Below, piece after piece: positions 1-64,000 of a DNA stretch of 64,000 nucleotides; position 1 is the first letter of the stretch; each line of letters begins with the position of its first letter. The notes under the pieces are model-generated. The model worked only from the letters and a program-made list of their open reading frames with translations. It was not told where the DNA came from and made no database searches. The stretch is from an uncultured Solibacteraceae bacterium (GTDB taxonomy: Bacteria; Acidobacteriota; Vicinamibacteria; Vicinamibacterales; SCN-69-37): positions 5,305 through 69,304 of the forward strand of contig CAYQRM010000136.1 in assembly GCA_964419785.1 (NCBI GenBank), in the 5' to 3' direction. The translations under genes were made by a program, and so were the position numbers.

Positions 1-1858
1 AGTCGTCGACGCGGCGACAAGTCAACCGATCGCGGGCGCCATCGTCGTGACGAACGTTCGCGCGAACGCGGCGGGGCGTCGGGGCGGAGGTCCGGGCGCG
101 GCGGGTCCGCCCATCCAGCCCATCCGGCTCGTCACCGGTGCCGACGGCCGCTTCGTCCTGCGCGATCTGCCGAAGATGAGCGTCGCGATCACCGCGGCGG
201 CCAACGGTTATGTCAATGGCGGCGCAGGGCAGTCCCGGCCCGGCGGCGCTGCCGAGAACATCGACGTTGGCGACGGCGAGAAGATCGCCGACGTTCGCAT
301 CCTGCTGTGGAAGACGGCTGTCATCACCGGCACTGTCACCGATGATTCCGGCGAGCCCGTCGTGGGCGCGCAGGTCCGTGCGTCTCGACGCGTCGCCGTT
401 GCCGGACGCACGCGCTACAACTATGGCGCTTCCGCGACGACCGACGACCGCGGCGCGTTTCGCCTCTCCGGCCTTCCGCCCGGAGATTACGTCGTCGTCG
501 TCCCTGAGACGCAGCAGACGGTGCCGACGGCAATGTTGGACGCAGCGCTGCAGAGCGTGTCGAGTGGCACGCCGGCCGGCGCTGCGATGATGGATTTATT
601 CACCAGCGGTGCAATGGTGTTCAACGGAGGCGCCGGTAACTCGCCGCTGACCGGCGTGCGGGTGGATGACCTGATGTTCTCGACGACCAGCGGCGGCGCG
701 ACCGTGACGGCCGATGGCCGCATCCTCACGAATCCAACCGTGTACTACGCGTCAGCGTCGTCGCTCGGTCAGGCAACGGTGATCACGGTCAAGTCTGGCG
801 AAGTGCGATCGGGGATCGATTTGCCGCTGCACCTGGTGCCAACCGCGCGGATATCTGGCTTGCTGACCGCGGCCGGCGCGCCAGTCGGCGGCGTGGCGGT
901 GCGGTTGATGCCGAGCCTTCCGGACAACGGATTTGCCGGCGACGAAGTTCAGGTGGCGGCAACGTCGACGCGCCCGGACGGGACGTTCACGTTTCTTGGC
1001 GTGCCGCCCGGACAGTATTTCGTCGACGCCGTGCGGCGGCCGCGGCCCCAGATTCCTCCAGAGCTCGCGTCCAACCCAATGGTGCAGATGGCCTTCGGCG
1101 GCGGCGGAGGTGGGAGCGAGGCGCTTTACGGTGCGACGACCGTCAGCACCGACGGGCGCGATGTGTCGGACCTCGCGGTCGTCCTCACCGGCGGTGTGAC
1201 GATCAGCGGGCGCTTCGTCTTCGACGGCACGGCGACGCGGCCGGCGCCCCAGCAGATGCAGAACCTCGCAATTTCGCTGCAGTCGATCGACGGCCGGACG
1301 AATGGCCAGATGGCATTTGGGGGTTCCGGTCCACGCGTGCCGGTGGACGCCAATGGCGCTTTCAAGACGATTCCCTATCCAGCGGGCAAGTACCTCGTTA
1401 CCGCGCCGGCCGCAGGCTCGGGGTGGATTGTGCAATCGATGCTCGTGGGCGGACACGATCTGGTGCGCGAGCCACTAGAGCTGAAGGGCGAAGACATTAC
1501 CGATCTCGTCGTGACGTACACGGACAAGGTTGGACAGGTTGCAGGGACGGTGCGCGCGCCGGCCGGTTCGACGCTCAAGCCGGCGACGGTCTTTCTCTTT
1601 CCGGCGGACTACCCGGATCGTATTGCCCTAGCGGACGCTCGGTTGTTTCGCAACGCACCAGCCTCGAAAGATGGCAGCTACACCTTCGGCGGGCTTCCCG
1701 CGGGCGACTACTACGTCGCCGCCATGACCGCTGACGATGCGCCAGACAATCGCGATGCCGAATTTTTCACCGCACTCTCGCGCGGCGCCACTCATGTGAC
1801 GCTGACCGACGGCGAGCGGAAAACGCTCGACCTGCAGATCGTGAGAGTGACGAAATGA
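1..1858 (+). CDS. Carboxypeptidase regulatory-like domain repeat protein (CarboxypepD_reg, PF13620-like), 5' truncated by window edge
   Basis: Frame is open from position 2 (VVDAATSQPIAGAIV). Repeated ITGTVTDDSGEPVVGAQV / TDDRGAFRLSGLPPGDY / ISGLLT..G.PV.G modules. Confidence 0.85.
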   Translation, partial: VVDAATSQPIAGAIVVTNVRANAAGRRGGGPGAAGPPIQPIRLVTGADGRFVLRDLPKMSVAITAAANGYVNGGAGQSRPGGAAENIDVGDGEKIADVRILLWKTAVITGTVTDDSGEPVVGAQVRASRRVAVAGRTRYNYGASATTDDRGAFRLSGLPPGDYVVVVPETQQTVPTAMLDAALQSVSSGTPAGAAMMDLFTSGAMVFNGGAGNSPLTGVRVDDLMFSTTSGGATVTADGRILTNPTVYYASASSLGQATVITVKSGEVRSGIDLPLHLVPTARISGLLTAAGAPVGGVAVRLMPSLPDNGFAGDEVQVAATSTRPDGTFTFLGVPPGQYFVDAVRRPRPQIPPELASNPMVQMAFGGGGGGSEALYGATTVSTDGRDVSDLAVVLTGGVTISGRFVFDGTATRPAPQQMQNLAISLQSIDGRTNGQMAFGGSGPRVPVDANGAFKTIPYPAGKYLVTAPAAGSGWIVQSMLVGGHDLVREPLELKGEDITDLVVTYTDKVGQVAGTVRAPAGSTLKPATVFLFPADYPDRIALADARLFRNAPASKDGSYTFGGLPAGDYYVAAMTADDAPDNRDAEFFTALSRGATHVTLTDGERKTLDLQIVRVTK

Positions 1859-3756
1859 GGGGCCGACTCGCGCGGCTCTCGCTCGCCTTCGTCGCAATGT
1901 TTATGCTCGGCCTCGCTTCGTCGGCCGCCGCGCAGAGCACTCCTCCTCGCGATACAAACGCGCCTCGGGTCGGCACCGCGATCCTCTCCGGCGTCGTCCT
2001 CACCGATGAAACCTCGCCGCGACCGCTGCACCGCGCCACGGTCGTCCTGTCGTCGGGCGAGGCTCGCTTTCCGCAATCGACGATGACGGATGAGGCGGGA
2101 CGGTTTGCGTTTACGCGACTCGCGGCGGGCAATTACTCGATTGTGAGCACGAAGCCCGGCTACGTCGCGGCGTATTACGGCGCGAAGCAAGCGGGCCGCG
2201 GACCCGGCGTGCCGATCGCGGTGCTCGACGGACAGCAGGTCGCCGACGTCACGATGAGGATGATGCACGGCGGTGTGATTTCCGGAACGATCACGACGCA
2301 GTCTGGCCGGCCCGCGGAGAACATCAACGTCATGGTCTATCGCGTCGACAACATCGGCGGCGCGCGGCGGCTGTCGCTGACGACGGTGAGCGTAAACACG
2401 GACGATCGCGGGATGTATCGAGCGTTCGGTCTTGCGCCCGGCGACTACGTTGTGCAGATCGGCGGGACACTCGCATCGTTTGCGTTGAATGGTGAAGCGC
2501 GGCTGGTCACATCTGCGGAACTTCGGTGGGCGGATCAGGTCAGCGGTGCCGCAGCGATCTCGCCTCCACCGCCCGGACAAACCGTCTCGTACTCGTCCAT
2601 GTACTTTCCGGGCACGCCTGATGTGTCGTCCGCATCCATCCTCACCCTTGGTCCGGCTGAGGAGCGCGATGGCGTCGACTTCTCGCTGGCGCTGGTGCCG
2701 ACAGCGCGCTTGTCCGGCCAGGTCCTCGACGCCGACGGCCGTCCGTTTCCCGGCGCGCAGATCACGGTCGCTCCCGCGGGCCCGGCGCAGGACCTGATGA
2801 CGATGCTGAGCGGATTCCGGACGATGAGCCGGTCGATGCCCGACGGGAATTTTGCTGTGACGGGCGTCACGCCTGGACCGTACACGATCAGCGTTCGCGC
2901 AACTCCACCCTCCGCCGGCCGCGGCGGATCGCCAGATGCCGCGATGATGGCCGCTGCTCGCATGCTCGGCGGTGTGGGGGGCAATGCTCCATCGTTGTGG
3001 GCGAACGCCGACGTCACCGTCGACGGGCGCGACATGTCCGACATCATCTTGCGTCTGCAACCCGGCATGACGGTGACGGGCAAGCTCGTGTTCGAGTCTT
3101 CATCCACGCCGCCGCCAGACGCGACGCGCGCGCGCGTCGCGTTGATGTCGCCGCCGACGGGATCATCGGCGATCGAATTGACGGCGTCGATGCTCACCGG
3201 CACGATGCAGGCGACAATCGCGCCCGACGGCACGTTGACGGTGCTCGGCGTCGCCCCGGGCAAGTATCGTGTGACGACGGGCGGGCTGGCGATGTTGATG
3301 GGTCAGAACGCCGTCGCTGCGGGCTGGACGATGAAGTCGGCGATGCTCGGCGGGAAGGACGTCGCCGACGCTCCGTTCGAAGTGCGTCCGAACGAGGACG
3401 TCACCGATCTCGTCGTGACCGTGACGGATCATCCGAGCGAGCTGTCGGGCACGGTGAAGGACCGCGCCGGCCGGCCGGCGCCAGGATTTCCGATCGTGGT
3501 CTTTTCGACGGACCGCGCGTACTGGACGGTGGGATCGCGTCGCGTCCAGCAGGCCCGACCGTCGAGCGACGGTCGGTACAAGATGACCGGGCTGCCCGGC
3601 GGCGAGTACTACGTGTGCGCGCTCACCGATTTGGATCAGAATCAGCTCTACGATCCGGCGTTTCTCGAATCACTCGTGTCGGGATCGTTCAAGATCGCGT
3701 TGACCGACGGCGAGAAGAAGACGCAGGACCTCACGCTCGCGTCCGGCGGGACATGA
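1855..3756 (+). CDS. Secreted carboxypeptidase regulatory-like domain repeat protein (paralog of the upstream gene)
   Basis: Signal peptide ending SSAAA|Q; four modules such as TDEAGRFAFTRLAAGNY, TDDRGMYRAFGLAPGDY, SSDGRYKMTGLPGGEY; 4-bp overlap with upstream stop. Confidence 0.85.
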   Translation: MRGRLARLSLAFVAMFMLGLASSAAAQSTPPRDTNAPRVGTAILSGVVLTDETSPRPLHRATVVLSSGEARFPQSTMTDEAGRFAFTRLAAGNYSIVSTKPGYVAAYYGAKQAGRGPGVPIAVLDGQQVADVTMRMMHGGVISGTITTQSGRPAENINVMVYRVDNIGGARRLSLTTVSVNTDDRGMYRAFGLAPGDYVVQIGGTLASFALNGEARLVTSAELRWADQVSGAAAISPPPPGQTVSYSSMYFPGTPDVSSASILTLGPAEERDGVDFSLALVPTARLSGQVLDADGRPFPGAQITVAPAGPAQDLMTMLSGFRTMSRSMPDGNFAVTGVTPGPYTISVRATPPSAGRGGSPDAAMMAAARMLGGVGGNAPSLWANADVTVDGRDMSDIILRLQPGMTVTGKLVFESSSTPPPDATRARVALMSPPTGSSAIELTASMLTGTMQATIAPDGTLTVLGVAPGKYRVTTGGLAMLMGQNAVAAGWTMKSAMLGGKDVADAPFEVRPNEDVTDLVVTVTDHPSELSGTVKDRAGRPAPGFPIVVFSTDRAYWTVGSRRVQQARPSSDGRYKMTGLPGGEYYVCALTDLDQNQLYDPAFLESLVSGSFKIALTDGEKKTQDLTLASGGT

Positions 3757-3816
3757 AGGTCATGAAGGTCGCGAAGCACATGCAGGTCGGAGAGGAGCGA
3801 TCGCGGGTCCTTCATG
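3752..3816. repeat. Short 9-mer (CATGAAGGT) array with an inverted CCTTCATG copy; remnant of the element family at 9237/9942
   Basis: catgaaggt catgaaggt cgcgaagca catgcaggt ... ccttcatg, read directly. Confidence 0.6.
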
Positions 3817-3832
3817 TAAGCTTTTCGTCTAA

Positions 3833-4618
3833 TTGATGCGAATCGCGCGGCTTGGCAGCATCGCGCTCGTCGCGCTCGTGACGATGAGAATTCCTGCGCT
3901 CAATGCGCGCGTGCAGAACATGCCCGCCGTCTACGGCTACGAGGTCGTGCATACCTACCCGCACGATCCGGGCGCGTTCACGCAGGGACTGGTCTTCGTC
4001 GACGGCGTGCTCTACGAGAGCACCGGCCTTAACGGCCACTCGAGTCTGCGCAAGGTCAAGCTCGAAACCGGCGAGGTGTTGCAGCGACGCGAGGTCGACG
4101 CGCAGTACTTCGCGGAGGGCCTCACCGAGTGGCGGGGCACGCTGATTCAGATCACGTGGCAGACGCACGTCGGCTTCGTCTACGACCTCGCGACGTTCGC
4201 GCCGAAGCGCACGTTCAACTACACGGGCGAAGGTTGGGGCCTCACGCATGACCGCACGCGACTCATCATGAGCGACGGCACGTCGTCGCTGCGCTTTCTC
4301 GATCCAGTGACGCTCGCCGAGACGGGACGCGTGACGGTTACCGATCGCGGCCAGCCCGTCACGCGACTCAACGAGCTCGAGGTCGTCAACGACGAGATCT
4401 TCGCCAACGTCTGGGGCACCGATTCGGTTGTCCGCATCGCACCAGCCACCGGCCGGGTCACAGGCTGGATCGATTTCACCGGTCTCTTGCCGAGCGCCGA
4501 TCGCACGCCCTCGACCGACGTCTTGAACGGCATCGCGTATGACGCGAAAGGCGATCGCTTGTTCGTCACCGGCAAGCAGTGGCCCAAACTGTTCGAAGTT
4601 CGGTTGATTAGGAAGTAG
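3833..4618 (+). CDS. Glutaminyl-peptide cyclotransferase (type I QC, Glu_cyclase_2 family)
   Basis: YPHDPGAFTQGL, LYESTG, FAEGL, QITW, GEGWGL, LNELE, VLNGIAYD, TGKQWP motifs; N-terminal hydrophobic segment. Confidence 0.92.
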   Translation: MMRIARLGSIALVALVTMRIPALNARVQNMPAVYGYEVVHTYPHDPGAFTQGLVFVDGVLYESTGLNGHSSLRKVKLETGEVLQRREVDAQYFAEGLTEWRGTLIQITWQTHVGFVYDLATFAPKRTFNYTGEGWGLTHDRTRLIMSDGTSSLRFLDPVTLAETGRVTVTDRGQPVTRLNELEVVNDEIFANVWGTDSVVRIAPATGRVTGWIDFTGLLPSADRTPSTDVLNGIAYDAKGDRLFVTGKQWPKLFEVRLIRK

Positions 4619-4667
4619 AACGCCCCCAAAGACCGATTGTGAAAATCGTGGTCAAATCAGCCGCGAC

Positions 4668-6029
4668 ATGACCTCTCCGCTCACGCGCCGCTTCGGCCTC
4701 GTCGAAGCCACGGCGCTCAACATGATCAACATGATCGGGATCGGTCCGTTCATCACGATCCCGTTGCTCATGACGGCCTTGGGCGGACCGCAGGCAATGC
4801 TCGGCTGGATCGTTGCGCTCATCATCGTCATCACCGATGGCATGGTGTGGAGCGAGCTCGGCGCGGCGTTGCCGGGATCGGGCGGATCGTTCGGCTATCT
4901 GCGCGAGGCGTTCGGGCCGGAGTCGCTCGGACGTCTGATGGCGTTTCTGTTCGTCTGGCAGTTCGTGCTGAGCGGGCCGCTCGAGATCGCGTCCGGCTAC
5001 ATCGGCTTCGCGAAGTATCTGTCCTACCTCTGGGCGGGGTCGACGACGACGCGGGTGTTCTTCGTGGCGGCGGCGGTCGGCCTCGTCAACATCGTCTTGC
5101 TCTATCGACGTGTGACCTCAGTCGCGAAGCTCACCGTCGCGCTCTGGGCCGGCGTGCTGTTGGCGACCCTGTCGGTGATCGTGACGGGCGCGTCGCATTT
5201 CGATCCGAAGGTCGCGTTCGATTTCCCGCCTGGCGCGTTCCGCTTCTCACTCGGGTTTCTCGTCGGTCTCGGCGCCGCGACGCGCATCGGCGTGTACGAC
5301 TACCTTGGCTACTACGACGTCTGCTACGTCGGCGACGAGGTGAAAGACCCCGGCCGCGTGATTCCGCGATCGATTCTCATCAGCACGGTCGCGGTCGCCG
5401 TGATCTATGTCGCGATGAATCTGTCGATCGTCGGCGTCGTACCGTGGCGCGAATTCGTGCCCGCTGACGCCCATCCTGGCTCCGACTTCGTCGTGTCGCT
5501 CTTCATGGAGCGCACGTCTGGACCTGCGGTGGCCCGCGCGTTCACGGTGCTGGTGCTGTGGACGGCGTTCGCGTCCGTCTTTGCGCTGCTCTTCGGCTAC
5601 TCGCGCATTCCGTACGCGGCCGCGCGCGACGGCTACTTCTTTCGCACGTTCGCTCGGCTCCATCCGACTGGCGGATTCCCGGCCGTGTCGCTCGTCGTGC
5701 TCGGCGTGATGTCGATTCTGGCAAGCGCGCTCTCGCTCGATACGGTCATCGAGACGCTCATCGCGACGCGAATTCTCGTGCAGTTTGTCGGGCAGATCGG
5801 CGGATTGATCCTGCTGCGTCGCCGGCGGCCTGACCTCCCGCGCCCGTACCGCATGTGGTGGTATCCGATTCCGGCGCTCATCGCGCTTGCCGGCTGGATC
5901 TTCATCTTCGCCACGACGGGCGCCTTCGTCATCGGGTTCAGCCTGGTCCTTCTGGCCGTCGGCGTCGCCAGTTTTCTGGTATGGTCCCGACGACTGCAGC
6001 AATGGCCATTCGCCCGGAAGCCCGCCTGA
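4668..6029 (+). CDS. APC-family amino acid/amine permease
   Basis: NMIGIGPF, ELGAALPGSGG, EVKDPGRVIPRSI, SRIPYAAARDG motifs; about 12 hydrophobic segments. Confidence 0.9.
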   Translation: MTSPLTRRFGLVEATALNMINMIGIGPFITIPLLMTALGGPQAMLGWIVALIIVITDGMVWSELGAALPGSGGSFGYLREAFGPESLGRLMAFLFVWQFVLSGPLEIASGYIGFAKYLSYLWAGSTTTRVFFVAAAVGLVNIVLLYRRVTSVAKLTVALWAGVLLATLSVIVTGASHFDPKVAFDFPPGAFRFSLGFLVGLGAATRIGVYDYLGYYDVCYVGDEVKDPGRVIPRSILISTVAVAVIYVAMNLSIVGVVPWREFVPADAHPGSDFVVSLFMERTSGPAVARAFTVLVLWTAFASVFALLFGYSRIPYAAARDGYFFRTFARLHPTGGFPAVSLVVLGVMSILASALSLDTVIETLIATRILVQFVGQIGGLILLRRRRPDLPRPYRMWWYPIPALIALAGWIFIFATTGAFVIGFSLVLLAVGVASFLVWSRRLQQWPFARKPA

Positions 6030-8641
6030 CCGGTACGGCCGCCTGGATCGGCCTGGCGCTCACGCTCGTCTTCGTCTCGACGGCTGGCGCGCAGCCAGCT
6101 GCGCAAATGCTTGCGCGCGACTGGCGCCTTCAGTCGTCCGCGCAGATTCATGACACCGGCGCGACGATCTCCACCACCGCCTACAAATCCACCGGCTGGT
6201 ACCCGACGGCGGTGCCCGCGACGGTGCTGGCGGCGCTCGTCGCCAACAAGGTGTATTCCGATCCGTACTTCGGGATGAACCTGCGCGCGATTCCCGGCAC
6301 GTCGTATCCGATCGGCCGCAATTTCTCCGCCCTGCCGATGCCCGACGACAGTCCATTTCGCGTGTCGTGGTGGTACCGCACCGAGTTCAGTTTGACGAGC
6401 AACGCCTCAGGCTCGCACGTCGCGCTGCACTTCGACGGTCTCAACTATCGCGCGAACGTGTGGCTCAACGGCCGGCAGATTGGACGCGCGACCGACATCG
6501 CCGGGATGTACCGCCTGTTCGAGCTCGACATCACCGACACCGTCCGGCGCGACGGACCGAACGCCCTCGCGGTCGAAATCTTTCCTCCCGAGCCGAGCGA
6601 CCTCGCCTGGACGTGGGTCGACTGGAATCCGGCGCCGCCGGACAAGAACATGGGCCTCTGGCGGCCGGTGTCGGTGACGACGAGCGGAGACGTGATGCTG
6701 CGGAGGCCGCACGTGGTGTCGAATGTCGCGGCGTCGCGCGCGAGCGCCGACGTGACGATCTCCGCCGAGCTCACGAATCTCGCGAACGAGTCGCGGCTGG
6801 CGCGACTGAGCGGCACGCTGGGCACGGTCGCGTTCGATCAGGCGATCACGCTCAACGCGCACGAAACGCGCGTGGTCAGCTTCTCGCCGGCGATTTATCC
6901 GGCGCTGCGCGTGCAAGGCGCGAAGTTGTGGTGGCCGATCGGCATGGGCGCGCCGAACCGGTACGACCTCACGCTCGACGCGAGCGTCGGCGGCAAGCTG
7001 TCGGACCGCGCGTCCATGAAAATCGGCATCCGCGAGATTACCTCCGAGCTCACGCCGACTGGCGGACGTCTGTTCAAGGTCAACGGCCGGCCGATTCTCA
7101 TTCGCGGCGGCGGCTGGGCGCCGGACATGCTGCTGCGACCGGATCCCGATCGGCAGGACGCCGAGCTGCGCTACGTCCGCGAGATGGGGCTCAACACGAT
7201 TCGGCTCGAGGGCAAGCTCGAGGACGACCGGTTTTTTGATCGCGCCGACGAGTCGGGGATCCTCGTGCTCGCTGGCTGGTGCTGCTGCGATCGATGGGAG
7301 CAATGGTCGCAGTGGAGTGATGACACACACGCGATTGCCGCCGCATCGCAGACGGATCAGATCTGCCGGCTGCGCGCGCATCCGAGCATGCTCGCCTGGA
7401 TGAACGGCAGCGACAATCCGCCGCCGCCCGACGTCGAGCGCGTGTACGTCGGCATCCTCAATCGCCTGCACTGGCCGAATCCGTTCGTCTCGTCAGCGAC
7501 CGCCAAGAAGACCACCGTGACGGGTGATTCCGGCGTGAAGATGAACGGCCCCTACGACTGGGTGCCGCCGAACTACTGGCTCGAGGACGACTCGCGCGGC
7601 GGCGCGCACGGGTTCGCGACCGAGATCAGTCCTGGCGCGGCCGTGCCGCCGGTCGAATCGCTCAAACGCATGCTCCCGGCTGATCACCTCTGGCCGATTG
7701 ACGATGTCTGGAACTACCACGCGGGCGGGGGACAATTTCGCACGATTCAAACGTTCACCGACGCGCTGACGAAGCGGTACGGCGCGCCGTCGGGCATCGA
7801 CGACTACGCGATGAAAGCGCAGGTGCTCTCGTACGAAGGCGAGCGCGCGATGTTCGAGGGCTACGCGCGCAACAAGTTTACGTCGACCGGTGTCATCCAG
7901 TGGATGCTCAACAACGCGTGGCCGTCGATGATTTGGCACCTCTACGATTACTACCTGCGGCCCGGCGGCGGCTACTTCGGCACCAAGAAAGCCTGCGAGC
8001 TGGTGCACGTGCAGTACTCGTACGACGATCGGTCGATCGTTGTCGTCAACAACACGGCCGCGCCGGTCGCGGGCGTCGTCCTGATTCACGTTGTGAATCT
8101 CGATGGCGCCGTGCAGCAGTCGCGCACCGTCGACGTCAGCGCTCCGCCCGACTCGAGCACGCGCGTGTTCACGCTCGATCCGCCGGCGATGCCGGTGTAC
8201 TTCTTGGATCTTCGTCTCAACGCGCCTGGCGGCCAGCCGATCAGCACGAACTTCTACTGGCTCGCGGCAAGAATGGACGAGCTCGACTGGGCCAAATCGA
8301 CCTGGTACGGCACGCCCGTCAGAAGTTACGCGGACATGACGTCGCTCAAAGATCTTCGACAGACGACGGTCACCGCCACGGTCACCCATCGTCGTCGTGC
8401 TGGCGCGGGAGAAGGCGAGACGCACGTCGCGCTCGCGAATACCGGACCGTCGATCGCGTTCTTCGTTCGTCTGCAGGTCACGAAAGGGTCGGGCGGCGAC
8501 GAGATCCTGCCGGCATTCTGGCAGGACAACTATGTCAGCCTGATGCCCGGAGAGAAGCGGGATATCGCAGTCACGTACCGGCTCGCGGATCTTGGCAGCG
8601 CGCAGCCGGCGGTCAAGATCAGCGGCTGGAACGTCCACTAG
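6002..8641 (+). CDS. csxA: Secreted GH2 exo-beta-D-glucosaminidase (CsxA-like)
   Basis: HFDGLNYRANVWLNG, IRGGGW, GLNTIRLEGK, GWCCCDRWE, NGSD (Asp acid/base), FATE (nucleophile), QWMLNNAWPS. Start moved to ATG 6002 (signal peptide ..STAGA|Q). Confidence 0.85.
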   Translation: MAIRPEARLTGTAAWIGLALTLVFVSTAGAQPAAQMLARDWRLQSSAQIHDTGATISTTAYKSTGWYPTAVPATVLAALVANKVYSDPYFGMNLRAIPGTSYPIGRNFSALPMPDDSPFRVSWWYRTEFSLTSNASGSHVALHFDGLNYRANVWLNGRQIGRATDIAGMYRLFELDITDTVRRDGPNALAVEIFPPEPSDLAWTWVDWNPAPPDKNMGLWRPVSVTTSGDVMLRRPHVVSNVAASRASADVTISAELTNLANESRLARLSGTLGTVAFDQAITLNAHETRVVSFSPAIYPALRVQGAKLWWPIGMGAPNRYDLTLDASVGGKLSDRASMKIGIREITSELTPTGGRLFKVNGRPILIRGGGWAPDMLLRPDPDRQDAELRYVREMGLNTIRLEGKLEDDRFFDRADESGILVLAGWCCCDRWEQWSQWSDDTHAIAAASQTDQICRLRAHPSMLAWMNGSDNPPPPDVERVYVGILNRLHWPNPFVSSATAKKTTVTGDSGVKMNGPYDWVPPNYWLEDDSRGGAHGFATEISPGAAVPPVESLKRMLPADHLWPIDDVWNYHAGGGQFRTIQTFTDALTKRYGAPSGIDDYAMKAQVLSYEGERAMFEGYARNKFTSTGVIQWMLNNAWPSMIWHLYDYYLRPGGGYFGTKKACELVHVQYSYDDRSIVVVNNTAAPVAGVVLIHVVNLDGAVQQSRTVDVSAPPDSSTRVFTLDPPAMPVYFLDLRLNAPGGQPISTNFYWLAARMDELDWAKSTWYGTPVRSYADMTSLKDLRQTTVTATVTHRRRAGAGEGETHVALANTGPSIAFFVRLQVTKGSGGDEILPAFWQDNYVSLMPGEKRDIAVTYRLADLGSAQPAVKISGWNVH

Positions 8642-8674
8642 TCATTTCGATCGAGTCTATCGAGGAGGTCGCTC

Positions 8675-9235
8675 ATGGTGAGCTTGTCAGCGCTCTGGTT
8701 GCCCGTCCTGCTCTCGGCCGTCATCGTGTTCGTCGCGAGCTCGATCATTCACATGGTGCTCAGCTATCACAAGAACGACGTCAAGAAGGTTCCGCGCGAG
8801 GAGGACGTGATGGGCGCGCTGCGGCCGTTCAACCTTCCGCCGGGCGACTACGCGATGCCACGGCCCGCGTCGATGAAGGACATGGGCACTCCGGCGTTCA
8901 AAGAAAGAATGACGAAGGGGCCGGTCGTGTTCATGACGGTATTGCCGTCAGGGCCGTTCGAGACAGGCAAGCAACTTGGACAGTGGTTCGTGTACTTGAT
9001 CGTGATCAGTGTCTTCGCCGCGTACGTCGCCTCGCGCGCGCTGCCCGCCGGGTCGGACTATCTGGCCGTCTTCCGGTTCGCAGGGACGACCGCGTTCATC
9101 GGGTACGCGATGGCGATGCCCCAACAGTCGATTTGGTATCGCCGCAACTGGGGCACGACGCTGCTCTTGATGTTCGACGGGCTGCTGTTCGGGTTGCTGA
9201 CTGGCGGAACGTTCGGGTGGCTGTGGCCGCGGTAG
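8675..9235 (+). CDS. Conserved hypothetical membrane protein
   Basis: GAGGAGG RBS upstream; four hydrophobic segments; gene-like composition. Confidence 0.75.
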   Translation: MVSLSALWLPVLLSAVIVFVASSIIHMVLSYHKNDVKKVPREEDVMGALRPFNLPPGDYAMPRPASMKDMGTPAFKERMTKGPVVFMTVLPSGPFETGKQLGQWFVYLIVISVFAAYVASRALPAGSDYLAVFRFAGTTAFIGYAMAMPQQSIWYRRNWGTTLLLMFDGLLFGLLTGGTFGWLWPR

Positions 9236-9236
9236 G

Positions 9237-9469
9237 CATGAAGGACGTGAAGGGAATGAAGGACATGTAGTAAGAGAACCGCCCATCGATCTGACTGGCC
9301 GCCGGAGGCGGCCCAGGCGATTGGGCGAGGACACCTGGGAGCAAGAGCCAATAAACTGCCACGAGGCTCTTGTTCCCAGGTGCCCTCGCCCAATCGCGCC
9401 CGGCAAAGCCGGGTCGTCAGATCGATGGGCGGTTCCTTCATGAACTTCATTTCCTTCACGATCTTCATG
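9237..9469. repeat. 233-bp branched palindrome, copy 1 (REP/MITE-like)
   Basis: Terminal 9-mer arms catgaaggacgtgaagggaatgaag / cttcatttccttcacgatcttcatg; basal stem gaaccgcccatcgatctgac / gtcagatcgatgggcggttc; side hairpins ggccgcc-gga-ggcggcc and cccggc-aaa-gccggg; apical stem with loop aataaactgccacga. Confidence 0.9.
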
Positions 9470-9478
9470 CATCCCTGA

Positions 9479-9940
9479 TTGCAGTATCTGCACACCCTCG
9501 CCCATCCCTCCGTGCAATCGCCGCAATTCCGCACGGCGCGCCGCTTGCAGACGCGTTTCGACGTGCCGCTGATCGTCAGTCCCGTCGTGCAACGAATCAT
9601 CGGAGCCGCGATTACGGTTCATCGCGCTCTTGGGCCCGGGTTGTTCGAGTCGGTCTACGACCGCTGTCTGGAGTACGAGTTGCACAAGCAGGGCTTGACG
9701 ATGGCGCGTCAGGTGGCGCTTCCGCTCATTTACGACGGCCTTTCGATACCGTGTGCATATCGCGCTGACTTCGTCGTGCAGAACGAGGTGCTCATCGAGA
9801 TCAAGGCCGTCGATCGGCTGCTGCCGGTGCACGACACGCAAGTCCTCACGTACTTGCGGTTGTCCGGCGTTCGGCAGGGACTGCTCTTGAACTTCAACGT
9901 GCCGCGGCTGGTGGACGGGATCAGGAGCTTCCTTATGTAG
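9479..9940 (+). CDS. GxxExxY protein (PD-(D/E)XK superfamily, PDDEXK_3-like); true start may be the GTG before PLIVSP
   Basis: HRALGPGLFESVY (GxxExxY), YRADFVV..EVLIEIKAV (D..ExK), QVLTYLRLSG..GLLLNF. Confidence 0.92.
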   Translation: MQYLHTLAHPSVQSPQFRTARRLQTRFDVPLIVSPVVQRIIGAAITVHRALGPGLFESVYDRCLEYELHKQGLTMARQVALPLIYDGLSIPCAYRADFVVQNEVLIEIKAVDRLLPVHDTQVLTYLRLSGVRQGLLLNFNVPRLVDGIRSFLM

Positions 9941-9941
9941 A

Positions 9942-10174
9942 CATGAAGGACGTGAAGGGAATGAAGAACATGAAGTAAGAAGAACCGCCCATCGATCTGA
10001 CTGGCCGCCGGAGGCGGCCCAGGCGATTGGGCGAGGCCACCTGGGAACAAGAGCCTCGTGGCAGTTATTGGCTCTTGTTCCCAGGTGCCCTCGCCCCATC
10101 GCGCCCGGCGAAGCCGGGCCGTCAGATCGATGGGCGGTTCCTTCATGACCTTCATTTCCTTCATGACCTTCATG
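9942..10174. repeat. 233-bp branched palindrome, copy 2 (direct repeat of 9237-9469 with the central loop inverted)
   Basis: Same arms and side hairpins in the same order; loop tcgtggcagttatt is the reverse complement of the copy-1 loop apart from one A. Confidence 0.9.
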
Positions 10175-10230
10175 CCGAGCCTGCCGTGCCATAATTCCCG
10201 GCGACACGCCCGGTTCAACTTGGAGGCTCT

Positions 10231-13053
10231 ATGAGTGCCGGTTCATCCCTGCTCGGTCGCGCCCTTACCCGGCGCACGACTCGTCTCGCGCTCGTGTTCG
10301 CCTTGGCGCTCGTGCCGCTCACCATCGTCGCGCAGCGTGGCGCGCCGCCGCAGGCGAAGCCGCCCGCGTCGCCCGACGATCAGATCATCGCCGCCGAGAG
10401 CTACCAGACGCCACAGAAGGAGCTGGCCGAGGCCGTGCTCGCGCCGCGGTATCTGAACGACAACCTGTCGAACTTGAGCCCCGACAAGAAGTGGTTCCTC
10501 AAGATGATCGGCGACGGCCCGGTCGTGATGACGACGTTCTCGAAGCCGTTCGATGAGCTCGGCGGCGTGTTCATCGACTGGAAAGCGAATCGCTCGCGCA
10601 CGCTGACGATCACCAACAGCATTGGCATCCAGCTGATCTCCGCCACCGACGGGACGAAGAAGAATATCCAGCTGCCGGCCAACGCGCGCGTGTCGAACGC
10701 GACGTGGTCCCCCGACGGCAAGTCGATTGCCTTCTACGTGCACGGCGACACCGCCACGCACATCTGGATCGCCAACGTCGCCACCGGTCAGGCCGCACAG
10801 CTCACGACGACGCCCGTGCTCGCGACGTTCGTCACGAGTTTCTATTTCAGCGCCGATGGCCGATCGATCGCCACGGTGTTGCCGCCAGACAACCGCGGCC
10901 CGCGGCCGGTCGAAGCGGCGCCCGTGCCAGCGGGACCCGAAGTGGAGGTCTCGTCCGGCACCAAGGCGAGCCTCCGCACGTTCCCGAGCTTGATGTCCAC
11001 ACCGCAGGATTTCGCGCTGCTGCGTTGGCACGCAACGGGTCAGCTCGCGATCATCGATGTTGCGACGAAGACCGTCCGCAAAGTCGGCGCGCCGGCGATG
11101 ATCCGCGCGATCGATCTTTCGCCCGATGGACAGTACGTGCGCGTGACACGGATGACCGATCCGTTCTCCTACATCGTTCCGGTCAGCAACTTCGGATCAG
11201 TCGAAGAGCTGTGGGATATCAGCGGCAAGTCCCTCGCGCGGCTGTCCGATCGTCCGATCAATCTCGGGGCGTCGGCTGACGACACGAATCCTGATCCGAA
11301 CGCCGCGCCTGGTGGCGGCGGTGGGCGAGGGCGCGGCGGTCAGACCGGCAAGCGCGAGTTCGCGTGGCGACTCGATGGGCCGGGTCTCACCTATCTCGAA
11401 CAGGAACCGCCGCCGGCACGGACGACGACCGCCGACGATGCGAACGCCGGCAACGCTGGTGCCAATGCCAACGCGGCGGGCCGCGGCGGCGCTCGCGGGA
11501 CCGGTCGCGGCGCGCCAGGCGCGCAGGGCCAGAATGCTCCGCCTCGCAAGGATCGGCTGATGGCGTGGGCGCCCCCCTTCGACGTCGCGAGTGCGAAGCT
11601 CATCTACGAGAACGCGACGACGATGTCGAACGTGCGATTCTCGCCGGACAACCAGATTCTGTTCTTCAACGAGACCGCGGGCGGCAACACCACGCTCTAC
11701 GCCGTGTACCTCAACGATACGGCCCAGCGTTACTCGCTGCAGGTGACGCGCGGCGGCGGCGGCGGCCGCGCGGGCGGCGGCGGCGCCAACACGCAGGCGA
11801 GTGACGACCCGAACACCGGCGGATCGCTCGTCGGCGTGCGCGGCACCGCGGGCGGCGGCGGACGCGGTGGCGGTGGCGGCGCTGGAGGACGCGGCGGTGG
11901 CGGTGGTGCCGGCCCGGTCATGCTGTCGGCCGACAAGAACGCCGTGTTCTTCGAGGGCACGACGTACGACAAGGATCCGCTCCAGGTCGGACCGAAGTCG
12001 TTTGTCGATCGCATGACGATTAAGACAGGCGAGAAAACGAATCTCTACACGAGCGACAACACCAATCAGTGGGAACGCGTGACGCAGATTCTCGACGCCG
12101 ACGCGAAGTCGTTCGTCGTCGTCCGCGAGAGCCCGAAGGACGTGCCGCAGGCGTACCTCGTGAACGGCACCACGAGGAAGCAGCTCACGGACAACAAGGA
12201 CATCGCCCCGGACCTCACCGCGGCGCCGAAGATGAAGGTACCGATCACGCGGCCAGACGGCTTCCACTTCACGGTGCGCGTCACGCTGCCGCCCGGCTAT
12301 CAGCCAGGGACCAAGCTGCCGGCGCTGTTCTGGGTGTACCCGTCGGAGTACGAGACGCAGGACGCGCACGACCGCACGGACCGAACGTTCAACAAGAACA
12401 CGTTCGAGAACTTCGGCGCGCGGTCGATGGAGTTCTTCTGCCGTCTTGGCTACGCGGTGATCGAGGACGCGCCAGATCACCTGCCGATCGTCGGACCGAA
12501 CGGCAAGGAGAACGACAATTACGTCGACGATCTCCGGAGCGACTTGCTTGCCGTGATCGACGAGCTCGATCGGCGCGGCGTGATCGATCGCACGCGGCTG
12601 GCGATTGGCGGCCACAGCTACGGCGCGTTCACAACCGTGAACGCGATGACCCACACGACCTTCTTCAAGGCGGGCATCGCCGGCGACGGCAATTACAATC
12701 GCACGCTCACACCGTTCGGCTTCCAGAATGAACGCCGCACGTTCTGGGAAGCGCCGGACGTGTACACGAACATGTCGCCGCTGTTCTACGCGCAGCACCT
12801 CTCAGGCGCGCTGCTGATGTACCACAACATGCACGACCAGAACGTCGGCACCGATCCGATCAACTCCGATCGTCTGTTCCAAGCGCTGAACGAGCTCGGC
12901 AAGACGGTCGCGCTCTATCGGTACCCGTTCGAGGACCACGGGCCGGTCGCGAAGGAGACGCTGCTCGACATGTGGGCCCGTTGGGGCGCGTGGCTCGACA
13001 AGTACGTGAAAAACGCGCCGCCGGCTGTTGTCAAACCTGCAGCGAGTCGCTGA
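10231..13053 (+). CDS. Secreted S9-family (prolyl oligopeptidase-like) serine peptidase with Gly/Arg-rich insertions
   Basis: GGHSYG nucleophile elbow, DQNV and EDHG triad positions, beta-propeller repeats (WSPDGK, LSPDG, FSPDN), signal peptide ..TIVA|Q. Confidence 0.9.
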   Translation: MSAGSSLLGRALTRRTTRLALVFALALVPLTIVAQRGAPPQAKPPASPDDQIIAAESYQTPQKELAEAVLAPRYLNDNLSNLSPDKKWFLKMIGDGPVVMTTFSKPFDELGGVFIDWKANRSRTLTITNSIGIQLISATDGTKKNIQLPANARVSNATWSPDGKSIAFYVHGDTATHIWIANVATGQAAQLTTTPVLATFVTSFYFSADGRSIATVLPPDNRGPRPVEAAPVPAGPEVEVSSGTKASLRTFPSLMSTPQDFALLRWHATGQLAIIDVATKTVRKVGAPAMIRAIDLSPDGQYVRVTRMTDPFSYIVPVSNFGSVEELWDISGKSLARLSDRPINLGASADDTNPDPNAAPGGGGGRGRGGQTGKREFAWRLDGPGLTYLEQEPPPARTTTADDANAGNAGANANAAGRGGARGTGRGAPGAQGQNAPPRKDRLMAWAPPFDVASAKLIYENATTMSNVRFSPDNQILFFNETAGGNTTLYAVYLNDTAQRYSLQVTRGGGGGRAGGGGANTQASDDPNTGGSLVGVRGTAGGGGRGGGGGAGGRGGGGGAGPVMLSADKNAVFFEGTTYDKDPLQVGPKSFVDRMTIKTGEKTNLYTSDNTNQWERVTQILDADAKSFVVVRESPKDVPQAYLVNGTTRKQLTDNKDIAPDLTAAPKMKVPITRPDGFHFTVRVTLPPGYQPGTKLPALFWVYPSEYETQDAHDRTDRTFNKNTFENFGARSMEFFCRLGYAVIEDAPDHLPIVGPNGKENDNYVDDLRSDLLAVIDELDRRGVIDRTRLAIGGHSYGAFTTVNAMTHTTFFKAGIAGDGNYNRTLTPFGFQNERRTFWEAPDVYTNMSPLFYAQHLSGALLMYHNMHDQNVGTDPINSDRLFQALNELGKTVALYRYPFEDHGPVAKETLLDMWARWGAWLDKYVKNAPPAVVKPAASR

Positions 13054-13060
13054 GATGAGT

Positions 13061-13099
13061 GGGGTCAGGCCCGGCTTGGCGTAAGCCGGGCCTGACCCC
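13061..13099. repeat. Perfect 17-bp-stem hairpin between convergent genes (REP-like or bidirectional terminator)
   Basis: GGGGTCAGGCCCGGCTT-GGCGT-AAGCCGGGCCTGACCCC. Confidence 0.8.
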
Positions 13100-13112
13100 G
13101 CTGCCCGTCGTT

Positions 13113-14477
13113 CTAAGCGCTTCCCTCAAATAAGCGCACGCTCATTGGCGCCGCTGGCGCGATCGCATCGTCGACGCGCAGCCGCACGCGTCTCACCGTC
13201 ACGGAAGCGAATCGATCCAATTTCCGGTACCCGATCGTCGTGCCTGACGCGAGCGTGCGCCACTCGCCACCCGCGACCTGGCCCTCGAGCGTGTAGCGCG
13301 CGACCACCTGTCCGCGCGCGATGTCCTCGCGAAGATCGGCGAGCGCGATCGTCTCATCGCCGCCGAGATCGATTTCGAGCGCGGCTGCGTGTCCTGCCGT
13401 CGCGCGAAGATCTGGGCGCCGCCTCGCCGCGACGTCGTGAGCGAAGAGCGCGTCGAGGCGCGCGCGCATGTCCGCGAGCCTTGAGACGTCCGTGTCGTGG
13501 AGCAGGCCGTCGCGCGTGGGCGGCACGTTCAGCAATAGCTTCGAGTTGCGCCCGACCGACGTGAAATAGATCGAGACGAGATCGTCGGCCGATTTCACGC
13601 GCGCGTCTTCGGCCGGGTGATGAAACCAGCCGGGCCGGATCGAAACGTCGGTCTCGCCAGGACGCCAGACGGTGCCGTTCGGATCGCCGTGCTGGAGCAT
13701 GGCGGTCACCGCTGCGCCGCCCGCTCCTGGGTACGGCACGACCGCAGGATCGACGGTCGACCAATTGGTCTCGCCCGCGACGCCGCGCTCGTTGCCGATC
13801 CACCGCACGTCAGGACCCGCGTCGGAAAAAATCACAGCATCCGGTTGCAACCGCCGGACGAGGGCCCAGATCCGATCCCAGTCGTATTGCTGCTTGCGGC
13901 CGTTCGGGCCCTCGCCGTTGGCGCCATCGAACCACACCTCGGCGATCGGACCGTACCCGGTGAGCAGTTCCGTCAGTTGATCGCAGTAGAAGTCGTTGTA
14001 CCGCGGTGAGTCGCCGTAGCGCGGCTCGTGGCGATCCCACGGCGAGAGGTACAGGCCAGCTCTGAGGTGTTCGGCGCGGCACGCATCGGTGAACTCCTTG
14101 ACGACGTCGCCGTGGCCGTCGCGAAAGGGGCTCGACTTCACGGAGTGCGTCGTCGTCTTTGTCGGCCAGAGGCAGAATCCGTCATGGTGCTTCGCGGTGA
14201 GGATCATCGCGCGGGCGCCGGCGGAGCGTGCCGCGCGCGCCCACTGACGTGCGTCGAGACGCGACGGCGCGAAGATGGCTGGGTCCTCGCGCCCATCGCC
14301 CCACTCGCGATCGGTGAACGTGTTCACGCCGAAGTGGAGGAAGAGCGCGAGCTCGTCTTGCTGCCAGCGAAGCTGCGCTGGGCTCGGCTGGGGCCGCATC
14401 GTCGCTTGCGCGCGGCTCGTCGCGCGCCAGGCCAGCGGCAAGAGCGCGGATGATTGCAGGAATTCTCGGCGCGTCAC
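13113..14477 (-). CDS. Alpha-L-fucosidase (GH29), Tat-exported, with C-terminal beta-sandwich domain
   Basis: TRREFL Tat motif; FLHFGVNTF, TAKHHDGFCLW, YLSPWDRH, EVWFDGA (nucleophile Asp), SIRPGWF, LLLNVPP. Confidence 0.92.
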   Translation of the reverse strand: MTRREFLQSSALLPLAWRATSRAQATMRPQPSPAQLRWQQDELALFLHFGVNTFTDREWGDGREDPAIFAPSRLDARQWARAARSAGARAMILTAKHHDGFCLWPTKTTTHSVKSSPFRDGHGDVVKEFTDACRAEHLRAGLYLSPWDRHEPRYGDSPRYNDFYCDQLTELLTGYGPIAEVWFDGANGEGPNGRKQQYDWDRIWALVRRLQPDAVIFSDAGPDVRWIGNERGVAGETNWSTVDPAVVPYPGAGGAAVTAMLQHGDPNGTVWRPGETDVSIRPGWFHHPAEDARVKSADDLVSIYFTSVGRNSKLLLNVPPTRDGLLHDTDVSRLADMRARLDALFAHDVAARRRPDLRATAGHAAALEIDLGGDETIALADLREDIARGQVVARYTLEGQVAGGEWRTLASGTTIGYRKLDRFASVTVRRVRLRVDDAIAPAAPMSVRLFEGSA

Positions 14478-14494
14478 TCAATTACGATAATCGA

Positions 14495-14577
14495 AGCAAT
14501 GGGCCATTGAGGCAGTGTGGCAATGCGTGAATGCATGCGTGCAAATTCATCATTCACCCATTGCCTCATTGCCTCAT
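14495..14577. repeat. Inverted GGCAATGA-type 8-mer arrays without a cargo gene
   Basis: Left arm ..gcaatgcgtgaatg, right arm cattcacccattgcctcattgcctcat; same arm motifs as 33487-33917. Confidence 0.7.
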
Positions 14578-14592
14578 CTCCCGTAATCCCGA

Positions 14593-15033
14593 ATGATGGT
14601 GATCCGCCTGCTCGCATTTCTGTTAATAGCCGAGGGCGTGTCGACGCTCTTTTGGCTCGTGATGCTGCTGCCGTCGCTCGGCTGGCGCGATCGATCGTCG
14701 GTGGCGGTCATCATTGTGCGAGGAGTGATCGGGGCGCTGCAGCTCGTGAGCGGATGGGGCCTCGCCTCACGCAGCGCGTCTGCGCCGACGCTGGCACGCT
14801 GGGCACTCGGACTTTCGGCCGCGCTCCTCGCGCTCGAGATCGGTTTCCGTTTGTCGCCGAGCAACCTCGATCCGACCTATCGCTGGCCGCTCGTGTGGGC
14901 GTATGCCTCGTATGCATTCGTCGCGATTGTGATCTTGCGCCGGAAAGGCGACGGAGGAACCCCGGACCCCGGACTTCGGACCTGGGACGACGGTGGAACG
15001 CTGGACATCGGGCCCCACACCTGGGACGACTAG
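14593..15033 (+). CDS. Hypothetical membrane protein; C-terminus built from a 7-mer repeat
   Basis: Four hydrophobic segments; tail GTPDPGLRTWDD..HTWDD is encoded by (cccggac)n and a 12-bp direct repeat acctgggacgac (14980, 15019). Confidence 0.65.
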   Translation: MMVIRLLAFLLIAEGVSTLFWLVMLLPSLGWRDRSSVAVIIVRGVIGALQLVSGWGLASRSASAPTLARWALGLSAALLALEIGFRLSPSNLDPTYRWPLVWAYASYAFVAIVILRRKGDGGTPDPGLRTWDDGGTLDIGPHTWDD

Positions 15034-16040
15034 CGAACCGTAAGCGCGATCTTTCCGACGACGCTGCCGGACTCGAGCGCGCGGTGCGCTTCCGCGGCCT
15101 GGGCCAGCGGAAACGTTTGGTGGACGACGGGCCGCACGCGTCCTGATTCGATGAGGGGCCACACTTCGCGCTCGAGCGCTTGCGCGATGACGCCTTTTTC
15201 CTCCGGCGTGCGGATGCGAAGCGTCGAGCCGGTGACGGTCAGACGCTTGAGCATGATCGTCCGCAGCGCGATCTCCGCGGTCGCACCGCCGATGAGACCG
15301 ATCTGCACGAGCCGGCCATCCCGCGCGAGCGAGTCGAGATTGCGCTGTGCGTAGCTGCCGCCGATGATGTCGAGAATGACGTCGACGCCGCGGCGGTCGG
15401 TCACCGATTTCACGACCTCGACGAAATCCTCCGAGCGATGGTTGATCGCGCGCACGGCGCCGAGGCGGCGAACCGCATCGCATTTGTCTTCGCTGCCGGC
15501 GGTCGCGAGCACACGAGCGCCTCGCGCGACAGCGATCTGAATTGCCGTCGAGCCGATGCCGCTCGTCCCGCCGTGCACGAGCAGCCATTCGCCGGACGCG
15601 AGATGGCCGCGATCGAAGACGTTCGTCCACACGGTGAAGAACGTTTCCGGGAGGGCCGAAGCCTCGATCATCGAGAGCCCGCGCGGTACGGGTAGGCACT
15701 GCACGCCCGGTGCGACCGCGAGCTCCGCGTAGCCGCCGCCGGCGAGCAGCGCGCAGACCTCGTCGCCGACCTGCCACTTGCGACCGGCCGCCGATTTGGG
15801 AGAACCCGACGCATCCGGCGGGCCGAGCGCGGAGATTCGTCCCGCGACTTCCAGGCCCGGAATGTCGGTGGTTCCTGGCGGCGGGGGATATCGGCCCTCG
15901 CGCTGCATGAGGTCGGGCCGGTTCACGCCCGCGGCGTGCACCTCAATCAGCACTTCGCCCGGGCCCGGCACCGGCGCCGGCCGCTCCGCGATCCGCAAGA
16001 CGTCGGGTCCGCCAGCCGCTGCGATCTCGATGACCTTCAT
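15030..16040 (-). CDS. NAD(P)H-quinone oxidoreductase, PIG3 family (MDR superfamily)
   Basis: GVNRPD..QR.G.YPPPPG...PGLEVAG, LLAGGGYAE, LPETFFTVW, HGGTSGIG. Confidence 0.93.
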   Translation of the reverse strand: MKVIEIAAAGGPDVLRIAERPAPVPGPGEVLIEVHAAGVNRPDLMQREGRYPPPPGTTDIPGLEVAGRISALGPPDASGSPKSAAGRKWQVGDEVCALLAGGGYAELAVAPGVQCLPVPRGLSMIEASALPETFFTVWTNVFDRGHLASGEWLLVHGGTSGIGSTAIQIAVARGARVLATAGSEDKCDAVRRLGAVRAINHRSEDFVEVVKSVTDRRGVDVILDIIGGSYAQRNLDSLARDGRLVQIGLIGGATAEIALRTIMLKRLTVTGSTLRIRTPEEKGVIAQALEREVWPLIESGRVRPVVHQTFPLAQAAEAHRALESGSVVGKIALTVR

Positions 16041-16057
16041 GCTCTATCGTGTCCTCT

Positions 16058-17031
16058 GTGAAAATCGTGCTGCCTGGAGGATCCGGCTTGCTCGGCCACA
16101 TCCTCGCGCGAGCCTTCGCACGCGACGGACATGAGATTGTCATTCTAAGCCGCCGTTCCGGGCCGTCACCGTGGCGCGTGGTCGAGTGGGACGGCGCATC
16201 GATCAGCGCGTGGACGCGCGAGATCGACGGCGCCGATCTCGTCATCAATCTGGGGGGACGGTCGGTCAACTGCCGCTACACGCCGAAGAATCGCGAAGAG
16301 ATCATGACCTCGCGCATCGCCTCGACGCGCGTGCTGGGTCAGGCGATTGCAGCCGCGGCGCGGCCTCCGGCGGTGTGGCTGCAGTCGAGCACGGCGACGA
16401 TCTACGCGCATCGTTACGACGCTCCCAACGACGAAGCAACCGGCATCGTCGGCGGCCTCGAGCCGAACGCGCCAGCGGCGTGGCGGTTCAGCATCGACGT
16501 CGCCACCGCGTGGGAGCGCACGTTCGATGCGGCGGAGACGCCGCGCACGCGCAAGTCGCCCTGCGCACGGCGATCGTCATGAGCCCGGCGCGCGGCGGCG
16601 CCTTCGACGTGCTGCTCGGCCTGGTGCGGCACGGCCTTGGCGGCACGAACGGCGACGGACGGCAGTTCGTGTCTTGGATTCACGAAGACGATTTCGTTCG
16701 CGCGGTGCGATGGGTCGCCGCCCAGCAGAACGCTTCAGGCGTCGTAAACCTCGCGTCGCCGAATCCGCTGCCGAATGCCGTTTTCATGCGCGCGATTCGC
16801 GAAGCGTGGGGCACGCGGATCGGCCTGCCGTCGCCCGCGTGGATGCTCGAGATCGGCGCGTGGTTCTTGCGAACGGAGACCGAGCTCGTGTTGAAGAGCC
16901 GGCGCGTCGTGCCGCGCCGATTGATCGAGGCCGGCTTCGCGTTCACGTGGCCGGACTGGCCGGCCGCAGCCCGCGATCTCGTCTCACGGTGGCGTCGCTC
17001 GTCCACCACTGATAGCATCTCGGCGCCGTGA
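16058..17031 (+). pseudogene. TIGR01777 (YfcH-like) NAD-dependent epimerase split by a 1-nt deletion at about 16555 (pseudogene or sequencing error)
   Basis: Frame 1 has GGSGLLG..INLGGRSVNCRYT..WLQSST..ETPRTRK; the second frame continues VALRTAIVMSP..GDGRQFVSWIHEDD. aagtcgccctg would need one extra G to read K-V-A-L-R. Confidence 0.85.
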
Positions 17032-17687
17032 CCGAGATTGAAGTGCCCCTGCACTCCCGCCGGCGGGAGCCGATGCTGATCATCCAGAAGATTCAGCACG
17101 TGCTGCCGTCGCCGGTGCTCATTCGCGACGGTTTCGCGCGTTTGAGCGCAGGTGCGTCCGGCTGGGGCCTGGTGCTCGCCGGCGCTGAGGCCGTGACCGG
17201 CGCGCTCGTGGTTGGATCGTTTCTGCTCGCCGCCCGCCGCGCCTTCATGCGCAAGCCCGGCGATCACGCGCATCACGGCATCGACTGGGTGGACCTCTTT
17301 CTCGGTCTGATGCTCGCCGTCGAAGCGTTCGTGCATCACGAGGAGACCGGCCGCATCCAGCGTCCCACCGTACTGCTGTCGGCGACGATGATCGTGTTCG
17401 GGTTGATGCATGGGCGGATGTTGCAGCGCGTGCTGCGGCACATGATGCTGCGTGTCGACGATCGTGGCGTGACCGCGGGCGCGAAATTCTTCCGGACGTT
17501 CTCGGCGCGATGGCGGGAAATCGCCGACATCAGCGTTGGCGAGGTCGACGCGCGCATTCGTACGCGCGATGGGCGGGAGCGCCGGTTCAATCTCAAGAAT
17601 CTGACGAAGGGCGCTGAGGTGCGTGACGCGCTGCTTGCCGCGCGGGTCGAATGGCAGCAGCAACAACTGAACGCAGGAGCCAACTGA
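17028..17687 (+). CDS. Hypothetical membrane protein with a C-terminal PH-like segment
   Basis: GTGA overlap with upstream stop; hydrophobic segments; C-terminal FSARWREIADISV..RIRTRDG. Confidence 0.6.
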   Translation: MTEIEVPLHSRRREPMLIIQKIQHVLPSPVLIRDGFARLSAGASGWGLVLAGAEAVTGALVVGSFLLAARRAFMRKPGDHAHHGIDWVDLFLGLMLAVEAFVHHEETGRIQRPTVLLSATMIVFGLMHGRMLQRVLRHMMLRVDDRGVTAGAKFFRTFSARWREIADISVGEVDARIRTRDGRERRFNLKNLTKGAEVRDALLAARVEWQQQQLNAGAN

Positions 17688-17689
17688 TC

Positions 17690-18052
17690 GTGCCGACGCT
17701 CATCGCTCGTCCGACCGTGATTGCCGCCGCCGGGAACACACCGAAGATCATCGAAGAGTTCGCGGGCCGCGTGAACTCCGGACACAAGTCCGTCAGCGTC
17801 GCGCACATGGTCTCGCCCGAGGGTTGGGAAGAGCCGGGTCAGCGTCCGGAGTTCGAGGAAATCACCGTCGTGCTGCGCGGGCTGCTGCGTGTCGAACACG
17901 AAGGCGGCACGCTCGACGTCGCCGAGGGCCAGGCGGTCGTTGCCCATCCTGGCGAGTGGATTCGCTACAGCAGTCCCGAGCCGGGTGGCGCGGAGTACAT
18001 TGCCGTCTGCCTGCCCGCGTTTTCCTCGTCGACCGTGCATCGAGACGAATGA
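17690..18052 (+). CDS. Cupin-domain protein
   Basis: MPTLIARPTVIAAAGNTPKIIEEFAGRVNS; SPEGWEEPGQRPEFEEITVVL.G; GEWIRYSSP..GAEYIAVCLPAFS. Confidence 0.85.
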   Translation: MPTLIARPTVIAAAGNTPKIIEEFAGRVNSGHKSVSVAHMVSPEGWEEPGQRPEFEEITVVLRGLLRVEHEGGTLDVAEGQAVVAHPGEWIRYSSPEPGGAEYIAVCLPAFSSSTVHRDE

Positions 18053-18822
18053 TGTCGGCGCTGGCGATTGAGACATCACAACTGAGGAAAGCGTTCGGCG
18101 ATCTCGTCGCCGTCGACGGCATCGATCTCGCGGTGCCGCGCGGCAGTTTCTACGGATTTCTCGGGCCCAACGGCGCGGGGAAGTCCACCACGATCAAGTG
18201 CCTGACGGGGTTGATTCGCCCGACGAGCGGCACGTACCGAATTCTCGATATCGATCCGATCGCGCAGCCGGTCGAGGTGAAGCGACGCATCGGCGTCGTC
18301 CCCGAGGACCTGGCGCTGTTCGATCGTCTGAGCGGTGCGGAGACGCTTGCTTTCGTCGGGCAGGTGCACGGACTCGATGCGAAGAGCGTGCGCGAGCGGT
18401 CGACGGAACTGCTCGCGCTGATGGACCTCGCGCGCGCGAAGGACGATCTCGTCACCGATTACTCGCACGGCATGCGCAAGAAGATTGCGCTGGCGACCGC
18501 GCTGCTGCCCGCGCCGCGATTGCTCTTTCTCGACGAGCCGTTCGAGGGTGTCGATGCCGTGGCGTCGCGTCAAATTCGCGACCTGCTCGCACACTTCGTG
18601 AAGAGCGGCGGGACGGTGTTTCTCACGTCGCACATCCTCGAGATCGTCGATCGGCTCTGCGATCACATCGGCATCATCAGCAAGGGCAAGCTGGTCGCGC
18701 AGGGGCCGATCGCCGAGCTGCGCGGCGCGCCCGAATCCGGCAAGACACTCGAAGGACGCTTCTTCGAACTGGTCGGCGCCGACACCACGGCCGCGCCGGC
18801 GCTCGACTGGCTGTCGCGATGA
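18049..18822 (+). CDS. ABC transporter ATP-binding protein (ABC-2 type)
   Basis: Walker A GPNGAGKST, signature YSHGMRKK, Walker B LFLDEP, SH switch; ATGA overlap with cupin gene. Confidence 0.93.
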   Translation: MMSALAIETSQLRKAFGDLVAVDGIDLAVPRGSFYGFLGPNGAGKSTTIKCLTGLIRPTSGTYRILDIDPIAQPVEVKRRIGVVPEDLALFDRLSGAETLAFVGQVHGLDAKSVRERSTELLALMDLARAKDDLVTDYSHGMRKKIALATALLPAPRLLFLDEPFEGVDAVASRQIRDLLAHFVKSGGTVFLTSHILEIVDRLCDHIGIISKGKLVAQGPIAELRGAPESGKTLEGRFFELVGADTTAAPALDWLSR

Positions 18823-20564
18823 TCCGATCGCTTCGCGCCTTCGTCTGGCTGCGCTGGCGGCTCATCGTCAACGGCATCCGAAGCGGCCGTCGGCGCGACA
18901 CGCTCGAGCAGGTGTCGCGCACGCTGCAGACACTGTCGCCGATTCTTCTCGGCGCGTTGTCGGTCGGATCGATTGTCGGCGCGACCGTGATGGGATTTCT
19001 TGCAGGGCGAGCTGTCGCGCACGGAGCGATGCTGCCGATCGTCGGGTTCTTCCTCTTCCGGGCGCTCCTCGGCATCCTGCTGGTGATGTCGGTCGTGATC
19101 ACTGCCCTCGCGCCCACCCAGACGCAGATGACCAGCTACACGCGGCTGTTGCTGTTGCCCATCGCGCGATCGACGCTGCACGTGCTCGAGGTCGCCGCGA
19201 ATCTTGCGGACCCGTGGGTGGCCGTGCTCGTGCCGTTGCTGCTGACGTTCGCGCTCGGATTAGCCGTCGGCGGCCGGCCGGACGTCGGTGTCGTCGCCGC
19301 CGTGGCCGCGCCAGCGATGGTGTTCGTGTTCGTATCGCTGGCGGCGCTCGTGAGCTTCGCGGTGCGATGGCTGCTGCGCAGTCGACGCCGCGGTGAGTTG
19401 TTCACGCTGCTGTTCGTGCTGGGAGTATCGCTGCTGTCGATCGTGCCGGCGATCATGTCGTCGCGAATGGATGCCGAGAGACGAGCAAAGTCGCCGACGT
19501 CGACGACGACAACGCCGACCGGCGGTCGTCGCACGCGGTCCATGCCAAGCGAGCCGTTTTCAGTGGTGAAGTTCGACGCAGCACTTCCGCGGTGGACGCG
19601 TGCGATTCCGTCGGAGCTCTACGGTCTGTCGCTCAACTCGGCGATGGCTGGTCGCCAAGGCACCGCCTGGTTGGCCGTGGTCGTGCTCATTGCCGAAGGG
19701 TTGCTGCTCTTCGCAGCATCGTCGGCCGTGCACGCGAGGCTGATCGGGTCGCTCGAAAACGAGCAAGATCATCGGCGCCGAATTTCCAAGCCGCTCGGCG
19801 GATTCGAACTGCCGTTCGTGCGACCGTCCGTCGCAGCCGTGGCGATGACCTATCTGCGGATGGCGCTGCGATCGGTGCGCGGCCGGTTGGCGATTCTTCT
19901 GCCCGCGCCGATGCTCCTGGCGATTGCGGTGCTTGTGCGGCGGATGCCGGACGTGCCGGACGGGATGTCGGCTGTCTTCCACCGGGGCGATCTGTTGTTC
20001 GGCGTCGGATCGGTATTGGCTCTGCATGCGCTCCAGCCTTTCACGATGAACTTGTTCGGCACGGACAGAGCGGGATTGACGTTGCTGTTTCTCTCGCCGA
20101 TCGACGATCGCGACCTCGCCCGCGGCAAGATCCTTGGCTGCGCGTTGCTGCTCGGCGTTTCGATGTCGCTTTGCCTTGTGGGGGCGGTGATCGTCGCGCC
20201 GGGCGGCGAGGTCTGGACGTGGCTCGCTGTGCCGATAGGCATCGCGGCCGTGTGGCTGTGGGCATCGCCGCTGGCGGTGTGGCTGTCGATCCTCTTTCCG
20301 GTCGCGGCCGATCTCAGCAAGACGGGCAAGGGCGGGAATCCACATCCGCTGGCGATGCTCGTCGGGCTCGTCGCCGTGATGGCGCTGCTTGTCCCGACGG
20401 CGCTGTTATTCGTCGCCGCGGAGTTTTGGCTGCGCGAGCCGCCGCTCGTCCTGGTCCTCGAGCTCTCCTGGCTGCTCGTCGCCGTGCTCGTCGCGTGGCC
20501 CCTCCTCAACCTCGCGGCATCCTCCCTCTCCAGCCGCCGCGAGAATTTGGCGCTCCTGAGGTAG
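18819..20564 (+). CDS. ABC-2 type permease (duplicated membrane domains)
   Basis: ATGA-coupled to the ATPase; about 12 hydrophobic helices in two halves; LLLLPI and LLFLSPI..DL..GK motifs. Confidence 0.75.
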   Translation: MIRSLRAFVWLRWRLIVNGIRSGRRRDTLEQVSRTLQTLSPILLGALSVGSIVGATVMGFLAGRAVAHGAMLPIVGFFLFRALLGILLVMSVVITALAPTQTQMTSYTRLLLLPIARSTLHVLEVAANLADPWVAVLVPLLLTFALGLAVGGRPDVGVVAAVAAPAMVFVFVSLAALVSFAVRWLLRSRRRGELFTLLFVLGVSLLSIVPAIMSSRMDAERRAKSPTSTTTTPTGGRRTRSMPSEPFSVVKFDAALPRWTRAIPSELYGLSLNSAMAGRQGTAWLAVVVLIAEGLLLFAASSAVHARLIGSLENEQDHRRRISKPLGGFELPFVRPSVAAVAMTYLRMALRSVRGRLAILLPAPMLLAIAVLVRRMPDVPDGMSAVFHRGDLLFGVGSVLALHALQPFTMNLFGTDRAGLTLLFLSPIDDRDLARGKILGCALLLGVSMSLCLVGAVIVAPGGEVWTWLAVPIGIAAVWLWASPLAVWLSILFPVAADLSKTGKGGNPHPLAMLVGLVAVMALLVPTALLFVAAEFWLREPPLVLVLELSWLLVAVLVAWPLLNLAASSLSSRRENLALLR

Positions 20565-20678
20565 GGACGGGGCTTTTTTCCACAGATTTGGCCCAAAAGG
20601 CGCCGGAGGTCGGCCGGACACTTGCCTGCCGACCTCCGGTACCTGGCAAGCCGAATCTGTGGAAAAAAGCCCCGTCCC
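20564..20678. repeat. 115-bp nested palindrome (REP/MITE-like)
   Basis: Outer arms gggacggggcttttttccacagatttggc / gccgaatctgtggaaaaaagccccgtccc (28/29 match); inner arms ccggaggtcggc / gccgacctccgg. Confidence 0.85.
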
Positions 20679-20679
20679 C

Positions 20680-20708
20680 GAACCTTTTATACTTGTCGAA
20701 CGTCTACA
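20680..20708 (+). promoter_or_regulatory. ECF-sigma-type promoter (GAAC-N17-CGTCTA) with overlapping palindrome TGTCGA-ACG-TCTACA (candidate PadR operator)
   Basis: AAC 20681-20683, CGTC 20701-20704; identical spacing upstream of the two other ADOP genes. Confidence 0.6.
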
Positions 20709-20719
20709 GGAGAAGCGCA

Positions 20720-21055
20720 ATGGCCAAGAACTCGAAAAGTGACTTGTTGCAGGGCACCCTCGACCTGCTGATCCTCAAGACTCTGGCCCTCGGCTCGCAG
20801 CACGGGTGGGGCATCTCTCAGCGCATCCGTCAGATCTCCCAGGACGTGTTGCAGGTCAACCAGGGATCGCTCTATCCCGCCTTGCACCGGCTCGAAGAGC
20901 AGGGCTGGATCGCCTCGGAGTGGGGCACGTCGGAGGCCAATCGGCAAGCGAAGTTCTACAAGCTCACACGCGCCGGCGAGCGCCAGCTCGCGCGCGAGAC
21001 GGCGAGCTGGGATCAAATCTCAGCGGCCGTCGCACGAATCCTTCAGACCTCATGA
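20720..21055 (+). CDS. padR: PadR-family transcriptional regulator (acidobacterial type)
   Basis: LLQGTLDLLILKTL, HGWGISQRI, QGSLYPALHRLE..GWI..EWG, AKFYKLT..G; AGGAG RBS. Confidence 0.95.
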   Translation: MAKNSKSDLLQGTLDLLILKTLALGSQHGWGISQRIRQISQDVLQVNQGSLYPALHRLEEQGWIASEWGTSEANRQAKFYKLTRAGERQLARETASWDQISAAVARILQTS

Positions 21056-21079
21056 CCTAGCGGAAAGGACCATCCGATC

Positions 21080-23746
21080 ATGTGGACGCGACTTCGGCAG
21101 GGCCTGCGTTTCTTCCAGCGCGGCGATCGCATGCACGACGAGATCCACCGCGAAATCGCGTCGCACGTGCAGATGGAAATCGATCACCGCATTGCCGCGG
21201 GCGCGTCGCCAGACGAGGCGCGCCGTTCCACGCTGATCGACTTCGGCGCCGTTGTCGCCATCGAAGAACAAGTCCAGGATGTTCGCGGACTCACATTCTG
21301 GGATCACCTCACTCAGGATCTTCGCTACGGCTGGCGCACACTTCTCCGATCGCCGGGCTACACCCTGGCGGCCGTGCTGACGCTTGGCCTGGGCATTGGT
21401 CTGAACACGGCCATGTTCAGTGTCATCAACGGCACGCTCCTCCATCCGTTGCCGTACCGTGACAGCGGCCGCCTCATCCGCATCCGCCTCGACGCACCGC
21501 TCGCGAATCGTCCCAATCTCGGCGTGTCGATCGCTGAGACGCGCGACCTTCGCGCTCGCCTCACGGGCCTCGAATCCTTCGTCGAGTACCACTCGATGCA
21601 TTTCGTCCTGCTCAATCAGGGTGAGCCTCACCGCGTGAACACGGGGGTCGTATCGTCGCAGTACTTCGACGTGTTTGGTATCAAGCCCCTCTACGGTCGG
21701 ACGTTCACGGAGTCTGACGATGTGATGGGCGCCGAGCCGGTGCTGATTCTGAGCCACGCGTTCTGGCAGACCGAATTCGGTGGCGATCCCAACGTCGTCG
21801 GCAAGACCGTCCGGATGAACGATCACAGCCACACGATCGTTGGCGTTCTGCCGGCGATCCCGCGCTATCCGAATGACGACGACGTGTACATGCCGACGTC
21901 GGCGTGCCCGATGCGCGCCGGCGCCGAGCCGGACAGCCTTACTGATCATCGCGCGTTCTCGTTTCTCAACGTCTTCGGACGGATGAAGCCGGGCGAGACG
22001 CTCGCATTGATCAACGCCGAGGCGCAGGCCGCCGGGCGCAGCTGGGTGGTGGAAGACGCGTCGCAGTATCAGTTGCTGTCGGGCTTCACGGCGTCGGCCG
22101 TGTCACTCGACGAGGAGATTACCCACGAAGCTCGGCCGATCCTCTTCACGCTCATCGGCGTCACCGCGCTCGTGCTGTTGATCGCCTGCGCCAACGTCGC
22201 GAATCTCTCACTCTCGCGGATGCTCGGTCGCGGGCGCGAGCTGGCGCTGCGGTCGGCGCTTGGTGCGAGCCGAGGACGATTGACGCGACAGCTCGTCACC
22301 GAGAGCCTCATCGTCGCGTTCGCCGGCGCCGCGCTGGCGCTGGCGATTGCGTCACCGGCGGCACGACTGCTGGCCGGCTTCGCGAGCCGGTTCACACCGC
22401 GCGCGATTGACCCGTCGATCGATGGCGTTGTCCTCGGCTTCACGCTCGTGACGGCGCTGCTCACGGGGTTGCTTTTCGGCACGGCGCCATCGCTCAGCGC
22501 GCGCCGCGTCGTCATGACGGCGCTCAAGGACGGCGCGCCGCAGGGCGGCGAAGGCCCGCGCCGCCAACGTATGCGTTCGGTGCTCGTCGTCGCGCAAGTG
22601 ACCGTGTGCTTTGCGCTCGTCGTCGCCGCCGGATTGTTTCTCGAGAGCCTGCATCGGCTGTCAACCGTCGACCTCGGGTACACGGATGACGAGCACGTGC
22701 TCACGGCGCAACTGCACGGCAACTTCTCGCGTCAGATGGCGCAGACACCAGAGGAATTCGCCCAGTTCTACAACGCCGTGCTCGACGGCTTGAAGAGGAT
22801 TCCCGGAGTCATTTCCGCGTCGGTGACGAATGCGCTGCCGATGACCGGCGGCCCCGGTCCGTTGCCGCTCAGCATCCGTGGTCAGGCGATGCCGGAGCCC
22901 GCGCCTACAGTGGACGGCAACATCATCACAAGCGAATACTTCGCGGTCCTCGGCGTGCCGGTGATTCGCGGCCGGACGTTTGCTGCAACCGACAATGCCG
23001 ACGCTCCGCGCGTGGCCATCATCAATCAGTCGATGGCGAAGCTGTGGGACAAGCGCGATCCGATCGGCCACGAGTTCACCGTCCCGGTCGGCAACGGTGA
23101 CCCGGCGACGTTCCAGGTCGTCGGCATTGTCGGCGACATTAAGCAGTACGCGATCGATCAGCAGACCCTCGCTCAGTTCTTCGTCCCGATGGCCCAGGGG
23201 CCGAGATTTGGCGCGCAGGTCATGCTGCGCACGTCGCGCGATCCCCTGACGCTCGCTGGCGCGCTCAAGACGGTCGTCCACGGGCTCGACAACCAGATTC
23301 CGGTCGAAGACATCCAGACGCTGCGCGAGCTGCGGCTGACGCAGCTGCAGTCGCCTGCGCTCGCGACGGGACTGCTGTCGATGTTCGCGGCTCTCGCGCT
23401 CGTGATTACGCTCGCGGGTATCGCGGCCGTGATCGCGACATCGGTCAGCCAGCGCACGCGCGAATTCGGCGTGCGCATGGCCCTGGGCGCGAGCAGAAGC
23501 GCGGTGTTGAGCCTCGTTCTCGGTCAGGCCGCGCGGCTCCTGGTCATCGGGCTCGTGCTCGGCACCGGCGGCGCCCTCGTATTCAGCCGTGTGCTCGCGC
23601 AGTACCTCTTCAACACGCCGCCGAACGAGCCCGATATCTACATCGCGGTCGCGGCCATCGTGTTGGTCGCGGGAACCATCGCGTGCCTCGCGCCGGCGCG
23701 GCGCGCGACGAGGGTCGATCCGCTCATCGCGCTCAGGGCTGAGTGA
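21080..23746 (+). CDS. ADOP-family duplicated ABC permease (MacB-like) with N-terminal prefix domain
   Basis: [14 protein letters not shown], two RELALR.ALGA / [11 protein letters not shown] motifs, [13 protein letters not shown]; N-terminal [15 protein letters not shown] extension. Confidence 0.92.
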
Positions 23747-23748
23747 GG

Positions 23749-23862
23749 CTTGAAAGTCGAGAAGTCGAGAAGTCGAGAAGTCGGGAACTCGGGAAGTCGC
23801 AGCGAACACATGGCGCTGAGGCCAGCTTCACTCTTCAACTTCCCAACTTCTCGACTTTCAAG
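23749..23862. repeat. Inverted GAGAAGTC 8-mer arrays with perfect 17-bp terminal inverted repeats, between convergent ADOP genes
   Basis: cttgaaagtcgagaagt (23749-23765) / acttctcgactttcaag (23846-23862). Confidence 0.8.
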
Positions 23863-23882
23863 AACGCCTGGCTTCTCGGCCT

Positions 23883-26408
23883 TCACGAATTGCGCATCGC
23901 CTGAATCGGTGCGATGCGCGCCGCTCGTCTCGCCGGCAGCCAGCTCGCCAGCAATCCGGCCGAGGTGAGCACGCCGACGACGAGCGCGATGATCAGCGGA
24001 TCGGCGCCACGTCCCTGATAGACGACTGATCGCATGCCGAGCCCAGCGGCGAACGAAAGCACAGCGCCGACCACGAGTCCGATCATCGACCACACCAAAC
24101 CTTCGCGTACGACGAGCCACGTGACGCCAGAGGGTGTCGCCCCGAGCGCGATGCGGATGCCGATCTCGCGCGTGCGGCGCGAGACGATGTACGCTTTGAG
24201 GCCGTAGAGGCCGATCGTCGCGAGAAAGAGCGCCGCGACACCGAACGTGCCGAGGATCGCGGCGAACATTCGAACCAACAAGAAGAGATCGTTTTCCGCG
24301 CGCCAGCCCGCAAGCGTCTGCACGGCCAGAATCGGCAGGCCAGCATCCACCGATGTGATCTCGCGGCGCAATCCCGGAAGCAGCGCGCCTTCCTTCGCGC
24401 CGGCCGACGACGTCCGCACGTGCAGAAAGGCGTTCGATCGGAATGTCTGGCCGTACGGCACGTAGAGATGCGGCTCGGCGCTTTCCGCAAAGAGATCGTC
24501 CCGGACGCCGGCAGCAACGCCAACCACCTCGAGGACCTGCGGTGGCTTCGCGTGCGTGCTGTCGTCGAGCTGGATCGACTGACCGATCGCGTTCTCCGTG
24601 CCGAAAACCTTGCGGGCGAGCGGTTCGTCGATGATCGCGACGTTCGGACCGCGCTCGAGCATCTCCTCCGACGCCGTGAAGTCGCGCCCCGCGAGCAGAT
24701 TCAACCCGACGGACGAGAAGTAGTCATGCGTGATCGACGTGAATGTCGCGGTCGCGAGGCCCGCGGCGTTGCGCGCATCGTTCGGATCGATCTCGGGACC
24801 GGCTCTTTGCACCGTCTGACTATCCGACATGTCGCCGAAGGGCATGATTGACGCGAGGCTTGCGGAGGCGACCTCCGGGCGCGCGCGGACGCGATCGAGA
24901 ACGCGTCGATAGATGTCGCGCGCCCGCGCTTCGTCGTAGCCGGCAAGGTTCGTGTCCATCTGCACGAGGATGCCGCGGTCGAACGTGAAGCCGGGATCGG
25001 CGCTGGCCGACTCGACGGCGCCCCGAAACGCGACGGCCGCGAGCGTCAGCATGACCAGCGAGAACGCGAGCTGTCCGGTCACGAGCAGACTCGAGATCGA
25101 CAGCCGGCCGCGGCGTCCGCCAAGCTCGCCGGCCTGGTCCTTCAACTCTCGCCCGGCCTGCGTGCGCGCGAGCTTGAACGCCGGCAGCGTCGCGAACACG
25201 AGCGTGGCGATCACGCAGCTGGCCAGCGCAGCGATCACGGTCCGCAGGTCGGGCGTTGCGTCCACCATGAACATGACGGGTGTCACCGGCGTCAGCACGG
25301 CGAGGAGCGAGCGCACCGAGAGTGCGGCCAGTAGAAGACCTGCGGCTCCGCCCACGAGCGACAGCACGAAGCCTTCGATCACGAGCTGACGCACCAGCCG
25401 CGCGCGACTGCCGCCAATCGCAAGGCGGATCGCGAATTCCTTGCGTCGCGCGCCGCCGCGCGCGAGCAGCATGTTCGCGAGGTTGAACGACGCGATGACC
25501 AGCACGATGGCCGCCATGCCGAGAAGCATGGTGATCACGCCAGCGATCTCGCGATCCGTCGTCGGGCGCGTGCTGATCGAAAAGCGCGAAAGGGGCGCGA
25601 CAAGCAATTCCTGATCGCGATTCTCGCCTGAGGCGGTCGCGCGCTCGAGGCTCGCCGCCTGCAGCGCCGGCGTCAGGGACGCCATCGTCGCGCCCGGTTT
25701 CAACTGGGCGAGCACGATCAGGCTGTACCGCTGCCGGTCCCCGAGCGTCGTCCCCGCGCCGCCGCGCATCACGTCTTCCGTGATCGCGTCGTACACACCG
25801 GTCGGCACCCAGAGTTCCGGCGTCACGAAACCGAGCGATCCGCCGAAGCCTTGTGCCGCAACGCCGACTACGGTGAACGCGCGCCCGCTGAGGCGAATGG
25901 TCCGACCGAGGATGTCGGTGCGGGCGCCGAGCCGCCGCCACATGCCATCGCTCAAGACCGCGACGAAGATGTTGGCGCTGGGACGTTCTTCGTCAGCCGT
26001 GAACGTCCGCCCCAGCGCGACGGGAGCGCCAAACGTGTCGAAGAAGTTGGCCGTCACAACGTCGGCGAGCACGCGCCGCGTGCTGTTGCCCTCGGTGAGG
26101 CCGGCGAGCGTGAGGTTGTGGGCGGCGAGCGACGCGAAGAGGTCTGTCCGTGATCGCAGCTCGGCGTAATCGGGATACGAGAAGGCACGGTACCCGTCGG
26201 GATGCGTGCGGTCGCGCGTGTAGAGGCCCACGACTTCGCCGGCCGGCCGGCCCACTCGAGGCCGGAGCAGCAGGGAGTCGGTCAGCGAAAGGACCGTTGT
26301 CGTGGCGCCCGTGCCGAGCGCGAGGACCAACGCGGCCGCGGCCGTGAATCCGCGATGCCGAATCAGCAGGCGAAACGCATAGCGGACGTCTTGGAGAACC
26401 GAAGTCAT
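23883..26408 (-). CDS. ADOP-family duplicated ABC permease (no prefix domain)
   Basis: QDVRYAFRLL..HRGF, RRKEFAIRLAIG.SR.RL, RTREIGIRIALGA, PARRAARI.P. Confidence 0.92.
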   Translation of the reverse strand: MTSVLQDVRYAFRLLIRHRGFTAAAALVLALGTGATTTVLSLTDSLLLRPRVGRPAGEVVGLYTRDRTHPDGYRAFSYPDYAELRSRTDLFASLAAHNLTLAGLTEGNSTRRVLADVVTANFFDTFGAPVALGRTFTADEERPSANIFVAVLSDGMWRRLGARTDILGRTIRLSGRAFTVVGVAAQGFGGSLGFVTPELWVPTGVYDAITEDVMRGGAGTTLGDRQRYSLIVLAQLKPGATMASLTPALQAASLERATASGENRDQELLVAPLSRFSISTRPTTDREIAGVITMLLGMAAIVLVIASFNLANMLLARGGARRKEFAIRLAIGGSRARLVRQLVIEGFVLSLVGGAAGLLLAALSVRSLLAVLTPVTPVMFMVDATPDLRTVIAALASCVIATLVFATLPAFKLARTQAGRELKDQAGELGGRRGRLSISSLLVTGQLAFSLVMLTLAAVAFRGAVESASADPGFTFDRGILVQMDTNLAGYDEARARDIYRRVLDRVRARPEVASASLASIMPFGDMSDSQTVQRAGPEIDPNDARNAAGLATATFTSITHDYFSSVGLNLLAGRDFTASEEMLERGPNVAIIDEPLARKVFGTENAIGQSIQLDDSTHAKPPQVLEVVGVAAGVRDDLFAESAEPHLYVPYGQTFRSNAFLHVRTSSAGAKEGALLPGLRREITSVDAGLPILAVQTLAGWRAENDLFLLVRMFAAILGTFGVAALFLATIGLYGLKAYIVSRRTREIGIRIALGATPSGVTWLVVREGLVWSMIGLVVGAVLSFAAGLGMRSVVYQGRGADPLIIALVVGVLTSAGLLASWLPARRAARIAPIQAMRNS

Positions 26409-26414
26409 CCCATC

Positions 26415-26442
26415 TGAGACGGGGAAGAAGAAGGATTAGTTC
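26415..26442 (-). promoter_or_regulatory. ECF-sigma-type promoter GAAC-N17-CGTCTCA, 9 nt upstream of the ADOP start
   Basis: Minus strand reads GAAC taatccttcttcttccc CGTCTCA gatggg ATG; no SD sequence. Confidence 0.6.
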
Positions 26443-26455
26443 GAGAACCCGGTGC

Positions 26456-27682
26456 TTATCTCCTGTCGACGACGGTCTTTCCTCCCTTCATGACCCAGAC
26501 GACGTGGTTGATGACGACGTCGATATCGGCGAGTGGGTCGCCGTCGACAGCGACGATGTCGGCCCAGGCGCCGGGCGTGATGCGGCCGAGATCGGACGCG
26601 TGGCTGAGGAGCGCCGCGGGAATCGTCGTCGCGGTCTCGAGCGCTTGCGCAGGCGTCATGCCGGCCTTGATCATCCACCCCAGCTCACGCGTGTTCTGAC
26701 CGAACATCGAGTACACGGCATCCGATCCCATTGCGATTTTCACGCCGGCGGCGACCGCGCGCTTCGTCGATTCGAGATTCTTCGCGATGTAATCCTGGAG
26801 CGGGCCAATGGTGTCGGGCGCGAAGCCGTATTCGTCCTTCGCGTCCACGTAGTAGCGGTTGTGATCAATGGTCGGCACCCACACGGTGCCGCGCTTGACC
26901 ATATCGGCGATCGTCTCATCGTCGAGATCGATGCCGTGCTCGACGGAGTCGGCGCCGGCGCGCACGGCGTCCTTCACGCCGGACGGACCGTACGAATGAA
27001 TAGCGACTTTGTGTCCCAGCGCGTGCGTCGTATCGACGAGAGCCTTCATCTCGTCGAAGGTGACGGTTTGCGTCGTATCGACGCTCTCGAAGCTGCCGCG
27101 CGAGCCGTAGAGCTTGACCCAATCTGAACCGGCGTCCACGCGCGCCTTCGCCTGTTGGCGCATCGCGTCTGGATTCGGACCGCCGCGACCGGCCGAGATC
27201 CCCTGGCCGGCGACGAACATACGCGGGCCGATGGCGGTGCCGGCGTTGATCGCGTCGCGCGCGGCGTAGTCGAGGCCGCGCGACGCGCCGAGGTCGCGGA
27301 TCGTCGTCACGCCCGTCTCGAGTGTGCGTCGGCCGTTCTTGATCACGTCGTCAACAGTTGTCGGCGACGTGCGCCGGCCGCGCGGCTGCGTGCTCGGCGC
27401 GCCGTCCCAGTAGTACGTGATGTGCGTGTGCGCGTCGATGAGGCCAGGGATGGCCGTGTACCGGCGGAGATCGATGACGCTCGCGCCAGCCGGCACGGCT
27501 GTGTCGCCCGAGCTGACGCTCACGACGCGCTCGCCTTCGACCACGACCACGGCGTCTTGCGTAACGCGGCCGGTGCCGTCGACCAAGGTGCCGAATCGGA
27601 GGGCGGTCAGGGAGGCGTGCGGCGCATGGGCCAAGGGCGCGAAGAGACTTAGGGCGAGGGCGGAAAGCAGGGCGCTTCGCAC
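26456..27682 (-). CDS. Secreted metal-dependent amidohydrolase (Xaa-Pro dipeptidase-like, Amidohydro_1)
   Basis: PGLIDAHTH, GVTTIRDLG, WVK, VAIH, SVEHG, AMGSDA, ADIVAVDGDPL. Confidence 0.9.
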   Translation of the reverse strand: MRSALLSALALSLFAPLAHAPHASLTALRFGTLVDGTGRVTQDAVVVVEGERVVSVSSGDTAVPAGASVIDLRRYTAIPGLIDAHTHITYYWDGAPSTQPRGRRTSPTTVDDVIKNGRRTLETGVTTIRDLGASRGLDYAARDAINAGTAIGPRMFVAGQGISAGRGGPNPDAMRQQAKARVDAGSDWVKLYGSRGSFESVDTTQTVTFDEMKALVDTTHALGHKVAIHSYGPSGVKDAVRAGADSVEHGIDLDDETIADMVKRGTVWVPTIDHNRYYVDAKDEYGFAPDTIGPLQDYIAKNLESTKRAVAAGVKIAMGSDAVYSMFGQNTRELGWMIKAGMTPAQALETATTIPAALLSHASDLGRITPGAWADIVAVDGDPLADIDVVINHVVWVMKGGKTVVDRR

Positions 27683-27704
27683 GGAAGGGTCTAGGGTAAA
27701 CCTT

Positions 27705-27830
27705 AGAAGTTCGGGTGAATAGAGAACTGAGAAGTCCGGGTGAGCTGAGAAGTCCGGGGTGAGCTGAGAAGTCCGGGGTGAACTGAGAAGTCCGGGGTGA
27801 ACTGAGTCCGGGGTGAACTAAGAGGTCCGG
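27705..27830. repeat. Tandem array of 18-19-nt unit GAGAAGTCCGGGGTGAACT (about 6-7 copies), left flank of four-helix-bundle gene
   Basis: Units start at 27729, 27747, 27766, 27785, 27804, with partial copies either side; no unique spacers. Confidence 0.9.
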
Positions 27831-28243
27831 CGCCCCAGCCGTCTCGGGCGGCCCTTGCGTTTGAGGGCGCGGTCCTTGGCCGCCAGGGCGCACTGCGTGT
27901 GGTAGAGGTTGAGCGTCGCGCGGCGGCAACGCTGCGCCCAGACGAGCGCCGCGCGGCAGTCAGGTTCGATGAAGTGGCCGCGATCGATTCCGTCCTTCAC
28001 GTGCGTGACGGCTTCGCGGAGAGAAGCAAGCGAGTAGCGAAGGAACTGCGCGAACTCGCCGGCCTTGCCTCTCCCAAATCCTTCACTTGTCGTCGACGCT
28101 ACTCCAGCGGCCGCTCGGCGCAGTTGATCTGTGAAATCGAAATCCTTCCGCGCGCCTGGCGAGGCCTTGACTAGCGCGTAGACCTCGAGCTTGAACTCTT
28201 CAGCAAACTGATACGCGATGAGATCTTCAAGCGTGCGAGCCAT
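27818..28243 (-). CDS. Four-helix-bundle protein (TIGR02436 / 23S rRNA-IVS / Avd-like family)
   Basis: MARTLEDLIAYQ.A, DQLRRAA..V.S..SEGFGR....EFAQFLRYSLASL.E; start reassigned to ATG 28243. Confidence 0.9.
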   Translation of the reverse strand: MARTLEDLIAYQFAEEFKLEVYALVKASPGARKDFDFTDQLRRAAAGVASTTSEGFGRGKAGEFAQFLRYSLASLREAVTHVKDGIDRGHFIEPDCRAALVWAQRCRRATLNLYHTQCALAAKDRALKRKGRPRRLGRRTS

Positions 28244-28386
28244 GATCTTCAGCTGTGCAACTCGCACGCCCGATTCGCGAGTGAATTTCCGCCAGATTCT
28301 CTCGCGCGTCGCAATTTCTGCGATCTCGAGCGCCGCGTCGGCTTGCAGAAATCTCATCACCTCGTCGCGGACTTCTCGTTGCATTC

Positions 28387-28530
28387 TGGACTTGCCGGTT
28401 CACACGGACTTCTCAGCTTATCCGGGCTTCTCAGTGCGCTTGGACCTCTCAGTTCGCCTGGACTTCTCAATTCACCCGGACTTCTCGGTTCACTCCCGGA
28501 CTTCTTAGTTCGCCCCGGACCTCTTCGTTC
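28387..28530. repeat. Degenerate inverted array of the same 18-19-nt unit (GGACTTCTCAGTTCACCC, about 8 copies), right flank of four-helix-bundle gene
   Basis: Reverse complement of the 27705-27830 unit, e.g. cggacttctcggttcac, tggacttctcaattcacc. Confidence 0.85.
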
Positions 28531-28619
28531 TTTACTTTTTTCTTCTTGTGTGCAAAATAAGAAGTCCCGCCCGCCGGATCCCGGCTCGGGACCAGGCCGA
28601 AGCCAAACGAGAAGCGATT

Positions 28620-28660
28620 GACGAGCGCCGTCGGAGACGGTGGTCGTGTTTCGTGTTTTT
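28620..28660 (+). promoter_or_regulatory. Terminator-like hairpin in the leader of the GSIII gene (possible attenuator)
   Basis: acgagcgccgtc-gga-gacggtggtcgt followed by gtttcgtgttttt, about 60 nt before the start codon. Confidence 0.35.
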
Positions 28661-28717
28661 CACGAGCTCGCGCGGCGGTCTGCGACCTTGTCCCTGTGTT
28701 GTTTTCTGGAGGAAGCA

Positions 28718-30895
28718 ATGGGTTCGTCAGCGCTTCACGACGCCACGAAAGGCATCATTGATTGGGGAAAGAGCGGCGCCAAGTCCGCGCAGCCGCGCGC
28801 GAAGGCGACCGAAATTTTTGGCTCACTGACTTTCAACGACGACGTCCAGCGTCGCCGGCTGCCGCGCGACGCGTACAAGTCGTTGCGGCGCACGATCACG
28901 CAGAGCCAGCCCCTCGATCCCTCGATCGCCGACGTCGTCGCGACCGCGATGAAAGATTGGGCCATCGAGCATGGCGCGACCCACTACACGCACTGGTTCC
29001 AGCCGCTCACCGGCATCACCGCCGAGAAGCATGACTCGTTCATCGCGCCGTCGCCGGAGGGCCGCGCGGTCGCGGAGTTCGGCGGCAAGGAGCTGATCAA
29101 AGGCGAGCCCGACGCGTCGAGCTTCCCGTCTGGCGGCATGCGGTCTACGTTCGAGGCGCGCGGCTACACGGCGTGGGATCCGACGAGCCCACCGTGGCTG
29201 CTCGTCGGTCCAAACGGCACGACGCTCGTGATTCCGACGGCGTTCGTGAGCTGGACTGGCGAGTCGCTCGACACGAAGACGCCGCTTCTGCGCTCGATTG
29301 AAGCGCTGTCCAAGCAGGCGATGCGCATTCTGAAGCTGTTCGGCTCGAAAGCCGAGCGCGTCGCGACGACGTGCGGACCCGAGCAGGAGTACTTCCTGAT
29401 CGATCGCCACTTCTATTTCGCTCGGCCCGATCTCATCAACGCCGGTCGGACGCTCTACGGCGCGCGCCCGCCGAAGGGCCAGGAGCTCGAAGATCAGTAC
29501 TTCGGCCACATTCCCGAACGCGTGCTCGCGTTCATGCACGAGGTCGAAAACGAGCTCTACAAAGTCGGCGTGCCGGTGAAGACGCGTCACAACGAGGTCG
29601 CGCCGAGCCAGTACGAAGTCGCGCCGATCTTCGAGATGGCCAACGTCGCCACCGATCATCAGATGATGACGATGGAGACCATGCGCCGCGTCGCGCCGAA
29701 GTACGGCCTGGCGTGCCTGTTCCACGAGAAGCCGTTTGCCGGCGTCAACGGCAGCGGCAAGCACCTCAACTGGAGCATGAGCGACGACCTCGGGAACAAC
29801 CTGCTGAACCCCGGCGACACGCCGCACGAGAACATTCAGTTCCTCGTGTTCTGCGCGGCGATGCTGCTCGCGGTGAACAAGTGGCAGGGGTTGCTGCGCA
29901 TGTCGATCGCGAGCGCGGGCAACGATCACCGCCTCGGCGCGAACGAAGCGCCGCCGGCGATCATCTCGATCTTCCTCGGCGACATGTTGACGGACATCTT
30001 TCAGCAGATCGAGAAAGGCGGCGCGAAGCAGACCAAGAGCGGCGGCATCCTCGACACCGGGGTGTCCGTGCTGCCGAAGCTGCCGCGCGACGCCGGCGAC
30101 CGCAACCGCACGAGCCCGTTCGCGTTCACGGGCAATAAGTTCGAGTTCCGCGCCGTGTCGTCCAACCAGAGCATCGCGTTCCCGAATATCGCGCTCAACG
30201 TCGCCGCCGCCGACGCGCTCGATTACGTCGCCACCGAGCTCGAAGCCGCGGTCAAGAGCAAGAAGTCGATCGAGAAGGCTGTGAAAGAACTGCTGCCGAA
30301 GTTGATCAAAGACAACAAGCGGATCATCTTCAACGGCAACGGCTATGCCGACGAGTGGCGCAAGGAAGCCGGCAAGCGCGGGCTCCTCAACTTGACCAAC
30401 ACCGTCGACGCGCTGACGGAGATCGTCAAGCCCGCCGTCATCAAGACGTTCGAGAAGCACAAGGTACTCAACGACCGCGAGCTGCACGCGCGCTACGAAA
30501 TCGCGCTCGAGACCTACGTGAAGACCGTGAACGTCGAGGCGCAGTTGATGGTGCTGATGGCCAACCGCTACATTCTGCCGTCGGCGCTCAAGTACCAGAA
30601 GGACGTCGCCGAGTCGGTCGCGGCAGTCCGCGAGGCGGGCGGGTCGACGAGAGAGGCGAAGAAGCTGCTCGGCGAGATCGCGTTGCTCGTCGACGAGCTG
30701 CGGGTGCGCGCCGACAAGCTCGCAAAAGCGCTCGATCACTCCGCCGGGAGCGCCGAGAAGCACGCCAAATTCGTTCGAGACACGGTCGTGCCGGCGATGA
30801 CCGCGTTGCGTGAGACGGGCGATCAGATCGAGCTGCTGATGCCCCACGAGACGTGGCCGTTGCCGACGTACAGAGAAATGCTGTTCATCAAGTAA
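28718..30895 (+). CDS. glnN: Glutamine synthetase type III
   Basis: [93 protein letters not shown]; GGAGG RBS. Confidence 0.96.
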
Positions 30896-31020
30896 GTCGA
30901 GTAAGTCGAGAAGTCGGGAGGTCGAAAGGTCGAAAGGTTGCGAAGGCGATCTACTTTTTGACTTCTCGACCTCTCGACTTTTTGACTTCTCGACTTCCTG
31001 ATCTCTCGACTTCTTGACCT
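30892..31020. repeat. Inverted GAGAAGTC-type 8-mer arrays between convergent genes, no cargo
   Basis: Left gtaagtcga gtaagtcga gaagtcgg gaggtcga aaggtcga; right gacttctc gacctctc gacttttt gacttctc gacttcct. Confidence 0.8.
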
Positions 31021-31021
31021 T

Positions 31022-33442
31022 CTATTCGCTCTTAAGCACTGTCACAGGATCGGTCCTCGCCGCGCGGACCGCCGGAATCAGCGTGGAGATCGCCGCGCAC
31101 GCGAGGATTGCGAGCCCGCCCGCGGCCATTGGCGCCGGGGCAAGCGGTGATACCTGAAAGAGCACGCGCGAAAGCAGCGGACCGGCGGCAGTCACGAGCA
31201 GCCAGCCGGCCGCGAGTCCCGCGCCCGCGAGCACGAGGCCGTGCGTCATGACGAGGCGACCGATGTCCACTGGCCGCGCGCCAAGGCTCAGCCTCACCGC
31301 AAGCTCGCGCTGACGCGACGTGACCGTCCACGAGAGCAATCCGTAGATCCCCACGACCGCGAGTACGAGGGCGAGCACACCGAAGGCGATCAGCAGTCGC
31401 ATCAACAATCGCGGCTGGGCGCTGAGCTGTTCGAAGCGCGCGTCGAGCATCTGCACGCGATCGAGCGGCAGCGTGCTGTTGGTCTCGCGCAGCGTCGAAC
31501 GCAACGCCGCCTGCAGTCCCGCCGCGTCCGAGCCACGCACGGTGATATCGAGCGACCTGTACGGAAACTGACGCGTCGTGTGGAAGATCGCCGGCTCGAT
31601 CGGCTGGCCGGGCGGCGTGTTGGCCGTGTCGCCGACGACGCCGATGATCTCGAAGGGCTGATCGACCAGCAGGTTGCGGCCCATCGGTCCGATCACGGTA
31701 ACGTGCGATCGCAGATGCTGACCGACCGCGCGCTCGCCCGGAAAGAATTGCTTCGCGAACGCCGCGTTGACCACGACCGCGGCTTGCGCCGCGACGGTAT
31801 CGCGCGTCGTAAACAGCCGACCGTCGATGAGCGGCATCGCAAGCGTCTCGAAATAGCCGTCAGTCACCGAGAAGTGCTGCGCGATGGGTGCGTCTTCCGG
31901 ACGCCGGTTGGGCCGCCCGACGATGTCGAAGGCGATCCGCCAGCCAGGCTCGAACGGCAGAAACGTCGTCGCACCGGCCGCCGTCACGCCAGGCTTCTGC
32001 CGGAGCTGGTCCAGAAACGACGCGTAGAACGCGTCGACCTGCGCCCAATCGCTGTACGTCGGACCGGTCAGCTGCAGGTTCGCCGTGAGCACGCCGGCCG
32101 ACGACACGCCGCTCGGTACGGCCACGAGTGCGGCGACGCTCTTCACGAGCAGCGCCGACGCCGTCACGAGCGCGCAGGCCAGCGCAACCTCCGCGACCAC
32201 GAGCGAGCGATGCGCGAGTCTGCCGCTCGTCGTCGACGTCCGATCGCCGTCACGCAGCGTCGAGGCCCGTCGCTGGCGCACCATGAGCAGCGAGGGGACC
32301 AGGCCGAAGCCGAGCGTCATCGCCGTGATGATGCCGACAACGACGCCGGCGACGCGCCAGTTGAGCGACACCTGATCGAGCCGCGGAATCGCGACGGGCA
32401 TCGTCGCGACGAGCACCTGCACCAGTCCCCAGGCGAGGACCAAGCCAACGCTGCCGCCGACGACCGAGAGCGCGGCGCTTTCCGCGATGAGCTCGCGCAT
32501 CAGGCGCAGCGGCGACGCGCCAAGCGCGACGCGTACGGCAAGCTCACGGCGTCGATCGAGCGATCGCGTCAGCAGCAGGCCGGCGACGTTGAACGCGCCG
32601 ATGAGCATCAAGAGAAGGACGGCGCCGAGCAGCACGAGGAGCGCGGGACGATAAAAGCCGAGTTGGCTCTCGAGCAGCGGCATCACGCGCGTGCTCCACG
32701 CGTGATTGGTCGTCGGAAAGGCGGCGGCAAGGCGACTCGCGAGCGCGGCGGTGTCACGCCCCGCTTGCTCGACGGTGATGCCCGGCGCGAGTCGCGCGAC
32801 CGTCTCCATGAAGTGCGCGGCGCGGCTGTGCTGCGTCAGGTCCCACTGCAATCGTTCCCACACATCGACGTCGTCCGGAAATGTGAAGCGCGGCGGCATG
32901 ACGCCAACGACGGTGTACGGCGTGTCGTTCAGCCGGATCGGACGGCCGATGAGCCCGCGATCCGCGTTGTATCGCGCGCGCCAGAGGCGATCGCTGATGA
33001 CCGCGATGAGCTGTCGGTCGTAGAACGGCCCATTCGCAGGAAAGCCCGGTCCGACTTCAGGCGTGACGCCGAGCAACTGGAACAGATTCGCGCTGACCTC
33101 AATTGTCTTCACGCGGACCGGTTCGATCGCATCGTCGGTCAAGTTGACGTCCGGCCGCCACCATGCGGCGGCATCCTCGAACGTGCCGTGCATCGCGCGC
33201 ACGTCCATGAAGTTCACGGGCGACACGCGCTCCTGGCGCAGTCCCTTCTCGTAGTTCGTATCCCACAGCGTGACGAGGCGATCCGGCGCGCGAAACGGCA
33301 GCGGCTTCAGGACGACCCCATCGACGATCGTGTACACCGCCGCCGCCGCGCCGATGCCGAGCCCGAGCACGACGACGGTGAGCGTCGCGAAGGCTGGGTG
33401 CTGGCGGAACTGACGAAACGCGATGCGCAGATCGTGGAACAC
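31022..33442 (-). CDS. ADOP-family duplicated ABC permease (no prefix domain)
   Basis: HDLRIAFRQF..HPAF, RRRELAVRVALGASP, RQRELAVRLSLGA, PAVRAARTDP..VLK. Confidence 0.92.
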   Translation of the reverse strand: MFHDLRIAFRQFRQHPAFATLTVVVLGLGIGAAAAVYTIVDGVVLKPLPFRAPDRLVTLWDTNYEKGLRQERVSPVNFMDVRAMHGTFEDAAAWWRPDVNLTDDAIEPVRVKTIEVSANLFQLLGVTPEVGPGFPANGPFYDRQLIAVISDRLWRARYNADRGLIGRPIRLNDTPYTVVGVMPPRFTFPDDVDVWERLQWDLTQHSRAAHFMETVARLAPGITVEQAGRDTAALASRLAAAFPTTNHAWSTRVMPLLESQLGFYRPALLVLLGAVLLLMLIGAFNVAGLLLTRSLDRRRELAVRVALGASPLRLMRELIAESAALSVVGGSVGLVLAWGLVQVLVATMPVAIPRLDQVSLNWRVAGVVVGIITAMTLGFGLVPSLLMVRQRRASTLRDGDRTSTTSGRLAHRSLVVAEVALACALVTASALLVKSVAALVAVPSGVSSAGVLTANLQLTGPTYSDWAQVDAFYASFLDQLRQKPGVTAAGATTFLPFEPGWRIAFDIVGRPNRRPEDAPIAQHFSVTDGYFETLAMPLIDGRLFTTRDTVAAQAAVVVNAAFAKQFFPGERAVGQHLRSHVTVIGPMGRNLLVDQPFEIIGVVGDTANTPPGQPIEPAIFHTTRQFPYRSLDITVRGSDAAGLQAALRSTLRETNSTLPLDRVQMLDARFEQLSAQPRLLMRLLIAFGVLALVLAVVGIYGLLSWTVTSRQRELAVRLSLGARPVDIGRLVMTHGLVLAGAGLAAGWLLVTAAGPLLSRVLFQVSPLAPAPMAAGGLAILACAAISTLIPAVRAARTDPVTVLKSE

Positions 33443-33449
33443 CTACGGC

Positions 33450-33477
33450 TTGGACGGACGCTAGCGCTCAGGGGTTG
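33450..33477 (-). promoter_or_regulatory. ECF-sigma-type promoter CAAC-N17-CGTCCAA, 10 nt upstream of the ADOP start
   Basis: Minus strand reads CAAC ccctgagcgctagcgtc CGTCCAA gccgtag GTG; no SD sequence. Confidence 0.6.
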
Positions 33478-33486
33478 GGGGTCCTT

Positions 33487-33917
33487 GGAAATGAGGCAAT
33501 GGGGCAATGAGGCAATGCGTGAATGTGCGTCAGGTGCTGCGGTTTTCCCGGAAGGTCCGCCGAGCGGCGGCAAAGATTGCGCGGAGTTCGCTGGCCTCCT
33601 GCAGCGCTGCGTCGAGTTCGCTGGCGCTGACAGGGCACCTAGCAGGGATCGCGCCTGGTGTTGTAGCGAGTCGGGCGAGGACCGCCCTGGCTATCTCCAG
33701 CCACAGCACGGACTCATCGGCCTCTTCTGCCGGTCAATGCAATCGACATACCCAATGCCGTAATCGCGAAGCCAGGGCAATGAGGCCGCAGGGCAGAGAG
33801 CTAATGCCCGTCCTGAGCCGCGTGGCGGGATCGCAGAATCTGCGATCCCGCTCGCGTCCGCGCATTTGCATTTTCTGCCATTCACCAATTGCCCCATTGC
33901 CCCATTGCCTCATTTCC
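33487..33917. mobile_element. Putative non-autonomous element with 39-bp terminal inverted repeats made of GGCAATG(A/G) 8-mers, enclosing a decayed four-helix-bundle gene
   Basis: Left ggaaatgaggcaatggggcaatgaggcaatgcgtgaatg vs reverse complement of right arm ggaaatgaggcaatggggcaatggggcaattggtgaatg (36/39). Mobility is inferred, not shown. Confidence 0.55.
33530..33733 (-). pseudogene. C-terminal fragment of a four-helix-bundle protein
   Basis: Minus-strand frame reads PAEEADESVLWLEIA...LDAALQEASELRAIFAAARRT, preceded by an in-frame TGA (33734-33736); N-terminal half not recognisable. Confidence 0.75.
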
Positions 33918-34041
33918 CAGAATTCGGTGTCTAAGTGCAGAGAGCCGGAAGACAGCACGATGCGCGGCATTGCAGCGAGCCTGCATCCGGGGCCTGCTGC
34001 CACAGGTTCCGGTCCGCCTGCCGGCGTTGGCTGCTTCCGGC

Positions 34042-34692
34042 TTACTTGGGCGCCGAGAGCTTCTCGCCCGCACGAATCGCGACGGGCAGGCGATTCTCCT
34101 TCGGAGGAATCGGGCAGTCGTACGACGAGTTGTAGACGCAGAACGGGTGATACGCGCGGTTGAAGTCGAGATCGTACAGTCCGGTCGGCGTCCGTTCGAG
34201 CTCCAGATAACGTCCGCCGCGATACGTTTCATTCCCGCTCGTCAGATCCGCGAACGGTACGAACAGTCGATCCATCGTCGGCGCGTCGATGTCGGCGAAA
34301 GCCGTGAGCTTGTATGACGCGTCGCCGAGCGCGAAGCTCAGCGTGCCGACGCGGCGCATCTGGCGCCGCTGATCGGTGGAGGTCTGCAGTTCGAGGACGA
34401 CCGGCGGTCCGCTGCGATCTTCTGCGAGCGCGGCGGGCACGCGGTATTTCGGATCGATGTCGTAGTAGGCGAGCCCAGGAAAGCTCGCGCGCGCCGAGGC
34501 GGGCAGCGGTGAATCGCGGCCGGTCCGGAACATGTCGTCCTTCTCTTGACGGAAGGCCACGATCGTCGCGTCGTACGGCCGCGAATCGACCGGTGGCGGC
34601 GGCCCCGAGCTGCACGACGCGGCCGCGACGATCACGAGCGTCGATGCGATCGCGAGCCGCGCGCGCGGCGATCTAAGAATAGATGTAGCCAC
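34042..34692 (-). CDS. DUF1684-family lipoprotein
   Basis: Lipobox AAASC; FRQEKD..F..SPL, L.YY.IDP.YRVPA, LFVPFADLTSG.ETY.GGRYL, LDFNRAYHPFC.YN..YDCPIPP.EN.L.VAIRAGEK. Confidence 0.9.
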   Translation of the reverse strand: MATSILRSPRARLAIASTLVIVAAASCSSGPPPPVDSRPYDATIVAFRQEKDDMFRTGRDSPLPASARASFPGLAYYDIDPKYRVPAALAEDRSGPPVVLELQTSTDQRRQMRRVGTLSFALGDASYKLTAFADIDAPTMDRLFVPFADLTSGNETYRGGRYLELERTPTGLYDLDFNRAYHPFCVYNSSYDCPIPPKENRLPVAIRAGEKLSAPK

Positions 34693-36427
34693 GGCGCTCC
34701 ACGATGGCGTCGGCGATCCGACGACGAGCCTGAATGGTGTTCACGGGCGGGATCTTGAGCAGCCGCCGCAGGGCCGCGAGCGTCGTCCGCAGGGTGTCGC
34801 CGGAGCCGAGCGAGGGGAGCAGCGTGCGCATCGACGCGTCCGCCCGGAGACCGGCGTCATGCGCGAGCACCGACGCGGCGTCGGCTTGGAGCGTGGCGGT
34901 TTGGAGCCTTGCTGACGCGGCTTGCTCGGCGCGCAGGAGCGCGCTTTCGGCGATGAACACGTCGATGATGATATCCGCGACGAGCATGACCGTCTCCTGC
35001 TCGTGCTGCAGCGCCTCACCGTGCGTTTCGAGCGCAAGCCCGATCGCCATGAGCGCCGTCTTCTTGAGCGCCGCGATGGTCCGGCGCGCGTTCGCGACCG
35101 GCTCGTCCGTCTCGTCGCCGAGCGCCGGCGGGCTCATCAATTCATCCTGCAGGCGCTTCGCTGCGGCGACAATCGGCAGTCCGCTCTTGAGCGACCGCTT
35201 GATGAGCATGCTCGGCACGAGGAGGCGATTGATCTCGTTCGTGCCTTCAAAGATGCGATTGACGCGCGCGTCGCGGTAATGACGCTCCGCCGGATAGTCC
35301 GCGACGAAGCCGTTGCCGCCGTGAATCTGCACGTTCTCGTCGACGACGAAATCGAGCATTTCGCTCGCGGCGACCTTGAGGATCGAGGCTTCGACCGCGA
35401 ACTCCTCGAGCGCGGCCGCCGCCTCACTGCCGGACGCGATGGTCGCGTCGATCAATCCCGCCGTCCGGTACAAGGCGCTCTCGACCGCGAACGTGCGAAT
35501 CGCCATCTCGGCGAGCTTGTGCCGGATCGCGCCGAACGACGCAATCGGCTGGCCGAATTGCCGCCGCGACGCCGCGTACGTTGCGGCCTCGACCAGGCAT
35601 GAGCGCGCGCCGCCCGTGCACATCCCTGCGAGCTTGAACCGTCCGTAGTTGAGCACGTTGAACGCGATCTTGTGGCCCCTGCCGACTTCGCCCAGCAGGT
35701 TCGCGGCTGGGACCTCCGCGTCGGCCAGCACGATCGGCGTCGTCGACGATCCGTGGAGGCCCATCTTGTGCTCTTCCTTGCCGTTGGCGACGCCCTTGAA
35801 CGCGCGCTCGACGATGAACGCGGAGAACTGCTCGCCGTCGACCTTGGCAAAGACGATGAACAGGTCGGCGAAGCCACCGTTGGTGATCCAAAGCTTCTCG
35901 CCGTTGAGGCGCCACGATCCGTCGGGCTGACGCATCGCGCGCGCGCGCGCGCCAAGCGCGTCCGATCCCGAGGCGGATTCGCTCAGGCAGTACGCACCAA
36001 TCATCTCGCCGTTCACGATGCGCGGCAGGTACTTCCGCCGCTGCTCGTCGGTGCCGAAGCACAGAATCGGAAGGATCGTGAGGCCCGTCTGCGCCCCAAA
36101 CGTCGTCGCGAACGACGCCGTGATGCCGATCACTTCGCCCACGACGATCGACGCGGTCTTGTCGAGCTCGACGCCGCCGTACGCTTCGGGCACGTCGGTG
36201 CCCAGCAGGCCGAGATCGCCGGCGCGTTTGATCAGTTGCCGCGCGAGGGTCCAGTTCTTCTTCTCGAGCTCTGGCAATACGGGCAGCACTTCTTTGGTGA
36301 CGAATTCGGTCGCCGTCTGGGCCACAAGCCGATGCTCGTCGCTCAATCGCTCCGGCGTGCCGATCTCACCGGCCTCGACGTCCGTCGTCAGCCACTCTCC
36401 GCCTTTGTGCGCCACGCTCGTGGTCAT
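34673..36427 (-). CDS. fadE: Acyl-CoA dehydrogenase (FadE/YusJ-like)
   Basis: AYCLSESASGSDA, LNGEKLWITNG, KMGLHGSST, LNYGRFKL, QIHGGNGF, YRDAR.NRIFEGTNEINR; start reassigned to ATG 36427 (ATGA overlap). Confidence 0.93.
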   Translation of the reverse strand: MTTSVAHKGGEWLTTDVEAGEIGTPERLSDEHRLVAQTATEFVTKEVLPVLPELEKKNWTLARQLIKRAGDLGLLGTDVPEAYGGVELDKTASIVVGEVIGITASFATTFGAQTGLTILPILCFGTDEQRRKYLPRIVNGEMIGAYCLSESASGSDALGARARAMRQPDGSWRLNGEKLWITNGGFADLFIVFAKVDGEQFSAFIVERAFKGVANGKEEHKMGLHGSSTTPIVLADAEVPAANLLGEVGRGHKIAFNVLNYGRFKLAGMCTGGARSCLVEAATYAASRRQFGQPIASFGAIRHKLAEMAIRTFAVESALYRTAGLIDATIASGSEAAAALEEFAVEASILKVAASEMLDFVVDENVQIHGGNGFVADYPAERHYRDARVNRIFEGTNEINRLLVPSMLIKRSLKSGLPIVAAAKRLQDELMSPPALGDETDEPVANARRTIAALKKTALMAIGLALETHGEALQHEQETVMLVADIIIDVFIAESALLRAEQAASARLQTATLQADAASVLAHDAGLRADASMRTLLPSLGSGDTLRTTLAALRRLLKIPPVNTIQARRRIADAIVERRGYIYS

Positions 36428-37656
36428 TCTACTTCTCGACTTCCCACTTCTCGACTTCCCGACTTCTCGACTTCTCGACTTTCGATGATCATCGCCGCGC
36501 CCATGCCGCCGCCAATGCACAAGGACGCGAGGCCATACCGCGCCTTTCGTCGTCGCATTTCGTAGACCAACGTCGTGACGAGCCGCGCGCCCGAGCAGCC
36601 GAGCGGATGTCCGAGGGCAATCGCGCCGCCGTTCACGTTGAGTCGATCCTCGGCGATCGGGAGGTCGACGAGACAGGCGAGCACTTGCACGGCGAATGCC
36701 TCGTTCAACTCGACGAGGTCGATGTCATCGAGTGTCAGGCCTGTTTGCGCGAGCACCTTGCGAATGGCCGGAACCGGACCGAGGCCGAAAAGCTCGGGTC
36801 GCACGCCAGCGGTCGCGTACCCGACGATCCGAGCGAGCGGCGTCAGACCCGCGCGGCGTGCGCGACTGGCTGAGGTCACGACCACCGCCGAGGCGCCATC
36901 GCTTGTCTGCGACGAATTACCCGCGGTGACGCTGCCATTTGCGTGAAACGCGGGTCTCAGCCTGGCGAGCGCGTCGGCCGAACTGTCGCGGCGCGGGCCC
37001 TCGTCGGCGGCAAAGCGAATCGTCCGCGCGGCCGGCCGTCCGCTCGGCGATGAATCGACGACGTCGACATCGACAGCGACGATCTCGTCGGCGAGCCTGC
37101 CTGCGTCGATCGCCGCGATTGCACGATGGTGACTGCGCAGCGCGAATGCGTCCTGCGCCTCGCGCGAAATCCGACTCTCGCGCGCATGATTTTCGGCGAC
37201 GAGGCCGGTCGTCAGATACGCGTCGGGATACTCGGTCACAAGATGCGGATTGGGCGCGATCTTGTTGCCGCCCATCGGCACCAGGCTCATCGATTCGGTT
37301 CCGCCGGCAATGACGACGCTTGCGCGGCCGAGCATCACGCGATCGGCCGCCGCGGCGATGGCTTCGAGTCCAGACGCGCAGAAGCGATTGATCGTCATCG
37401 CTGAGGCTTTGACCGGAAGGCCGGCGCGCAAGCTCGCCATCCGCGCGACGTTTAGACCCTGTTCCGCTTCCGGCATCGCGCACCCGAGAATCACATCGTC
37501 GACATCGTCGGCCGTGATGCCCGGTGCGCGGCGCAATGCTTCGCCGAGCACAACGGCGGCAAGGTCGTCAGGCCGCGTCGCGCGCAACGTGCCGTTCGGC
37601 GCCTTGCCGATCGGCGTCCTCACGGCCGAGACAATGACCGCGCTTTCGACCGTCAC
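36424..37656 (-). CDS. fadA: Acetyl-CoA C-acyltransferase (thiolase, FadA) with repeat-derived C-terminal extension
   Basis: TINRFCASG, NSSQTSDGA, ELNEAFA, NGGAIALGHPLG, SLCIGGGMG; tail SREVEKSGSREVGSREVE is encoded by the 8-mer array. Confidence 0.95.
   Translation of the reverse strand: MTVESAVIVSAVRTPIGKAPNGTLRATRPDDLAAVVLGEALRRAPGITADDVDDVILGCAMPEAEQGLNVARMASLRAGLPVKASAMTINRFCASGLEAIAAAADRVMLGRASVVIAGGTESMSLVPMGGNKIAPNPHLVTEYPDAYLTTGLVAENHARESRISREAQDAFALRSHHRAIAAIDAGRLADEIVAVDVDVVDSSPSGRPAARTIRFAADEGPRRDSSADALARLRPAFHANGSVTAGNSSQTSDGASAVVVTSASRARRAGLTPLARIVGYATAGVRPELFGLGPVPAIRKVLAQTGLTLDDIDLVELNEAFAVQVLACLVDLPIAEDRLNVNGGAIALGHPLGCSGARLVTTLVYEMRRRKARYGLASLCIGGGMGAAMIIESREVEKSGSREVGSREVE
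36431..36483. repeat. GAGAAGTC-type 8-mer array inside the 3' end of fadA
   Basis: acttctcg acttccc acttctcg acttcccg acttctcg acttctcg actttc. Confidence 0.85.
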
Positions 37657-38279
37657 TCGAAATCACCCAGCAACTCTTGGAGCGCCTCGCCGACTTCCTT
37701 CGTCCGTCCTTCGAACAGATGGCTCGCGCCATCGATGACGACGAGCTCTTTCGGCTCCTTGAGCTTCGCGTAAAAGGCCCAAAGTTCTTTGATCGGGCAC
37801 AGCTCGTCCTCGCTGCCCTGGACGATGAATTTCGGCTTCGTAGACTCGAGCGTGCGCGGAAACGAGTAGCCGTTGCGCGCCACTGGTGGCGCGATCGCGA
37901 TCAAAACGGACACGCGAGGATCGTCGGCGCCGGTTTCGAGCGCGACCCATGATCCAAATGAGAAACCCGCGGCCCAAAGCGGCGCGCCCGGATAGCGCGC
38001 GTGCATGAAGTCGAGCGCGGCCGCAAAATCTTCCTTCTCGCCGACGCCCTCGTCGAAGCTCCCGCCGCTGCCGCCGACGCCGCGGAAGTTGAATCGGAGT
38101 ACCGCGCAGCCGATTCTCGCGAGACCTTTCGCGCCCTGAAACACGGCCTTCGTATGCATCGTGCCGCCCTGCTGCGGGTGCGGGTGCGCGAAAACGACGG
38201 CCGCGCGCGGCGATGCGCTGTCGCCGTCAAGCAGCGCTTCGAGGGAGCCGGCGGGGCCGGTCAGGGTCTCTGCACTCAT
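37653..38279 (-). CDS. Alpha/beta hydrolase (small esterase family)
   Basis: HPHPQQGGTM..K.V, LRFNFRGVG.S.G..D.G.GE, GFSFG, QGSEDE, GASHLF. Confidence 0.9.
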   Translation of the reverse strand: MSAETLTGPAGSLEALLDGDSASPRAAVVFAHPHPQQGGTMHTKAVFQGAKGLARIGCAVLRFNFRGVGGSGGSFDEGVGEKEDFAAALDFMHARYPGAPLWAAGFSFGSWVALETGADDPRVSVLIAIAPPVARNGYSFPRTLESTKPKFIVQGSEDELCPIKELWAFYAKLKEPKELVVIDGASHLFEGRTKEVGEALQELLGDFE

Positions 38280-39082
38280 AAGGCCATCGTCGTTCGGCGT
38301 CCGGAGTCCGGGGTCCGAGGTGCGGCGTCGATGAAGTGATCGATGATGTCCGCGAGCCGGCGCGGCCGCGAAATCACACCGAGATGGCCCGTGCGCGCGA
38401 GGCGCGCGTGGCGCGCGCCGCGGATGCGCGAGACGTACTGCATCGTTTCGTCGACGGGCACGACGCGATCGAGATCGGGATCGCCGGTGATGACGAGCGT
38501 CGGCGCCGTGATGCGGTCGCACGCGGCGATGAGATCGGTCGCATCCCAGGCGCGCACGAAGCCGGCCATGCGCGTCGGCGATGCGGGAAAGCGAATCGCG
38601 CGGCCGATGTGCTCGGTCAGAAACTTCGGGCGCGCGGCGCCTTCGAGCGCGCGCATTTCGGGCAGCAGCCGTCCGACCGCGCGCACCGCGAAGATGGGCA
38701 GCGACAAACGCGGGTGTCGGACGTGGCCGGCGGAGGGGTGATCCCAGCGCCATTTCGGCGCCGGCGTCGACACGAGCACGAGCGCGGACGTGCGATCCCG
38801 CCGCTCGGCCGCGTAGTACAGCGCGACGAGTCCACCGAACGACACGCCGACGATCGTCGCGTGCGTTTCGCCGGCGCGGTCGAGCAGCGCGTCGATGTGT
38901 TCGACCCACGCGTCGAACGCGCGCTCGGGGAGACGCGCATCCTTCACATCGCCGAGCGAGAAGCTGAGGACGCGATGATGCGCGCTCATGGCGTCCACGG
39001 CAGGCGCCATCCATTCCCATCGGCCTTGCAGCCCGGGAATCAGCACAACCGGCGAGCCCTCGCCTCTATCCACCATCGTCAT
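38276..39082 (-). CDS. Alpha/beta fold hydrolase
   Basis: GEGSPVVLIPGL, VGVSFGG, PTLVITG..D.VVP, TGHLG; ATGA-coupled; C-terminus encoded by a 7-mer array (38293-38327). Confidence 0.88.
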   Translation of the reverse strand: MTMVDRGEGSPVVLIPGLQGRWEWMAPAVDAMSAHHRVLSFSLGDVKDARLPERAFDAWVEHIDALLDRAGETHATIVGVSFGGLVALYYAAERRDRTSALVLVSTPAPKWRWDHPSAGHVRHPRLSLPIFAVRAVGRLLPEMRALEGAARPKFLTEHIGRAIRFPASPTRMAGFVRAWDATDLIAACDRITAPTLVITGDPDLDRVVPVDETMQYVSRIRGARHARLARTGHLGVISRPRRLADIIDHFIDAAPRTPDSGRRTTMAL

Positions 39083-39112
39083 TCGTCGGACCACGGACCG
39101 GCGGCCCAATCG

Positions 39113-41389
39113 CTAGTTTCTCAGTGGCCGCCCTGTCTTGAGCGTATATCCGATCCGTTCGAGTGTCTGTCGCTCGCCGCAGAGCTTCAGGAACGCCTCG
39201 CGCTCGAGGTCGAGCAGATAGTCTTCGCTGACCGTCGTCTTGTGCGCGATGTCGCCGCCGGTGAGCACGCGTGCGACTGCGCGGCTGACGAGGGCGTCGT
39301 GATCGCTCGCGTGACTCGCGCGCCACGCCAGGTGGACACCGAGCGAGAGCAGTGCGAAGAGATCGGCGCCGCCGACGGGAATAGCGGCGCGACGCGCGGG
39401 CGGCTGGTAATCGCGCGCGCGAATGATGGCGACGGCTCTCGCATCGGCAATGGTGCGCTCGCGATTCATCGTGAAAGCGTCGACGTCGCGCAAGTAGCCG
39501 AGCCGGCGCGCATCCGGGGCGCTCGTTGAGACCTTGCCGAGCGCGATCGTTTCGAATGCCGCCCGCACGTGCGGCGTGGGATCGCCGCCGGCCGCACGAT
39601 CGAGCGCTCGCAGCAGCATCTCCTTCGTGCCGCCGCCGGCGGGAAGCAGGCCCACGCCGACTTCCACGAGGCCGACATAGGTTTCTGCCGCGGCCTGAAC
39701 GCGATCGGCGTGCAGACAGATCTCGCAGCCGCCGCCGAGCGCGAGGCCCATGGGCGCGACGACGACCGGGACCGGCGACGTCTTGATCGCCATCGACGTC
39801 CGCTGGAACTCGCGAACCATGCGGTCGACTTCGTCCCAATTGCCCTCCTGCGCCTCGAGAAGCAGCAGCAGGATGTTGGCGCCCGCGGAGAACACGTCGG
39901 CCTCGCAGCCAATGACGAGCGCGGTTTGTTTGGCCGATTCGGCGAGACCCGCGCGAATCATCTCGAGCGTCTCGCCGCCGATCGTGTTCATCTTCGAGTG
40001 GAACTCGACGCACAGTACGCCGTCGCCGAGATCGACGAGGCTCGCGCCGCCGTTCTTCTTCATGACGCCTGCCGCCTTGGCCGATTGCAGCACGAGCAGG
40101 CCCGGTCCGGCGGCCGGCAGCGCAGCGTCGCGGAAGCGATTGCGTCCGGCGTCGAGGAGACGACGGACGGCCGGCGGCGGATCGGCGACGGCGCAGGTTT
40201 CGAGGACGTTCTTCACGCCGAGGGCGTCCCAGATCTCGAACGGCCCCAGCTCCCAGCCGTATCCCCACCGCATCGCACGATCGATGTCATCGATCGACGC
40301 GGCGATTTCGTGTGCGACGGTGGCGGCATAGACGAGCGTCGCGCCCAACGTGCGTCGAAGCAGATCGCCGAGGCGATCGCGGTCGAGAAACAACGTGCGA
40401 AGGCGATCGGGCAGGGCGCCCGGGCGGGTCGTGTCGAGCGCTGGGAACTTCGCCGGCGCTGGGTCGCGGTAGTCGAAGCGTTCGATATCGAGCGTGAAGA
40501 CGCGCGATTCGCCTTTGGCGTCTTTCGTTTTCAGGTAGAAACCCCTCCCGGCTTTCTCGCCGACGAGGCCACGCTCGAGCATCGCCGCGACGAATGGCGG
40601 CAGGGCGAACGACGCGCGCTCGCGATCGGGCAGGCGCGCGGCAAGATCGCGCGCGACATGCGCGAGGATGTCGAGTCCAGCGATATCGAGCGTCCGAAAC
40701 GTCGCGCTCTTTGGCCGTCCGATCGCGGGCCCGGTGGCCGCGTCGATCTCCTCGATCGTGAATTCGCCGGACGAGACGAGCTCGAGCGCGCGGCACGCGC
40801 CGAACACGCCGAGCCGGTTGGCGATGAATCCCGGCGTGTCGCGCGCGGCCACGACGCCCTTGCCGAGGTGATGATCGATGAACGTCGAGAGCGCGGCCAC
40901 AACGTCGGCGTCCGTCTCCGGCGTCGCGACGATCTCGACGAGCCGCAGGTACCGCGGCGGATTGAAGAAGTGCGTGCCAAGCACGCGTCTTCGCGCCTCG
41001 GGCGGCAGCTCCGCAGCGATGGCGCCAATCGGGATGCCCGACGTGTTGGAGGATAAGACCGCGCCAGGGGACGCGTGCGTCAGCACACGACGAAACAGAT
41101 CGCGCTTGACGTCCAGTTGCTCGACGACGGCCTCGATGATCCAGTCGGCGCGGGCGACGTCCTGGAGTTGATCGAACCCGCGCGGCTCGATCAGGCCGAC
41201 GACGTCTGGTGTAAAGAGCGGATCCGGACGAATCGACCGCAGCCGGTCGCGTCCTTCTCGCGCCGCGTCTGCCGTGAGATCGAACAAGAGCACGGGCACG
41301 CCCGCGTTCGCGATATGCCCCGCAATCTGTGCGCCCATCGTTCCTGCGCCAAGCACGGAAATAACGCCGGGTGTCTTTTTAGAGGACAC
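39113..41389 (-). CDS. fadN: 3-hydroxyacyl-CoA dehydrogenase / enoyl-CoA hydratase (FadN-like)
   Basis: VLGAGTMGAQIA, IEAVVE, SSNTSG, HFFNPPRY, PGFIANR; crotonase part FSAGAN, LGGGCE, GLVEVGVGLLPAGGG. Confidence 0.93.
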   Translation of the reverse strand: MSSKKTPGVISVLGAGTMGAQIAGHIANAGVPVLLFDLTADAAREGRDRLRSIRPDPLFTPDVVGLIEPRGFDQLQDVARADWIIEAVVEQLDVKRDLFRRVLTHASPGAVLSSNTSGIPIGAIAAELPPEARRRVLGTHFFNPPRYLRLVEIVATPETDADVVAALSTFIDHHLGKGVVAARDTPGFIANRLGVFGACRALELVSSGEFTIEEIDAATGPAIGRPKSATFRTLDIAGLDILAHVARDLAARLPDRERASFALPPFVAAMLERGLVGEKAGRGFYLKTKDAKGESRVFTLDIERFDYRDPAPAKFPALDTTRPGALPDRLRTLFLDRDRLGDLLRRTLGATLVYAATVAHEIAASIDDIDRAMRWGYGWELGPFEIWDALGVKNVLETCAVADPPPAVRRLLDAGRNRFRDAALPAAGPGLLVLQSAKAAGVMKKNGGASLVDLGDGVLCVEFHSKMNTIGGETLEMIRAGLAESAKQTALVIGCEADVFSAGANILLLLLEAQEGNWDEVDRMVREFQRTSMAIKTSPVPVVVAPMGLALGGGCEICLHADRVQAAAETYVGLVEVGVGLLPAGGGTKEMLLRALDRAAGGDPTPHVRAAFETIALGKVSTSAPDARRLGYLRDVDAFTMNRERTIADARAVAIIRARDYQPPARRAAIPVGGADLFALLSLGVHLAWRASHASDHDALVSRAVARVLTGGDIAHKTTVSEDYLLDLEREAFLKLCGERQTLERIGYTLKTGRPLRN

Positions 41390-42036
41390 TAGGCCCGCCC
41401 AGTCTTGAGGATGGCGACGCGAGCGGGAGGCTGTCGCTGGACGCCATGGATGAAGAGATCGACGAGGGCCGCAGCGTCGGTCTCGAGCGCGTAAGTGCGG
41501 CCGGTGAGGATCCAGCTCATCGCCATCTCGTCGAGCGCGCCGAGGAACAGCTTCGCACAGAGCGCCGGGGTGGCGTCGCTCCGGAAATCCCCGCGCGCCT
41601 GGCCCAAGGCGATCGTGTCACGAATCAGCCCCACGTACTCGCGATGCCGGCCCGACGAGAATCCGTTCATGAACTTGGCCGACTGTCGCATCTCGACGAG
41701 CAACACGACGGCGAGAGCGGGATTCTCGCCCAGGCGCGAGAGGTGCAGCTCGGCGAATCGGCGCAGGCGGGCCGCGGGATCGGCGACCGAACTCAGCAGA
41801 TCGCGGCCCCGTTCGAGGGCATCGCGCACCGTGCGGTCGAAGATCGACGCCAGCAGGTCGTCCTTGCCCTTGAAATACAGGTACACCGTGCCGGTGGCGA
41901 CCCCCGCACGACTGGCAACGTCGGCGACCTGAGCGGCGAAGAAGCCGCGCTCCGCGAAGACGTCAACCGCGGCGGCGAGGATGGCTTCGCGGCGGGCTGG
42001 GGACGGGACGCGGCGGGCGCGGCGGCGGGCAGGCAC
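41389..42036 (-). CDS. fadR: TetR-family regulator, FadR (YsiA-like)
   Basis: ILAAAVDVFAERGFFAAQVADVASRAGVATGTVYLYFKGKDDLL; first gene of the fad operon with a FadR box upstream; start probably GTG 42036. Confidence 0.85.
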   Translation of the reverse strand: MPARRRARRVPSPARREAILAAAVDVFAERGFFAAQVADVASRAGVATGTVYLYFKGKDDLLASIFDRTVRDALERGRDLLSSVADPAARLRRFAELHLSRLGENPALAVVLLVEMRQSAKFMNGFSSGRHREYVGLIRDTIALGQARGDFRSDATPALCAKLFLGALDEMAMSWILTGRTYALETDAAALVDLFIHGVQRQPPARVAILKTGRA

Positions 42037-42045
42037 AAGTATTAC

Positions 42046-42068
42046 TGAATGATTATTCATTCATTATA
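42046..42068 (-). promoter_or_regulatory. FadR operator TGAATGAATAATCATTCA overlapping a perfect TATAAT -10 element
   Basis: Near-perfect 18-bp palindrome at 42046-42063 matching the Bacillus FadR/YsiA box TGAATGANTANTCATTCA; minus-strand TATAAT at 42063-42068. Confidence 0.85.
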
Positions 42069-42260
42069 GCGCTTCCCGATGTCTCCGACCCTGCCCCCTT
42101 GGATTTGGCTGGTGATCCTTAGGACAGCTCCCGGATGACTCGCCCGGTACTGTACGGGAGGTGCAACGGCCGTGCGGGGACGCGTCGTATTGATCTGGCA
42201 GTCCGGTGCGTCCCCTGTTGCCAGCCAGGCGTGGCGCGATTCCGGCGTTGGGTGGCACTT

Positions 42261-42536
42261 ATGTTGGGAGCATCTGAACAGCAAGCTCTGGTCACGCGGC
42301 TCAACCGGATCGAGGGTCAGATTCGCGGGATCCGTCGCATGGTCCAGGAACCCCGGCTCTGTATCGAGATCCTGCAGCAGCTGGCGGCAGCCGAAGCCGC
42401 ACTCAATCGCATCAGCCTGGCGGTCTTCAAGCATCACGTCGACGCGTGCGTCACCGACGGCGTGTCGAAGGGCGAACCCGAGCGGCGAAAGCAGCTGACT
42501 GAGCTGGTCGATATCTTCGACCGCTTCGCGAAGTAG
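42261..42536 (+). CDS. csoR: CsoR/RcnR-family metal-sensing repressor (CsoR-type Cys-His-Cys)
   Basis: RLNRIEGQIRGI.RMV...R.C.EIL.QL.A...AL, HHVDAC. Confidence 0.85.
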   Translation: MLGASEQQALVTRLNRIEGQIRGIRRMVQEPRLCIEILQQLAAAEAALNRISLAVFKHHVDACVTDGVSKGEPERRKQLTELVDIFDRFAK

Positions 42537-42659
42537 GCCCTACCCGCTACCAGTACCCCAATAGAGTGGATCGAGGCCTATCCAAGGTCTTGGATACGGC
42601 CGGCCAGACCCTGGGCCCCCGGGGCGGCCGGTCTTTATAAGTCAATAAGTTACAAGGTC

Positions 42660-42688
42660 TTGACACCCACCAAAATTGTGGGTGAAAT
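42660..42688 (+). promoter_or_regulatory. Sigma70-type promoter of the TBDR gene with an operator palindrome in the spacer
   Basis: TTGACA (42660) - 17 bp - TGAAAT (42683); CACCCAC-caaaatt-GTGGGTG at 42664-42684. Confidence 0.6.
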
Positions 42689-42775
42689 CTTGCATCTTGC
42701 AATCGGCACTTAACGGTCCTGGTCTCCGTGTCTGCCTCTTGGCAGTGACGGAGCCTTGGGAGATGGAGGCAACTC

Positions 42776-45715
42776 ATGCAGAAACGACTGGTACAAGCCG
42801 CCCTGGTGGCCTTGTGCCTGATGGCGTTCGCTGGTCTCGCTTCCGCCCAGGTGTTCACTGGGCGCATAGATGTGACCGCGAAGGACGGTACGGGCGCCGT
42901 ACTGCCGGGCGTCACCGTCGATATCACTGGCCCGCAGTCGGCCAGTGCCGTAACCGACAGCCGCGGTGAGGCGCACTTCCTCAACCTCGCGCCCGGCACA
43001 TACACCGTCAACGGCAAGCTGTCGGGGTTCAACAACTACAAGAACGACAACGTCCCGGTAGGCGCAGGCAACGTCATCCCCCTGGACATCACGCTGTCGG
43101 TCGGCAACGTCGCGACCTCGGTCGAGGTCAAGGCGGAGACGCCGGTGCTCGAGACGAAGAAGACGTCCATCTCCACGAACGTGACTCTCGACGAGCTCCA
43201 GAACGTCCCGACGTCGCGCGATCCGTGGGTCGTGCTGCAGACCGTACCTGGCATCACCGTTGACCGTGTGAACGTCGGCGGAGCCGAGTCAGGCCAGCAG
43301 TCGAACTTCCAGGCCAAGGGTGCTCGCGGCCAGGACAACACGTGGAACATGGACGGGATCGCGATCACGGACATGGCCGCGCTCGGTTCGTCGCCGACCT
43401 ACTACGACTTCGACATGTTCCAGGAAATGCAGGTGACGACCGGCGGCGCCGACGTCACGACCGCGACGCCAGGTGTCGGGCTCAACTTTGTGTTGAAGAG
43501 CGGCACCAATCGCTTCCGCGGGTCGGGCCGGTACTATTTCGAGAACGACGGATTGCAGTCCGACAACCTGTCGGCGGCGTTGACGAGCCAAATCACGAGC
43601 TACAACCGCGTGCAGGCCTACTACGACATGGGCGTTGAAGCCGGCGGGCCGATTGTCAAAGACAAGCTGTGGTTCTGGGGTGCGTACGGCTACACGAATC
43701 CGCGGCTGAGGATCTACACGTACTCGAAGAGCGGTGGCGCGACGATCTTCAACCAGGGCACCGATTCTCAGTGCTCGCAGCTCGGCACGACGAGTATCGC
43801 TCCGCCACAGGCCTACTCGGTCACCGCCCGCGACTGCACGACGTTGAAAAACACCTCCGCCAAGCTGAATGGCGATTTCAACAGCGCGACGCACGCCTCG
43901 TTCACCTTCTTCGAAGGCAACAAGCAGAAGTTCGGCCGCAGCGCTGGTCCGACCCGCCCGTCAGAGACGACCTGGAATCAGGACGGACCAACTCGACTGT
44001 ACAAGGCTGAGGTCAACCGCACCATCTCGGACAGCCTGTTCGTGACCGCACGGTACGCACACATTCAGGGCGGTTTCACGTTCCAGCCACTTGGCGGCAC
44101 CTCGGGTAACGTCACGGCGTGGCAGGACGACAGCGCGATCTGGCACGGGACCTACTACTCCTACGACACGAACCGTCCCCAGGACACGCTTCAGCTGGAA
44201 GGGACCTCGTTCAAAGGCATCCACGAGCTGAAGTTCGGCTTTGGCTGGCGCAAGTCGTCGGTCAGTTCGAACGTGACGTGGCCAGGCCTCGTGTATACGC
44301 TCGACAACGGGTACCCCGACTTGTTCGCGGCCTTGTCGCGTCCCTTCGCATTCAATGGACATAGCGTGTACTGGAACGCGTATGCCGGTGACGTCATCAC
44401 GAAGGACCGCTTTACCTTCAACCTCGGCCTGCGGTGGGACCGCCAAGCGGGCTCCACGGACCCGGTCTCGATCCCCGGCAACCCGCTCGATCCTGTCCAT
44501 CTGCCCGCGCTCAACGTCGGAGGCCAGGACAACGTCGTCGTCTACAACACCATCGTTCCGCGTCTCGGCGTGACCTACGCGCTCGGTAAGGATCGGAAGA
44601 CGCTGCTCCGAGCGACCTACTCACGATTTGCGGATCAGCTGGACTCGAACCTGCCGTACAGCCTGTCGATCGGCGTGCCGTACTACTCATATTCGTACTG
44701 GTACGCGACGGACAAGAACGGCGACCATCAGGCGCAGGCGAACGAGCTGACATCATTTGTGGGCACGAACGTTCCGCACGCCACGACCGGAAGCTATAAA
44801 GTGCCGAAGACGGACGAGTTCGTCCTCGGCGCCGACCATGAGCTCATGCCGAACTTCGGCGTCAGCGCATCGTGGACGTATCGCCGCCGGACCGATCAAG
44901 ACTGGCTGCACCTGAACGGCTTGACCGGCAGCGACTACGTGCAGACCGGATCGCTCGTCGGCAACGTCGCGCCCATCGGTCCCTTCTGTGGGAGCAGCGC
45001 CGGGTGTCCGCTCTATTCACCGCTGCCGGGAACCGTACCTTCTGACCTGGGCTTCATCTTCGAGAGCCGTTCCGGTTATCACCAGACGTATAAAGGCCTC
45101 GAGATCGCCGGGACCAAGCGGATGTCCAACAACTGGATGATGCGCATGTCGTGGTCGGGCGGAGCGAACCGCGAGTACTTCGACAGTGTTGACGCCAAGG
45201 CCGATCCGACACCCACGCTGCCCGGCAACGCTGAGTGGACGACGAATTCGCCGAACGTCAATGGCGGCGTCGTCATCACGCAAACCTCCGGCAGCGGAAA
45301 GAGCAACATCTTCATCGTGCTGCCGAAGTATCAGTTCGTGCTGACGACCGCATATCAGATGAAGTACGACATCAACTTCGGTCTCAACTACTTGTTCCGG
45401 CAGGGCTATGCCGAACCGTACTACAACAGCTCGACGCTCGACCCAATCACCGGAGGCCGTCGCAATGTCGTGGTGATCCCGCAGAGCGTTGACGACTACC
45501 GGCTGCCGAACGTGCACTCGGTGGACGGCCGCGTGAGCAAGGGCTTCAATTTCAAGACCTTCACGGCCAACGTCGACTTCGATCTGTTCAATATGTTCAA
45601 CTCGGCCACGCCGCTCGGCAAGCAGTACGACCAGCGTCGGGCGAACTTCAACCAGATCTTGGAGATCATGAATCCGCGCATCCTGAGGATCGGTGTTCGC
45701 GTGTCGTTCAAGTAA
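42776..45715 (+). CDS. TonB-dependent receptor, Oar-like, with N-terminal CarboxypepD_reg domain
   Basis: Signal ..LASA|Q; TGAVLPGVTV, plug LQNVPTSRDP..LQTVPG, DGIAITD, FQEMQVTTGG, FNLGLRWD, DLFNMFN, C-terminal PRILRIGVRVSFK. Confidence 0.92.
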   Translation: MQKRLVQAALVALCLMAFAGLASAQVFTGRIDVTAKDGTGAVLPGVTVDITGPQSASAVTDSRGEAHFLNLAPGTYTVNGKLSGFNNYKNDNVPVGAGNVIPLDITLSVGNVATSVEVKAETPVLETKKTSISTNVTLDELQNVPTSRDPWVVLQTVPGITVDRVNVGGAESGQQSNFQAKGARGQDNTWNMDGIAITDMAALGSSPTYYDFDMFQEMQVTTGGADVTTATPGVGLNFVLKSGTNRFRGSGRYYFENDGLQSDNLSAALTSQITSYNRVQAYYDMGVEAGGPIVKDKLWFWGAYGYTNPRLRIYTYSKSGGATIFNQGTDSQCSQLGTTSIAPPQAYSVTARDCTTLKNTSAKLNGDFNSATHASFTFFEGNKQKFGRSAGPTRPSETTWNQDGPTRLYKAEVNRTISDSLFVTARYAHIQGGFTFQPLGGTSGNVTAWQDDSAIWHGTYYSYDTNRPQDTLQLEGTSFKGIHELKFGFGWRKSSVSSNVTWPGLVYTLDNGYPDLFAALSRPFAFNGHSVYWNAYAGDVITKDRFTFNLGLRWDRQAGSTDPVSIPGNPLDPVHLPALNVGGQDNVVVYNTIVPRLGVTYALGKDRKTLLRATYSRFADQLDSNLPYSLSIGVPYYSYSYWYATDKNGDHQAQANELTSFVGTNVPHATTGSYKVPKTDEFVLGADHELMPNFGVSASWTYRRRTDQDWLHLNGLTGSDYVQTGSLVGNVAPIGPFCGSSAGCPLYSPLPGTVPSDLGFIFESRSGYHQTYKGLEIAGTKRMSNNWMMRMSWSGGANREYFDSVDAKADPTPTLPGNAEWTTNSPNVNGGVVITQTSGSGKSNIFIVLPKYQFVLTTAYQMKYDINFGLNYLFRQGYAEPYYNSSTLDPITGGRRNVVVIPQSVDDYRLPNVHSVDGRVSKGFNFKTFTANVDFDLFNMFNSATPLGKQYDQRRANFNQILEIMNPRILRIGVRVSFK

Positions 45716-45734
45716 GGCGATCGAACGAAAAGAG

Positions 45735-45768
45735 AAAGGGCGCTGCCTTCTGGCAGCGCCCTTTTTTT
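45735..45768. terminator. Bidirectional intrinsic terminator
   Basis: aaa-GGGCGCTGCC-ttct-GGCAGCGCCC-ttttttt between convergent genes. Confidence 0.9.
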
Positions 45769-47911
45769 ATTGCAGTGATTTCCAGCCCAGCACCGCGAGC
45801 GCGTCGCGTGCCTGCTGTTCGAACGGGCCGCCAATGGCGAGATATTTCTTGTACGCCTCGATCGCACGCTCGCGGTTGCGATCGGCGAGCATGGTCGTCG
45901 CGGTGGGGTTCGAGGACGTGCTGCGCAGGATGCGCAAGAAGAGGAAGTGATAGGCGCGCCCGAGGTTGAAATAACCGAGGCCGTCGTCGGGCGCGGCCGC
46001 GATCGCCTTGTTGAACGCGTCCACGGCATCGTCAAAGGCGGCGCGCGCGACCAAGACGCATCCGGCGGCCAGGTGCGTTTCAGCGTCGTTCGGCCAGCGA
46101 CGCTCCGCCTCGCGCAGCACCGTCAGCGCGTCACTCTGGCGATGCTGCTGAATGTAACTGTCGGCCAGGTCGAAATAGACCGGTTCGTAGTCTGGAAGAT
46201 CGTGCCGAACGCGATCGAAGGCCTGAACCGCCGCGTCCAGGTGCTGGAGCGCGAATTCCGCCTGGCCGAGCGCGTACTGGATCCACGCAGCGTTCGGCGA
46301 GGCCGCCGCCGCACTTGCGAGCTTCTCTCGCGCCTCCTCGACGTGCCCCTTGGCGTACAACTGCCACCCGTCGTGCGCCAGCTGCGTCGCTTCAGGGGTG
46401 GCAGTTCGTCCGGCGTTGCTGCCCGACGAAGCGAGTACCGTCACCAACCCGACACTATCCGGACGGCTGATCAGGCCTGACTCGTCGGGCCGGCGCGGCG
46501 CGCCCATGATGCCGGACTTTCCGACGGCTAGTGGGAGCGCATCGACGACGGTTCCGATCGGCACCGCAGACGGCGTCGTCGATGCCGTCGCTCCCGAAGG
46601 TTCTTCCGGCGCGGCCGGGCCAGTCGCGCTTCTCGCGGCGAGGTATCCCCGCCGGGCGCGCACGACGACGTCGGGACGCCGCACGGTGACCTCGAGCTTG
46701 CGATACGAGTCGTCGAAAGCTTTCGCGGGCCGATAGCCCAGCATGTAGTACGTGCTCGTCTCACGCGCGAGCCGATCGAGTGGCTCGCGGAAGTTGTTGT
46801 AATTGAAAACGCGATCGCCGCCGGTATCCAGCGCGAGGCTCGTCAGCACGTCGGCATTGGCATCATTCGAGAGCGACGTAAGCTCGCCTGTCAACGTCAG
46901 CGGTGCGGGACCCAGAAAGGACTGCATGCGCTCGTCTTTGCCGATGCCGCGTGCGTCGAACGTCGAGAAGTGCACGCCGTTGCGCGCGGCAAGCCCCACC
47001 ACCGTCTTCAGCCATTCGCTGGTGTCGTCGGTGTAGAAGCCTTCAGAGAACACCACCACCTGCTTCGGCCCGGGAATGCGCGCAAGGCCGTTGGCAAGCG
47101 ACTGCAGCTCAGTGAGGCTGATCGATGTGTCCCGCATGGTCTCGGCGGCGATTCGTCGGCCCTTCTCCTCGACCTGCTGGCGAACGCTTTCGTCGCCGCC
47201 CCGGTTGCACTCGCCCGGCTGTTCGGCGCATCCGCGACGCACGACCGCGTCGATCGTCGGCTGGTCGTCTTTGGCGATCTTCGCGGCTTCGAACTCATCG
47301 AGAATTCTTGGGAAGCTCCGCATTTCGGCGAAGCGAGACAAATTCGGCGTCTTGACGTCCGCGAACGTCTTCTGCAGCGCGTCTCGATCGCCGGTGATTC
47401 GATTGCCGAGCATCTTGCCGTTGGCGACGATGCCGACGAGATCGCTTGGCGTGAATTGGTCTTTCAGAAAGTCCAGGATGGCGTCGCGACTGCGCGTGAA
47501 GCCCGCGGCGGACAAGTGGTTCATGTCGAGCATGAACACGAACACGCGCTGTTTCATTTCGCGGCGCTCGGGACGTTTCGCAGTCCCGGAGGCGAGCGAC
47601 GTCGTCGCTGACGCATCGAGGACTTTTCGATCGAGCGAGGCGAGATAAATCGTCTGAATCGTCTGGCTCTGTCCGTCTTCACGAATATCGAAGTCGGCTG
47701 CCGTCAGATCCGTCACGGGTTGGCCGTTCTTGTCGGTAACTGACACGTCCACTTCGACAAGATCCACTCCCGCGGAAAACTGCGGACGAGCCTGGGTGGC
47801 CGACGCCGGGCGTGGCGATGTGGTTGGAGGCGGCGTTTGCTGCTGCGCCAGTACTGTCGCGGCGCCGGCGGCGAGGAGGGTCGCCGACAGGATCGCAGAG
47901 CCTGGCCGCAT
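45767..47911 (-). CDS. Secreted acidobacterial VWA-domain protein with C-terminal TPRs
   Basis: FSAGVDLVEVDVSVTDKNGQPVTDLTAADF...EDG..Q.I, FMLDMNH, KQVVVFSEGF, L..LA.DTGG, YY.LGY.P, VRARRGY; TPR helices; start reassigned to ATG 47911. Confidence 0.88.
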   Translation of the reverse strand: MRPGSAILSATLLAAGAATVLAQQQTPPPTTSPRPASATQARPQFSAGVDLVEVDVSVTDKNGQPVTDLTAADFDIREDGQSQTIQTIYLASLDRKVLDASATTSLASGTAKRPERREMKQRVFVFMLDMNHLSAAGFTRSRDAILDFLKDQFTPSDLVGIVANGKMLGNRITGDRDALQKTFADVKTPNLSRFAEMRSFPRILDEFEAAKIAKDDQPTIDAVVRRGCAEQPGECNRGGDESVRQQVEEKGRRIAAETMRDTSISLTELQSLANGLARIPGPKQVVVFSEGFYTDDTSEWLKTVVGLAARNGVHFSTFDARGIGKDERMQSFLGPAPLTLTGELTSLSNDANADVLTSLALDTGGDRVFNYNNFREPLDRLARETSTYYMLGYRPAKAFDDSYRKLEVTVRRPDVVVRARRGYLAARSATGPAAPEEPSGATASTTPSAVPIGTVVDALPLAVGKSGIMGAPRRPDESGLISRPDSVGLVTVLASSGSNAGRTATPEATQLAHDGWQLYAKGHVEEAREKLASAAAASPNAAWIQYALGQAEFALQHLDAAVQAFDRVRHDLPDYEPVYFDLADSYIQQHRQSDALTVLREAERRWPNDAETHLAAGCVLVARAAFDDAVDAFNKAIAAAPDDGLGYFNLGRAYHFLFLRILRSTSSNPTATTMLADRNRERAIEAYKKYLAIGGPFEQQARDALAVLGWKSLQ

Positions 47912-47922
47912 CGTCGAGCACT

Positions 47923-48693
47923 TCACCTCTCGACCTTCGCGATGACGACGGCGAACTTGTTCCGTCCACGGCCTTCGAGGTAGGCGAGCTTCTGTCCATC
48001 CGCAGTCCACGCCGGGAGGACGACCGACTTCGTGCCATCGATCTTCTGCCGAGCTCCGGTCGAGTCCATGATCACCAGTCGCCCGGTCGACTTCTCCGCG
48101 TACGCGATCATGTGGCTGCCGGCCGGACCCCACCCGAACGTGAGCCCTGGAACAATCGCGTGATTGACCCATTCGCCGACGATTTCGCCCTTGAGAAGCA
48201 TGCTGTAGACGGTGCCATTCGTGGACGCATTCGCCGCGGCCGTCACTGATTCGACCGACGCCCCATTGGCGGTGCCATCCGTGCCGCCTCTCGCGAGATC
48301 GCCGCCCATCGGAATGGCCGTCGCGGACGCAATTCGCTTCTCCGTGGAGATCTCGATCTTGAACGCAGCGTCGTCCGGCGCGGTCTGCCCCGACTTCCAG
48401 GACCAATAGCCAATCGCCCAATCAGGCTCAGCGTTGACTTTCTGGAATGTGCCGCCCGTGGCCGGCATCACGTAGTGGTACGAATCTTTCGGCAGGGCGC
48501 GCTGATCCTCGGTGACCGTCTGCAGATACAGCTGTGTGCCGTCTGGCGACCACGCGAGCTGCCTGACCTGGCTGCCTTTCATCTTTCCAAGATCGAACTG
48601 CGCGATCTCGCTCGGGGTGAGTTTCAACTGTGTCGCGGGGCTCTGTTGGGCGACGAGCGCGGTCGATGCCAGGACGAACACGAAAGCTTTCAT
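47923..48693 (-). CDS. Secreted hypothetical protein with TolB/WD40-like repeats
   Basis: AAGGAG RBS; signal ..ALVA|Q; LAWSPDGTQLY, PAWTADGQKLAY. Confidence 0.7.
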   Translation of the reverse strand: MKAFVFVLASTALVAQQSPATQLKLTPSEIAQFDLGKMKGSQVRQLAWSPDGTQLYLQTVTEDQRALPKDSYHYVMPATGGTFQKVNAEPDWAIGYWSWKSGQTAPDDAAFKIEISTEKRIASATAIPMGGDLARGGTDGTANGASVESVTAAANASTNGTVYSMLLKGEIVGEWVNHAIVPGLTFGWGPAGSHMIAYAEKSTGRLVIMDSTGARQKIDGTKSVVLPAWTADGQKLAYLEGRGRNKFAVVIAKVER

Positions 48694-48724
48694 TTGCGTC
48701 TCCTTAAGTCACCGCTTGCTCAAC

Positions 48725-51361
48725 TCACTTCTTCAAGCCATCGAGCATGCGTCGGAGCTCAACGGATTGCGGCAGCGCCGCCAGTCCCGATTCCAAGGCC
48801 TGCCGCGCGAGCGCCGGCTGCTCCAGACGCAGATACGTCTCGGCCAGCGCGAGGTGCGCGGACACGAGCGTCGGATCGAGAAATGCCGCACTCCGAAAGG
48901 CCGATGCGGCGGCCACCTGGTTCCCCACGCCGAGTCTTGCCCAGCCAAGGACGAACGCTACGCTCGCGTCCGTCGGCTGACGTTCGAACAACTGCTCGAG
49001 GTCGGCCGCGGCGCCCGGGTAATCCTGGCGATCGAGACGCGCCAGCGCACGTAGTCGCACCGCGTCAGGATCCGTCGCGACGCTGCTCGTGAGGTCCGCG
49101 ACGTTTGTCCATCGTCCGGCCTGCGCTTCGCCCGCAGCTTGACGGACGTTTGCCACAGGACTCGTCAGCGCGTGATCCACCATCGATTTGACGATCGCTC
49201 CCCGCAGCACATCGCGGGCCGGTGGCGTTGTGGGGATGGCCGCCGCTTCTCGAGCCTTGGGCGACCGAGCCGCCGTATCTGCCGGGCGCATGCCGTCGAC
49301 GACCTGCAGTTGTCGCCGAAGATCGCCCACGACCTCGCCGCCGGCGCGAATCACCGCGTGAGCGATGTAATCGCCTGGCGGAATGTCGGACAGCGGCAAC
49401 GTGAACGAGACGTCACGAACGATCCCCTGGTCGGACGAACGCGGGTCGGCAACCGTGCCGCTGACCGAACGCGTCGGACGATCGGCCGCACCGTTGGGCG
49501 AGGCGGCGAGACTCATCAAGTCCAGCGAAGCGGAAAGGCCAGCCAATTGAACCTCGTTCCGCCCGTACACACGGACCGCGCCCGCGATCAGGTCGCTTGT
49601 GTAGCCGATTGAGTGGACCGGCAAACGATCGCCGGGTGTGCCGAGGATGAGATCGCTCGTCGCCGGATCGGGGCCGCTGAGGCTGCGCACCGTGAATTGG
49701 CGATCGGCGCTGCCGACGAGTCCCCCGGGTTCGCGCACGACACAGCGCATCATGTAGTCGCCCGGGGGCAGATCGAATCGCGTGCGCCAGATGCCGACGC
49801 CCGCGGCACGGCCCGGAACCGGATCCCGCGGGAGCGGGATGCTGTCTGCACCTTTCGCGGCGATTTGACTCGAGCTCATGTCCCGGACGACGAAGACGAC
49901 GTCAGCGGCGCCATCGACCGGCGAAGCGTCAACCGGAAGATCCGCATTGAGACTCACGGCAACGTTCTGAAGGCCAGGATGCTCGGACTGTCCGACGTAG
50001 GTCGTGTACTCGACGCGCAGGCTCTGTTGATTGAACGGCGCGGCGAGCGCGGACTCGATCGCTCGGCGGCGATCGGCAGGCGTCTGGGAAGGGCCTGCCA
50101 CGTAGCCGGTACGCGTGCTGACCCGCACGCCCGGCCGGGTGACTCGCACCGACACGCGTCGGTAGGCATCGCGATCAGCGAGGGCGGCCGACGGCGCGGG
50201 GAATCCAATGACGTAGTAGTCGGGCTCGGCGGCGCCGAGCGCGTCGAGGGCCTCATCGAGATGGCTCGCCGCATCGAGGACGAGCTGGCCGTTCGTGTCC
50301 GACGCCAGCATGCTCAACGGCTCGAGCCGGTTGGCAATCTCGGACGGAACGTCGCTCCCGAGTGGCATGTTCGCGCTCAGACTCTCCATTCGCCGATTCA
50401 GATCGAACGCGTAGACGACTGAATACGTTTCGGCGGAAGCCGCCGCGACCTCTTCGACCGACCGCGAGACGTTGTCGCTGTGGAATCCTTCGGAAAAGAG
50501 GATCACCGTCTTGCGTCCGTCCACGGCGCGGAAGCTCCGCAGCAACTGCGACATCATGTCGAGAAACCGACGCGAGTCTGCGTCAGCGCGCTGCACGATG
50601 AGATTCGCCTGGTCCTTGATCAGGTCCCGCAGCGTGCTGGGATCGCCGCCGCCCGTCTTTCCCGTGACGTCGGGAAGCACGCCCGTTCGGCTCGGGGTTC
50701 CTCCCGTCGTCGTCATGAAGCGGTTGAGCACTTCGTCGTTGCCGCGCAAGATCTCGTACGCCTCGTTGACCGTCATATCCCGGTCGCCGGGCGTGAGGAC
50801 CCGTTCGAGCTCGCCGCGCACGTGCTGCAACTGCGCAATAGCGACGTTGACTTGCGCGGTGAATGGCTGGGCGGGCCCAGGGCCGGGCAGGCCGTAGACC
50901 GCGACGCGATCTTCAGGCCGGAACCTCCGTCGAAGGAACTGCTCGGCCGCGACACGCACGCGCTGCTCCGCGCCCGATGTGATGTGGAGCTGATCGAAGA
51001 CGAGCACGTAGAGCTGCCCGCGAGGCGAGCCCTGGTTGGTCGAGATCTCGCCCGCGATGGTCCTCTGTGCCGCCTCGAGATACGTGCGCCCGGATGCGGC
51101 GACGTGCTGGAACAGCACGATCGGTTGACGCGTGCCGGCGTCCAGGACCTCGACCTCGTCCGGCCGCAGGTCGGCGACGGGCCTGCCGGACGCGTCGGTC
51201 GCGCGCACGTCGAGCCGGACGACGTCAACGCCCGCGCGGAAGATCGCTTGATCGGCCGGAGCTGCCGGCGTTTGCGGCGCCTGCGCGAGCAGCGGCACCA
51301 CCAGAGCCAGCGCGAGCGCCAGGGGCAGTCGATCGAGCGCACGGCGCGTCCCACTCAGCAA
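48725..51361 (-). CDS. Secreted acidobacterial VWA-domain protein with extra Ig-like domains and TPRs
   Basis: FRAGVDVVRLDV.ATD..GRPVADL, LVFDQLH, KTVILFSEGF, LASDTNG, YYVIGF, STRTGY; TPR tail; start codon uncertain. Confidence 0.85.
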   Translation of the reverse strand: MLSGTRRALDRLPLALALALVVPLLAQAPQTPAAPADQAIFRAGVDVVRLDVRATDASGRPVADLRPDEVEVLDAGTRQPIVLFQHVAASGRTYLEAAQRTIAGEISTNQGSPRGQLYVLVFDQLHITSGAEQRVRVAAEQFLRRRFRPEDRVAVYGLPGPGPAQPFTAQVNVAIAQLQHVRGELERVLTPGDRDMTVNEAYEILRGNDEVLNRFMTTTGGTPSRTGVLPDVTGKTGGGDPSTLRDLIKDQANLIVQRADADSRRFLDMMSQLLRSFRAVDGRKTVILFSEGFHSDNVSRSVEEVAAASAETYSVVYAFDLNRRMESLSANMPLGSDVPSEIANRLEPLSMLASDTNGQLVLDAASHLDEALDALGAAEPDYYVIGFPAPSAALADRDAYRRVSVRVTRPGVRVSTRTGYVAGPSQTPADRRRAIESALAAPFNQQSLRVEYTTYVGQSEHPGLQNVAVSLNADLPVDASPVDGAADVVFVVRDMSSSQIAAKGADSIPLPRDPVPGRAAGVGIWRTRFDLPPGDYMMRCVVREPGGLVGSADRQFTVRSLSGPDPATSDLILGTPGDRLPVHSIGYTSDLIAGAVRVYGRNEVQLAGLSASLDLMSLAASPNGAADRPTRSVSGTVADPRSSDQGIVRDVSFTLPLSDIPPGDYIAHAVIRAGGEVVGDLRRQLQVVDGMRPADTAARSPKAREAAAIPTTPPARDVLRGAIVKSMVDHALTSPVANVRQAAGEAQAGRWTNVADLTSSVATDPDAVRLRALARLDRQDYPGAAADLEQLFERQPTDASVAFVLGWARLGVGNQVAAASAFRSAAFLDPTLVSAHLALAETYLRLEQPALARQALESGLAALPQSVELRRMLDGLKK

Positions 51362-51375
51362 TTAGCACCTGATTT

Positions 51376-53550
51376 TTATAATTTACCACCGGCGAGAAAC
51401 CGCCGGACGGCCGCGATTTCCTGCTCGTGCAAGGCCGCCGGCGCGGTTTGCACGTATTGTCGGCCGTAGGCGCGGGCTTCCTCGATCTGGCCCGTTTCGG
51501 CCAATCCGAACGTGAGGTCGTACAGCGCGTCGAAATCCGTCCGGTCGAGTGCAAATGCCTGCTTCCAGGCGTCGATGGCGTCTGCCTTTCGGCCTGTCTC
51601 CGACAACACGACGCCGAGAGTGGTATAGGCGCCCGGCAGCTTGGGATCGAGCGCGAGGGCGTGCCGCAGGCTCGCTTCGGCCGCCTGATGATCGCCGGCC
51701 GACTCTTGCAGCGTCCCGATGTTCTGATACGCCAGTCCGCTCGCGGGATCGATCTCGAGAATCCGGCGGAAGGTCTGCATCGCTTGCGCCGATTTGCCCG
51801 CGCTTCCGTACGCGATGCCAAGCGCAATCAACGCGTCCGGGTCATCGTCGGTGGATCCTTCGAGCAGCTGGACCGCGCGTCCGGCTTGGCCGGTCTCCGC
51901 CAGGTACTCGCCGAGTTTGATTCTGAGCTCGGCCTGCGGAAGACCTCGGCGGAGTGCGGCGTCGAGCGTCGCGATCGCCTGAGCTGGTTGACCCGCCTGC
52001 CAGTACACGAACGCGAGATACCTGTAGGCGTCGGCCATGCCCGGACGACGAGCGAGCACGCCGGTATAGAGCTCCACTGCCGCTCGCCAGTCGCCATGTT
52101 CGTACGCGTCCGTCGCGCGGTGCATGGCTTGCTCGAGATCGACCAGCCGTTTCGGATCGTCGGCGTCCGTATATTTCTCCTGCGGCGGCGCGCTGCCGGT
52201 CGTGTATCCCAGCGCGCGCAGTTTCTCGGCCACCTCGATGGTCTCCGCGGCCGGTCGCCCCGGCGGATTGACATCGAAGCTTCTGAGAGTGGCCGCGAGG
52301 ACCGCCGCTCGATCGGCGCGATTCGCGAACTGATTCCGTTCTTCTCGCGGGTCGGTCCCCAGGTCGTAGAGCTCTGGCATCGGGAGGTCGATGTACTTGT
52401 CGCGTCCGGCGATCACGCCTCGAAGCGGTGCCCACCCGCGCGTGATGTTTGCCGACATCGCCTCGAAGTAGCCGGGCCGATCGGCGCCGCCTCCAGAGGC
52501 GATGAGCGGCAACAGGGACACGCCAGGCAGACTGCCGTCAGCCGGTGCGCTCACGGCGTCGAGGAGTGTCGGCACCACATCGACGTGGCGTACGGACGTG
52601 TCCACGACGATCCCGCTCGTCGTCCGGCCGTTCGGCACGATTTCCGCGACGATGAGCGGCACGTGCAGCGTCGATTCGTACGCGAAGAGGCCGTGGGTGA
52701 GTTCGCCGTGATCGCCGAGGCCTTCACCATGATCGGCCGTGACGATGACGAGCGTGGGGCGAGGCTGCGATGCGAGCGTAGCGAACAGCGGCCCGAGTGC
52801 AGAATCCGTCCACGAGACCTCGCCGAGGTACGGGTCGCCTGGGAATTTTGCAAGCCACTCGGGCGGCGGACGATAGGGGGCGTGCGGATCGTAGCAGTGT
52901 ACGAACGCGAACCACTTGCCGGATTGCTGGTGGATCCAGGCGAGCGCCGGCTGGATCACCTCGTCCGCGCGTCGTTCTGGCAGCGTGAAATCGGCCTGCG
53001 ATCCGATTTCGCCGACGCGGTCGTCATAGACATCGAAACCCGGCGCAAGACCGAAGCGGTGGTCGAGCGGAAATCCGCCGATGAAGGCTCCGGTAGCAAA
53101 GCCGATCGCTTTGAGGCGTGTGGCCGCGGTCGGTTCGCCCGCGCGCAGCAGGTAGCCGGCGTTGTCGCGGATGCCGTGCTCGTACGGATAGCGGCCGGTC
53201 AGAAGGCTGGCGTGTGAGGCCAGCGTGACGACGGCTTGCGCGTGCGCGAACGTGAAGCGTGCGCCGTGCGCAGCCAGCCCATCGAGATTCGGCGTGAGCG
53301 CGCGGCCGCCGTATGATCCGAGCGCGTCGGCGCGCAGCGTGTCGATCGACACGAGCAGAATGTTGCGATCGGCACGCGGCATGATGCTGAGCGCTGGCTC
53401 GCGCGCTCGCCACCACAGGCCGAGACCGACGACCGTGGCGATTGCGAGCGCGGCCACCAACCATCGCAGGCGTGATGCGGACGCTGACGGCGCGGCGGGC
53501 GTGCTCGCGCGTGCGCTGGCAGGTCGGCGAGGCGGTCTCTTCTTGGCCAT
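51376..53550 (-). CDS. Membrane-anchored sulfatase-like (alkaline phosphatase superfamily) protein with TPRs; Thr at the nucleophile position
   Basis: SIDTLRAD, VVTLASHASLLTG.YP, YDPHAPY, TADHGE; basic N-tail plus TM helix; TPR C-terminus. Confidence 0.88.
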   Translation of the reverse strand: MAKKRPPRRPASARASTPAAPSASASRLRWLVAALAIATVVGLGLWWRAREPALSIMPRADRNILLVSIDTLRADALGSYGGRALTPNLDGLAAHGARFTFAHAQAVVTLASHASLLTGRYPYEHGIRDNAGYLLRAGEPTAATRLKAIGFATGAFIGGFPLDHRFGLAPGFDVYDDRVGEIGSQADFTLPERRADEVIQPALAWIHQQSGKWFAFVHCYDPHAPYRPPPEWLAKFPGDPYLGEVSWTDSALGPLFATLASQPRPTLVIVTADHGEGLGDHGELTHGLFAYESTLHVPLIVAEIVPNGRTTSGIVVDTSVRHVDVVPTLLDAVSAPADGSLPGVSLLPLIASGGGADRPGYFEAMSANITRGWAPLRGVIAGRDKYIDLPMPELYDLGTDPREERNQFANRADRAAVLAATLRSFDVNPPGRPAAETIEVAEKLRALGYTTGSAPPQEKYTDADDPKRLVDLEQAMHRATDAYEHGDWRAAVELYTGVLARRPGMADAYRYLAFVYWQAGQPAQAIATLDAALRRGLPQAELRIKLGEYLAETGQAGRAVQLLEGSTDDDPDALIALGIAYGSAGKSAQAMQTFRRILEIDPASGLAYQNIGTLQESAGDHQAAEASLRHALALDPKLPGAYTTLGVVLSETGRKADAIDAWKQAFALDRTDFDALYDLTFGLAETGQIEEARAYGRQYVQTAPAALHEQEIAAVRRFLAGGKL

Positions 53551-53583
53551 CGATGGTCAGGCCGGGCGCAGCGTTGTCGCCAG

Positions 53584-55788
53584 TCAGCGTCCGAACTTCG
53601 CTTTCGCTTCCGATCTCACGCTCGCGGCGCGATCCGGTTGTCCGAACATATCCCACAAATGTGCAGCGGTCTCGTACGCCATCGGCGACGGCGAGACCTT
53701 CAGCATCTCCGCGATCTCGCGCTCCACGTCGTCGGGCCGGTTGGTGGACGCGTAGAGCATGGCCAGGCCGGAGCGCGCGCGCATGCTGCTTGGGTAGATC
53801 GAAAGCTCTTCACGAAACATCCGCTCGGCTTCGGGATATCGCTCGAGTCGCGCGAGCGTGTCGCCGACGTAAAAGCGGAGATCGGCCGGCTGCATCGTCC
53901 GCGCGGCCCATTCGTCGCGCGCTTTCATCAGGAGCGGCAAGGCCTCCTGATACTGCCCTTGGTTGTACGCGATCATGCCGCGGATATACGTGGGCATCGG
54001 CAACGTCGGGTCGGCCTGAGCCGCGAGATCGGCTTGTCGCTGGGCCTCGGCGTAATCCTTCTTCGCGAGCGCGATGTTGGCCAATGTCTGATGCGCGCGG
54101 CCTGGTGACGTCTTGAGGACGAGCTCGGCGTGTGCTCGCGCCTCGTCGTACCGCCGAAGCGTCAGCAGCGCCGCCGCGGCGCCGAGCAAGCCGCTCGGCT
54201 CTTCGGGCTTCAGGCGGATCACCTGTTTGTAGGCATCAAGCGCCTCGGCTTCGCGACCGAGCCGCGTCAGCACGACCGCGTACTGGACCCAGACGTCGGT
54301 CATGTCCGGGTTTGATTTGAGCAAGTCGCGGAAGCGATCGGCGGACGCCGCGAATTGGCGATCGTCGAGCAGCGTCACCGCCTCACGATACTGCTTGAGC
54401 ACCGGCGCCATCTCTTTCGGATCCGGCAGAGAGGACCCGGGCCGACTGGCGCCGGCCGAAAACTGCGTGCCGATATATCCAAGCGCGGCCAACCGCTCGC
54501 GATCTTCGGCCGATACCGCCGACGGTGCGTCAATGTCGCGTCCAGCCGTCAGCGTTTCGAGACCCGACCGCATGCCCGCCGCCGTCTGCGGGTGATCGGC
54601 GACGACGTTCGCGCGCTCGTGGGGATCGTCTCGAAGATCGTAGAGCTCGTCGTGCGGCGCCTTGATGAATTTGTACCGCTCGTCAGTGAGCGAGAGCAGC
54701 TCGCTCCAGCCAAAGTGATAACGCGGATAGAGCGCCTCCGAGTAGACGCCCTCCGCCGCTGGATGGCCGGTCGCGCGCAGCAAGGGCGTCAGGTCGCGCC
54801 CGCGCAGGCCCCGGGGCGCCGTGAGGCCGGCGAGCGTCGCGATCGTGGGGAACAGATCGATGTGTTGCACCAGGTCCGCGACGCGACGGCCCCCAGACTT
54901 TCCGCCCGGCAGCTTCATCAGCCACGGTACGTGGATGGTCTCTTCGTAGACGAACAATCCGTGTTCGTACTCGCCGTGATCGCCCAGGCCCTCGCCGTGA
55001 TCGGAGAGCAGCACGACGGTCGCGTTCGAGTACCAACCTCGGCGTTTGAGATCGACCAAGAGCTTGCCGACGATCTCGTCGGCATACGCGATCTCGCCGT
55101 CGTAGGGCGAGAGCGATGAGAATCGTTGTGGCGGCGTGTATGGCGTGTGCGGCTCGTAGATGTGAAAGAAGAGGAAGAAACGATCGTCGGAGAGCGTATT
55201 GAGCCATGCTTCCGCAGCCGCGAGCGTCTGCTCGCCAGGGCGCTGGACCTGACCGAGCGACACGTCGGACGCGGCGGCCGGCAGTTCCGCGTTGTAGACG
55301 TCGAATCCGCGTCCGATGCCGGTTTCCGGGCGCAGCACGTACGCGGACACGAACCCTCCGGCTTTGTAGCCCGCCTGATGGAAACGTTCCGCGAGCGTCG
55401 GTTTATCGGGCGCGAGCGTGAAGCCGAGATTGTCGCGCACGCCATGTTCGAACGGCAGCAGTCCCGTCAGGATCGACGTGTGCGCCGGCAGTGTCTGAGG
55501 CGCGTGGCTGTACGCGCGCTCAAAGAGCACGGACTCTCTGGCCAAGGCATCAATCGTCGGCGTCTGACCGTTCGCATAGCCATAGACGGGGAGGTGATCG
55601 GCCCGCAAGGTGTCGATCGAGATCAGCACGACGGCCCCGGGACGCACGGGCCGCACGAACGGCCAGACGACGACACTCGCGCCGACGATGAGGCCGACGA
55701 TCGCCAGCGCCAACAGCACGCGCGGCCATCGCGAACTCTTTGGATTCTGGCGAGGTTGGGAGCGCGCGGAGCGCGGCGATCGAGCCAT
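53584..55788 (-). CDS. Membrane-anchored sulfatase-like protein with TPRs (paralog); Thr at the nucleophile position
   Basis: SIDTLRAD, PQTLPAHTSILTG, YEPHTPY, LSDHGE; start reassigned to ATG 55788. Confidence 0.88.
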   Translation of the reverse strand: MARSPRSARSQPRQNPKSSRWPRVLLALAIVGLIVGASVVVWPFVRPVRPGAVVLISIDTLRADHLPVYGYANGQTPTIDALARESVLFERAYSHAPQTLPAHTSILTGLLPFEHGVRDNLGFTLAPDKPTLAERFHQAGYKAGGFVSAYVLRPETGIGRGFDVYNAELPAAASDVSLGQVQRPGEQTLAAAEAWLNTLSDDRFFLFFHIYEPHTPYTPPQRFSSLSPYDGEIAYADEIVGKLLVDLKRRGWYSNATVVLLSDHGEGLGDHGEYEHGLFVYEETIHVPWLMKLPGGKSGGRRVADLVQHIDLFPTIATLAGLTAPRGLRGRDLTPLLRATGHPAAEGVYSEALYPRYHFGWSELLSLTDERYKFIKAPHDELYDLRDDPHERANVVADHPQTAAGMRSGLETLTAGRDIDAPSAVSAEDRERLAALGYIGTQFSAGASRPGSSLPDPKEMAPVLKQYREAVTLLDDRQFAASADRFRDLLKSNPDMTDVWVQYAVVLTRLGREAEALDAYKQVIRLKPEEPSGLLGAAAALLTLRRYDEARAHAELVLKTSPGRAHQTLANIALAKKDYAEAQRQADLAAQADPTLPMPTYIRGMIAYNQGQYQEALPLLMKARDEWAARTMQPADLRFYVGDTLARLERYPEAERMFREELSIYPSSMRARSGLAMLYASTNRPDDVEREIAEMLKVSPSPMAYETAAHLWDMFGQPDRAASVRSEAKAKFGR

Positions 55789-55877
55789 CGGCACGCGAAT
55801 GGGCGGACTCGGCCAGTATAGTCCACGCTTCTCGTGTGGTTCTTGAGTTCCGCCGGAGTCCGCACGAATTCTTCCAG

Positions 55878-55898
55878 TTGAGACGCGAATTGTCTCAA
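55878..55898. promoter_or_regulatory. Palindrome TTGAGAC-N7-GTCTCAA in a divergent intergenic region (candidate operator)
   Basis: Perfect 7-bp arms, read directly. Confidence 0.35.
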
Positions 55899-56071
55899 GA
55901 GCTCTAAGGTGCAGGTAGTGGGTCAGTTTAAACGGGAACGAACGTTCCCCACGTCGCGCCGCCGATCGGTGATGCGTTGATGCGCGAGGGCAGCGAACAT
56001 CACCGCGGCGAAGAGCCACGTATACCCGCTCGGAGTCTGGCGACGCCCGGCCGTCGGCGCTAGCGTAGGAA

Positions 56072-57019
56072 TTGCCCATGTCATCACGCGGTCTCTGGCC
56101 GGTCGCTTGTACGGTGATGCTCTCGCTCTCCGTCGCGCATGGGCGTGCGCTCCCGGCGGCCCAAGGCGTCTCGCTCTCCGAGCTGCTCCAACGCTCGGCT
56201 TCATCTCTTGAGGACTTCGACACGAAGTTTTCTGCGGTGATCTCGCAAGAGTCCTACAAGCAGACCGAGACGAGGCTCGAGGGCCAGCCCGCGCAGCCGC
56301 GCACCTACAACCGACAGACAAAGTCGCAGATTCTTTTTGTCAACGGTGGCGGTACGTGGCTCTGCTTTCGCGATGTCTTCGAGGTCGACGGTAAAGCATT
56401 GCCTGACCATGTCGCGCGGTTCGCGCGGTTGTTGGAGAGCCCTGCTACGGCGTCTGTTGACGCGGGATCGCTTGCGACTCACATCACGTCGGAGAGCGCC
56501 AGATATAACCTCGGCGGCGTCGCACGGAATTTCAATCTGCCTACGATGGCGCTGACTTTTCTCAGACGCGCCAACCAGGAGCGGTCAAAGTTTCACGACG
56601 ACGGCGCCGAGCGCAAAGGTGACACCGCAGAGACGCACATTGTGTCGTTCTCGGAAAAACGACGCCCGACACTCGTCCGCGACGCCGCCAATCACGACGT
56701 GCCTGCAACGGGCCGATTCTGGATCGACACGTCTGGCCGAGTCGATCGCACGGAACTGAAGCTCGAGACCGAGGACGGTGTTCGCGCGACCGTCACGGTG
56801 GAGTACGGACCACAACCCAAGCTGGACATCTTCGTACCCCTTTCCATGCACGAGCAGTACGAACAATCAATCGTGGACAAGATCGACGCGCACGCTGAGT
56901 ACTCAGGATTTGTCGTTCCCAATGTGACGGTGGACCTAAGCGGTTTCAAAGAGGGCGCAGGCCTCACAGGCCGTGGCCGCGGAGGCGCTCCGCACAACCC
57001 AGCCAGAAGCCATAGATGA
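56072..57019 (+). CDS. Secreted hypothetical protein (acidobacterial family commonly near VWA genes)
   Basis: Signal ..LPAA|Q; FRDVFEVDGK, ESARYNLG...RNFN.PT.AL.FL, GRFWID..G.V.RTEL, A.YS.F. Confidence 0.7.
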   Translation: MPMSSRGLWPVACTVMLSLSVAHGRALPAAQGVSLSELLQRSASSLEDFDTKFSAVISQESYKQTETRLEGQPAQPRTYNRQTKSQILFVNGGGTWLCFRDVFEVDGKALPDHVARFARLLESPATASVDAGSLATHITSESARYNLGGVARNFNLPTMALTFLRRANQERSKFHDDGAERKGDTAETHIVSFSEKRRPTLVRDAANHDVPATGRFWIDTSGRVDRTELKLETEDGVRATVTVEYGPQPKLDIFVPLSMHEQYEQSIVDKIDAHAEYSGFVVPNVTVDLSGFKEGAGLTGRGRGGAPHNPARSHR

Positions 57020-57026
57020 GGCCCAG

Positions 57027-57203
57027 CCAGCGCGAGGCCACGCGACTCCCGTCGGCGTTCTGAAAGCTCTCGATCGTCTCGAACCTGAGATCGAGGATCT
57101 TCGACTGGAACTCGCGTACCCATTGCTTGAACGAGTCCTTCGTGCGGATGTCCACGCCGCCGCTCGTGATCACGAAGTCGTCGACCACATAGCGATCGAT
57201 ATG
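57027..57203 (-). pseudogene. Internal fragment of a SnoaL/NTF2-like (ester cyclase) gene
   Basis: IDRYVVDDFVITSGGVDIRTKDSFKQWVREFQSKILDLRFETIESFQNADGSRVASRW; lacks both termini; bounded by hairpin ggcgtggacgc-accc-gcgtccacgcc (57204-57229). Confidence 0.6.
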
Positions 57204-57263
57204 GGCGTGGACGCACCCGCGTCCACGCCGCAGGCCAGGTCACGCGGCCTGGGTTCCGCCCCG

Positions 57264-57788
57264 CTAGCGCCCGGGCGGCGGTCCGGGAGGGCCGAGGATG
57301 ATGAACCCGCCCCGCTTCGCGATCGGGGCGAGACGCGCGAGGTCAGGCGGCGGACCGTCGTGGGGCGGCGGCACCACACGTGCGGGCGCCGGCTGGCCGG
57401 CTTCCCTCAAGAACCCCTCGAACTGCATCGGCGCGAAGCCGACCAAGGCGCGCAGACGCTCAGGGCCTGCGCTGATGAACGTGTGCGGCACGTTCTTCGG
57501 ACCGAACCCGAACCCGCCGGCCGTCAGGTCCAGGCGCGTGTTGCCGACGTAGAACGTGAGGTTCCCTTCGAGCACGTAGAACCACTCATCTTCTTCGGGG
57601 TGGACGTGCCACGGCGATCCGAGCCCGGGCGGGACGACGATCACGACCAGGCCGAACGCGCCGCCGGTGTCGGCCCGGCCGATCTTCACCGTCTGGAGCA
57701 TGCCGAGGAGCCAGAGCGCTTCACCTTCATCGTGCGCCAACGCGTAGCCACTCTTCGCGCGATCTGCCAATGTCACGGTCATCATCAC
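57264..57788 (-). CDS. Cupin-domain protein (quercetin 2,3-dioxygenase-like)
   Basis: GEALWLLG...VKI...TGG.F, SPWHVHPEEDEWFYVLEG.L, FGPKNVPHTF, FEGFLRE.G.PA; start approximate. Confidence 0.85.
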   Translation of the reverse strand: MMMTVTLADRAKSGYALAHDEGEALWLLGMLQTVKIGRADTGGAFGLVVIVVPPGLGSPWHVHPEEDEWFYVLEGNLTFYVGNTRLDLTAGGFGFGPKNVPHTFISAGPERLRALVGFAPMQFEGFLREAGQPAPARVVPPPHDGPPPDLARLAPIAKRGGFIILGPPGPPPGR

Positions 57789-57821
57789 AGCCTCCGTTGT
57801 GGACGTGAGTTGAACCAACTA

Positions 57822-57832
57822 TCGTGTAAACG
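57822..57832. promoter_or_regulatory. Candidate MarR operator TCGTGTAAACG upstream of the cupin gene
   Basis: The same 11-mer occurs inverted (CGTTTACACGA, 58378-58388) upstream of marR. Confidence 0.5.
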
Positions 57833-57879
57833 ACTATTAGCGCCGCCCGACTCCGTCAATCGACCCCTCGCTCACCTGA

Positions 57880-58362
57880 TCATGGAAACGTCCCCAGGTC
57901 CGAGATCACCGCGTCCAGCAGGGCCGCCAGTTGCCCCGCTCTCTCGACGCCCAGATGCCCGAGCAGCGCTTTCGGTAGACGTTGGACGTGAGCGTCCAGC
58001 CCGCGCACGAGCACGAGTCCCTTGTCCGTAATGCCCACTTCCACGACGCGCCGGTCCTGGCGGCTGCGGCTGCGTTTCACCAGCCCGCGCGTTTCCAAGC
58101 GGTCGACCAGGCGCGTAATGTCCGGGTCACGCTCAATCATCCGCTCCGCGATGTCGCTGCACGCCAGTTTGGCCGGATGGGAGCCGCGGAGGATGCGGAG
58201 CGCGTTGTACTGGTGGGTGGTCAACTGGGCCGTCGTTTTGAGGAATTTGGCCCACGGCTCCACGACCCGTGCGGCCGCCATTCGCAGGCCGAGGAGGACT
58301 TCCTGCTCGGGAGACGAGAAGCGCTTCTGCTGCTTCAGCTCGTGGGCCACGACGCCGGTCAT
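57880..58362 (-). CDS. MarR-family transcriptional regulator
   Basis: LTTHQYNALRILRG, DIAERMI.RDPDITRLVDRLE.RGLV.R.RS..DRRVV.V.IT.KG. Confidence 0.92.
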   Translation of the reverse strand: MTGVVAHELKQQKRFSSPEQEVLLGLRMAAARVVEPWAKFLKTTAQLTTHQYNALRILRGSHPAKLACSDIAERMIERDPDITRLVDRLETRGLVKRSRSRQDRRVVEVGITDKGLVLVRGLDAHVQRLPKALLGHLGVERAGQLAALLDAVISDLGTFP

Positions 58363-58377
58363 GCGGCGGAGAATACG

Positions 58378-58394
58378 CGTTTACACGACTATCG
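58378..58394. promoter_or_regulatory. Candidate MarR autoregulatory operator
   Basis: CGTTTACACGACTATCG shares the 11-bp core and an ACGACTAT motif with the site at 57822. Confidence 0.5.
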
Positions 58395-58569
58395 TCAATA
58401 GGTTTATTGTGGGGCTCGTGCCGCCCTCGAAGGAAGACGACATGAACGCAGTCGCGACGTCTTTCTCTCCAACGCCCGAGATCACGACATCCAGAGAGTG
58501 ACCGACGTCTAAGGAACCTGACCAGAACAAGCCGTACTAAGCCAGAGTCGAAGTCTATAATCCACGCGT

Positions 58570-60987
58570 ATGGGGCTCGGCGGGCGCCGGATCATCGTCT
58601 CGATCGCGTGTGCGTTCGCGACCGCGGGGCTTGGCTTCGGCGCCCAAACACCCAGTCAACCTGCCGCATCGCCGTCGACATCCGCCGGCTTCGATCTGCC
58701 GCGCCTCGCGAGGATGGACGACGTCATCGCCGAGGCGATTGCCGCGAAGAAACTGCCCGGTGCGGTCGTCGTCGTCGGACGCGGCGACACCGTCGTGTGG
58801 CGCAAGGCGTACGGATCGCGAGCCCTCGTCCCGGCGGTTGAGCCGATGACGCTCGACACGATCTTCGACATGGCGTCGCTCACGAAAGTCGTCGCGACGA
58901 CGCCCGCCGTGATGCAGCTCGTTGAAGACGGCAAGGTTCGCCTCTCCGATCCGGTCGCGCAGTTCATTCCCGAGTTCGGCAAGTACGGCAAAGAGCGTGT
59001 GACCGTGCGCGATCTGCTGACGCACACGTCGGGGCTGCGTCCCGATCTCGATCTGGGCGACGACTGGAGCGGACACGACGCGGCGATTGCGCTCGCGAGC
59101 GACGAAGTACTCTCGTCGAGCCGGCGCTTCACCTACAGCGACGTCAATTTTCTTCTGCTTGCGGAAATCGTCGCGCGCGTGACGAAGCAGCCGTTCGACG
59201 AATACGTCCGCGCGCACGTCTTCACGCCGCTGGGCATGCGCGAGACGATGTTCAAGCCGCCGGCCTCGCTTTTGCCGCGCATCGCGCCGACCCAGGCGTG
59301 CGATCCAAAGGACAAGTCGTGCGGCGGCGAAACCATGCTGCGCGGCGTCGTACACGACCCGACGTCGCGGCGCATGGGCGGAGTGGCCGGGCATGCGGGT
59401 CTCTTCAGCACGGCGGCCGACCTCACGATCTACTGCCGCATGCTGCTGGGCGACGGGGCGATCGGGACGACCCGCGTGCTCGCGCCGCTGACGGTCGCGC
59501 GCATGACATCGCCCGCGACGCCCGCGACCGAGCCGAACGTGCGCGGTCTCGGTTGGGATCTCGACTCGTCGTACTCGGCCAACCGCGGCGAGCTCATGCC
59601 GCTCGGATCGTTCGGCCACACGGGGTTTACCGGGACGTCGATCTGGATCGATCCCGCGACGCGCGTCTTCATCATTTTTCTGTCCAACCGCGTGCACCCC
59701 GACGGCACCGGTGACGTGACGCCTCTCCGCGCCAAAGTCGCGACGATCGTTGCCTCCTCGCTCACGGGCGAGTCGAGCGATGCCCTGCGCTCGCTCGCGT
59801 TCAGCCGTCAGACCTTTGCGTCGCAGACAACGGCCGTCGCTGAAGCGCCGATGCCGCCGGTCGAAACGGGTATCGACGTGCTCCGCGCGAGCGGATTCGC
59901 GGCGCTCAAGGGGCTGAAGGTCGGCCTGCTCACGAACCACACCGGGCGCGCGCGCGACGGCGAGGCGACGATCGATCTCTTCGCGGGGGCGCTGACCGTG
60001 ACGCTCGTGTCGCTGTTCAGTCCCGAGCACGGCATCCGCGGCATCCTCGACGCATCCGTGCCGTCGACGACCGACGAGAAGACCGGCCTGCCGATTCACT
60101 CGCTGTACGGCGCGACCGAGCGCCCAACGGCTGACATGTTCGCCGGCATCGATGCGGTCGTGATCGATCTTCAGGACGTTGGCGCGCGCTTCTACACGTA
60201 CATGACGACGATGGCATACGTGATGGAGGAAGCGAGCAAGCGGAAGATCAAAGTGTTCGTGCTCGATCGGCCGAACCCGATCGGCGGGGTGCAGATCGAA
60301 GGGCCCGCGCTCGACGCGTCGGAAGTAGGCTTCACCGGCTATCTTCCCGCAATGCCAATCCGCCACGGCATGACGATCGGTGAGCTCGCGCGGCTGTTCA
60401 ACGGGGAGAAGAAGATCGGCGCGGATCTGACCGTCATCGCGATGAAGAACTGGCGGCGCGACGAATGGTTCGACGAGACCGGCCTCGCGTGGGTCAATCC
60501 ATCTCCCAACATGCGCACGCTCTACGCGGCGACGCTGTATCCGGGCCTGGGCGCGTTCGAGCAGACGAACATCTCGGTCGGACGCGGCACCGACACGCCG
60601 TTCGAGCAGATCGGCGCGCCGTGGATCGACGGCAATCGGCTCGCTGATGCGCTGAACGCGCGTCATCTCGCCGGGGTGCGTTTCTATCCCGTTCGATTCA
60701 CGCCGACGGCCGCGACGTTCAGCGGCGAAGATTGCCAAGGCGTCTTCATCGTCGTCACGGACCGAACGGCCGTGCGGCCGGTGCGTGTGGGTGTGGAAAT
60801 CGCGTCAGCGCTCGTGAAGCTGTTTCCGGGGCGCCTGCATGTCGGCATGGCGCACAAGCTGTTCGGATCCGAGGACGGTCTGACGCGCATCACCGCCGGG
60901 GAGGACCCGGCCGCAATCGCTGCCACGTGGGCAGCCGCCGAAGCGCGGTGGCGCCAGCTGCGCGCGAAGTATTTGTTGTATCAATGA
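58570..60987 (+). CDS. namZ: Secreted fusion: serine hydrolase (beta-lactamase-related, AmiE-like) plus exo-beta-N-acetylmuramidase NamZ (DUF1343)
   Basis: N-half ASLTK (SxxK), LLTHTSG, YSD, FGHTGFTG; C-half LLTNHTG, FSPEHG, SLYG, DLQDVG.RFYTY, VLDRPNP, RHGMT.GELA, PSPN, GRGT..PFE. Confidence 0.88.
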   Translation: MGLGGRRIIVSIACAFATAGLGFGAQTPSQPAASPSTSAGFDLPRLARMDDVIAEAIAAKKLPGAVVVVGRGDTVVWRKAYGSRALVPAVEPMTLDTIFDMASLTKVVATTPAVMQLVEDGKVRLSDPVAQFIPEFGKYGKERVTVRDLLTHTSGLRPDLDLGDDWSGHDAAIALASDEVLSSSRRFTYSDVNFLLLAEIVARVTKQPFDEYVRAHVFTPLGMRETMFKPPASLLPRIAPTQACDPKDKSCGGETMLRGVVHDPTSRRMGGVAGHAGLFSTAADLTIYCRMLLGDGAIGTTRVLAPLTVARMTSPATPATEPNVRGLGWDLDSSYSANRGELMPLGSFGHTGFTGTSIWIDPATRVFIIFLSNRVHPDGTGDVTPLRAKVATIVASSLTGESSDALRSLAFSRQTFASQTTAVAEAPMPPVETGIDVLRASGFAALKGLKVGLLTNHTGRARDGEATIDLFAGALTVTLVSLFSPEHGIRGILDASVPSTTDEKTGLPIHSLYGATERPTADMFAGIDAVVIDLQDVGARFYTYMTTMAYVMEEASKRKIKVFVLDRPNPIGGVQIEGPALDASEVGFTGYLPAMPIRHGMTIGELARLFNGEKKIGADLTVIAMKNWRRDEWFDETGLAWVNPSPNMRTLYAATLYPGLGAFEQTNISVGRGTDTPFEQIGAPWIDGNRLADALNARHLAGVRFYPVRFTPTAATFSGEDCQGVFIVVTDRTAVRPVRVGVEIASALVKLFPGRLHVGMAHKLFGSEDGLTRITAGEDPAAIAATWAAAEARWRQLRAKYLLYQ

Positions 60988-61463
60988 AGGACGCGATGTC
61001 GCACACCTTGCTTCGACACACATTGGCCACGCTCGCGTATCGCGGAGGAAAGGCCACGCGCGGCGCGCCGGAGAGCTTTTCGAGTTTCAAAGCGGCGGAG
61101 GCGTCGCGCACCGCCGGGCAGATCCTCGCGCACATCGGCGATTTGATGGATTGGGGACTGTCGCTCGCCGTCGGCCAGCAGAAGTGGCAGGATTCCGAGC
61201 CGCAAACGTGGGCCAAAGATACCGAGCGCTTTCACACGGCGATTCACGCGTTCGACGCGTACCTCGCGTCGGGTCAGCGGGTCGCGGCGTCCGACGATCA
61301 GCTGTTTCAGGGCCCGGTCGCGGACGCGCTGACGCACGTCGGGCAAATCAACCTGCTGCGCCGGCTTGCCGGCGTGCCGATCAAGGGCGAGAACTATTTC
61401 CGCGCCGACATCCAGACGGGTCGCGTCGGGGCTGAGCAAACGGCTGCGAAACGGGAATTCTGA
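60984..61463 (+). CDS. DinB/YfiT-like hypothetical protein
   Basis: LLRHTLATLAYR, QILAHIGDL, FQGPVADALTHVGQI.LLRRLAG.P; ATGA overlap. Confidence 0.7.
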   Translation: MKDAMSHTLLRHTLATLAYRGGKATRGAPESFSSFKAAEASRTAGQILAHIGDLMDWGLSLAVGQQKWQDSEPQTWAKDTERFHTAIHAFDAYLASGQRVAASDDQLFQGPVADALTHVGQINLLRRLAGVPIKGENYFRADIQTGRVGAEQTAAKREF

Positions 61464-61504
61464 GCCCTACCGAATTGCGCGCGGCGAGCACGGTCACGCT
61501 GAGG

Positions 61505-61741
61505 TCATTGCTCGTACTTCTCGACGACTGACGCCGGCCGCACGTGCGCGTCGTCCGGGTCCTTGCCGAATTCACGCTTGGCGCGACGCTGGCGCAGCAG
61601 ATCCCAGCACTGATCGAGCTCGACCTGAATCTTCTGCAGCCGCGTCTGATCGTGATCGTTGACGTCGCTCTTGCCGTAAATCGCCTGCTCTTCGTGCACG
61701 AGCTGGCGAATCTTGCCGAGGACGGATTCGTCGGTGGACAT
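61505..61741 (-). CDS. DUF2630-family protein
   Basis: I..LV.EE..., RL..I.VELDQCWDLLRQRRAKRE.G.DPD.A.VRP..VVEKYEQ; GGAG RBS. Confidence 0.85.
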   Translation of the reverse strand: MSTDESVLGKIRQLVHEEQAIYGKSDVNDHDQTRLQKIQVELDQCWDLLRQRRAKREFGKDPDDAHVRPASVVEKYEQ

Positions 61742-61753
61742 GGTCGCTCCTGA

Positions 61754-62155
61754 TCATTTGTACAACATTACGTACACGATCACACCCGTCACCGACACGA
61801 ACAGCCAGATGGGCAGCGTCCAGCGTGCGAGGCGGCGGTGCCGGACGTCTTCGCGGCGGAGACCGCGTCCGAGCGTGACGATCGCCATCGGCAGGACGAC
61901 GGCGGCGAGCGTGACGTGGGGAATCAGAATCGAAAAATAGACGTACCGCATCAGGCCCGTGCCCGGATACGGCTTCGATCCCGACTGCGCGTGATAGATC
62001 ACGTACGAGATCAGGAACAGTGATGACGTCACGAACGCCGAGATCATGCAGCGGCGGTGCGCCGTGACGTTGCCAGACTTGATGAAGAACCAGCCCGTCG
62101 TGAGGAGCGCCGCCGACGTGGCGTTGAGCGTCGCGTTGAGCGCGGGAAGCGTCAA
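61754..62155 (-). CDS. DUF420-family membrane protein (cytochrome oxidase cluster)
   Basis: LPALNATLN, HRRCM..AF..S.LFL.SY..YH, YF.ILI.H..LA, HRRLARWT.PIWLFVSVTGVIVY.MLY; TTG start overlapping the ctaB stop. Confidence 0.88.
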   Translation of the reverse strand: MTLPALNATLNATSAALLTTGWFFIKSGNVTAHRRCMISAFVTSSLFLISYVIYHAQSGSKPYPGTGLMRYVYFSILIPHVTLAAVVLPMAIVTLGRGLRREDVRHRRLARWTLPIWLFVSVTGVIVYVMLYK

Positions 62156-63042
62156 GAGCGGGCGACGCAGAGCAGCGCCCAGAGCAGCGGCAGGTACGTG
62201 ATCGATCCGAAAAACAGCCAGCGCGCGGTCGCGTCCGTGCGATCGATCGCAAATCTGAGCGCCGTCACGAGCAAACCAGCGCCGAGCAAGAGCGCGCCGA
62301 CGATCGCGTACGTCTCGTGCGCGAGCACGAGGAACGGCAGCACGCTGAACGGCACGAGCGTCGCGGCCCAGAGCGCGGCCTGCCGGCCGGTCATCGCGCC
62401 GTCGCGGTCGATGACGGACAGCATCGGCAGCCCGGCCTGACGATAATCGTCGCGGCACATCCACGAGATCGCGAGGAAGTGCGGCAGCTGCCAGAGGAAC
62501 ATGAGCAGGAACAGGGTCCACGGGGCGACGCCGCTGATCGATCCGCGCGCCGCGGCCCAGCCGATGAGCGGCGGCAGCGCCCCAGGCACCGCGCCGACGA
62601 TCGTCGAGAGCGACGTCCATCGCTTGAGCGGCGTGTACACCCACGCGTAGATCACGAGCGTCGTCAACGCGAGCGCCGCGGCGAGCGCGTTGGTACCCAC
62701 CCAAAGCAACACGACGCCGAAGAGGGCAAGTGAGGCGCCGGTGATGAAGCCTTCGGTCGGCCCCATGCGGCCGTCCGCGACTGGCCGCAAGCGCGTGCGA
62801 TCCATCTGGCGATCGATGTCGCGCTCGTACACTTGATTGATCGCTGCCGCTCCGCCCGCGACGAGCGCCGTGCCCATGCCCGCAATGACGATAGCCAGCG
62901 GTCCGACACCATCCGGCGCCGCCAGGTAGTACCCGCCCACGGCCGTCGCGACAACGAGCGCGTTCAGCCTGACCTTGGTCAGGACCGCAAGATCGGCCAG
63001 TCGGGAGGACGAAGGCGAGACGACGAGCGCGTCAGGCTTCAT
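62152..63042 (-). CDS. ctaB: Protoheme IX farnesyltransferase (heme O synthase)
   Basis: LTK.RL, NQVYERDID..M.RT..RP, YT.LKR, VGAVPGA.PPLIGW, WQLPHF.AI, DY..AG.PML. Confidence 0.95.
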   Translation of the reverse strand: MKPDALVVSPSSSRLADLAVLTKVRLNALVVATAVGGYYLAAPDGVGPLAIVIAGMGTALVAGGAAAINQVYERDIDRQMDRTRLRPVADGRMGPTEGFITGASLALFGVVLLWVGTNALAAALALTTLVIYAWVYTPLKRWTSLSTIVGAVPGALPPLIGWAAARGSISGVAPWTLFLLMFLWQLPHFLAISWMCRDDYRQAGLPMLSVIDRDGAMTGRQAALWAATLVPFSVLPFLVLAHETYAIVGALLLGAGLLVTALRFAIDRTDATARWLFFGSITYLPLLWALLCVARS

Positions 63043-63956
63043 GGCTGCAGGGACTCACGAAAGCGTACTCGAAATGCGCGCAGCGTGACGACCAAAGACG
63101 TGCCCAGGACGATCGCGCCCGTCGCCACGTGCAAGGTGTTGACCTCAGGCTGTTTGGCGGTGAGGACGACGAGTGCGCCGAGCGTCGCTTGCACCAGGAC
63201 AAGTCCCACCAGCCACGTCGCGGGACGCACGAGCTCGCGCCGCTCGCGATGCCGGCGCCAGATGTATATCGCATTCGCAACGATCCAGATCACGACGACG
63301 AGCGCCCAGACGCGATGCGCGAAATGGACGGCAATCTGCGCGGACCATGTCGGTGGAATGACGTGCCCGAAAGCCAGCGGGAAATCAGGGATCGCCAATC
63401 CCGCGCCGATGTGCCTCATCGTTGCGCCGATGAGAATCTGGATGTAGATCGCCATCGTGAGGCCGAGCGCTCGGCCTCTGAGCGTTGCATCGTCGACTGG
63501 TGTGACGGCAGACTCGAGCCACGAGCGTGACGTGAAGAGCGCGATGCTCACCGTAATGCAGAAGAACAGTTGCGCAAGGCCTGCATGGCCGATCGATATC
63601 GGCGCGGGGAGCATGTACAGGACCGTGAGGCCGCCGAGCACGCCTTGGAGAATCACGGCGACGAGGCCGACGAGACTCAGAGTGCGCATCCACGCGCGCC
63701 GATCGACACGCCAGACGAAGACGACGAGACCGATCGTGAGGAACCCGACGGTCGACGCGATCAGTCGATGTCCGTGCTCGTAGAAGATCCCGCCCACCAT
63801 CTTGCTGAGTGGAAACGAGTACATCGAGTAACCGTACGATGTGGGCCAGTCCGGGACGGAGAGGCCGGAGTTGGTGCTCGTGACCATGCCGCCCGCGGCG
63901 ACGAGCAGCAGCGTGGCCGCGACGAGCAGCCGCGCGTAGCGATGGAGCCAGATCAC
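63039..63956 (-). CDS. ctaA: Heme A synthase (COX15/CtaA)
   Basis: GG.VTST.SGL..PDWP, EHGHRLIA, Q..LGGLTV, H..LAQ, GATMRH, HFAHR, LHVA.G. Confidence 0.92.
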   Translation of the reverse strand: MIWLHRYARLLVAATLLLVAAGGMVTSTNSGLSVPDWPTSYGYSMYSFPLSKMVGGIFYEHGHRLIASTVGFLTIGLVVFVWRVDRRAWMRTLSLVGLVAVILQGVLGGLTVLYMLPAPISIGHAGLAQLFFCITVSIALFTSRSWLESAVTPVDDATLRGRALGLTMAIYIQILIGATMRHIGAGLAIPDFPLAFGHVIPPTWSAQIAVHFAHRVWALVVVIWIVANAIYIWRRHRERRELVRPATWLVGLVLVQATLGALVVLTAKQPEVNTLHVATGAIVLGTSLVVTLRAFRVRFRESLQP

Positions 63957-64000
63957 AGCGCGCGCCGATCTATTTCGTGGCGAACGTCAGCGGCAGGGTC

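Follow-up and report, generated by a model that had tools for sequence, protein, structure and literature searches.

Gln at the first mature position of exported proteins and three predicted glutaminyl cyclases in an acidobacterial genome

The placement of Gln directly after the signal peptidase I (SPase I) cleavage site, known as the Q-rule, has been called exclusive to the Bacteroidetes, in studies whose subject was oral pathogens and type IX secretion and whose tests lay outside the Acidobacteriota (PMC5837995, PMC10653852). The published mean for the Bacteroidetes is 71% Gln after the SPase I site, and high Q-values beyond the classical Bacteroidetes are on record for Ignavibacterium album (77%) and Chloroherpeton (55%) (Bochtler et al. 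2018, PMC5837995). Shielding of N-termini from aminopeptidases by pyroglutamate has been demonstrated experimentally in Porphyromonas gingivalis (PMC5837995; Szczesniak et al. 2023, PMC10653852), and a plant-type glutaminyl cyclase (QC) is able to replace PgQC in this organism (PMC10653852).

Here a 64-kb stretch of DNA, referred to below as the window, was analysed together with the rest of its genome. This genome is clearly acidobacterial and Vicinamibacterales-like, and its genome-wide Gln(+1) bias bears out the preliminary description of the window, which had attributed such a bias to the lineage. We consider it probable that the lineage follows a Q-rule of approximately Bacteroidota strength, and that at least one of its three exported cyclases caps the exposed Gln as pyroglutamate.

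Gln(+1) in the window and across the genome

N-termini of exported proteins were read directly in the window, and 10 of the 11 securely called SPase I-type signal peptides ended in A or G followed by Gln. On the forward strand these belonged to a secreted protein with four CarboxypepD_reg repeats (1855-3756; signal peptide 1855-1932, Gln(+1) codon CAG 1933-1935), whose SSAAA|QSTPP site was also picked by a model blind to the +1 residue; a GH2 exo-beta-D-glucosaminidase-like enzyme (6002-8641; signal peptide 6002-6091, Gln(+1) codon 6092-6094, STAGA|QPAAQ); an S9 prolyl-oligopeptidase-family peptidase (10231-13053; signal peptide 10231-10332, Gln(+1) codon 10333-10335, TIVA|QRGAPP); a TonB-dependent receptor composed of CarboxypepD_reg, Plug and barrel (42776-45715; signal peptide 42776-42847, Gln(+1) codon 42848-42850, LASA|QVFTG, posterior 0.99); and a beta-lactamase-fold/NamZ exo-muramidase fusion (58570-60987; signal peptide 58570-58644, Gln(+1) codon 58645-58647, GFGA|QTPS). 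On the complementary strand they belonged to a GH29 alpha-L-fucosidase with a Tat-type signal, TRREFL (13113-14477; signal 14409-14477, Gln(+1) codon 14406-14408, TSRA|QATM); two secreted proteins with acidobact_VWFA (TIGR03436) and TPR domains (45767-47911, 7.6e-52; signal peptide 47846-47911, Gln(+1) codon 47843-47845, TVLA|QQQTPP; and 48725-51361, 3.3e-43; signal peptide 51284-51361, Gln(+1) codon 51281-51283, PLLA|QAPQTP, posterior 0.98); and, between these two, a small exported protein with a weak PD40/TolB-like repeat (47923-48693; signal peptide 48649-48693, Gln(+1) codon 48646-48648, ALVA|QQSP). The tenth case is an ORF that enters the window from upstream (PRLAA|QQRG).

Gln after the signal peptides had been noted in the preliminary description, and in these ten genes a site conforming to the -3/-1 rule was indeed followed by Gln. 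The exported amidohydrolase (Xaa-Pro dipeptidase-like, 26456-27682, complementary strand) that it named as the exception proved to be one (LAHA|PHAS), and a lipoprotein (34042-34692, complementary strand; VAAAS|CSSG) is an SPase II substrate and stands outside the rule, as expected. An LPAA|Q site that had also been listed, in ORF 56072-57019 (forward strand), was not counted: the gene is doubtful, as its codons show no sign of coding (a log-odds of -0.004 for each codon; GC3, 0.71) and the gene finder passed over it. Given a 15% rate of Gln, which is the level of the negative controls, the chance of finding at least 10 of 12 is 3e-7, and it is similarly small for the 10 of 11 secure SPase I-type signals only.

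Genome-wide sites were predicted with our own gene caller and signal-peptide model, crude predictors rather than SignalP, and the estimates of Gln(+1) were method-dependent, ranging from 33% to 76%, versus 12-18% for negative controls with the same tools. A maximum-likelihood estimate of the +1 composition of 810 signal-peptide candidates gave 49% Gln (45-52), with Cys at 9% and all other residues at or below 8%; once Cys was left out, Gln rose to approximately 54%. When sites were chosen blind to +1, Gln made up 33% and the next residue 7%, a gap of about 5-fold, and at a posterior >0.7 this model placed Gln at 99 of 211 sites (47%). With unsupervised EM, the share of Gln was 53% at the MAP sites, rising to 71% when a posterior >0.8 was required. 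In secreted proteins led by CarboxypepD_reg, where the start of the domain pins the site, Gln was found in 26 of 34 (76%).

Gln is favoured specifically at the cleavage site. Gln has a proteome-wide background of 3.1%, its frequency by position climbs from 1-3% to 14% at the fourth residue past the h-region, and protein bodies show no excess of the AQ dipeptide (observed/expected 0.9). Where the predicted +1 residue was Gln, the median signal-peptide length was 25 residues, and in same-genus orthologues identity peaked at -1 (0.81) and +1 (0.74) versus 0.42-0.66 in the flanks. By our own predictors most SPase I substrates carry Gln(+1), well above what the controls gave (49-76% vs 9-16%), and Gln is predicted to be by far the commonest +1 residue of exported proteins. 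The preliminary description had placed Gln first in nearly every exported protein; the genome-wide bias is real and, at 49%, not near background, but its extent is half to three quarters only.

Glutaminyl cyclases of the genome

The type I glutaminyl cyclase that had been recognised in the window was confirmed. The gene (3836-4618, forward strand) encodes a protein of 260 aa of the type I (plant/bacterial, beta-propeller) class, matching PF05096 (Glu_cyclase_2) over profile positions 13-249 of 249 (E = 1.3e-101; score 339.7 bits, curated cut-off 22.3). PDB matches, in alignments that each span ~226 residues, were to 3MBR of Xanthomonas (4e-84), 3NOL of Zymomonas (8e-81), 2FAW of papaya (5e-58) and 3NOK (1e-47), and by eye the protein is ~60% identical to the solved Xanthomonas enzyme. 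A pairwise alignment with 2FAW revealed identity at 8 of 8 of the positions that Wintjens et al. 2006 are reported to have named as active-site residues of papaya QC (F22, Q24, E69, W83, W110, N155, W169 and K225). At the N-terminus is a hydrophobic export signal, MRIARLGSIALVALVTMRIPALNA|RVQN, with the n- and h-region ahead of the propeller and without a lipobox Cys; this signal (ALNA|RVQN), which departs from the Gln pattern of the window, is either cleaved or an uncleaved anchor (posterior 0.54). Among acidobacterial homologues an export signal was found in 59 of 63, 11 of them with a lipobox. On these features the gene product is predicted to be a genuine type I glutaminyl cyclase that is exported.

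Two intact type II (M28-like) QCs are encoded outside the window, on contigs C260 and C200, bringing the predicted total of exported glutaminyl cyclases to three, one of type I and two of type II. The C260 protein starts with a cleavable signal peptide whose own site reads A|Q (TLTA|QASKF), and its paralogue on C200 is anchored in the membrane by its N-terminus. Of the 42 PDB matches of the C260 protein, nearly all are QCs or QC-like (7d18, 1.6e-39; the Tf and Pg enzymes 6qro and 6qql, ~1e-22; human 2afm, 6e-15), the first clear aminopeptidase being 6hc6 at 1.6e-14, and the motifs GHYDT, GASD, FDGEEA, DM(I/V)G and DDH(L/I)PF are kept in both proteins. A genome search for a C15 pyroglutamyl peptidase found none, which is neutral with respect to capping.

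Candidate enzymes and causes of the bias

Ala-rich c-regions leave cleavage sites ambiguous, and the simplest heuristic blind to +1 yielded only 14-21% Gln, smeared over +2 to +5, as might be expected if sites read by eye had been steered to Gln or if the 66% GC composition favoured Ala-Gln. However, Gln was still the top residue when sites were chosen blind to +1, and shuffling of c-regions and mature N-termini lowered Gln(+1) to 9% in the same pipeline. This pipeline also gave 16% (2-27), with Ala as the top residue, for Dokdonella, a QC-I-positive gammaproteobacterium of 70% GC, and 13% (3-23) for 350 kb of E. coli K-12. Against the pooled negative controls, a Fisher test of the bias gave p = 1e-4. 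Together with the lack of AQ enrichment in protein bodies and the 76% of the domain-anchored family, these results largely refute an artefact, which we regard as very improbable. Since Dokdonella has a type I QC yet only ~16% Gln, a QC gene alone predicts nothing.

The preliminary description had assigned the capping of the secretome to the type I QC of the window. This protein is exported, closely resembles characterised QCs over its whole length and retains the active-site residues that could be mapped; the gene is carried by 6 of 6 genomes of the genus, and Q-rule Bacteroidetes use type I QCs, which can replace PgQC. On the other hand, the same genome holds two type II QCs, the gene has no conserved neighbours outside the genus, and of the 41 genomes of the order 23 have a type I enzyme, fewer than the 32 that have type II. 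The relative G019 has no type I QC, yet 43% Gln(+1). Gln(+1) was 25-43% in the QC-positive relatives G004, G019 and G040, and 51% (38-61) across 63 loci of diverse QC-I-bearing Acidobacteriota. Because relatives without type I keep a comparable bias, the bias does not track the beta-propeller enzyme. Of the earlier proposal, the Bacteroidetes-like Gln bias and the exported type I QC have stood, but its choice of this QC as the capping enzyme is doubtful; the window QC is predicted to be a competent candidate, neither the sole one nor the best conserved. The bias can also exist without a recognisable QC, since G034 and G038 lack both families: neither G034, a single contig of 97% completeness, nor G038, at 100% completeness, gave a PF05096 match even at E <= 10 or a type II homologue beyond generic M28 similarity, and their Gln(+1) was 40% (30-50, n=126) and 26% (12-39, n=32), respectively, in a QC-null sample of two genomes with 0.4-0.8 Mb each. 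G026 and G032 also lack both types, the Gln(+1) figures for QC-null genomes being those of G034 and G038 only. In G034, 3 of 3 sampled proteins led by CarboxypepD_reg read A|Q. Gln(+1) might thus be kept for a reason that does not involve these cyclases, such as a third cyclase that has escaped recognition, a P1' preference of the signal peptidase in this lineage, or spontaneous cyclisation that, although slow, is enough for slow growers; the known QCs would then be accessory. We find this quite improbable, as only two QC-null genomes stand behind it, G038 lies below QC-positive genomes, the bias may have outlived a recent loss of QC genes, 35 of 41 relatives own at least one QC, and experiments in the Bacteroidetes have established that Gln(+1) and QC are linked (PMC5837995, PMC10653852). 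That the rule outlasts both known QC families in the order (in G034, less clearly in G038), through a third unrecognised cyclase or through selection other than enzymatic pyroglutamate capping, e.g. P1' preference or slow spontaneous cyclisation, is unlikely in our judgement. Unlike the C260 protein, a 319-aa M28 protein of G019 had PDB matches to aminopeptidases only.

Capping by at least one of the three cyclases is the reading that we prefer. Exposure of Gln in ~50-75% of exported non-lipoproteins, through processing of SPase I and Tat substrates, is apparent at the sequence level; one or more of the cyclases would turn the exposed Gln into pyroglutamate in the periplasm, and the pyroglutamate would block the N-terminus against aminopeptidases, by analogy with P. 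gingivalis. From the Gln-first majority and the three exported glutaminyl cyclases we infer that capping is at work in this acidobacterium too. That a soil acidobacterium follows the rule just as strongly, and that 63 loci of other Acidobacteriota show it too, would suggest a convergent or much older way to stabilise exported proteins, which may help in protease-rich environments. Pyroglutamate N-termini should be included in proteomics searches of Acidobacteria, Gln(+1) could be used by signal-peptide predictors for Acidobacteriota, and a cyclase may be needed for heterologous expression of acidobacterial enzymes. The patchy presence of two unrelated cyclase types, or of none, among close relatives with a similar bias could serve as a natural experiment on the need for the enzyme.

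Comparison with described systems

The acidobacterial system resembles the Q-rule of P. gingivalis PgQC (PG2157) in that Gln follows the SPase I site in most exported non-lipoproteins (49-76% here versus 71%), periplasm-facing QCs are encoded, and lipoproteins are exempt. It differs in phylum, in having three QCs of both structural types in one genome, in that the window QC is not a lipoprotein and some relatives keep the bias without a recognisable QC, and in being predicted from sequence. The window QC aligns over its full length with the solved type I enzymes of Xanthomonas campestris (3MBR), Zymomonas mobilis (3NOL/3NOM), Myxococcus xanthus (3NOK) and papaya (2FAW/2IWA), and keeps FTQGL, YFxEGL, the W of QxTW, EGWGL, LNELE, ANVW and VTGK. 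To our knowledge, no Q-rule has been reported for the organisms of the solved bacterial type I QCs. TfQC (6QRO), PgQC (6QQL), the Bacteroides/Parabacteroides enzymes 4FUU/3TC8 and 7D18 are the best matches of the C260 and C200 genes, but unlike these bacterial type II QCs the two proteins are not lipoproteins, having a signal peptide ending in A|Q and a membrane anchor, respectively. As with Ignavibacterium album and Chloroherpeton, the rule is seen not to be strictly confined to the Bacteroidetes; whereas those two fall within the FCB group, which GTDB counts as Bacteroidota, the Acidobacteriota are unrelated, and the predicted sites extend the Q-rule, held in the literature to be exclusive to the Bacteroidetes, to this phylum.

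Glutamine at +1 in the window

The window (C136:5305-69304) belongs to an assembly of 4.78 Mb in 309 contigs with 66% GC content. A Vicinamibacterales-type assignment fits its gene content, which includes TonB-dependent receptors led by a CarboxypepD_reg domain and acidobact_VWFA/TPR proteins. All candidate N-termini in the window were translated and read. Gln followed a site obeying the -3/-1 rule in ten genes: the ORF that enters the window from upstream (PRLAA|Q), the gene at 1855 (SSAAA|Q), the GH2 (STAGA|Q), the S9 peptidase (TIVA|Q), the Tat-type GH29 (TSRA|Q), the TonB-dependent receptor (LASA|Q), two VWFA/TPR proteins (TVLA|Q and PLLA|Q), the gene at 47923-48693 (ALVA|Q), and a beta-lactamase/NamZ fusion (GFGA|Q). 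The amidohydrolase (LAHA|P) was the sole SPase-I-type exception, as the preliminary description had recognized, so that Gln(+1) accounted for 10 of the 11 securely called SPase-I-type signals. The chance of finding at least 10 of 12 at a base rate of 15% is P = 3e-7. The product of 34042-34692 is a lipoprotein, and the N-terminus of the window's cyclase reads either as ALNA|R or as an uncleaved anchor. An eleventh Gln case put forward earlier, at 56072-57019 on the plus strand (315 aa, TTG start), was not counted: its codons give no sign of coding (log-odds near 0 each, GC3 0.71), it shares sequence with the upstream, non-coding end of ORF 53584-56223 on the minus strand, and it is unlikely to be a genuine gene.

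Other features of the window were observed in passing. The fusion protein (58570-60987, plus strand) is exported; its residues 50-384 form a serine beta-lactamase/PBP-like domain and residues 451-804 a complete NamZ exo-beta-N-acetylmuramidase (NamZ_N and NamZ_C), an arrangement suggesting a peptidoglycan-scavenging enzyme. Judged by their N-terminal sequences alone, three proteins of ~800-890 aa at 20720-26408 and 31022-33442 resemble acidobacterial duplicated FtsX/MacB-like permeases, the first of them preceded by a small PadR-like regulator gene (20720-21055).

Genome-wide share and controls

Genes were called with our own codon-log-odds caller (4054 genes, 90% of the DNA covered), and our own n- and h-region detector with a transmembrane filter yielded 810-996 signal-peptide candidates; cleavage sites throughout are predictions of this pipeline, not of SignalP. 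A -3/-1 heuristic blind to +1 gave 14-21% Gln, a lower bound only, against a proteome background of 3.1%, with the Gln smeared over +1 to +5 because the c-regions are Ala-rich. When a segmentation model (h-region composition, 5-column PWM, mature composition) picked the site blind to +1, Gln reached 33% and the next residue 7%, rising to 47% Gln (99/211) at a posterior above 0.7. When the same model also learned the +1 composition, beginning from flat values, Gln was 49% (bootstrap 45-52) and Cys 9%, while fully unsupervised EM gave 53% Gln at the most probable (MAP) sites and 71% at a posterior above 0.8. Among SPase-I-type proteins whose first CarboxypepD_reg domain lies close behind the signal peptide, which pins the cleavage site, 26 of 34 (76%) had Gln(+1). 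The preliminary description had placed Gln at +1 of nearly every exported protein; this holds in the window, but genome-wide 'half to three quarters' is fairer.

Several estimators were discarded. One of them, EM with a log-odds PWM, wandered off into the h-region. In segmental EM lacking a +1 term the window slid four residues and the PWM took up 'A-Q', making it unusable as an estimate, though informative, and the PWM was therefore fixed in later estimates. EM run separately for each genome, with 50-70 sequences, gave unstable results and was replaced by a fixed PWM with learned +1 composition and bootstrap intervals. The GC3-seeded caller was unfit for the 50%-GC relative G040; a length-based caller served for this genome and for E. 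coli.

Controls were put through the identical pipeline. Gln(+1) fell to 9% when the residues after the h-region were shuffled, and was 16% (2-27) in 400 kb of the 70%-GC, type I cyclase-positive Dokdonella, where Ala was the top residue, and 13% (3-23) in 350 kb of E. coli K-12. At sites chosen blind to +1, pooled negatives had Gln in 15/100 as against 265/810 in the source genome (Fisher p = 1e-4). Protein bodies show no excess of the AQ dipeptide (observed/expected 0.9). Counted from the end of the h-region, Gln rises abruptly to 14% at residue four and is down to 4-5% by +16. Where Gln is predicted at +1, the median signal peptide is 25 residues long. The bias belongs to the cleavage site and is real, not an artefact of composition. 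A comparison of +1 frequencies, of the kind that the preliminary description had proposed, gave 33-76% Gln by most estimators versus 9-16% in the controls.

Glutaminyl cyclases of the source genome

The gene at 3836-4618, earlier called a type I (beta-propeller) glutaminyl cyclase (QC), matches PF05096 from end to end (1.3e-101), which bears out that call. Four QCs of solved structure align with its product over ~226 residues, namely those from Xanthomonas (4e-84), Zymomonas (8e-81), papaya (5e-58), and Myxococcus (1e-47). In the alignment with the papaya enzyme, all eight positions that we take to be its active site (F22, Q24, E69, W83, W110, N155, W169, and K225) are identical. The protein has an N-terminal export signal and no lipobox; among its acidobacterial homologues, 59/63 have an export signal, in 11 cases with a lipobox. 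The closest relatives of the gene come from MAGs labelled Acidobacteriota, mostly Vicinamibacterales/Vicinamibacteria. Conservation of the gene's neighbours stops at the genus, and no operon partner emerged.

Two intact type II (M28-like) QC genes lie outside the window. One (C260:13265-14179, minus strand) encodes 305 aa with a cleavable signal peptide, its own site also being of the A|Q kind (TLTA|QASKF), and nearly every PDB match of this protein is a QC (7d18, 1.6e-39; TfQC and the Porphyromonas gingivalis enzyme PgQC, ~1e-22; human QC, 6e-15). The other (C200:~8990-9951, plus strand) is an intact paralogue, 62% identical, with an N-terminal membrane anchor. No NCBIfam model naming either was found, so automatic annotation would probably label them M28 peptidases.

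Experiments in Bacteroidetes have shown conversion of the newly exposed Gln into pyroglutamate, with a stabilising effect on the proteins (PMC5837995, PMC10653852). By analogy, Gln exposed on exported proteins of the source genome would become pyroglutamate in the periplasm and stabilise them. A plant-type QC is able to replace PgQC (PMC10653852), so the window's QC may be competent for this in principle. Its proposed role as the capping enzyme of the secretome was not sustained, since the bias does not track it and the genome also holds the two type II QCs.

The bias across relatives and the known Q-rule

Of 41 same-order genomes, 23 had type I QC and 32 had type II; of 121 genomes across the phylum, 37 had type I QC and 42 had type II-like genes. 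Four same-order genomes of 97-100% completeness (G026, G032, G034, and G038) had neither type, even at lenient thresholds. A 319-aa M28 protein of the relative G019 was rejected as a type II QC, its PDB matches marking it as an aminopeptidase; a true type II homologue lies elsewhere in that genome. Blocks of 0.4-0.8 Mb per relative were run through the same pipeline. Gln(+1) was 41% (30-52, n=64) in G004, of the same genus and with both QC types, 43% (31-58, n=68) in G019, with type II only, and 25% (11-43, n=32) in G040, with type I only, where by eye about 8/10 clean non-lipoprotein signals read A|Q. G040 is a single contig of 2.8 Mb with 50% GC in an order otherwise at 66-69%. Around 63 type I QC genes from diverse Acidobacteriota the share was 51% (38-61, n=95). 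Loci of type I QC genes labelled Proteobacteria showed almost no Gln at +1. In nine Chloroflexota loci (L015, L020, L031, L038, L056, L057, L066, L067, and L078) no Gln(+1) pattern was visible near the type I QC genes; signals there were almost all lipoprotein-type with Cys(+1), and at least one of these QCs is itself a lipoprotein.

Two relatives with neither QC kept the bias: G034 at 40% (30-50, n=126), with A|Q in 3/3 CarboxypepD_reg-led proteins sampled, and G038 at 26% (12-39, n=32). This could reflect a recent loss of QC with the bias lingering by inertia, a third cyclase, or QC-independent selection favouring Gln. When 34 pairs of orthologues from the same genus were compared, identity was highest at -1 (0.81) and +1 (0.74) versus 0.42-0.66 in the flanks, a hint that selection may act on the cleavage junction. 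The C15 pyroglutamyl peptidase (PF01470) was absent from the source genome, G004, G019, G034, G038, and G040, and the Dokdonella control has one; this absence is uninformative. At the level of sequence, the source genome combines a Gln(+1) bias with three intact QC genes whose products are predicted to be exported, and the bias extends to relatives and other Acidobacteriota.

Our literature search found no paper that connects Acidobacteria with QC and pyroglutamate. A 2023 paper places the Q-rule 'exclusively in the Bacteroidetes phylum' (PMC10653852), and the 2018 test set held only Bacteroidetes, Chlorobi, Spirochaetes, Chlamydiae, and Cyanobacteria, with Ignavibacterium noted at 77% (PMC5837995). 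The relatives with neither QC are the one genuinely puzzling point. The Gln(+1) share of the source genome is comparable to the Bacteroidetes range, for which the published mean is 71% (PMC5837995), and the Acidobacteriota would thus be a new phylum for a known Q-rule system whose mechanism is itself not new.

Follow-up and report, generated by a model that had tools for sequence, protein, structure and literature searches.

The 64-kb stretch of DNA analysed here, referred to as the window, contains a small GxxExxY nuclease gene lying between two 233-bp branched palindromes, and the locus raises the question of what relationship such a gene has with the repeats on either side of it. One search gave thousands of matches to the very large family PF13366/GxxExxY, whose function a 2012 survey of PD-(D/E)XK proteins listed as "Unknown". 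The literature on GxxExxY, PF13366 and TIGR04256 yielded no later functional paper and nothing on flanking repeats, and no description of GxxExxY cassettes bracketed by arrays was found in the searchable literature, including that on REPINs and tandem repeats.

The two palindromes, copy 1 at positions 9237-9469 and copy 2 at 9942-10174, each fold as single-stranded DNA into a four-way junction made up of a basal stem of 9-mers, a 20-bp stem, two GC side hairpins of 7 bp and an apical hairpin with a stem of 33 bp. The folding energies are -108.2 kcal/mol for copy 1 and -107.8 kcal/mol for copy 2 (z = -18.9 and -18.4), values as good being reached in none of 200 shuffles. The basal stems of both copies consist of 9-mers in tandem (CATGAAGGN), in which the core ATGAAGG is invariant. 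In copy 1 the forward array (9237-9270, plus strand) reads CATGAAGGA CGTGAAGGG AATGAAGGA CATGTAG and the reverse array (9436-9469, minus strand) CTTCATGAA CTTCATTTC CTTCACGAT CTTCATG; the corresponding arrays of copy 2 occupy 9942-9975 on the plus strand and 10141-10174 on the minus strand. The left arm of the 20-bp stem of copy 1, GAACCGCCCATCGATCTGAC (9276-9295, plus strand), pairs with 9416-9435, and within it lie the first side hairpin (GGCCGCC-GGA-GGCGGCC, 9297-9313, plus strand), the apical hairpin (9317-9397, with a 15-nt loop at 9350-9364) and the second side hairpin (GCCCGGC-AAA-GCCGGGT, 9398-9414, plus strand). The ends of the palindromes read GCATGAAGG ... CCTTCATGC, and within the window the palindrome motifs occur in these four arms only, the chance expectation being about zero.

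The order of the side hairpins, GGCCGCC..GGCGGCC followed by GCCCGGC..GCCGGG, is common to both copies, and the apical loops, AATAAACTGCCACGA in copy 1 and TCGTGGCAGTTATT in copy 2 (10056-10069), are reverse complements of each other except for one base. Each copy is at the same time a direct and an inverted repeat of the other. The first-pass annotation, made from the sequence of the window, had described two branched palindromes of cross-shaped fold flanking the nuclease gene, with side hairpins in direct and apical loops in inverted orientation; its coordinates and anatomy have been reproduced, folding recovers the four-way junction with z of about -19, and independent assemblies agree on the orientation of the loops.

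Comparison of copies indicates which part of the structure is constrained as sequence. The 7-nt core of the array is unchanged in 10 of the 10 copies compared, the spacer positions between the constant cores being often unpaired. Among the compared copies 17 of the 20 pairs of the 20-bp stem are without any variation, and the apical stem has compensatory changes at 13 pairs. On these comparisons the array stem is to be regarded as a conserved sequence motif and not as a mere stem.

The gene itself (9563-9940, plus strand) encodes 125 residues from a GTG at 9563 to the TAG stop codon at 9938-9940, its open frame reaching back to a TTG at 9479. The assignment to the GxxExxY family of PD-(D/E)XK proteins made in the first-pass annotation is borne out by profile matches to PF13366 (PDDEXK_3; 137.5 bits with a cut-off of 22, 3e-40) and TIGR04256 (141.2 bits with a cut-off of 35, 2e-41) and by the predicted fold. 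The motif GLFESVY and the catalytic residues E29, D69, E79 and K81 are intact, the residues being the same in all of 60 homologues. The AlphaFold2 model (pLDDT 95.3) is of a predicted PD-(D/E)XK fold, with the Cas4 protein SSO0001 (4ic1, E = 3e-4) and exonucleases of the lambda/RecE type as the best Foldseek matches. Searches of PDB sequences and of PHROGs with the protein gave no match, as did a scan of viral contigs with the family alignment, and the sole match in PADLOC is a weak one, to the core of a DRT-associated PD-(D/E)XK protein. The gene is under purifying selection (dN/dS of 0.07-0.25) and has been at one locus across dS > 1.

Between copy 1 and the gene is a leader of 93 nt (9470-9562, plus strand), which is kept in relatives and, in one of them (L099), is inverted along with the gene. 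The neighbours of the element are a GH2 gene, a gene for a conserved membrane protein of 186 residues (8675-9235, plus strand; stop codon TAG at 9233-9235) that is without a Pfam match, and a gene for a peptidase of the S9 prolyl-oligopeptidase family (10231-13053, plus strand). The sequence TGCCATAAT just upstream of the S9 gene is conserved too at the element-free site of a relative (L104). Orthologues of the 186-residue gene define what is referred to below as locus A.

Palindromes of this kind could in principle be products of assembly or of chance, and metagenome assemblies do often break here, many contigs ending within the repeats, for which the palindromes themselves offer the explanation. 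Copy 1 with identical loop orientation is nevertheless found again in contigs of two other samples (L096, L097) and the loop of copy 2 in a further contig (L093), and the entire palindrome-gene-palindrome unit is present in 8 more contigs from a relative of 96% identity. An unrelated locus (L011, L110, L111) holds the same unit, with about 72% identity of the palindromes and a protein of 78% identity, a recurrence which upholds the earlier view that palindromes and gene form one unit. More than 10 independent contigs and samples contain such structures, the flipped loop included, and the architecture is the same in a cultured strain (Gemmatirosa) whose replicons are finished. The z-scores of the fold are far from those of shuffled sequence, and the probability of an artefact or of chance palindromes is considered negligible. 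Chromosomal contigs of up to 305 kb contain the element in their interior, between host genes.

The relatives also supply a series of rearranged forms. Loop orientation varies among copies, as had been anticipated: the loop is flipped between copy 1 of the window and the orthologous copy in L003/L004, and between copy 2 of L110 and its counterpart in L011/L111. The whole core is flipped between the type found in L011 and that of the window, and another such flip has occurred within L109. The gene is inverted in L099-L102, and hairpins are deleted in L094, which has lost the apical one, in copy 2 of L109 and in copy 1 of L110. Forms without the cargo are also present, in agreement with the expectation that relatives lacking it would exist. 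One is a solo palindrome that has lost the gene (L093); a collapse of the assembly over the 54-nt stretch exactly common to both copies could also give this arrangement. The other is a nearly empty site in L104-L108, which is probably a scar and not a naive target, since the sequence CTCTTCACGTCGCTCATGGC present there is similar to the two final units of the reverse array.

In the first-pass annotation the flipped loops were attributed to a composite element, free of a transposase, whose cargo nuclease would nick and resolve the hairpin ends into flip and flop isomers with GTAG as recognition tetranucleotide. Such a process would be comparable to that at parvoviral terminal repeats or hairpin telomeres. 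The four-way junction does resemble a Holliday junction, some PD-(D/E)XK enzymes are junction resolvases, and loop isomers do exist. The tetranucleotide GTAG is found at 9232-9235 and 9937-9940, each time one base before a palindrome and with the stop codon of the preceding gene inside it. Apart from the window, L003 has it; L011, L012, L099, L109 and L110 lack it at the equivalent positions, and its role as a recognition sequence has to be given up. The branched core, which had been taken for the key feature, is missing in most members of the family and often deleted in orthologous copies (L012, L094, L099, copy 2 of L109 and copy 1 of L110). The element is chromosomal and internal, without linear ends, and in structure the predicted model comes closest to nucleases of the Cas4 and lambda-exonuclease types, and not to Hjc or RecU.

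The relatives show every outcome expected of recombination between direct and inverted repeats. Inversions nested at three levels, with deletions and an inversion of the gene, are typical of general inverted-repeat recombination, and recombination between inverted repeats with such outcomes has been reported for IS elements (PMC3004938). Nested inversions, deletions and gene inversion being products of recombination or template switching between inverted arms, no hairpin-resolving enzyme is needed, and nicking and resolution no longer serve as the source of the flips. We hold with good confidence that the flips originate from recombination, and consider the resolution of hairpin ends by the cargo nuclease most unlikely.

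Cassettes also appear to have moved between loci. The cassette at locus A of L109 is nearest to the locus-B cassette of L011 (dN 0.083), its distance from the cassette of the host's sister L012 being larger (dN 0.170), which suggests that cassettes are exchanged between locus A and locus B.

What is common to the family is the array and not the junction. In this Vicinamibacterales lineage the palindrome has a GC-rich core of 160 bp seated in the loop of the array hairpin, giving rise to the four-way junction; from the comparisons made, this branched core is lineage-specific and the tandem-repeat array is the conserved, family-wide part. A sample of 80 diverse loci was drawn from a protein scan of metagenome contigs, all with at most 63% identity to the protein of the window. 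Flanks significantly similar to each other were found at 38 of 73 diverse GxxExxY loci, 30 of them inverted, as against none of 66 shifted control positions, and 49 of 75 loci had one or more strict tandem arrays no further than 450 bp away. The family arrays are inverted, consist of units of 8-11 bp and occur around about half to two-thirds of the loci; 108 arrays were counted in 550 kb of the loci collected and none in shuffled sequence. About a third to a half of the GxxExxY loci have no detectable array. The bracket recurs around the family in many bacterial phyla and is present in Bacteroides finegoldii, in Sphingomonas parapaucimobilis, where it lies between fabD and fabG, and in Gemmatirosa. 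We are highly confident of this architecture and of the generality of the array bracket across the family.

The type of array is related to the type of protein. Protein similarity is 0.581 within array types and 0.518 between them, a difference reached in none of 2000 permutations, and a contig with two GxxExxY genes (L023) has a different array type at each. At the level of sequence comparison, array type tracks the protein, so the arrays are considered to belong to the gene.

The surroundings of these cassettes have to be considered with respect to a device acting at the level of RNA, in which the arrays would pair in the transcript and RNase III would excise or insulate the cassette, or the hairpins would stabilise the mRNA. 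The cassettes are situated in operon-like strings of genes, next to the stop codon of the upstream gene (fabD|fabG, radA|..., 186aa|S9). A sigma-70 consensus was not found in the leader, and no promoter or terminator consensus was found at the cassette. At the family loci the purine-rich array favours the upstream side on the coding strand about threefold, and rRNA intervening sequences that carry ORFs are reported to have flanking inverted repeats (PMC4990558). The mismatches argue differently: G.U is not in excess over A.C on the sense strand, the two counts of G.T and A.C being balanced (27 vs 23 and 15 vs 7). The reverse arrangement ('< G >') also occurs, tandem cores within an arm and unpaired spacers are unnecessary for a stem, and solo hairpins are dispersed in both orientations. 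Rfam gave no match at the gathering score, with only sub-threshold look-alikes of miRNA hairpins. A function in RNA is thus regarded as very unlikely.

Arrays are also present away from GxxExxY genes. Within the window, arrays of other types (AAGTCGAG) stand alone, array hairpins without a GxxExxY gene being found at 23750-23862 and 30890-31022, and an array bracket surrounds the remnant of a decayed ORF of another kind at 33494-33909. The remnant has no match in Pfam or NCBIfam, and an intact relative of it has a weak, sub-threshold match to PF05635. The occurrence of arrays at solo sites and around this remnant means that they are not exclusive to GxxExxY. No dispersed CATGAAGG hairpins were found in the window or in about 100 kb of the flanks of relatives, two loci being known in the lineage; a scan of genome contigs for the exact 20-mer of the stem gave two single chance matches, a pattern that is too strict as relatives differ there by 1-2 nt.

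Dispersal of gene-flanking hairpins is seen in Gemmatirosa kalamazoonensis KBS708, in which one replicon encodes two GxxExxY genes, each between hairpins of its own array type. In 386 kb of replicons the CGCAGAGG hairpins flanking one gene are found at 11 further solo loci and the GGACTGAAGAA palindromes flanking the other at 3. These hairpins have precise termini, some are nested in the loops of others, and the solo copies are dispersed in both orientations. The gene beside the most abundant hairpin type appears frameshifted; the intact one lies at about 1,092.46-1,092.9 kb of NZ_CP007129.1. The likeness to REP sequences proposed in the first-pass annotation is thus retained in part: the bracketing hairpins are also dispersed in Gemmatirosa, but GTAG is not conserved.

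Based on the likeness to REPIN/RAYT systems, the locus may represent a long-resident GxxExxY cassette in which a PD-(D/E)XK nuclease replaces the tyrosine transposase in a similar partnership, a reading to which we give an even chance. In the arrays on either side of its gene the nuclease would recognise the repeated 7-nt cores, as DNA, and cut at them. Such cutting might cause hairpins to duplicate and disperse and cassettes to be exchanged among sites marked by arrays, with the host maintaining the gene under purifying selection. That the nuclease acts on its own arrays is a tentative proposal, put at somewhat short of even. A wider extension would make GxxExxY proteins the enzymes in a second kind of hairpin-repeat partnership, independent of RAYT: minimal PD-(D/E)XK nucleases that recognise tandem 7-nt cores and propagate or maintain their own array hairpins, with cassettes and hairpins inserting into loops. 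This extension is possible but rather unlikely. No target-site duplication was recognised, inspection by eye of the simple elements and the Gemmatirosa solo copies showing no consistent direct repeat outside the arms, and no insertion chemistry can therefore be named.

The hairpins could instead be autonomous, comparable to MITEs or REPs and moved by another enzyme or by recombination, with loops as preferred landing sites and the GxxExxY gene, like other small selfish genes, as a passenger whose function, in homing, defence or repair for example, would be unrelated. Loops do serve as insertion targets, since some hairpins lie within those of others; solo hairpins outnumber the genes, and the window array hairpins and the bracketed remnant described above, together with the apparently frameshifted Gemmatirosa gene beside an abundant hairpin type, can be accommodated in the same way. 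An unconnected passenger is difficult to reconcile with the covariation of array type and protein, with the two genomes in which every gene has its own array type and with the dispersal of both gene-flanking hairpin types of Gemmatirosa; and strong purifying selection with persistence at one locus across dS > 1 fits a domesticated partner better. This alternative is judged unlikely, though it merits consideration, and the partnership between nuclease and arrays is preferred.

A reproducible DNA partner, in the form of inverted arrays of 8-11-bp units and sometimes of solo hairpins, gives the orphan GxxExxY family a testable role. The arrays also define a class of intergenic hairpin repeats of Acidobacteriota and Gemmatimonadota that standard searches for REPs and MITEs would miss, and the flips, inversions and deletions form a natural series on the tolerance of bacteria for 230-bp cruciform-forming DNA. 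If the proposed partnership is true, a function would be assigned to a large orphan protein family, and a new class of mobile or domesticated DNA element would be recognised in Acidobacteriota, Gemmatimonadota, Bacteroidota, Pseudomonadota and other phyla.

Several known systems share features with the element. Integron cassettes (an ORF with attC) are likewise small promoter-less ORFs between imperfect palindromes with conserved unpaired positions in the stem, but here a single cassette is present per locus and not an array beside an integrase. An identity with attC was considered and rejected, the ends (GCATGAAGG / CCTTCATGC) having no R''/R' core sites (RYYYAAC / GTTRRRY). The flip/flop terminal repeats of parvoviruses such as AAV, and the hairpin-loop inversions of organelles, have in common with the window a branched hairpin with asymmetric parts and two isomers. 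The window element differs from the former in having no linear ends, Rep nickase or terminal resolution site, its only gene being of the PD-(D/E)XK type, and from both in its several nested levels of inversion and its deletions, as in the IS inverted-repeat recombination described in PMC3004938.

Intervening sequences of 23S rRNA with S23p genes (PF05635, four-helix bundle) are also small orphan ORFs with an inverted-repeat bracket within essential transcription units, and the array-bracketed remnant of the window has an intact relative with a weak match to PF05635. They are found in helix 25/45 and are excised from the RNA by way of the flanking stem, whereas the window element lies between protein-coding genes, with mismatches that lend no support to an RNA stem. 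MITE-type elements (Correia/NEMIS, BOX, ERIC) are short, non-coding, intergenic inverted repeats with nested insertions and sharp-ended solo copies, and terminal inverted repeats are present here as in MITEs and TIR transposons; the present elements differ in that no target-site duplication was seen, that the arms are tandem-repetitive and that the partner is not a DDE transposase. Among PD-(D/E)XK enzymes acting in mobile DNA, TnsA of Tn7, Cas4 and the homing endonuclease I-Ssp6803I have the catalytic fold predicted here, Cas4 being the best match of the model. The protein of the window is much smaller, is without an Fe-S cluster or accessory domains, and is not accompanied by a transposase, an intron or a CRISPR locus.

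The REPIN/REP-RAYT system (TnpA-REP) differs in several respects. The gene flanked here encodes a PD-(D/E)XK nuclease of 125 residues and not a Y1 (HUH) transposase; the hairpins are of 60-230 bp with stems of 3-8 tandem units of 8-11 bp, REPs being GTAG-tagged sequences of 20-40 nt; the conserved GTAG (or CGTC) foot is absent, GTAG occurring in the window and L003 only; and in the lineage of the window the repeat is at just two loci. The organisation is the same in that a single small enzyme gene has inverted palindromic repeats of its own on both sides, that the hairpins are dispersed as extragenic solo copies, as shown for Gemmatirosa, and that the gene is vertically inherited, long-persisting and under purifying selection, with a repeat type that co-varies with the protein.

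Two branched palindromes of 233 bp each (copy 1, 9237-9469; copy 2, 9942-10174) flank a gene for a GxxExxY protein, and a GTAG holding the stop codon of the preceding gene ends one base before each copy. As single-stranded DNA, both copies adopt an identical cross-shaped fold comprising a basal stem, a 20-bp stem, two 7-bp GC side hairpins and a 33-bp apical hairpin, with folding energies of -108.2 (copy 1) and -107.8 kcal/mol (copy 2), a z-score of about -19 and no equally good fold among 200 shuffles. When the copies are aligned in both orientations the side hairpins are found in direct order, and the apical loops, AATAAACTGCCACGA in copy 1 and TCGTGGCAGTTATT in copy 2, are reverse complements save for one base. 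Alignment and folding thus bear out the first-pass annotation, which had described direct copies with inverted loops around the gene. Three diagnostic palindrome motifs are confined to these four arms within the 64-kb window, about 0 matches being expected.

The ORF between the copies (GTG start at 9563, frame open back to 9479) encodes a protein of 125 residues that scores 137 bits against PF13366 and 141 bits against TIGR04256, "GxxExxY protein". Across 60 aligned homologues there is no variation at E29 (within GLFESVY), D69, E79 or K81. No solved structure was matched by sequence search; the AlphaFold2 model is confident (pLDDT 95.3) and, among PDB entries, most resembles Cas4 SSO0001 (E = 3e-4, TM 0.5) and then lambda/RecE-type exonucleases. 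On this model the nuclease is predicted to be a minimal PD-(D/E)XK core and not a Hjc- or RecU-like resolvase. Pairwise comparison with five relatives gives dN/dS values of 0.07-0.25, and the protein is therefore under purifying selection. The family's function is given as "Unknown" (PMC3424549), the sole functional statement found in the literature. The open-access literature and bioRxiv, as searched, contained nothing further on GxxExxY function or on flanking repeats; an earlier report may exist elsewhere.

The bracketed architecture is established as general in the family. Among 80 metagenome loci whose GxxExxY proteins are 42-63% identical to the window protein, 38 of the 73 with usable flanks have significantly similar flanks (350 bp upstream and downstream, E < 1e-4), inverted in 30, and none of 66 control positions shifted by 2.5 kb has them. 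The flank repeat is nearly always made up of about three tandem units with a 7-nt core, the cores including CACGGAG, CACAGAG, CGCAGAG, CGCAAAG, [CG][AG]TGAAG and CACATAG. Strict arrays, defined by three exact copies of a 6-mer with a period of 8-10, total 108 in 550 kb against 0 in shuffles, and at least one lies within 450 bp at 49 of 75 loci. The most frequent arrangement is array > gene < array, the reverse layout also being seen, and the window's layout of an array hairpin on either side recurs in L055, L060, L047, L065, L092 and at the second gene of L023. Co-variation of array and protein is likewise established: array type follows protein similarity (0 of 2000 permutations), and the two GxxExxY genes of L023, 2.7 kb apart, differ in array type. 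Long pure tandem arrays have also been identified near a GxxExxY gene or hairpin region, TCAATCCGT x9 in L058 (2206-2282), and in NZ_CP007129.1 (1,037,067-1,037,443), where GGAGTGCCA x12 is accompanied by GGTGTCCCG and GTGCCCGGG blocks.

The palindromes operate at the level of DNA. An alignment of 10 palindrome copies has 95.8% of its cells paired, with both-side changes at 16 pairs versus 0-5 in slid controls. The apical stem, which evolves fast with its pairing kept, holds 13 of these 16 pairs, and hardly any sequence change is seen in the 20-bp stem and side hairpins. The basal array stem combines 7-nt cores free of any variation with spacer bases that often lack a partner, which gives the arrays the look of repeated sequence motifs and not merely of a stem. 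The gene-sense strand has a balance of G.T (27) and A.C (23) mismatches, and where other loci have simple inverted arms the mismatches there are mostly not wobble pairs. As read from these alignments, the mismatch patterns argue against a structure selected in the sense RNA.

The window cassette lies between genes for a 186-aa membrane protein and an S9 peptidase (locus A), and a series of variants of this locus emerges when genes closely homologous to the nuclease or to its 186-aa neighbour are viewed in their genomic surroundings. Eight samples (L003-L010, protein 96% identical) keep the palindrome-gene-palindrome arrangement. Within the window's own population, L096 and L097 have an identical copy 1, flipped loop included; L094 (3640-3650) has a copy 1 whose apical hairpin is precisely deleted, joining CAGGCG to CCCGGC; and L093 (3560-3800) lacks the gene and retains one hybrid palindrome, with a left end of copy-1 type and a loop and right end of copy-2 type. 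The hybrid is either a recombination product of the direct copies or an assembly collapse over 54 shared bases. In L099-L102 the gene and its leader (93 nt in the window) are found on the opposite strand, and the array hairpins around them are without the 160-bp branched core. The left hairpin of L099 (3566-3712) has a forward array of 8 units, some at a 13-nt period (CATGAAGGAAGGG), against 4 in the reverse arm; slippage thus expands the arrays. Of the two branched palindromes in L109, one is full and the other partly deleted. The hairpins of L012 are short and consist of arrays only, and the L012 loop, AAGCCGC joined to GGGCTTTC, looks from its sequence like a remnant left after deletion of the 160-bp core. 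In both of these relatives a YCII-domain gene separates the 186-aa gene from the cassette (L012 3641-3991; L109 2331-2681); the two YCII genes are 84% identical and overlap the stop codon of the 186-aa gene. In L103 (860-1001; 186-aa protein 92% identical) the array is degenerate and an in-frame TGA directly follows the GxxExxY motif in the nuclease frame, and in its sister contig only about 490 bp separate the host genes, with no nuclease gene called, which suggests pseudogenisation and loss. L104-L108 are without the element and have a spacer of 60 bp only; because the CTCTTCACGTCGCTCATGGC in it resembles the last two reverse-array units, the site is probably a scar and not a virgin site. 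In L004 (1290-1370) an amidohydrolase gene precedes the element in place of the GH2 and 186-aa genes, and some 30 nt similar to the 3' end of the latter gene persist; this is either a deletion or rearrangement ending at the palindrome, or a chimeric contig.

Inversions have been identified at three nested levels among the 10 full-length palindrome copies: the apical loop, the whole core, and the gene with its leader (L099-L102). The loop is flipped in window copy 1 relative to L003 copies 1 and 2, L004 copy 1 and window copy 2, and in L110 copy 2 relative to L011 and L111 copy 2. The side hairpin order is swapped in all L011-type copies, the basal-stem bulge keeping its side, and such a core flip makes the two copies of L109 unlike each other. 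The loop of window copy 1 matches the inverted copy 2 loop at 14 of 15 bases and is unlike that of its own L003 orthologue, and over 44 nt the two copies are 98% complementary; these features are most simply explained by conversion or recombination of the two copies in inverted-register alignment. Since palindromes in direct repeat are also mutual inverted repeats, crossovers delete or invert the gene and conversion patches flip inner segments, and all of these recombination products are observed among the relatives. For IS elements, inversion of the intervening DNA by recombination between terminal inverted repeats is established (PMC3004938). Hairpin nicking or resolution, earlier proposed as the source of the flip, is not required, as recombination at these levels can explain the flips without it. 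The proposal that GTAG is a recognition tetranucleotide is not supported, the hairpin foot having no conserved GTAG in L011, L012, L099, L109 and L110.

At a second locus (locus B; L011, L110, L111/L112) a 78%-identical gene, flanked by palindromes about 72% identical to those of the window, has a 101-aa gene on one side and a MacB/FtsX permease gene on the other; the composite is therefore a unit occupying at least two sites. Host and cassette phylogenies conflict. The L109 cassette of locus A is nearest to the L011 cassette of locus B (dN 0.083, versus 0.170 to the L012 cassette), and L012 is the sister of the L109 host by its 186-aa and YCII genes; the L099 cassette is the most divergent (dN 0.249) despite a close host. 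On sequence comparison, this conflict suggests that cassettes have been replaced, or exchanged between array-marked sites.

Array brackets also occur in three cultured organisms. The bracketed gene of Bacteroides finegoldii lies between radA and a gene for an FAD-dependent protein. In Sphingomonas parapaucimobilis (NZ_CP155749.1; L115 1159-1622) a cassette with CGCGAAG arrays is situated inside the fatty-acid synthesis operon, 33 nt past fabD and 2 nt ahead of fabG. In Gemmatirosa kalamazoonensis KBS708 the cassette query has at least 26 matches on one megaplasmid and at least 23 on the other, and within the 386 kb examined the gene-flanking hairpin types are dispersed. One gene, apparently frameshifted, is flanked by two CGCAGAGG-type hairpins, a type found solo at 11 more loci, where 27-mers are identical and termini sharp (GAACCGCAGAGG...CCTCTGCGGTTC). 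Another gene is intact; the palindrome on either side of it is about 150 bp long, carries 11-nt GGACTGAAGAA arrays with GACTCCACGTACG as its outer stem, and is of a type that recurs in 3 more solo copies. Hairpins of a third type, ACAGGATGA, occur at 6 solo loci and are without a gene in this sample. In two cases a CACGGAGG- or CACAGAGG-type hairpin is nested in a CGCAGAGG-type loop (L117 6355-6535; NZ_CP007129.1 at about 1,083,850-1,084,000). Hairpin loops are therefore insertion targets, and insertion of this kind is one possible origin of the gene-in-loop layout as well as of the position of the 160-bp core in the window, exactly in an array-hairpin loop.

Other array elements are present in the window. 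Inverted 8-mer GGCAATGR arrays (33494-33517 and 33887-33909) surround about 370 bp with a decayed minus-strand ORF (...EEADESVLWLEIA...) interrupted by a stop codon. Its intact 54%-identical relative, P0259, has a sub-threshold match (E = 5e-4) to PF05635, the 23S rRNA intervening-sequence protein, and the P0259 locus (L118) has GGCAATGG repeats on the upstream side only. Gene-less array hairpins of the 8-mer AAGTCGAG, with 6-8 units per arm, occur at 23750-23862 and 30890-31022 (fold z-scores -3.0 and -5.5), and a one-armed array at 36430-36484; these sites adjoin MacB/FtsX-type permease genes. No partner gene for the AAGTCGAG hairpins was found in the 64-kb window.

We consider a REPIN/RAYT-like partnership, with a PD-(D/E)XK nuclease replacing the tyrosine transposase, to stand at roughly even chances as a whole. 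By analogy the nuclease may recognise and cut at the cores of its own arrays, a tentative step that we rate at somewhat under an even chance; breaks at hairpins would then promote hairpin copying to new sites, cassette exchange and the observed rearrangements. Counting against the partnership are array hairpins without GxxExxY genes in the window, the frameshift in one Gemmatirosa gene, and the failure to find target-site duplications by eye or, in the 64-kb window and roughly 100 kb of DNA from its relatives, dispersed CATGAAGG copies. According to the main rival explanation, the hairpins are independent elements and the gene is merely lodged among them. For the partnership of nuclease and hairpins, the overall logic would be that of REPIN/RAYT with a different enzyme. 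Membership of the REP/RAYT family has been rejected, since the window system differs in enzyme class and has no conserved GTAG tag; judged by analogy, it appears to work like REP/RAYT.

What the first reader, a model, noticed from the sequence alone, without database searches (positions are those of the whole stretch)
20680..33477. All three ADOP permease loci share an exact AAC-N17-CGTC promoter motif
Seen: GAAC-N17-CGTCTA before padR-ADOP (20680-20706), GAAC-N17-CGTCTCA before ADOP2 (minus, 26415-26442), CAAC-N17-CGTCCAA before ADOP3 (minus, 33450-33477). In the last two it sits 9-10 nt from the start codon with no SD, implying leaderless or very short-leader mRNAs. Established: AAC at -35 and CGTC at -10 typify ECF sigma promoters; the function of ADOPs is unresolved. 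Inference: the dispersed, expanded ADOP family forms one ECF regulon, probably an envelope-stress response. The motif was found post hoc, so it needs genome-scale testing.
Basis: partly seen in the sequence, partly recalled or inferred. Interest (0 to 1): 0.68.

Follow-up and report, generated by a model that had tools for sequence, protein, structure and literature searches.

The report
Conserved ECF-type promoter before ADOP permease genes
A two-part DNA signal typical of stress-responsive (ECF sigma) promoters sits in front of all three ADOP membrane-permease loci in this soil/wetland Acidobacteria fragment. It is kept in place in distant relatives while the DNA around it changes, so it is very probably a real promoter, but it covers only part of the family and only this bacterial lineage.

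Summary
(G/C)AAC-N17-CGTC lies 15, 9 and 10 nt before the padR, ADOP2 and ADOP3 start codons. These are the window's only three ADOP loci, and its only sense-oriented intergenic matches out of 27.

Comparison with relatives shows it is not a post-hoc accident:
- Six ADOP2 orthologs (50-89% aa identity, different upstream genes) keep GAAC-N16/17-CGTC, then 9-10 nt, then ATG, with no SD and an unconserved spacer.
- padR-ADOP1 orthologs keep it, overlapped by an invariant CTTGTCGAACGTCTA, probably a PadR operator.
- A 97% relative of ADOP3 keeps CAAC-N17-CGTCCAA around a diverged spacer.
- In total, 19 of 28 ADOP/padR transcription-unit starts in Vicinamibacterales relatives carry it, against about 3% expected per region.

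It is not family-wide. About a third of units in the lineage lack it, and some of these have TTGACA-type promoters. It is not enriched before 166 ADOP genes from other classes and phyla, most of which have ordinary SD sites.

No RNA data, no TSS and no cognate ECF sigma gene could be found, so "one regulon" and "envelope stress" remain untested.

Window ADOP3 has lost its padR and N-terminal prefix domain. Similar losses occurred in two other lineages, each leaving the motif next to the core ORF.

The parts
20603..20639 (+). Perfect 12-bp-stem hairpin (CCGGAGGTCGGC...GCCGACCTCCGG) after the upstream 578-aa gene. It looks like a terminator and separates padR from upstream transcription.
   Evidence: Read directly from the sequence. 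The upstream gene end at 20564 comes from L001 gene calls.
20680..20683 (+). Site 1, -35 element GAAC(C).
   Evidence: GAACC is kept at the same distance in padR-ADOP1 orthologs L084, L088 and L085.
20692..20708 (+). CTTGTCGAACGTCTACA block, covering the 3' half of the spacer and the -10 element; first 15 nt invariant in all four orthologs. A quasi-palindrome (TGT-N9-ACA) and putative PadR operator.
   Evidence: The first 15 nt (CTTGTCGAACGTCTA) are identical in window, L084, L088 and L085. A second, inverted copy lies upstream of the -35 in L084 and L085. The operator function is inferred.
20701..20706 (+). Site 1, -10 element CGTCTA, 15 nt (counted from CGTC) before the padR ATG.
20720..21055 (+). 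padR, an Acidobacterial PadR-family regulator.
   Evidence: TIGR03433 at 159.7 bits (cut-off 101.8) and PF03551.
21080..23746 (+). ADOP1, 888 aa, with an N-terminal permease prefix domain (residues 12-66). Same operon as padR.
   Evidence: TIGR03434 at 832 bits, NF038403 perm_prefix_1, and 2x MacB_PCD+FtsX.
26418..26442 (-). Site 2: GAAC (26442-39), 17 nt spacer, CGTC (26421-18). Putative ECF-type promoter of ADOP2. It starts 13 nt after the amidohydrolase stop codon (26458-56).
   Evidence: Kept in 6 orthologs with a diverged spacer and different upstream genes.
23883..26408 (-). ADOP2, 841 aa, with no prefix domain and no padR. The ATG is 9 nt after CGTC and there is no SD, so it is a candidate leaderless mRNA.
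   Evidence: TIGR03434 at 683 bits. The distance is 9-10 nt in 7 of 7 orthologs.
33450..33477 (-). Site 3: CAAC (33477-74), 17 nt spacer, CGTCCAA (33456-50). Putative promoter of ADOP3.
   Evidence: A 97% relative (L098-L101) keeps CCCCAACCC and CGTCCAAGC while the spacer differs at most positions. The same CCAACC...CGTCCAA variant stands before ADOP units in L104, L106 and L096.
31022..33442 (-). ADOP3, 806 aa. A core-only gene with a GTG start 10 nt after CGTC and an in-frame TAG immediately upstream.
   Evidence: TIGR03434 at 746 bits. Most orthologs at 77-89% identity are about 900 aa and carry the prefix domain.
33443..33924 (.). 482-nt segment that replaces the ancestral promoter, padR and prefix-domain coding region. 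It is bounded internally by 42-bp inverted arrays of CATTGCC-type repeats (33484-33525 and 33879-33920).
   Evidence: blastn against L097 shows homology stopping at 33925 and resuming exactly at 33442. L097 has 744 nt (promoter, padR, prefix) in its place.

Best explanation
In this Vicinamibacterales lineage, many ADOP transcription units are transcribed from a promoter recognised by an alternative sigma factor of the ECF type. These units are either padR-ADOP operons or stand-alone core ADOP genes. The promoter has a -35 of (G/C)AAC(C), a spacer of 17 nt (sometimes 16), and a -10 of CGTC(T/C/A)(A/C)A.

Where padR and the N-terminal prefix domain are absent (ADOP2 and its orthologs, window ADOP3, L102), the promoter abuts the ORF. 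Transcription should then start at or a few nucleotides before the start codon, giving leaderless or near-leaderless mRNA.

Where padR is present, a paralog-specific palindrome overlaps or follows the -10. This adds PadR autorepression on top of sigma-dependent initiation.

Shown: the motif, its geometry, its conservation, and its enrichment and specificity for ADOP/padR starts.
Inferred: that it is a promoter, that the sigma is an ECF, the TSS position, and PadR binding.
Not established: which sigma, whether it is one sigma or several, and the signal.
For: 1. Geometry and sequence match the ECF promoter signature of AAC at -35 and CGT(C) at -10 (PMC3426412; AAC/TC for Streptomyces sigma-E in PMC6767563).
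2. Phylogenetic footprint at ADOP2. Orthologs L082 (89%), L083 (69%), L084 (68%), L089 (67%), L085 (55%, N16) and L086 (50%) all have GAAC or AAAC, then 16-17 nt, CGTC, 9-10 nt and ATG. Only these blocks are conserved in the alignment.
3. The upstream gene differs between these loci. It is an amidohydrolase in the window, a divergent metalloprotease in L084 and L085, and a divergent GSIII in L089. An autonomous promoter is therefore required.
4. padR-ADOP1 orthologs keep GAACC-N17-CGTCTA.
5. The ancestral-type padR-ADOP3 in L097 has GAAC-N17-CGTCTAA, and L096 has CAAC-N16-CGTCCAA.
6. The 97% relative of ADOP3 keeps both blocks around a diverged spacer.
7. Loci picked without regard to the motif (L102-L107) carry it at 6 of 12 ADOP/padR unit starts. 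The best intergenic match not used for training lies before another PadR gene in L085.
8. Overall 19 of 28 starts carry it against 2.7% expected.
9. No sigma-70 consensus is found at the three sites. Other padR genes in the same lineage do have TTGACA-N17/18-TAnnnT, so two promoter classes coexist.
10. No Rfam family matches the region.
Against: - No transcript data exist for this organism, so no TSS is known.
- No ECF sigma or anti-sigma gene was found in the window or in about 340 kb of related loci (and the gene tables). The usual autoregulated sigma gene carrying the same motif is therefore missing from the evidence.
- At padR-ADOP1 the CGTC lies inside a 15-nt invariant block, so its conservation there may owe more to a repressor site than to sigma contact.
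- The CGTC-to-start distances of 13-18 nt (padR, L098, L102, L103) imply leaders of 4-9 nt rather than none.
- The ADOP3 start is GTG, a poorer leaderless start in some bacteria.
- Orthologs are not independent samples, so the binomial P-value overstates the significance.
Confidence: 0.72

Rival explanations
1. The two blocks are the binding site of a transcription factor (PadR itself or another regulator) rather than sigma contact points. The real promoter would lie elsewhere.
For: At padR-ADOP1 the CGTC lies inside the invariant block CTTGTCGAACGTCTA. A second, inverted copy of that block occurs upstream in L084 and L085. Palindromes accompany other padR genes as well.
Against: GAAC and CGTC are neither a palindrome nor a direct repeat. 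The motif is kept at ADOP2-type genes, which have no padR and no palindrome. The inter-block distance is fixed at 16-17 nt while the distance to the start codon ranges from 9 to 71 nt. In L085 only 40 nt separate the two divergent start codons, and the motif fills that gap, leaving no room for another promoter.
Confidence: 0.1
2. The motif is this lineage's ordinary (housekeeping sigma-A) promoter form, or a common variant of it, and not an ECF regulon marker.
For: No cognate ECF gene was found. The sigma-70 consensus scan finds essentially nothing in 40 kb of the window, so the housekeeping promoter form of this organism is not documented here.
Against: In the window the motif occurs in sense orientation in intergenic DNA only before the three ADOP loci, and not before the roughly 30 other transcription units (combined with the gene map). 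Related genomes have TTGACA-N17/18-TAnnnT before other padR genes. In about 293 kb of related sequence the high-scoring matches are ADOP/padR sites, apart from one coding-sequence site (though that scoring matrix was trained on these same sites).
Confidence: 0.1
3. The shared motif is a chance or post-hoc pattern among three short upstream regions.
For: The motif has only 7 fixed bases and occurs 27 times in the window. It was found after the fact.
Against: The three hits are the only sense-oriented intergenic ones. The motif recurs at the same place in orthologs with diverged spacers, and at 19 of 28 ADOP/padR unit starts in relatives against 2.7% expected.
Confidence: 0.02

Closest known systems
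ECF sigma-dependent promoters in general (Helmann 2002 signature, as quoted in PMC3426412), for example the Bacillus subtilis sigma-W/M/X envelope-stress regulons
   Same: Bipartite AAC at -35 and CGT(C) at -10, a spacer of 16-17 nt, and target genes that include membrane transporters. The overlap of similar motifs among paralogous sigmas (PMC6767563 discussion) would also fit the GAAC...CGTCT and CAAC...CGTCCAA variants seen here.
   Different: No sigma or anti-sigma pair has been identified, and no autoregulated sigma gene with the motif was found. No inducing signal is known. The lineage (Vicinamibacterales) and the target family (ADOP) have not been studied. The B. subtilis consensus sequences are recalled from my own knowledge and were not tested here.
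Streptomyces coelicolor sigma-E cell-envelope stress regulon (PMC6767563)
   Same: Promoters are defined by a conserved AAC (-35) and TC (-10). That regulon was defined by combining motif search with conservation across species, which is the logic used here.
   Different: There the evidence includes ChIP-seq, S1 mapping and in vitro transcription. Here the evidence is comparative sequence only.
ECF41 promoters, TGTCACA-n16-CGTC (PMC3426412)
   Same: The same CGTC -10 element and a similar spacer. It is also a lineage-wide association of one motif with one neighbouring gene family.
   Different: The -35 element is different (TGTCACA against GAAC). ECF41 targets lie next to the sigma gene, whereas here the targets are dispersed and no sigma gene is nearby.
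PadR-type autorepressed transporter operons (for example LmrR-LmrCD of Lactococcus; recalled from my own knowledge)
   Same: A PadR gene heads a transporter operon, and a palindromic site overlaps or follows the promoter.
   Different: The promoter here is of the ECF type rather than the sigma-70 type. The operator has not been verified. The permease has no ATPase partner in the operon.
Leaderless genes of Actinobacteria and Deinococcus-Thermus (PMC3160421)
   Same: The -10 element lies about 10 nt before the start codon, and there is no SD.
   Different: In that work the upstream signal is a TATAAT-like -10 element (from my own knowledge of the paper). Here it is an ECF-type CGTC, and no TSS has been measured.

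Membership tests
ECF sigma-dependent promoter | AAC in the -35 region and CGT(C) in the -10 region | tested here: met
   The blocks are invariant across ADOP2 orthologs when aligned on the ATG. The signature is taken from PMC3426412.
ECF sigma-dependent promoter | Fixed spacer of about 16-17 nt whose sequence is not itself conserved | tested here: met
   The spacer is N17 in 19 of the 22 motif-bearing sites (3 window, 16 relatives) and N16 in the other 3. Spacers diverge, most clearly between window ADOP3 and its 97% relative.
ECF sigma-dependent promoter | Transcription start a few nucleotides downstream of the -10 element | not testable with these tools
   No RNA run holds this sequence; only DNA metagenomes do.
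ECF sigma-dependent promoter | A cognate ECF sigma factor, usually autoregulated from the same motif and paired with an anti-sigma factor | tested here: inconclusive
   tblastn with RpoE and SigW, plus Pfam scans of small ORFs, found none in the window or related loci (gene tables). Only about 0.4 Mb of the lineage could be examined.
ECF sigma-dependent promoter | Specific to a defined gene set and not general | tested here: met
   In the window it occurs only before the three ADOP loci. In relatives it stands at 19 of 28 ADOP/padR starts, while the background rate is 1 hit per 2.9 kb of strand.
Leaderless mRNA | Promoter -10 element about 7-12 nt before the start codon, and no Shine-Dalgarno sequence | tested here: met
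   For ADOP2 the distance is 9-10 nt in 7 of 7 orthologs, with no GGAG-like sequence. For window ADOP3 it is 10 nt. It is 13-18 nt in padR, L098, L102 and L103, which implies short leaders instead.
Leaderless mRNA | The 5' end of the transcript coincides with the start codon | not testable with these tools
   No RNA data are available.
PadR-autoregulated operon | A PadR-family protein encoded as the first gene | tested here: met
   TIGR03433 at 159.7 bits against a cut-off of 101.8, and PF03551.
PadR-autoregulated operon | A palindromic operator at the promoter that is bound by the PadR | tested here: inconclusive
   A conserved quasi-palindrome, CTTGTCGAACGTCTACA, is present, with a second inverted copy in L084 and L085. 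CTATG-N10-CATAG occurs in the ADOP3-type loci. Binding was not tested.
ADOP family (TIGR03434) | Full-length match above the curated cut-off, with duplicated MacB_PCD+FtsX architecture | tested here: met
   Scores of 832, 683 and 746 bits against a cut-off of 622, with 2x PF12704 and 2x PF02687 in each protein.

The most novel reading that the evidence does not exclude
padR and the N-terminal 'permease prefix' domain may form one detachable regulatory module, for example a PadR repressor whose release is controlled by the cytoplasmic prefix domain of its own permease.

This module has been lost at least three separate times in Vicinamibacterales:
- the ADOP2 clade, compared with L087;
- window ADOP3, compared with L097;
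- L102, compared with its 78%-identical ortholog in L105.

Each loss left the bare core ORF directly behind an ECF-type promoter as a leaderless or near-leaderless gene. On this reading, ADOP paralogs are repeatedly moved from local, ligand-type control to pure sigma-factor control, and the expanded family is partitioned among regulatory regimes.
Probability: 0.2. Interest if true: 0.65.

Novelty: new member of a known kind. Interest (0 to 1): 0.5.

Why it matters
ADOP permeases are among the most expanded gene families in Acidobacteriota. The searchable literature contains essentially nothing on their function or regulation: two full-text searches returned only two incidental mentions.

A conserved alternative-sigma promoter in front of half to two-thirds of the ADOP units in one order gives a concrete experimental handle. 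The steps are to find the ECF sigma whose own gene carries GAAC-N17-CGTC, find its anti-sigma factor or signal, and so learn when these permeases are made.

The finding also predicts leaderless translation of large membrane proteins in Acidobacteria. Finally, it shows that the regulation of this family is lineage-specific, not a property of the family as a whole.

Tried and rejected
- Family-wide test. I collected 80 genome loci with 166 further ADOP genes from Terriglobia, Blastocatellia, Bryobacterales, Verrucomicrobiota, Gemmatimonadota and others. The exact motif was found upstream of the core in only 4, three of them inside prefix-domain coding sequence. A looser AAC-N15-19-CGT pattern gave 12 hits in 99 regions against about 8 expected by my own rough estimate. 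About 28 padR genes of other classes mostly show TTGACA-type promoters with palindromes. I therefore rejected the idea that the motif belongs to the ADOP family as such.
- RNA evidence. No RNA run holds the sequence; only wetland, rhizosphere and soil DNA metagenomes do.
- Cognate sigma. tblastn with E. coli RpoE and B. subtilis SigW (sequences written from memory), plus two Pfam scans of 20 further window ORFs, found none.
- Known RNA elements and tRNAs. None were found.
- Sigma-70 consensus at the three sites. None was found.
- Site 3 as the retained ancestral padR promoter fused to the core by deletion. blastn shows that the 482 nt between 33443 and 33924 have no detectable homology to the ancestral-type locus L097. 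Beyond the motif itself this idea cannot be shown or excluded.
- Splitting the sites into two sub-motifs (GAAC...CGTCT and CCAACC...CGTC[C/A]AA) recognised by two sigmas. Orthologs L097 and L096 carry different variants, so I did not split them.
- The position weight matrix scan was trained on the same sites. I used it only to look for additional, non-ADOP hits and not as evidence of enrichment.
Full report
**What is in the window**

The three sites are exactly as described.
- Site 1, plus strand: GAAC 20680-83, a 17-nt spacer, CGTCTA 20701-06, then 15 nt from CGTC (13 from CGTCTA) to the padR ATG at 20720. AGGAG lies at 20708-12.
- Site 2, minus strand: GAAC 26442-39, 17 nt, CGTC 26421-18, then 9 nt (TCAGATGGG) to the ATG at 26408.
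- Site 3, minus strand: CAAC 33477-74, 17 nt, CGTCCAA 33456-50, then GTG at 33442, preceded directly by an in-frame TAG.

The downstream genes are the only ADOP genes in the 64 kb (tblastn). They score 832, 683 and 746 bits on TIGR03434 against a cut-off of 622. Each has two MacB_PCD+FtsX units.

padR is TIGR03433. Only ADOP1 has the N-terminal permease prefix domain NF038403.

Names attached to homologs place the organism in Vicinamibacterales. The DNA is found in wetland, rhizosphere and soil metagenomes.

**Is it more than chance within the window?**

AAC-N17-CGTC has 7 fixed bases and occurs 27 times, against 15.5 +/- 4 expected.

I set these 27 hits against the gene map. The 24 other hits lie inside coding sequence or are antisense to the neighbouring genes. 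The three ADOP sites are the only sense-oriented intergenic hits.

That is suggestive, but the motif was found post hoc, so the real test has to come from other sequences.

**Test 1: the family at large (negative)**

A scan of one genome per species returned 80 loci with 166 further ADOP genes. These came from Terriglobia, Blastocatellia, Bryobacterales, Thermoanaerobaculia, Verrucomicrobiota, Gemmatimonadota and others.

The exact motif is upstream of the core in 4 of them, and 3 of those hits lie inside prefix-domain coding sequence. A looser pattern is not enriched.

Most of these genes have a plain GGAGG-type SD 5-10 nt before an ATG. Many sit in tandem arrays behind another ADOP.

padR genes of other classes mostly show TTGACA-N17-TAnnnT promoters with paralog-specific palindromes.

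So the motif is not a property of the ADOP family as such.

**Test 2: orthologs of the three window loci (positive)**

*ADOP2.* A metagenome scan with ADOP2 returned orthologs at 50-89% identity.

Six distinct orthologs all have GAAC (AAAC in L089), a 17-nt spacer (16 in L085), CGTC, 9-10 nt and then ATG. They are L082 (89%), L083 (69%), L084 (68%), L089 (67%), L085 (55%) and L086, which is the same as L088 (50%).

None has an SD. In an alignment anchored on the ATG, only these blocks are conserved.

The upstream gene is not conserved. It is an amidohydrolase 47 nt away in the window, a divergent DUF5117/DUF4953-type metalloprotease in L084 and L085, and a divergent GSIII in L089.

In L085 only 40 nt separate the two divergent start codons. 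These genes therefore need their own promoter, and the motif is the only conserved candidate.

*padR-ADOP1.* The motif GAACC-N17-CGTCTA is kept in L084 (PadR 86% identical), L088 (69%) and L085. In L085 the ADOP1 ortholog has no padR.

Here the 3' half of the spacer and the -10 lie in the block CTTGTCGAACGTCTACA, whose first 15 nt are invariant in all four sequences. It is a TGT-N9-ACA quasi-palindrome.

L084 and L085 have a second, inverted copy just upstream of the -35. I read this as a PadR operator laid over the promoter. That reading is inferred.

*ADOP3.* Most orthologs at 77-89% identity are about 900 aa long and are preceded by padR.
- In L097 (89%), GAAC-N17-CGTCTAA lies 39 nt before the padR ATG. 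It is followed by the palindrome CTATGGATTTCAATACATAG.
- L096 (80%) has CAAC-N16-CGTCCAA.

In the window, blastn shows that 33443-33924 replaces the ancestral promoter, padR and prefix-coding region. The replaced stretch is 744 nt in L097.

Homology resumes exactly at the GTG. The inserted segment contains 42-bp inverted arrays of CATTGCC-type repeats.

Site 3 lies in the 41 nt between the inner array and the GTG.

A 97%-identical relative (L098-L101) keeps CCCCAACCC and CGTCCAAGC. Its 17-nt spacer differs at most positions, and the distance to GTG is 14 nt instead of 10.

The same CCAACC...CGTCCAA variant stands before ADOP units in L104 and L106. Site 3 is therefore very probably functional too.

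**Test 3: further Vicinamibacterales loci, chosen by protein and contig length only**

These are L102-L107. Six of their 12 ADOP/padR unit starts carry the motif.

| Locus and unit | Motif | Distance to ATG (nt) |
|---|---|---|
| L102 core ADOP | GAAC-N16-CGTCTCA | 18 |
| L103 padR | CAAC-N17-CGTCAAA | 17 |
| L103 ADOP1434 | AAAC-N17-CGTCTAA | 13 |
| L104 | CAAC-N17-CGTCCAA | 71, SD present |
| L106 padR | CAAC-N17-CGTCCAA | 40 |
| L107 padR | CAAC-N17-CGTCAAA | 45 |

The best intergenic match in these loci that was not used for training lies before another PadR-family gene in L085. It is followed by the palindrome TGCTAATGATATTAGCA.

Units without the motif include several with TTGACA-N17/18-TAnnnT plus palindromes (L087, the second padR of L096, L107). 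Two promoter classes therefore coexist in the lineage.

**Totals outside the window**

| Spacer allowed | Unit starts with motif | Expected per 100-nt region |
|---|---|---|
| N17 only | 16 of 28 | 1.6% |
| N16-17 | 19 of 28 | 2.7% |

The binomial tail for the first 22 starts is 2e-20 (N17) and 4e-23 (N16-17). These values overstate independence because orthologs share ancestry. Even so, at least six or seven paralog groups are involved, and the spacers have diverged.

**Interpretation**

Two short blocks at a fixed 16-17 nt distance, with a free spacer and a variable distance to the start codon (9-71 nt), are what a bipartite promoter looks like.

AAC at -35 and CGT(C) at -10 is the textbook ECF signature. 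It is quoted in PMC3426412, and Streptomyces sigma-E promoters are defined by AAC and TC (PMC6767563).

No sigma-70 consensus is found at the sites. No Rfam family matches.

For ADOP2-type genes the constant 9-10 nt to the ATG and the lack of an SD fit a transcript that starts at or next to the start codon. For padR, L098, L102 and L103, leaders of about 4-9 nt are implied instead.

I put about 0.72 on [quoted passage not shown]. I put about 0.6 on leaderless ADOP2 mRNA. I put no more than 0.3 on a single sigma or an envelope-stress signal.

**What is missing**

There is no TSS, because no RNA runs hold this sequence.

No cognate sigma was found. None is in the window or in about 0.4 Mb of related loci (and the gene tables).

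The rival that this is a transcription-factor site is weak. The blocks are not symmetric, and they persist where there is no padR and no palindrome.

The rival that this is the lineage's housekeeping promoter is weakened by its restriction to ADOP/padR starts and by the TTGACA-type promoters in the same lineage. It is not excluded.

**An evolutionary pattern seen on the way**

Across all loci, ADOPs without a long N-terminal extension never have padR upstream (0 of 122). Those with an extension have padR in 22 of 39 cases; several of the rest follow another prefix-bearing ADOP, as in L063 and L079.

The padR-plus-prefix pair has been lost at least three times in Vicinamibacterales:
- the ADOP2 clade, compared with the amidohydrolase-linked padR-prefix-ADOP of L087;
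- window ADOP3, compared with L097;
- L102, compared with L105, whose proteins are 78% identical over the core, which begins at residue 97 of the longer protein.

Each time, the truncated gene begins 3-6 residues before the conserved D(L/V)R(Y/I)AFR motif (LRQAFR in L102). It has the ECF-type motif 9-18 nt upstream.

**Verdict**

The promoter and short-leader reading is supported by comparative evidence. The scope is narrower than claimed, covering one lineage and roughly half to two-thirds of its ADOP units.

The sigma factor and the signal are unknown.

It is a new member of a known kind of system, of moderate interest. Its main value is that it gives the first regulatory handle on a large, uncharacterised gene family.

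Noticed in passing
window 33443-33924 (inverted arrays at 33484-33525 and 33879-33920): A 482-nt segment bounded by inverted arrays of CATTGCC-type repeats replaces the ancestral promoter, padR and prefix-domain coding region of ADOP3. In a 95% relative, a gene with a faint 23S_rRNA_IVP hit is called in the equivalent spacer.
   Followed up: yes
window 23754-23799, 30894-31023, 3752-3788, 9237-9469, 9940-10174, 14498-14582, 36431-36485; many loci among L002-L095: Tandem arrays of 7-9-nt units are common in intergenic DNA of Acidobacteriota loci. They usually occur as two arrays in inverted orientation, forming long imperfect hairpins. They lie between convergent genes, flank small PDDEXK_3 and four-helix-bundle genes, and often sit just upstream of ADOP starts (54 of 299 arrays lie within 200 nt of an ADOP core start). 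Their function is unknown; they could be terminators or a REP/MITE-like element.
   Followed up: partly
all loci; window 20720-23746 compared with 23883-26408 and 31022-33442: padR and the N-terminal permease prefix domain co-occur. padR is found upstream of 0 of 122 ADOPs without an N-terminal extension and of 22 of 39 with one. The pair appears to have been lost together at least three times in Vicinamibacterales.
   Followed up: partly
window 17824-18822 and 18828-20564 (+): An ABC-transporter ATPase ORF (PF00005) and a 578-aa protein with no family hit lie directly upstream of padR-ADOP1, separated from it by a hairpin. The order ATPase, hypothetical, padR, ADOP1 is conserved in L084. This is notable because ADOPs are called 'orphan' for lacking an ATPase partner.
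   Followed up: partly
L084 about 15745-15790 and L085 about 13345-13390 (minus strand); window 20692-20708: The operator-like block CTTGTCG-NNN-GTCTACA(AG) occurs twice in L084 and L085, in inverted orientation, bracketing the -35 element. In the window and in L088 it occurs only once, over the -10.
   Followed up: partly
L102 18313-18340 and L105 20292-20319: GAAC-N17-CGTCAC lies about 90 nt upstream of a CarboxypepD_reg/OMP_b-brl_4 outer-membrane receptor gene in two related genomes. This may be a non-ADOP member of the same promoter class. The window's homolog (42776-45715) instead has TTGACA-N17-TGAAAT upstream.
   Followed up: no
L011, L022, L023, L033 (Bryobacteraceae), upstream of the matched ADOP: A different bipartite signal, GTAAC-N17-ish-GTAT(A/T)A, lies 6-8 nt before the ATG, with no SD. 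L002 has GAAC-N17-CGTA just before an in-frame ATG. Near-leaderless ADOP genes with other ECF-like motifs may therefore exist in other orders.
   Followed up: no
L096 (ENA contig_31726), genes at 12486-14666 and 17268-19942: GSIII and one ADOP are each split into two ORFs, and padR is truncated. This looks like frameshift errors in a long-read assembly, so the 806-aa call for the ADOP3 ortholog there is probably an artefact rather than a real loss of the prefix.
   Followed up: partly
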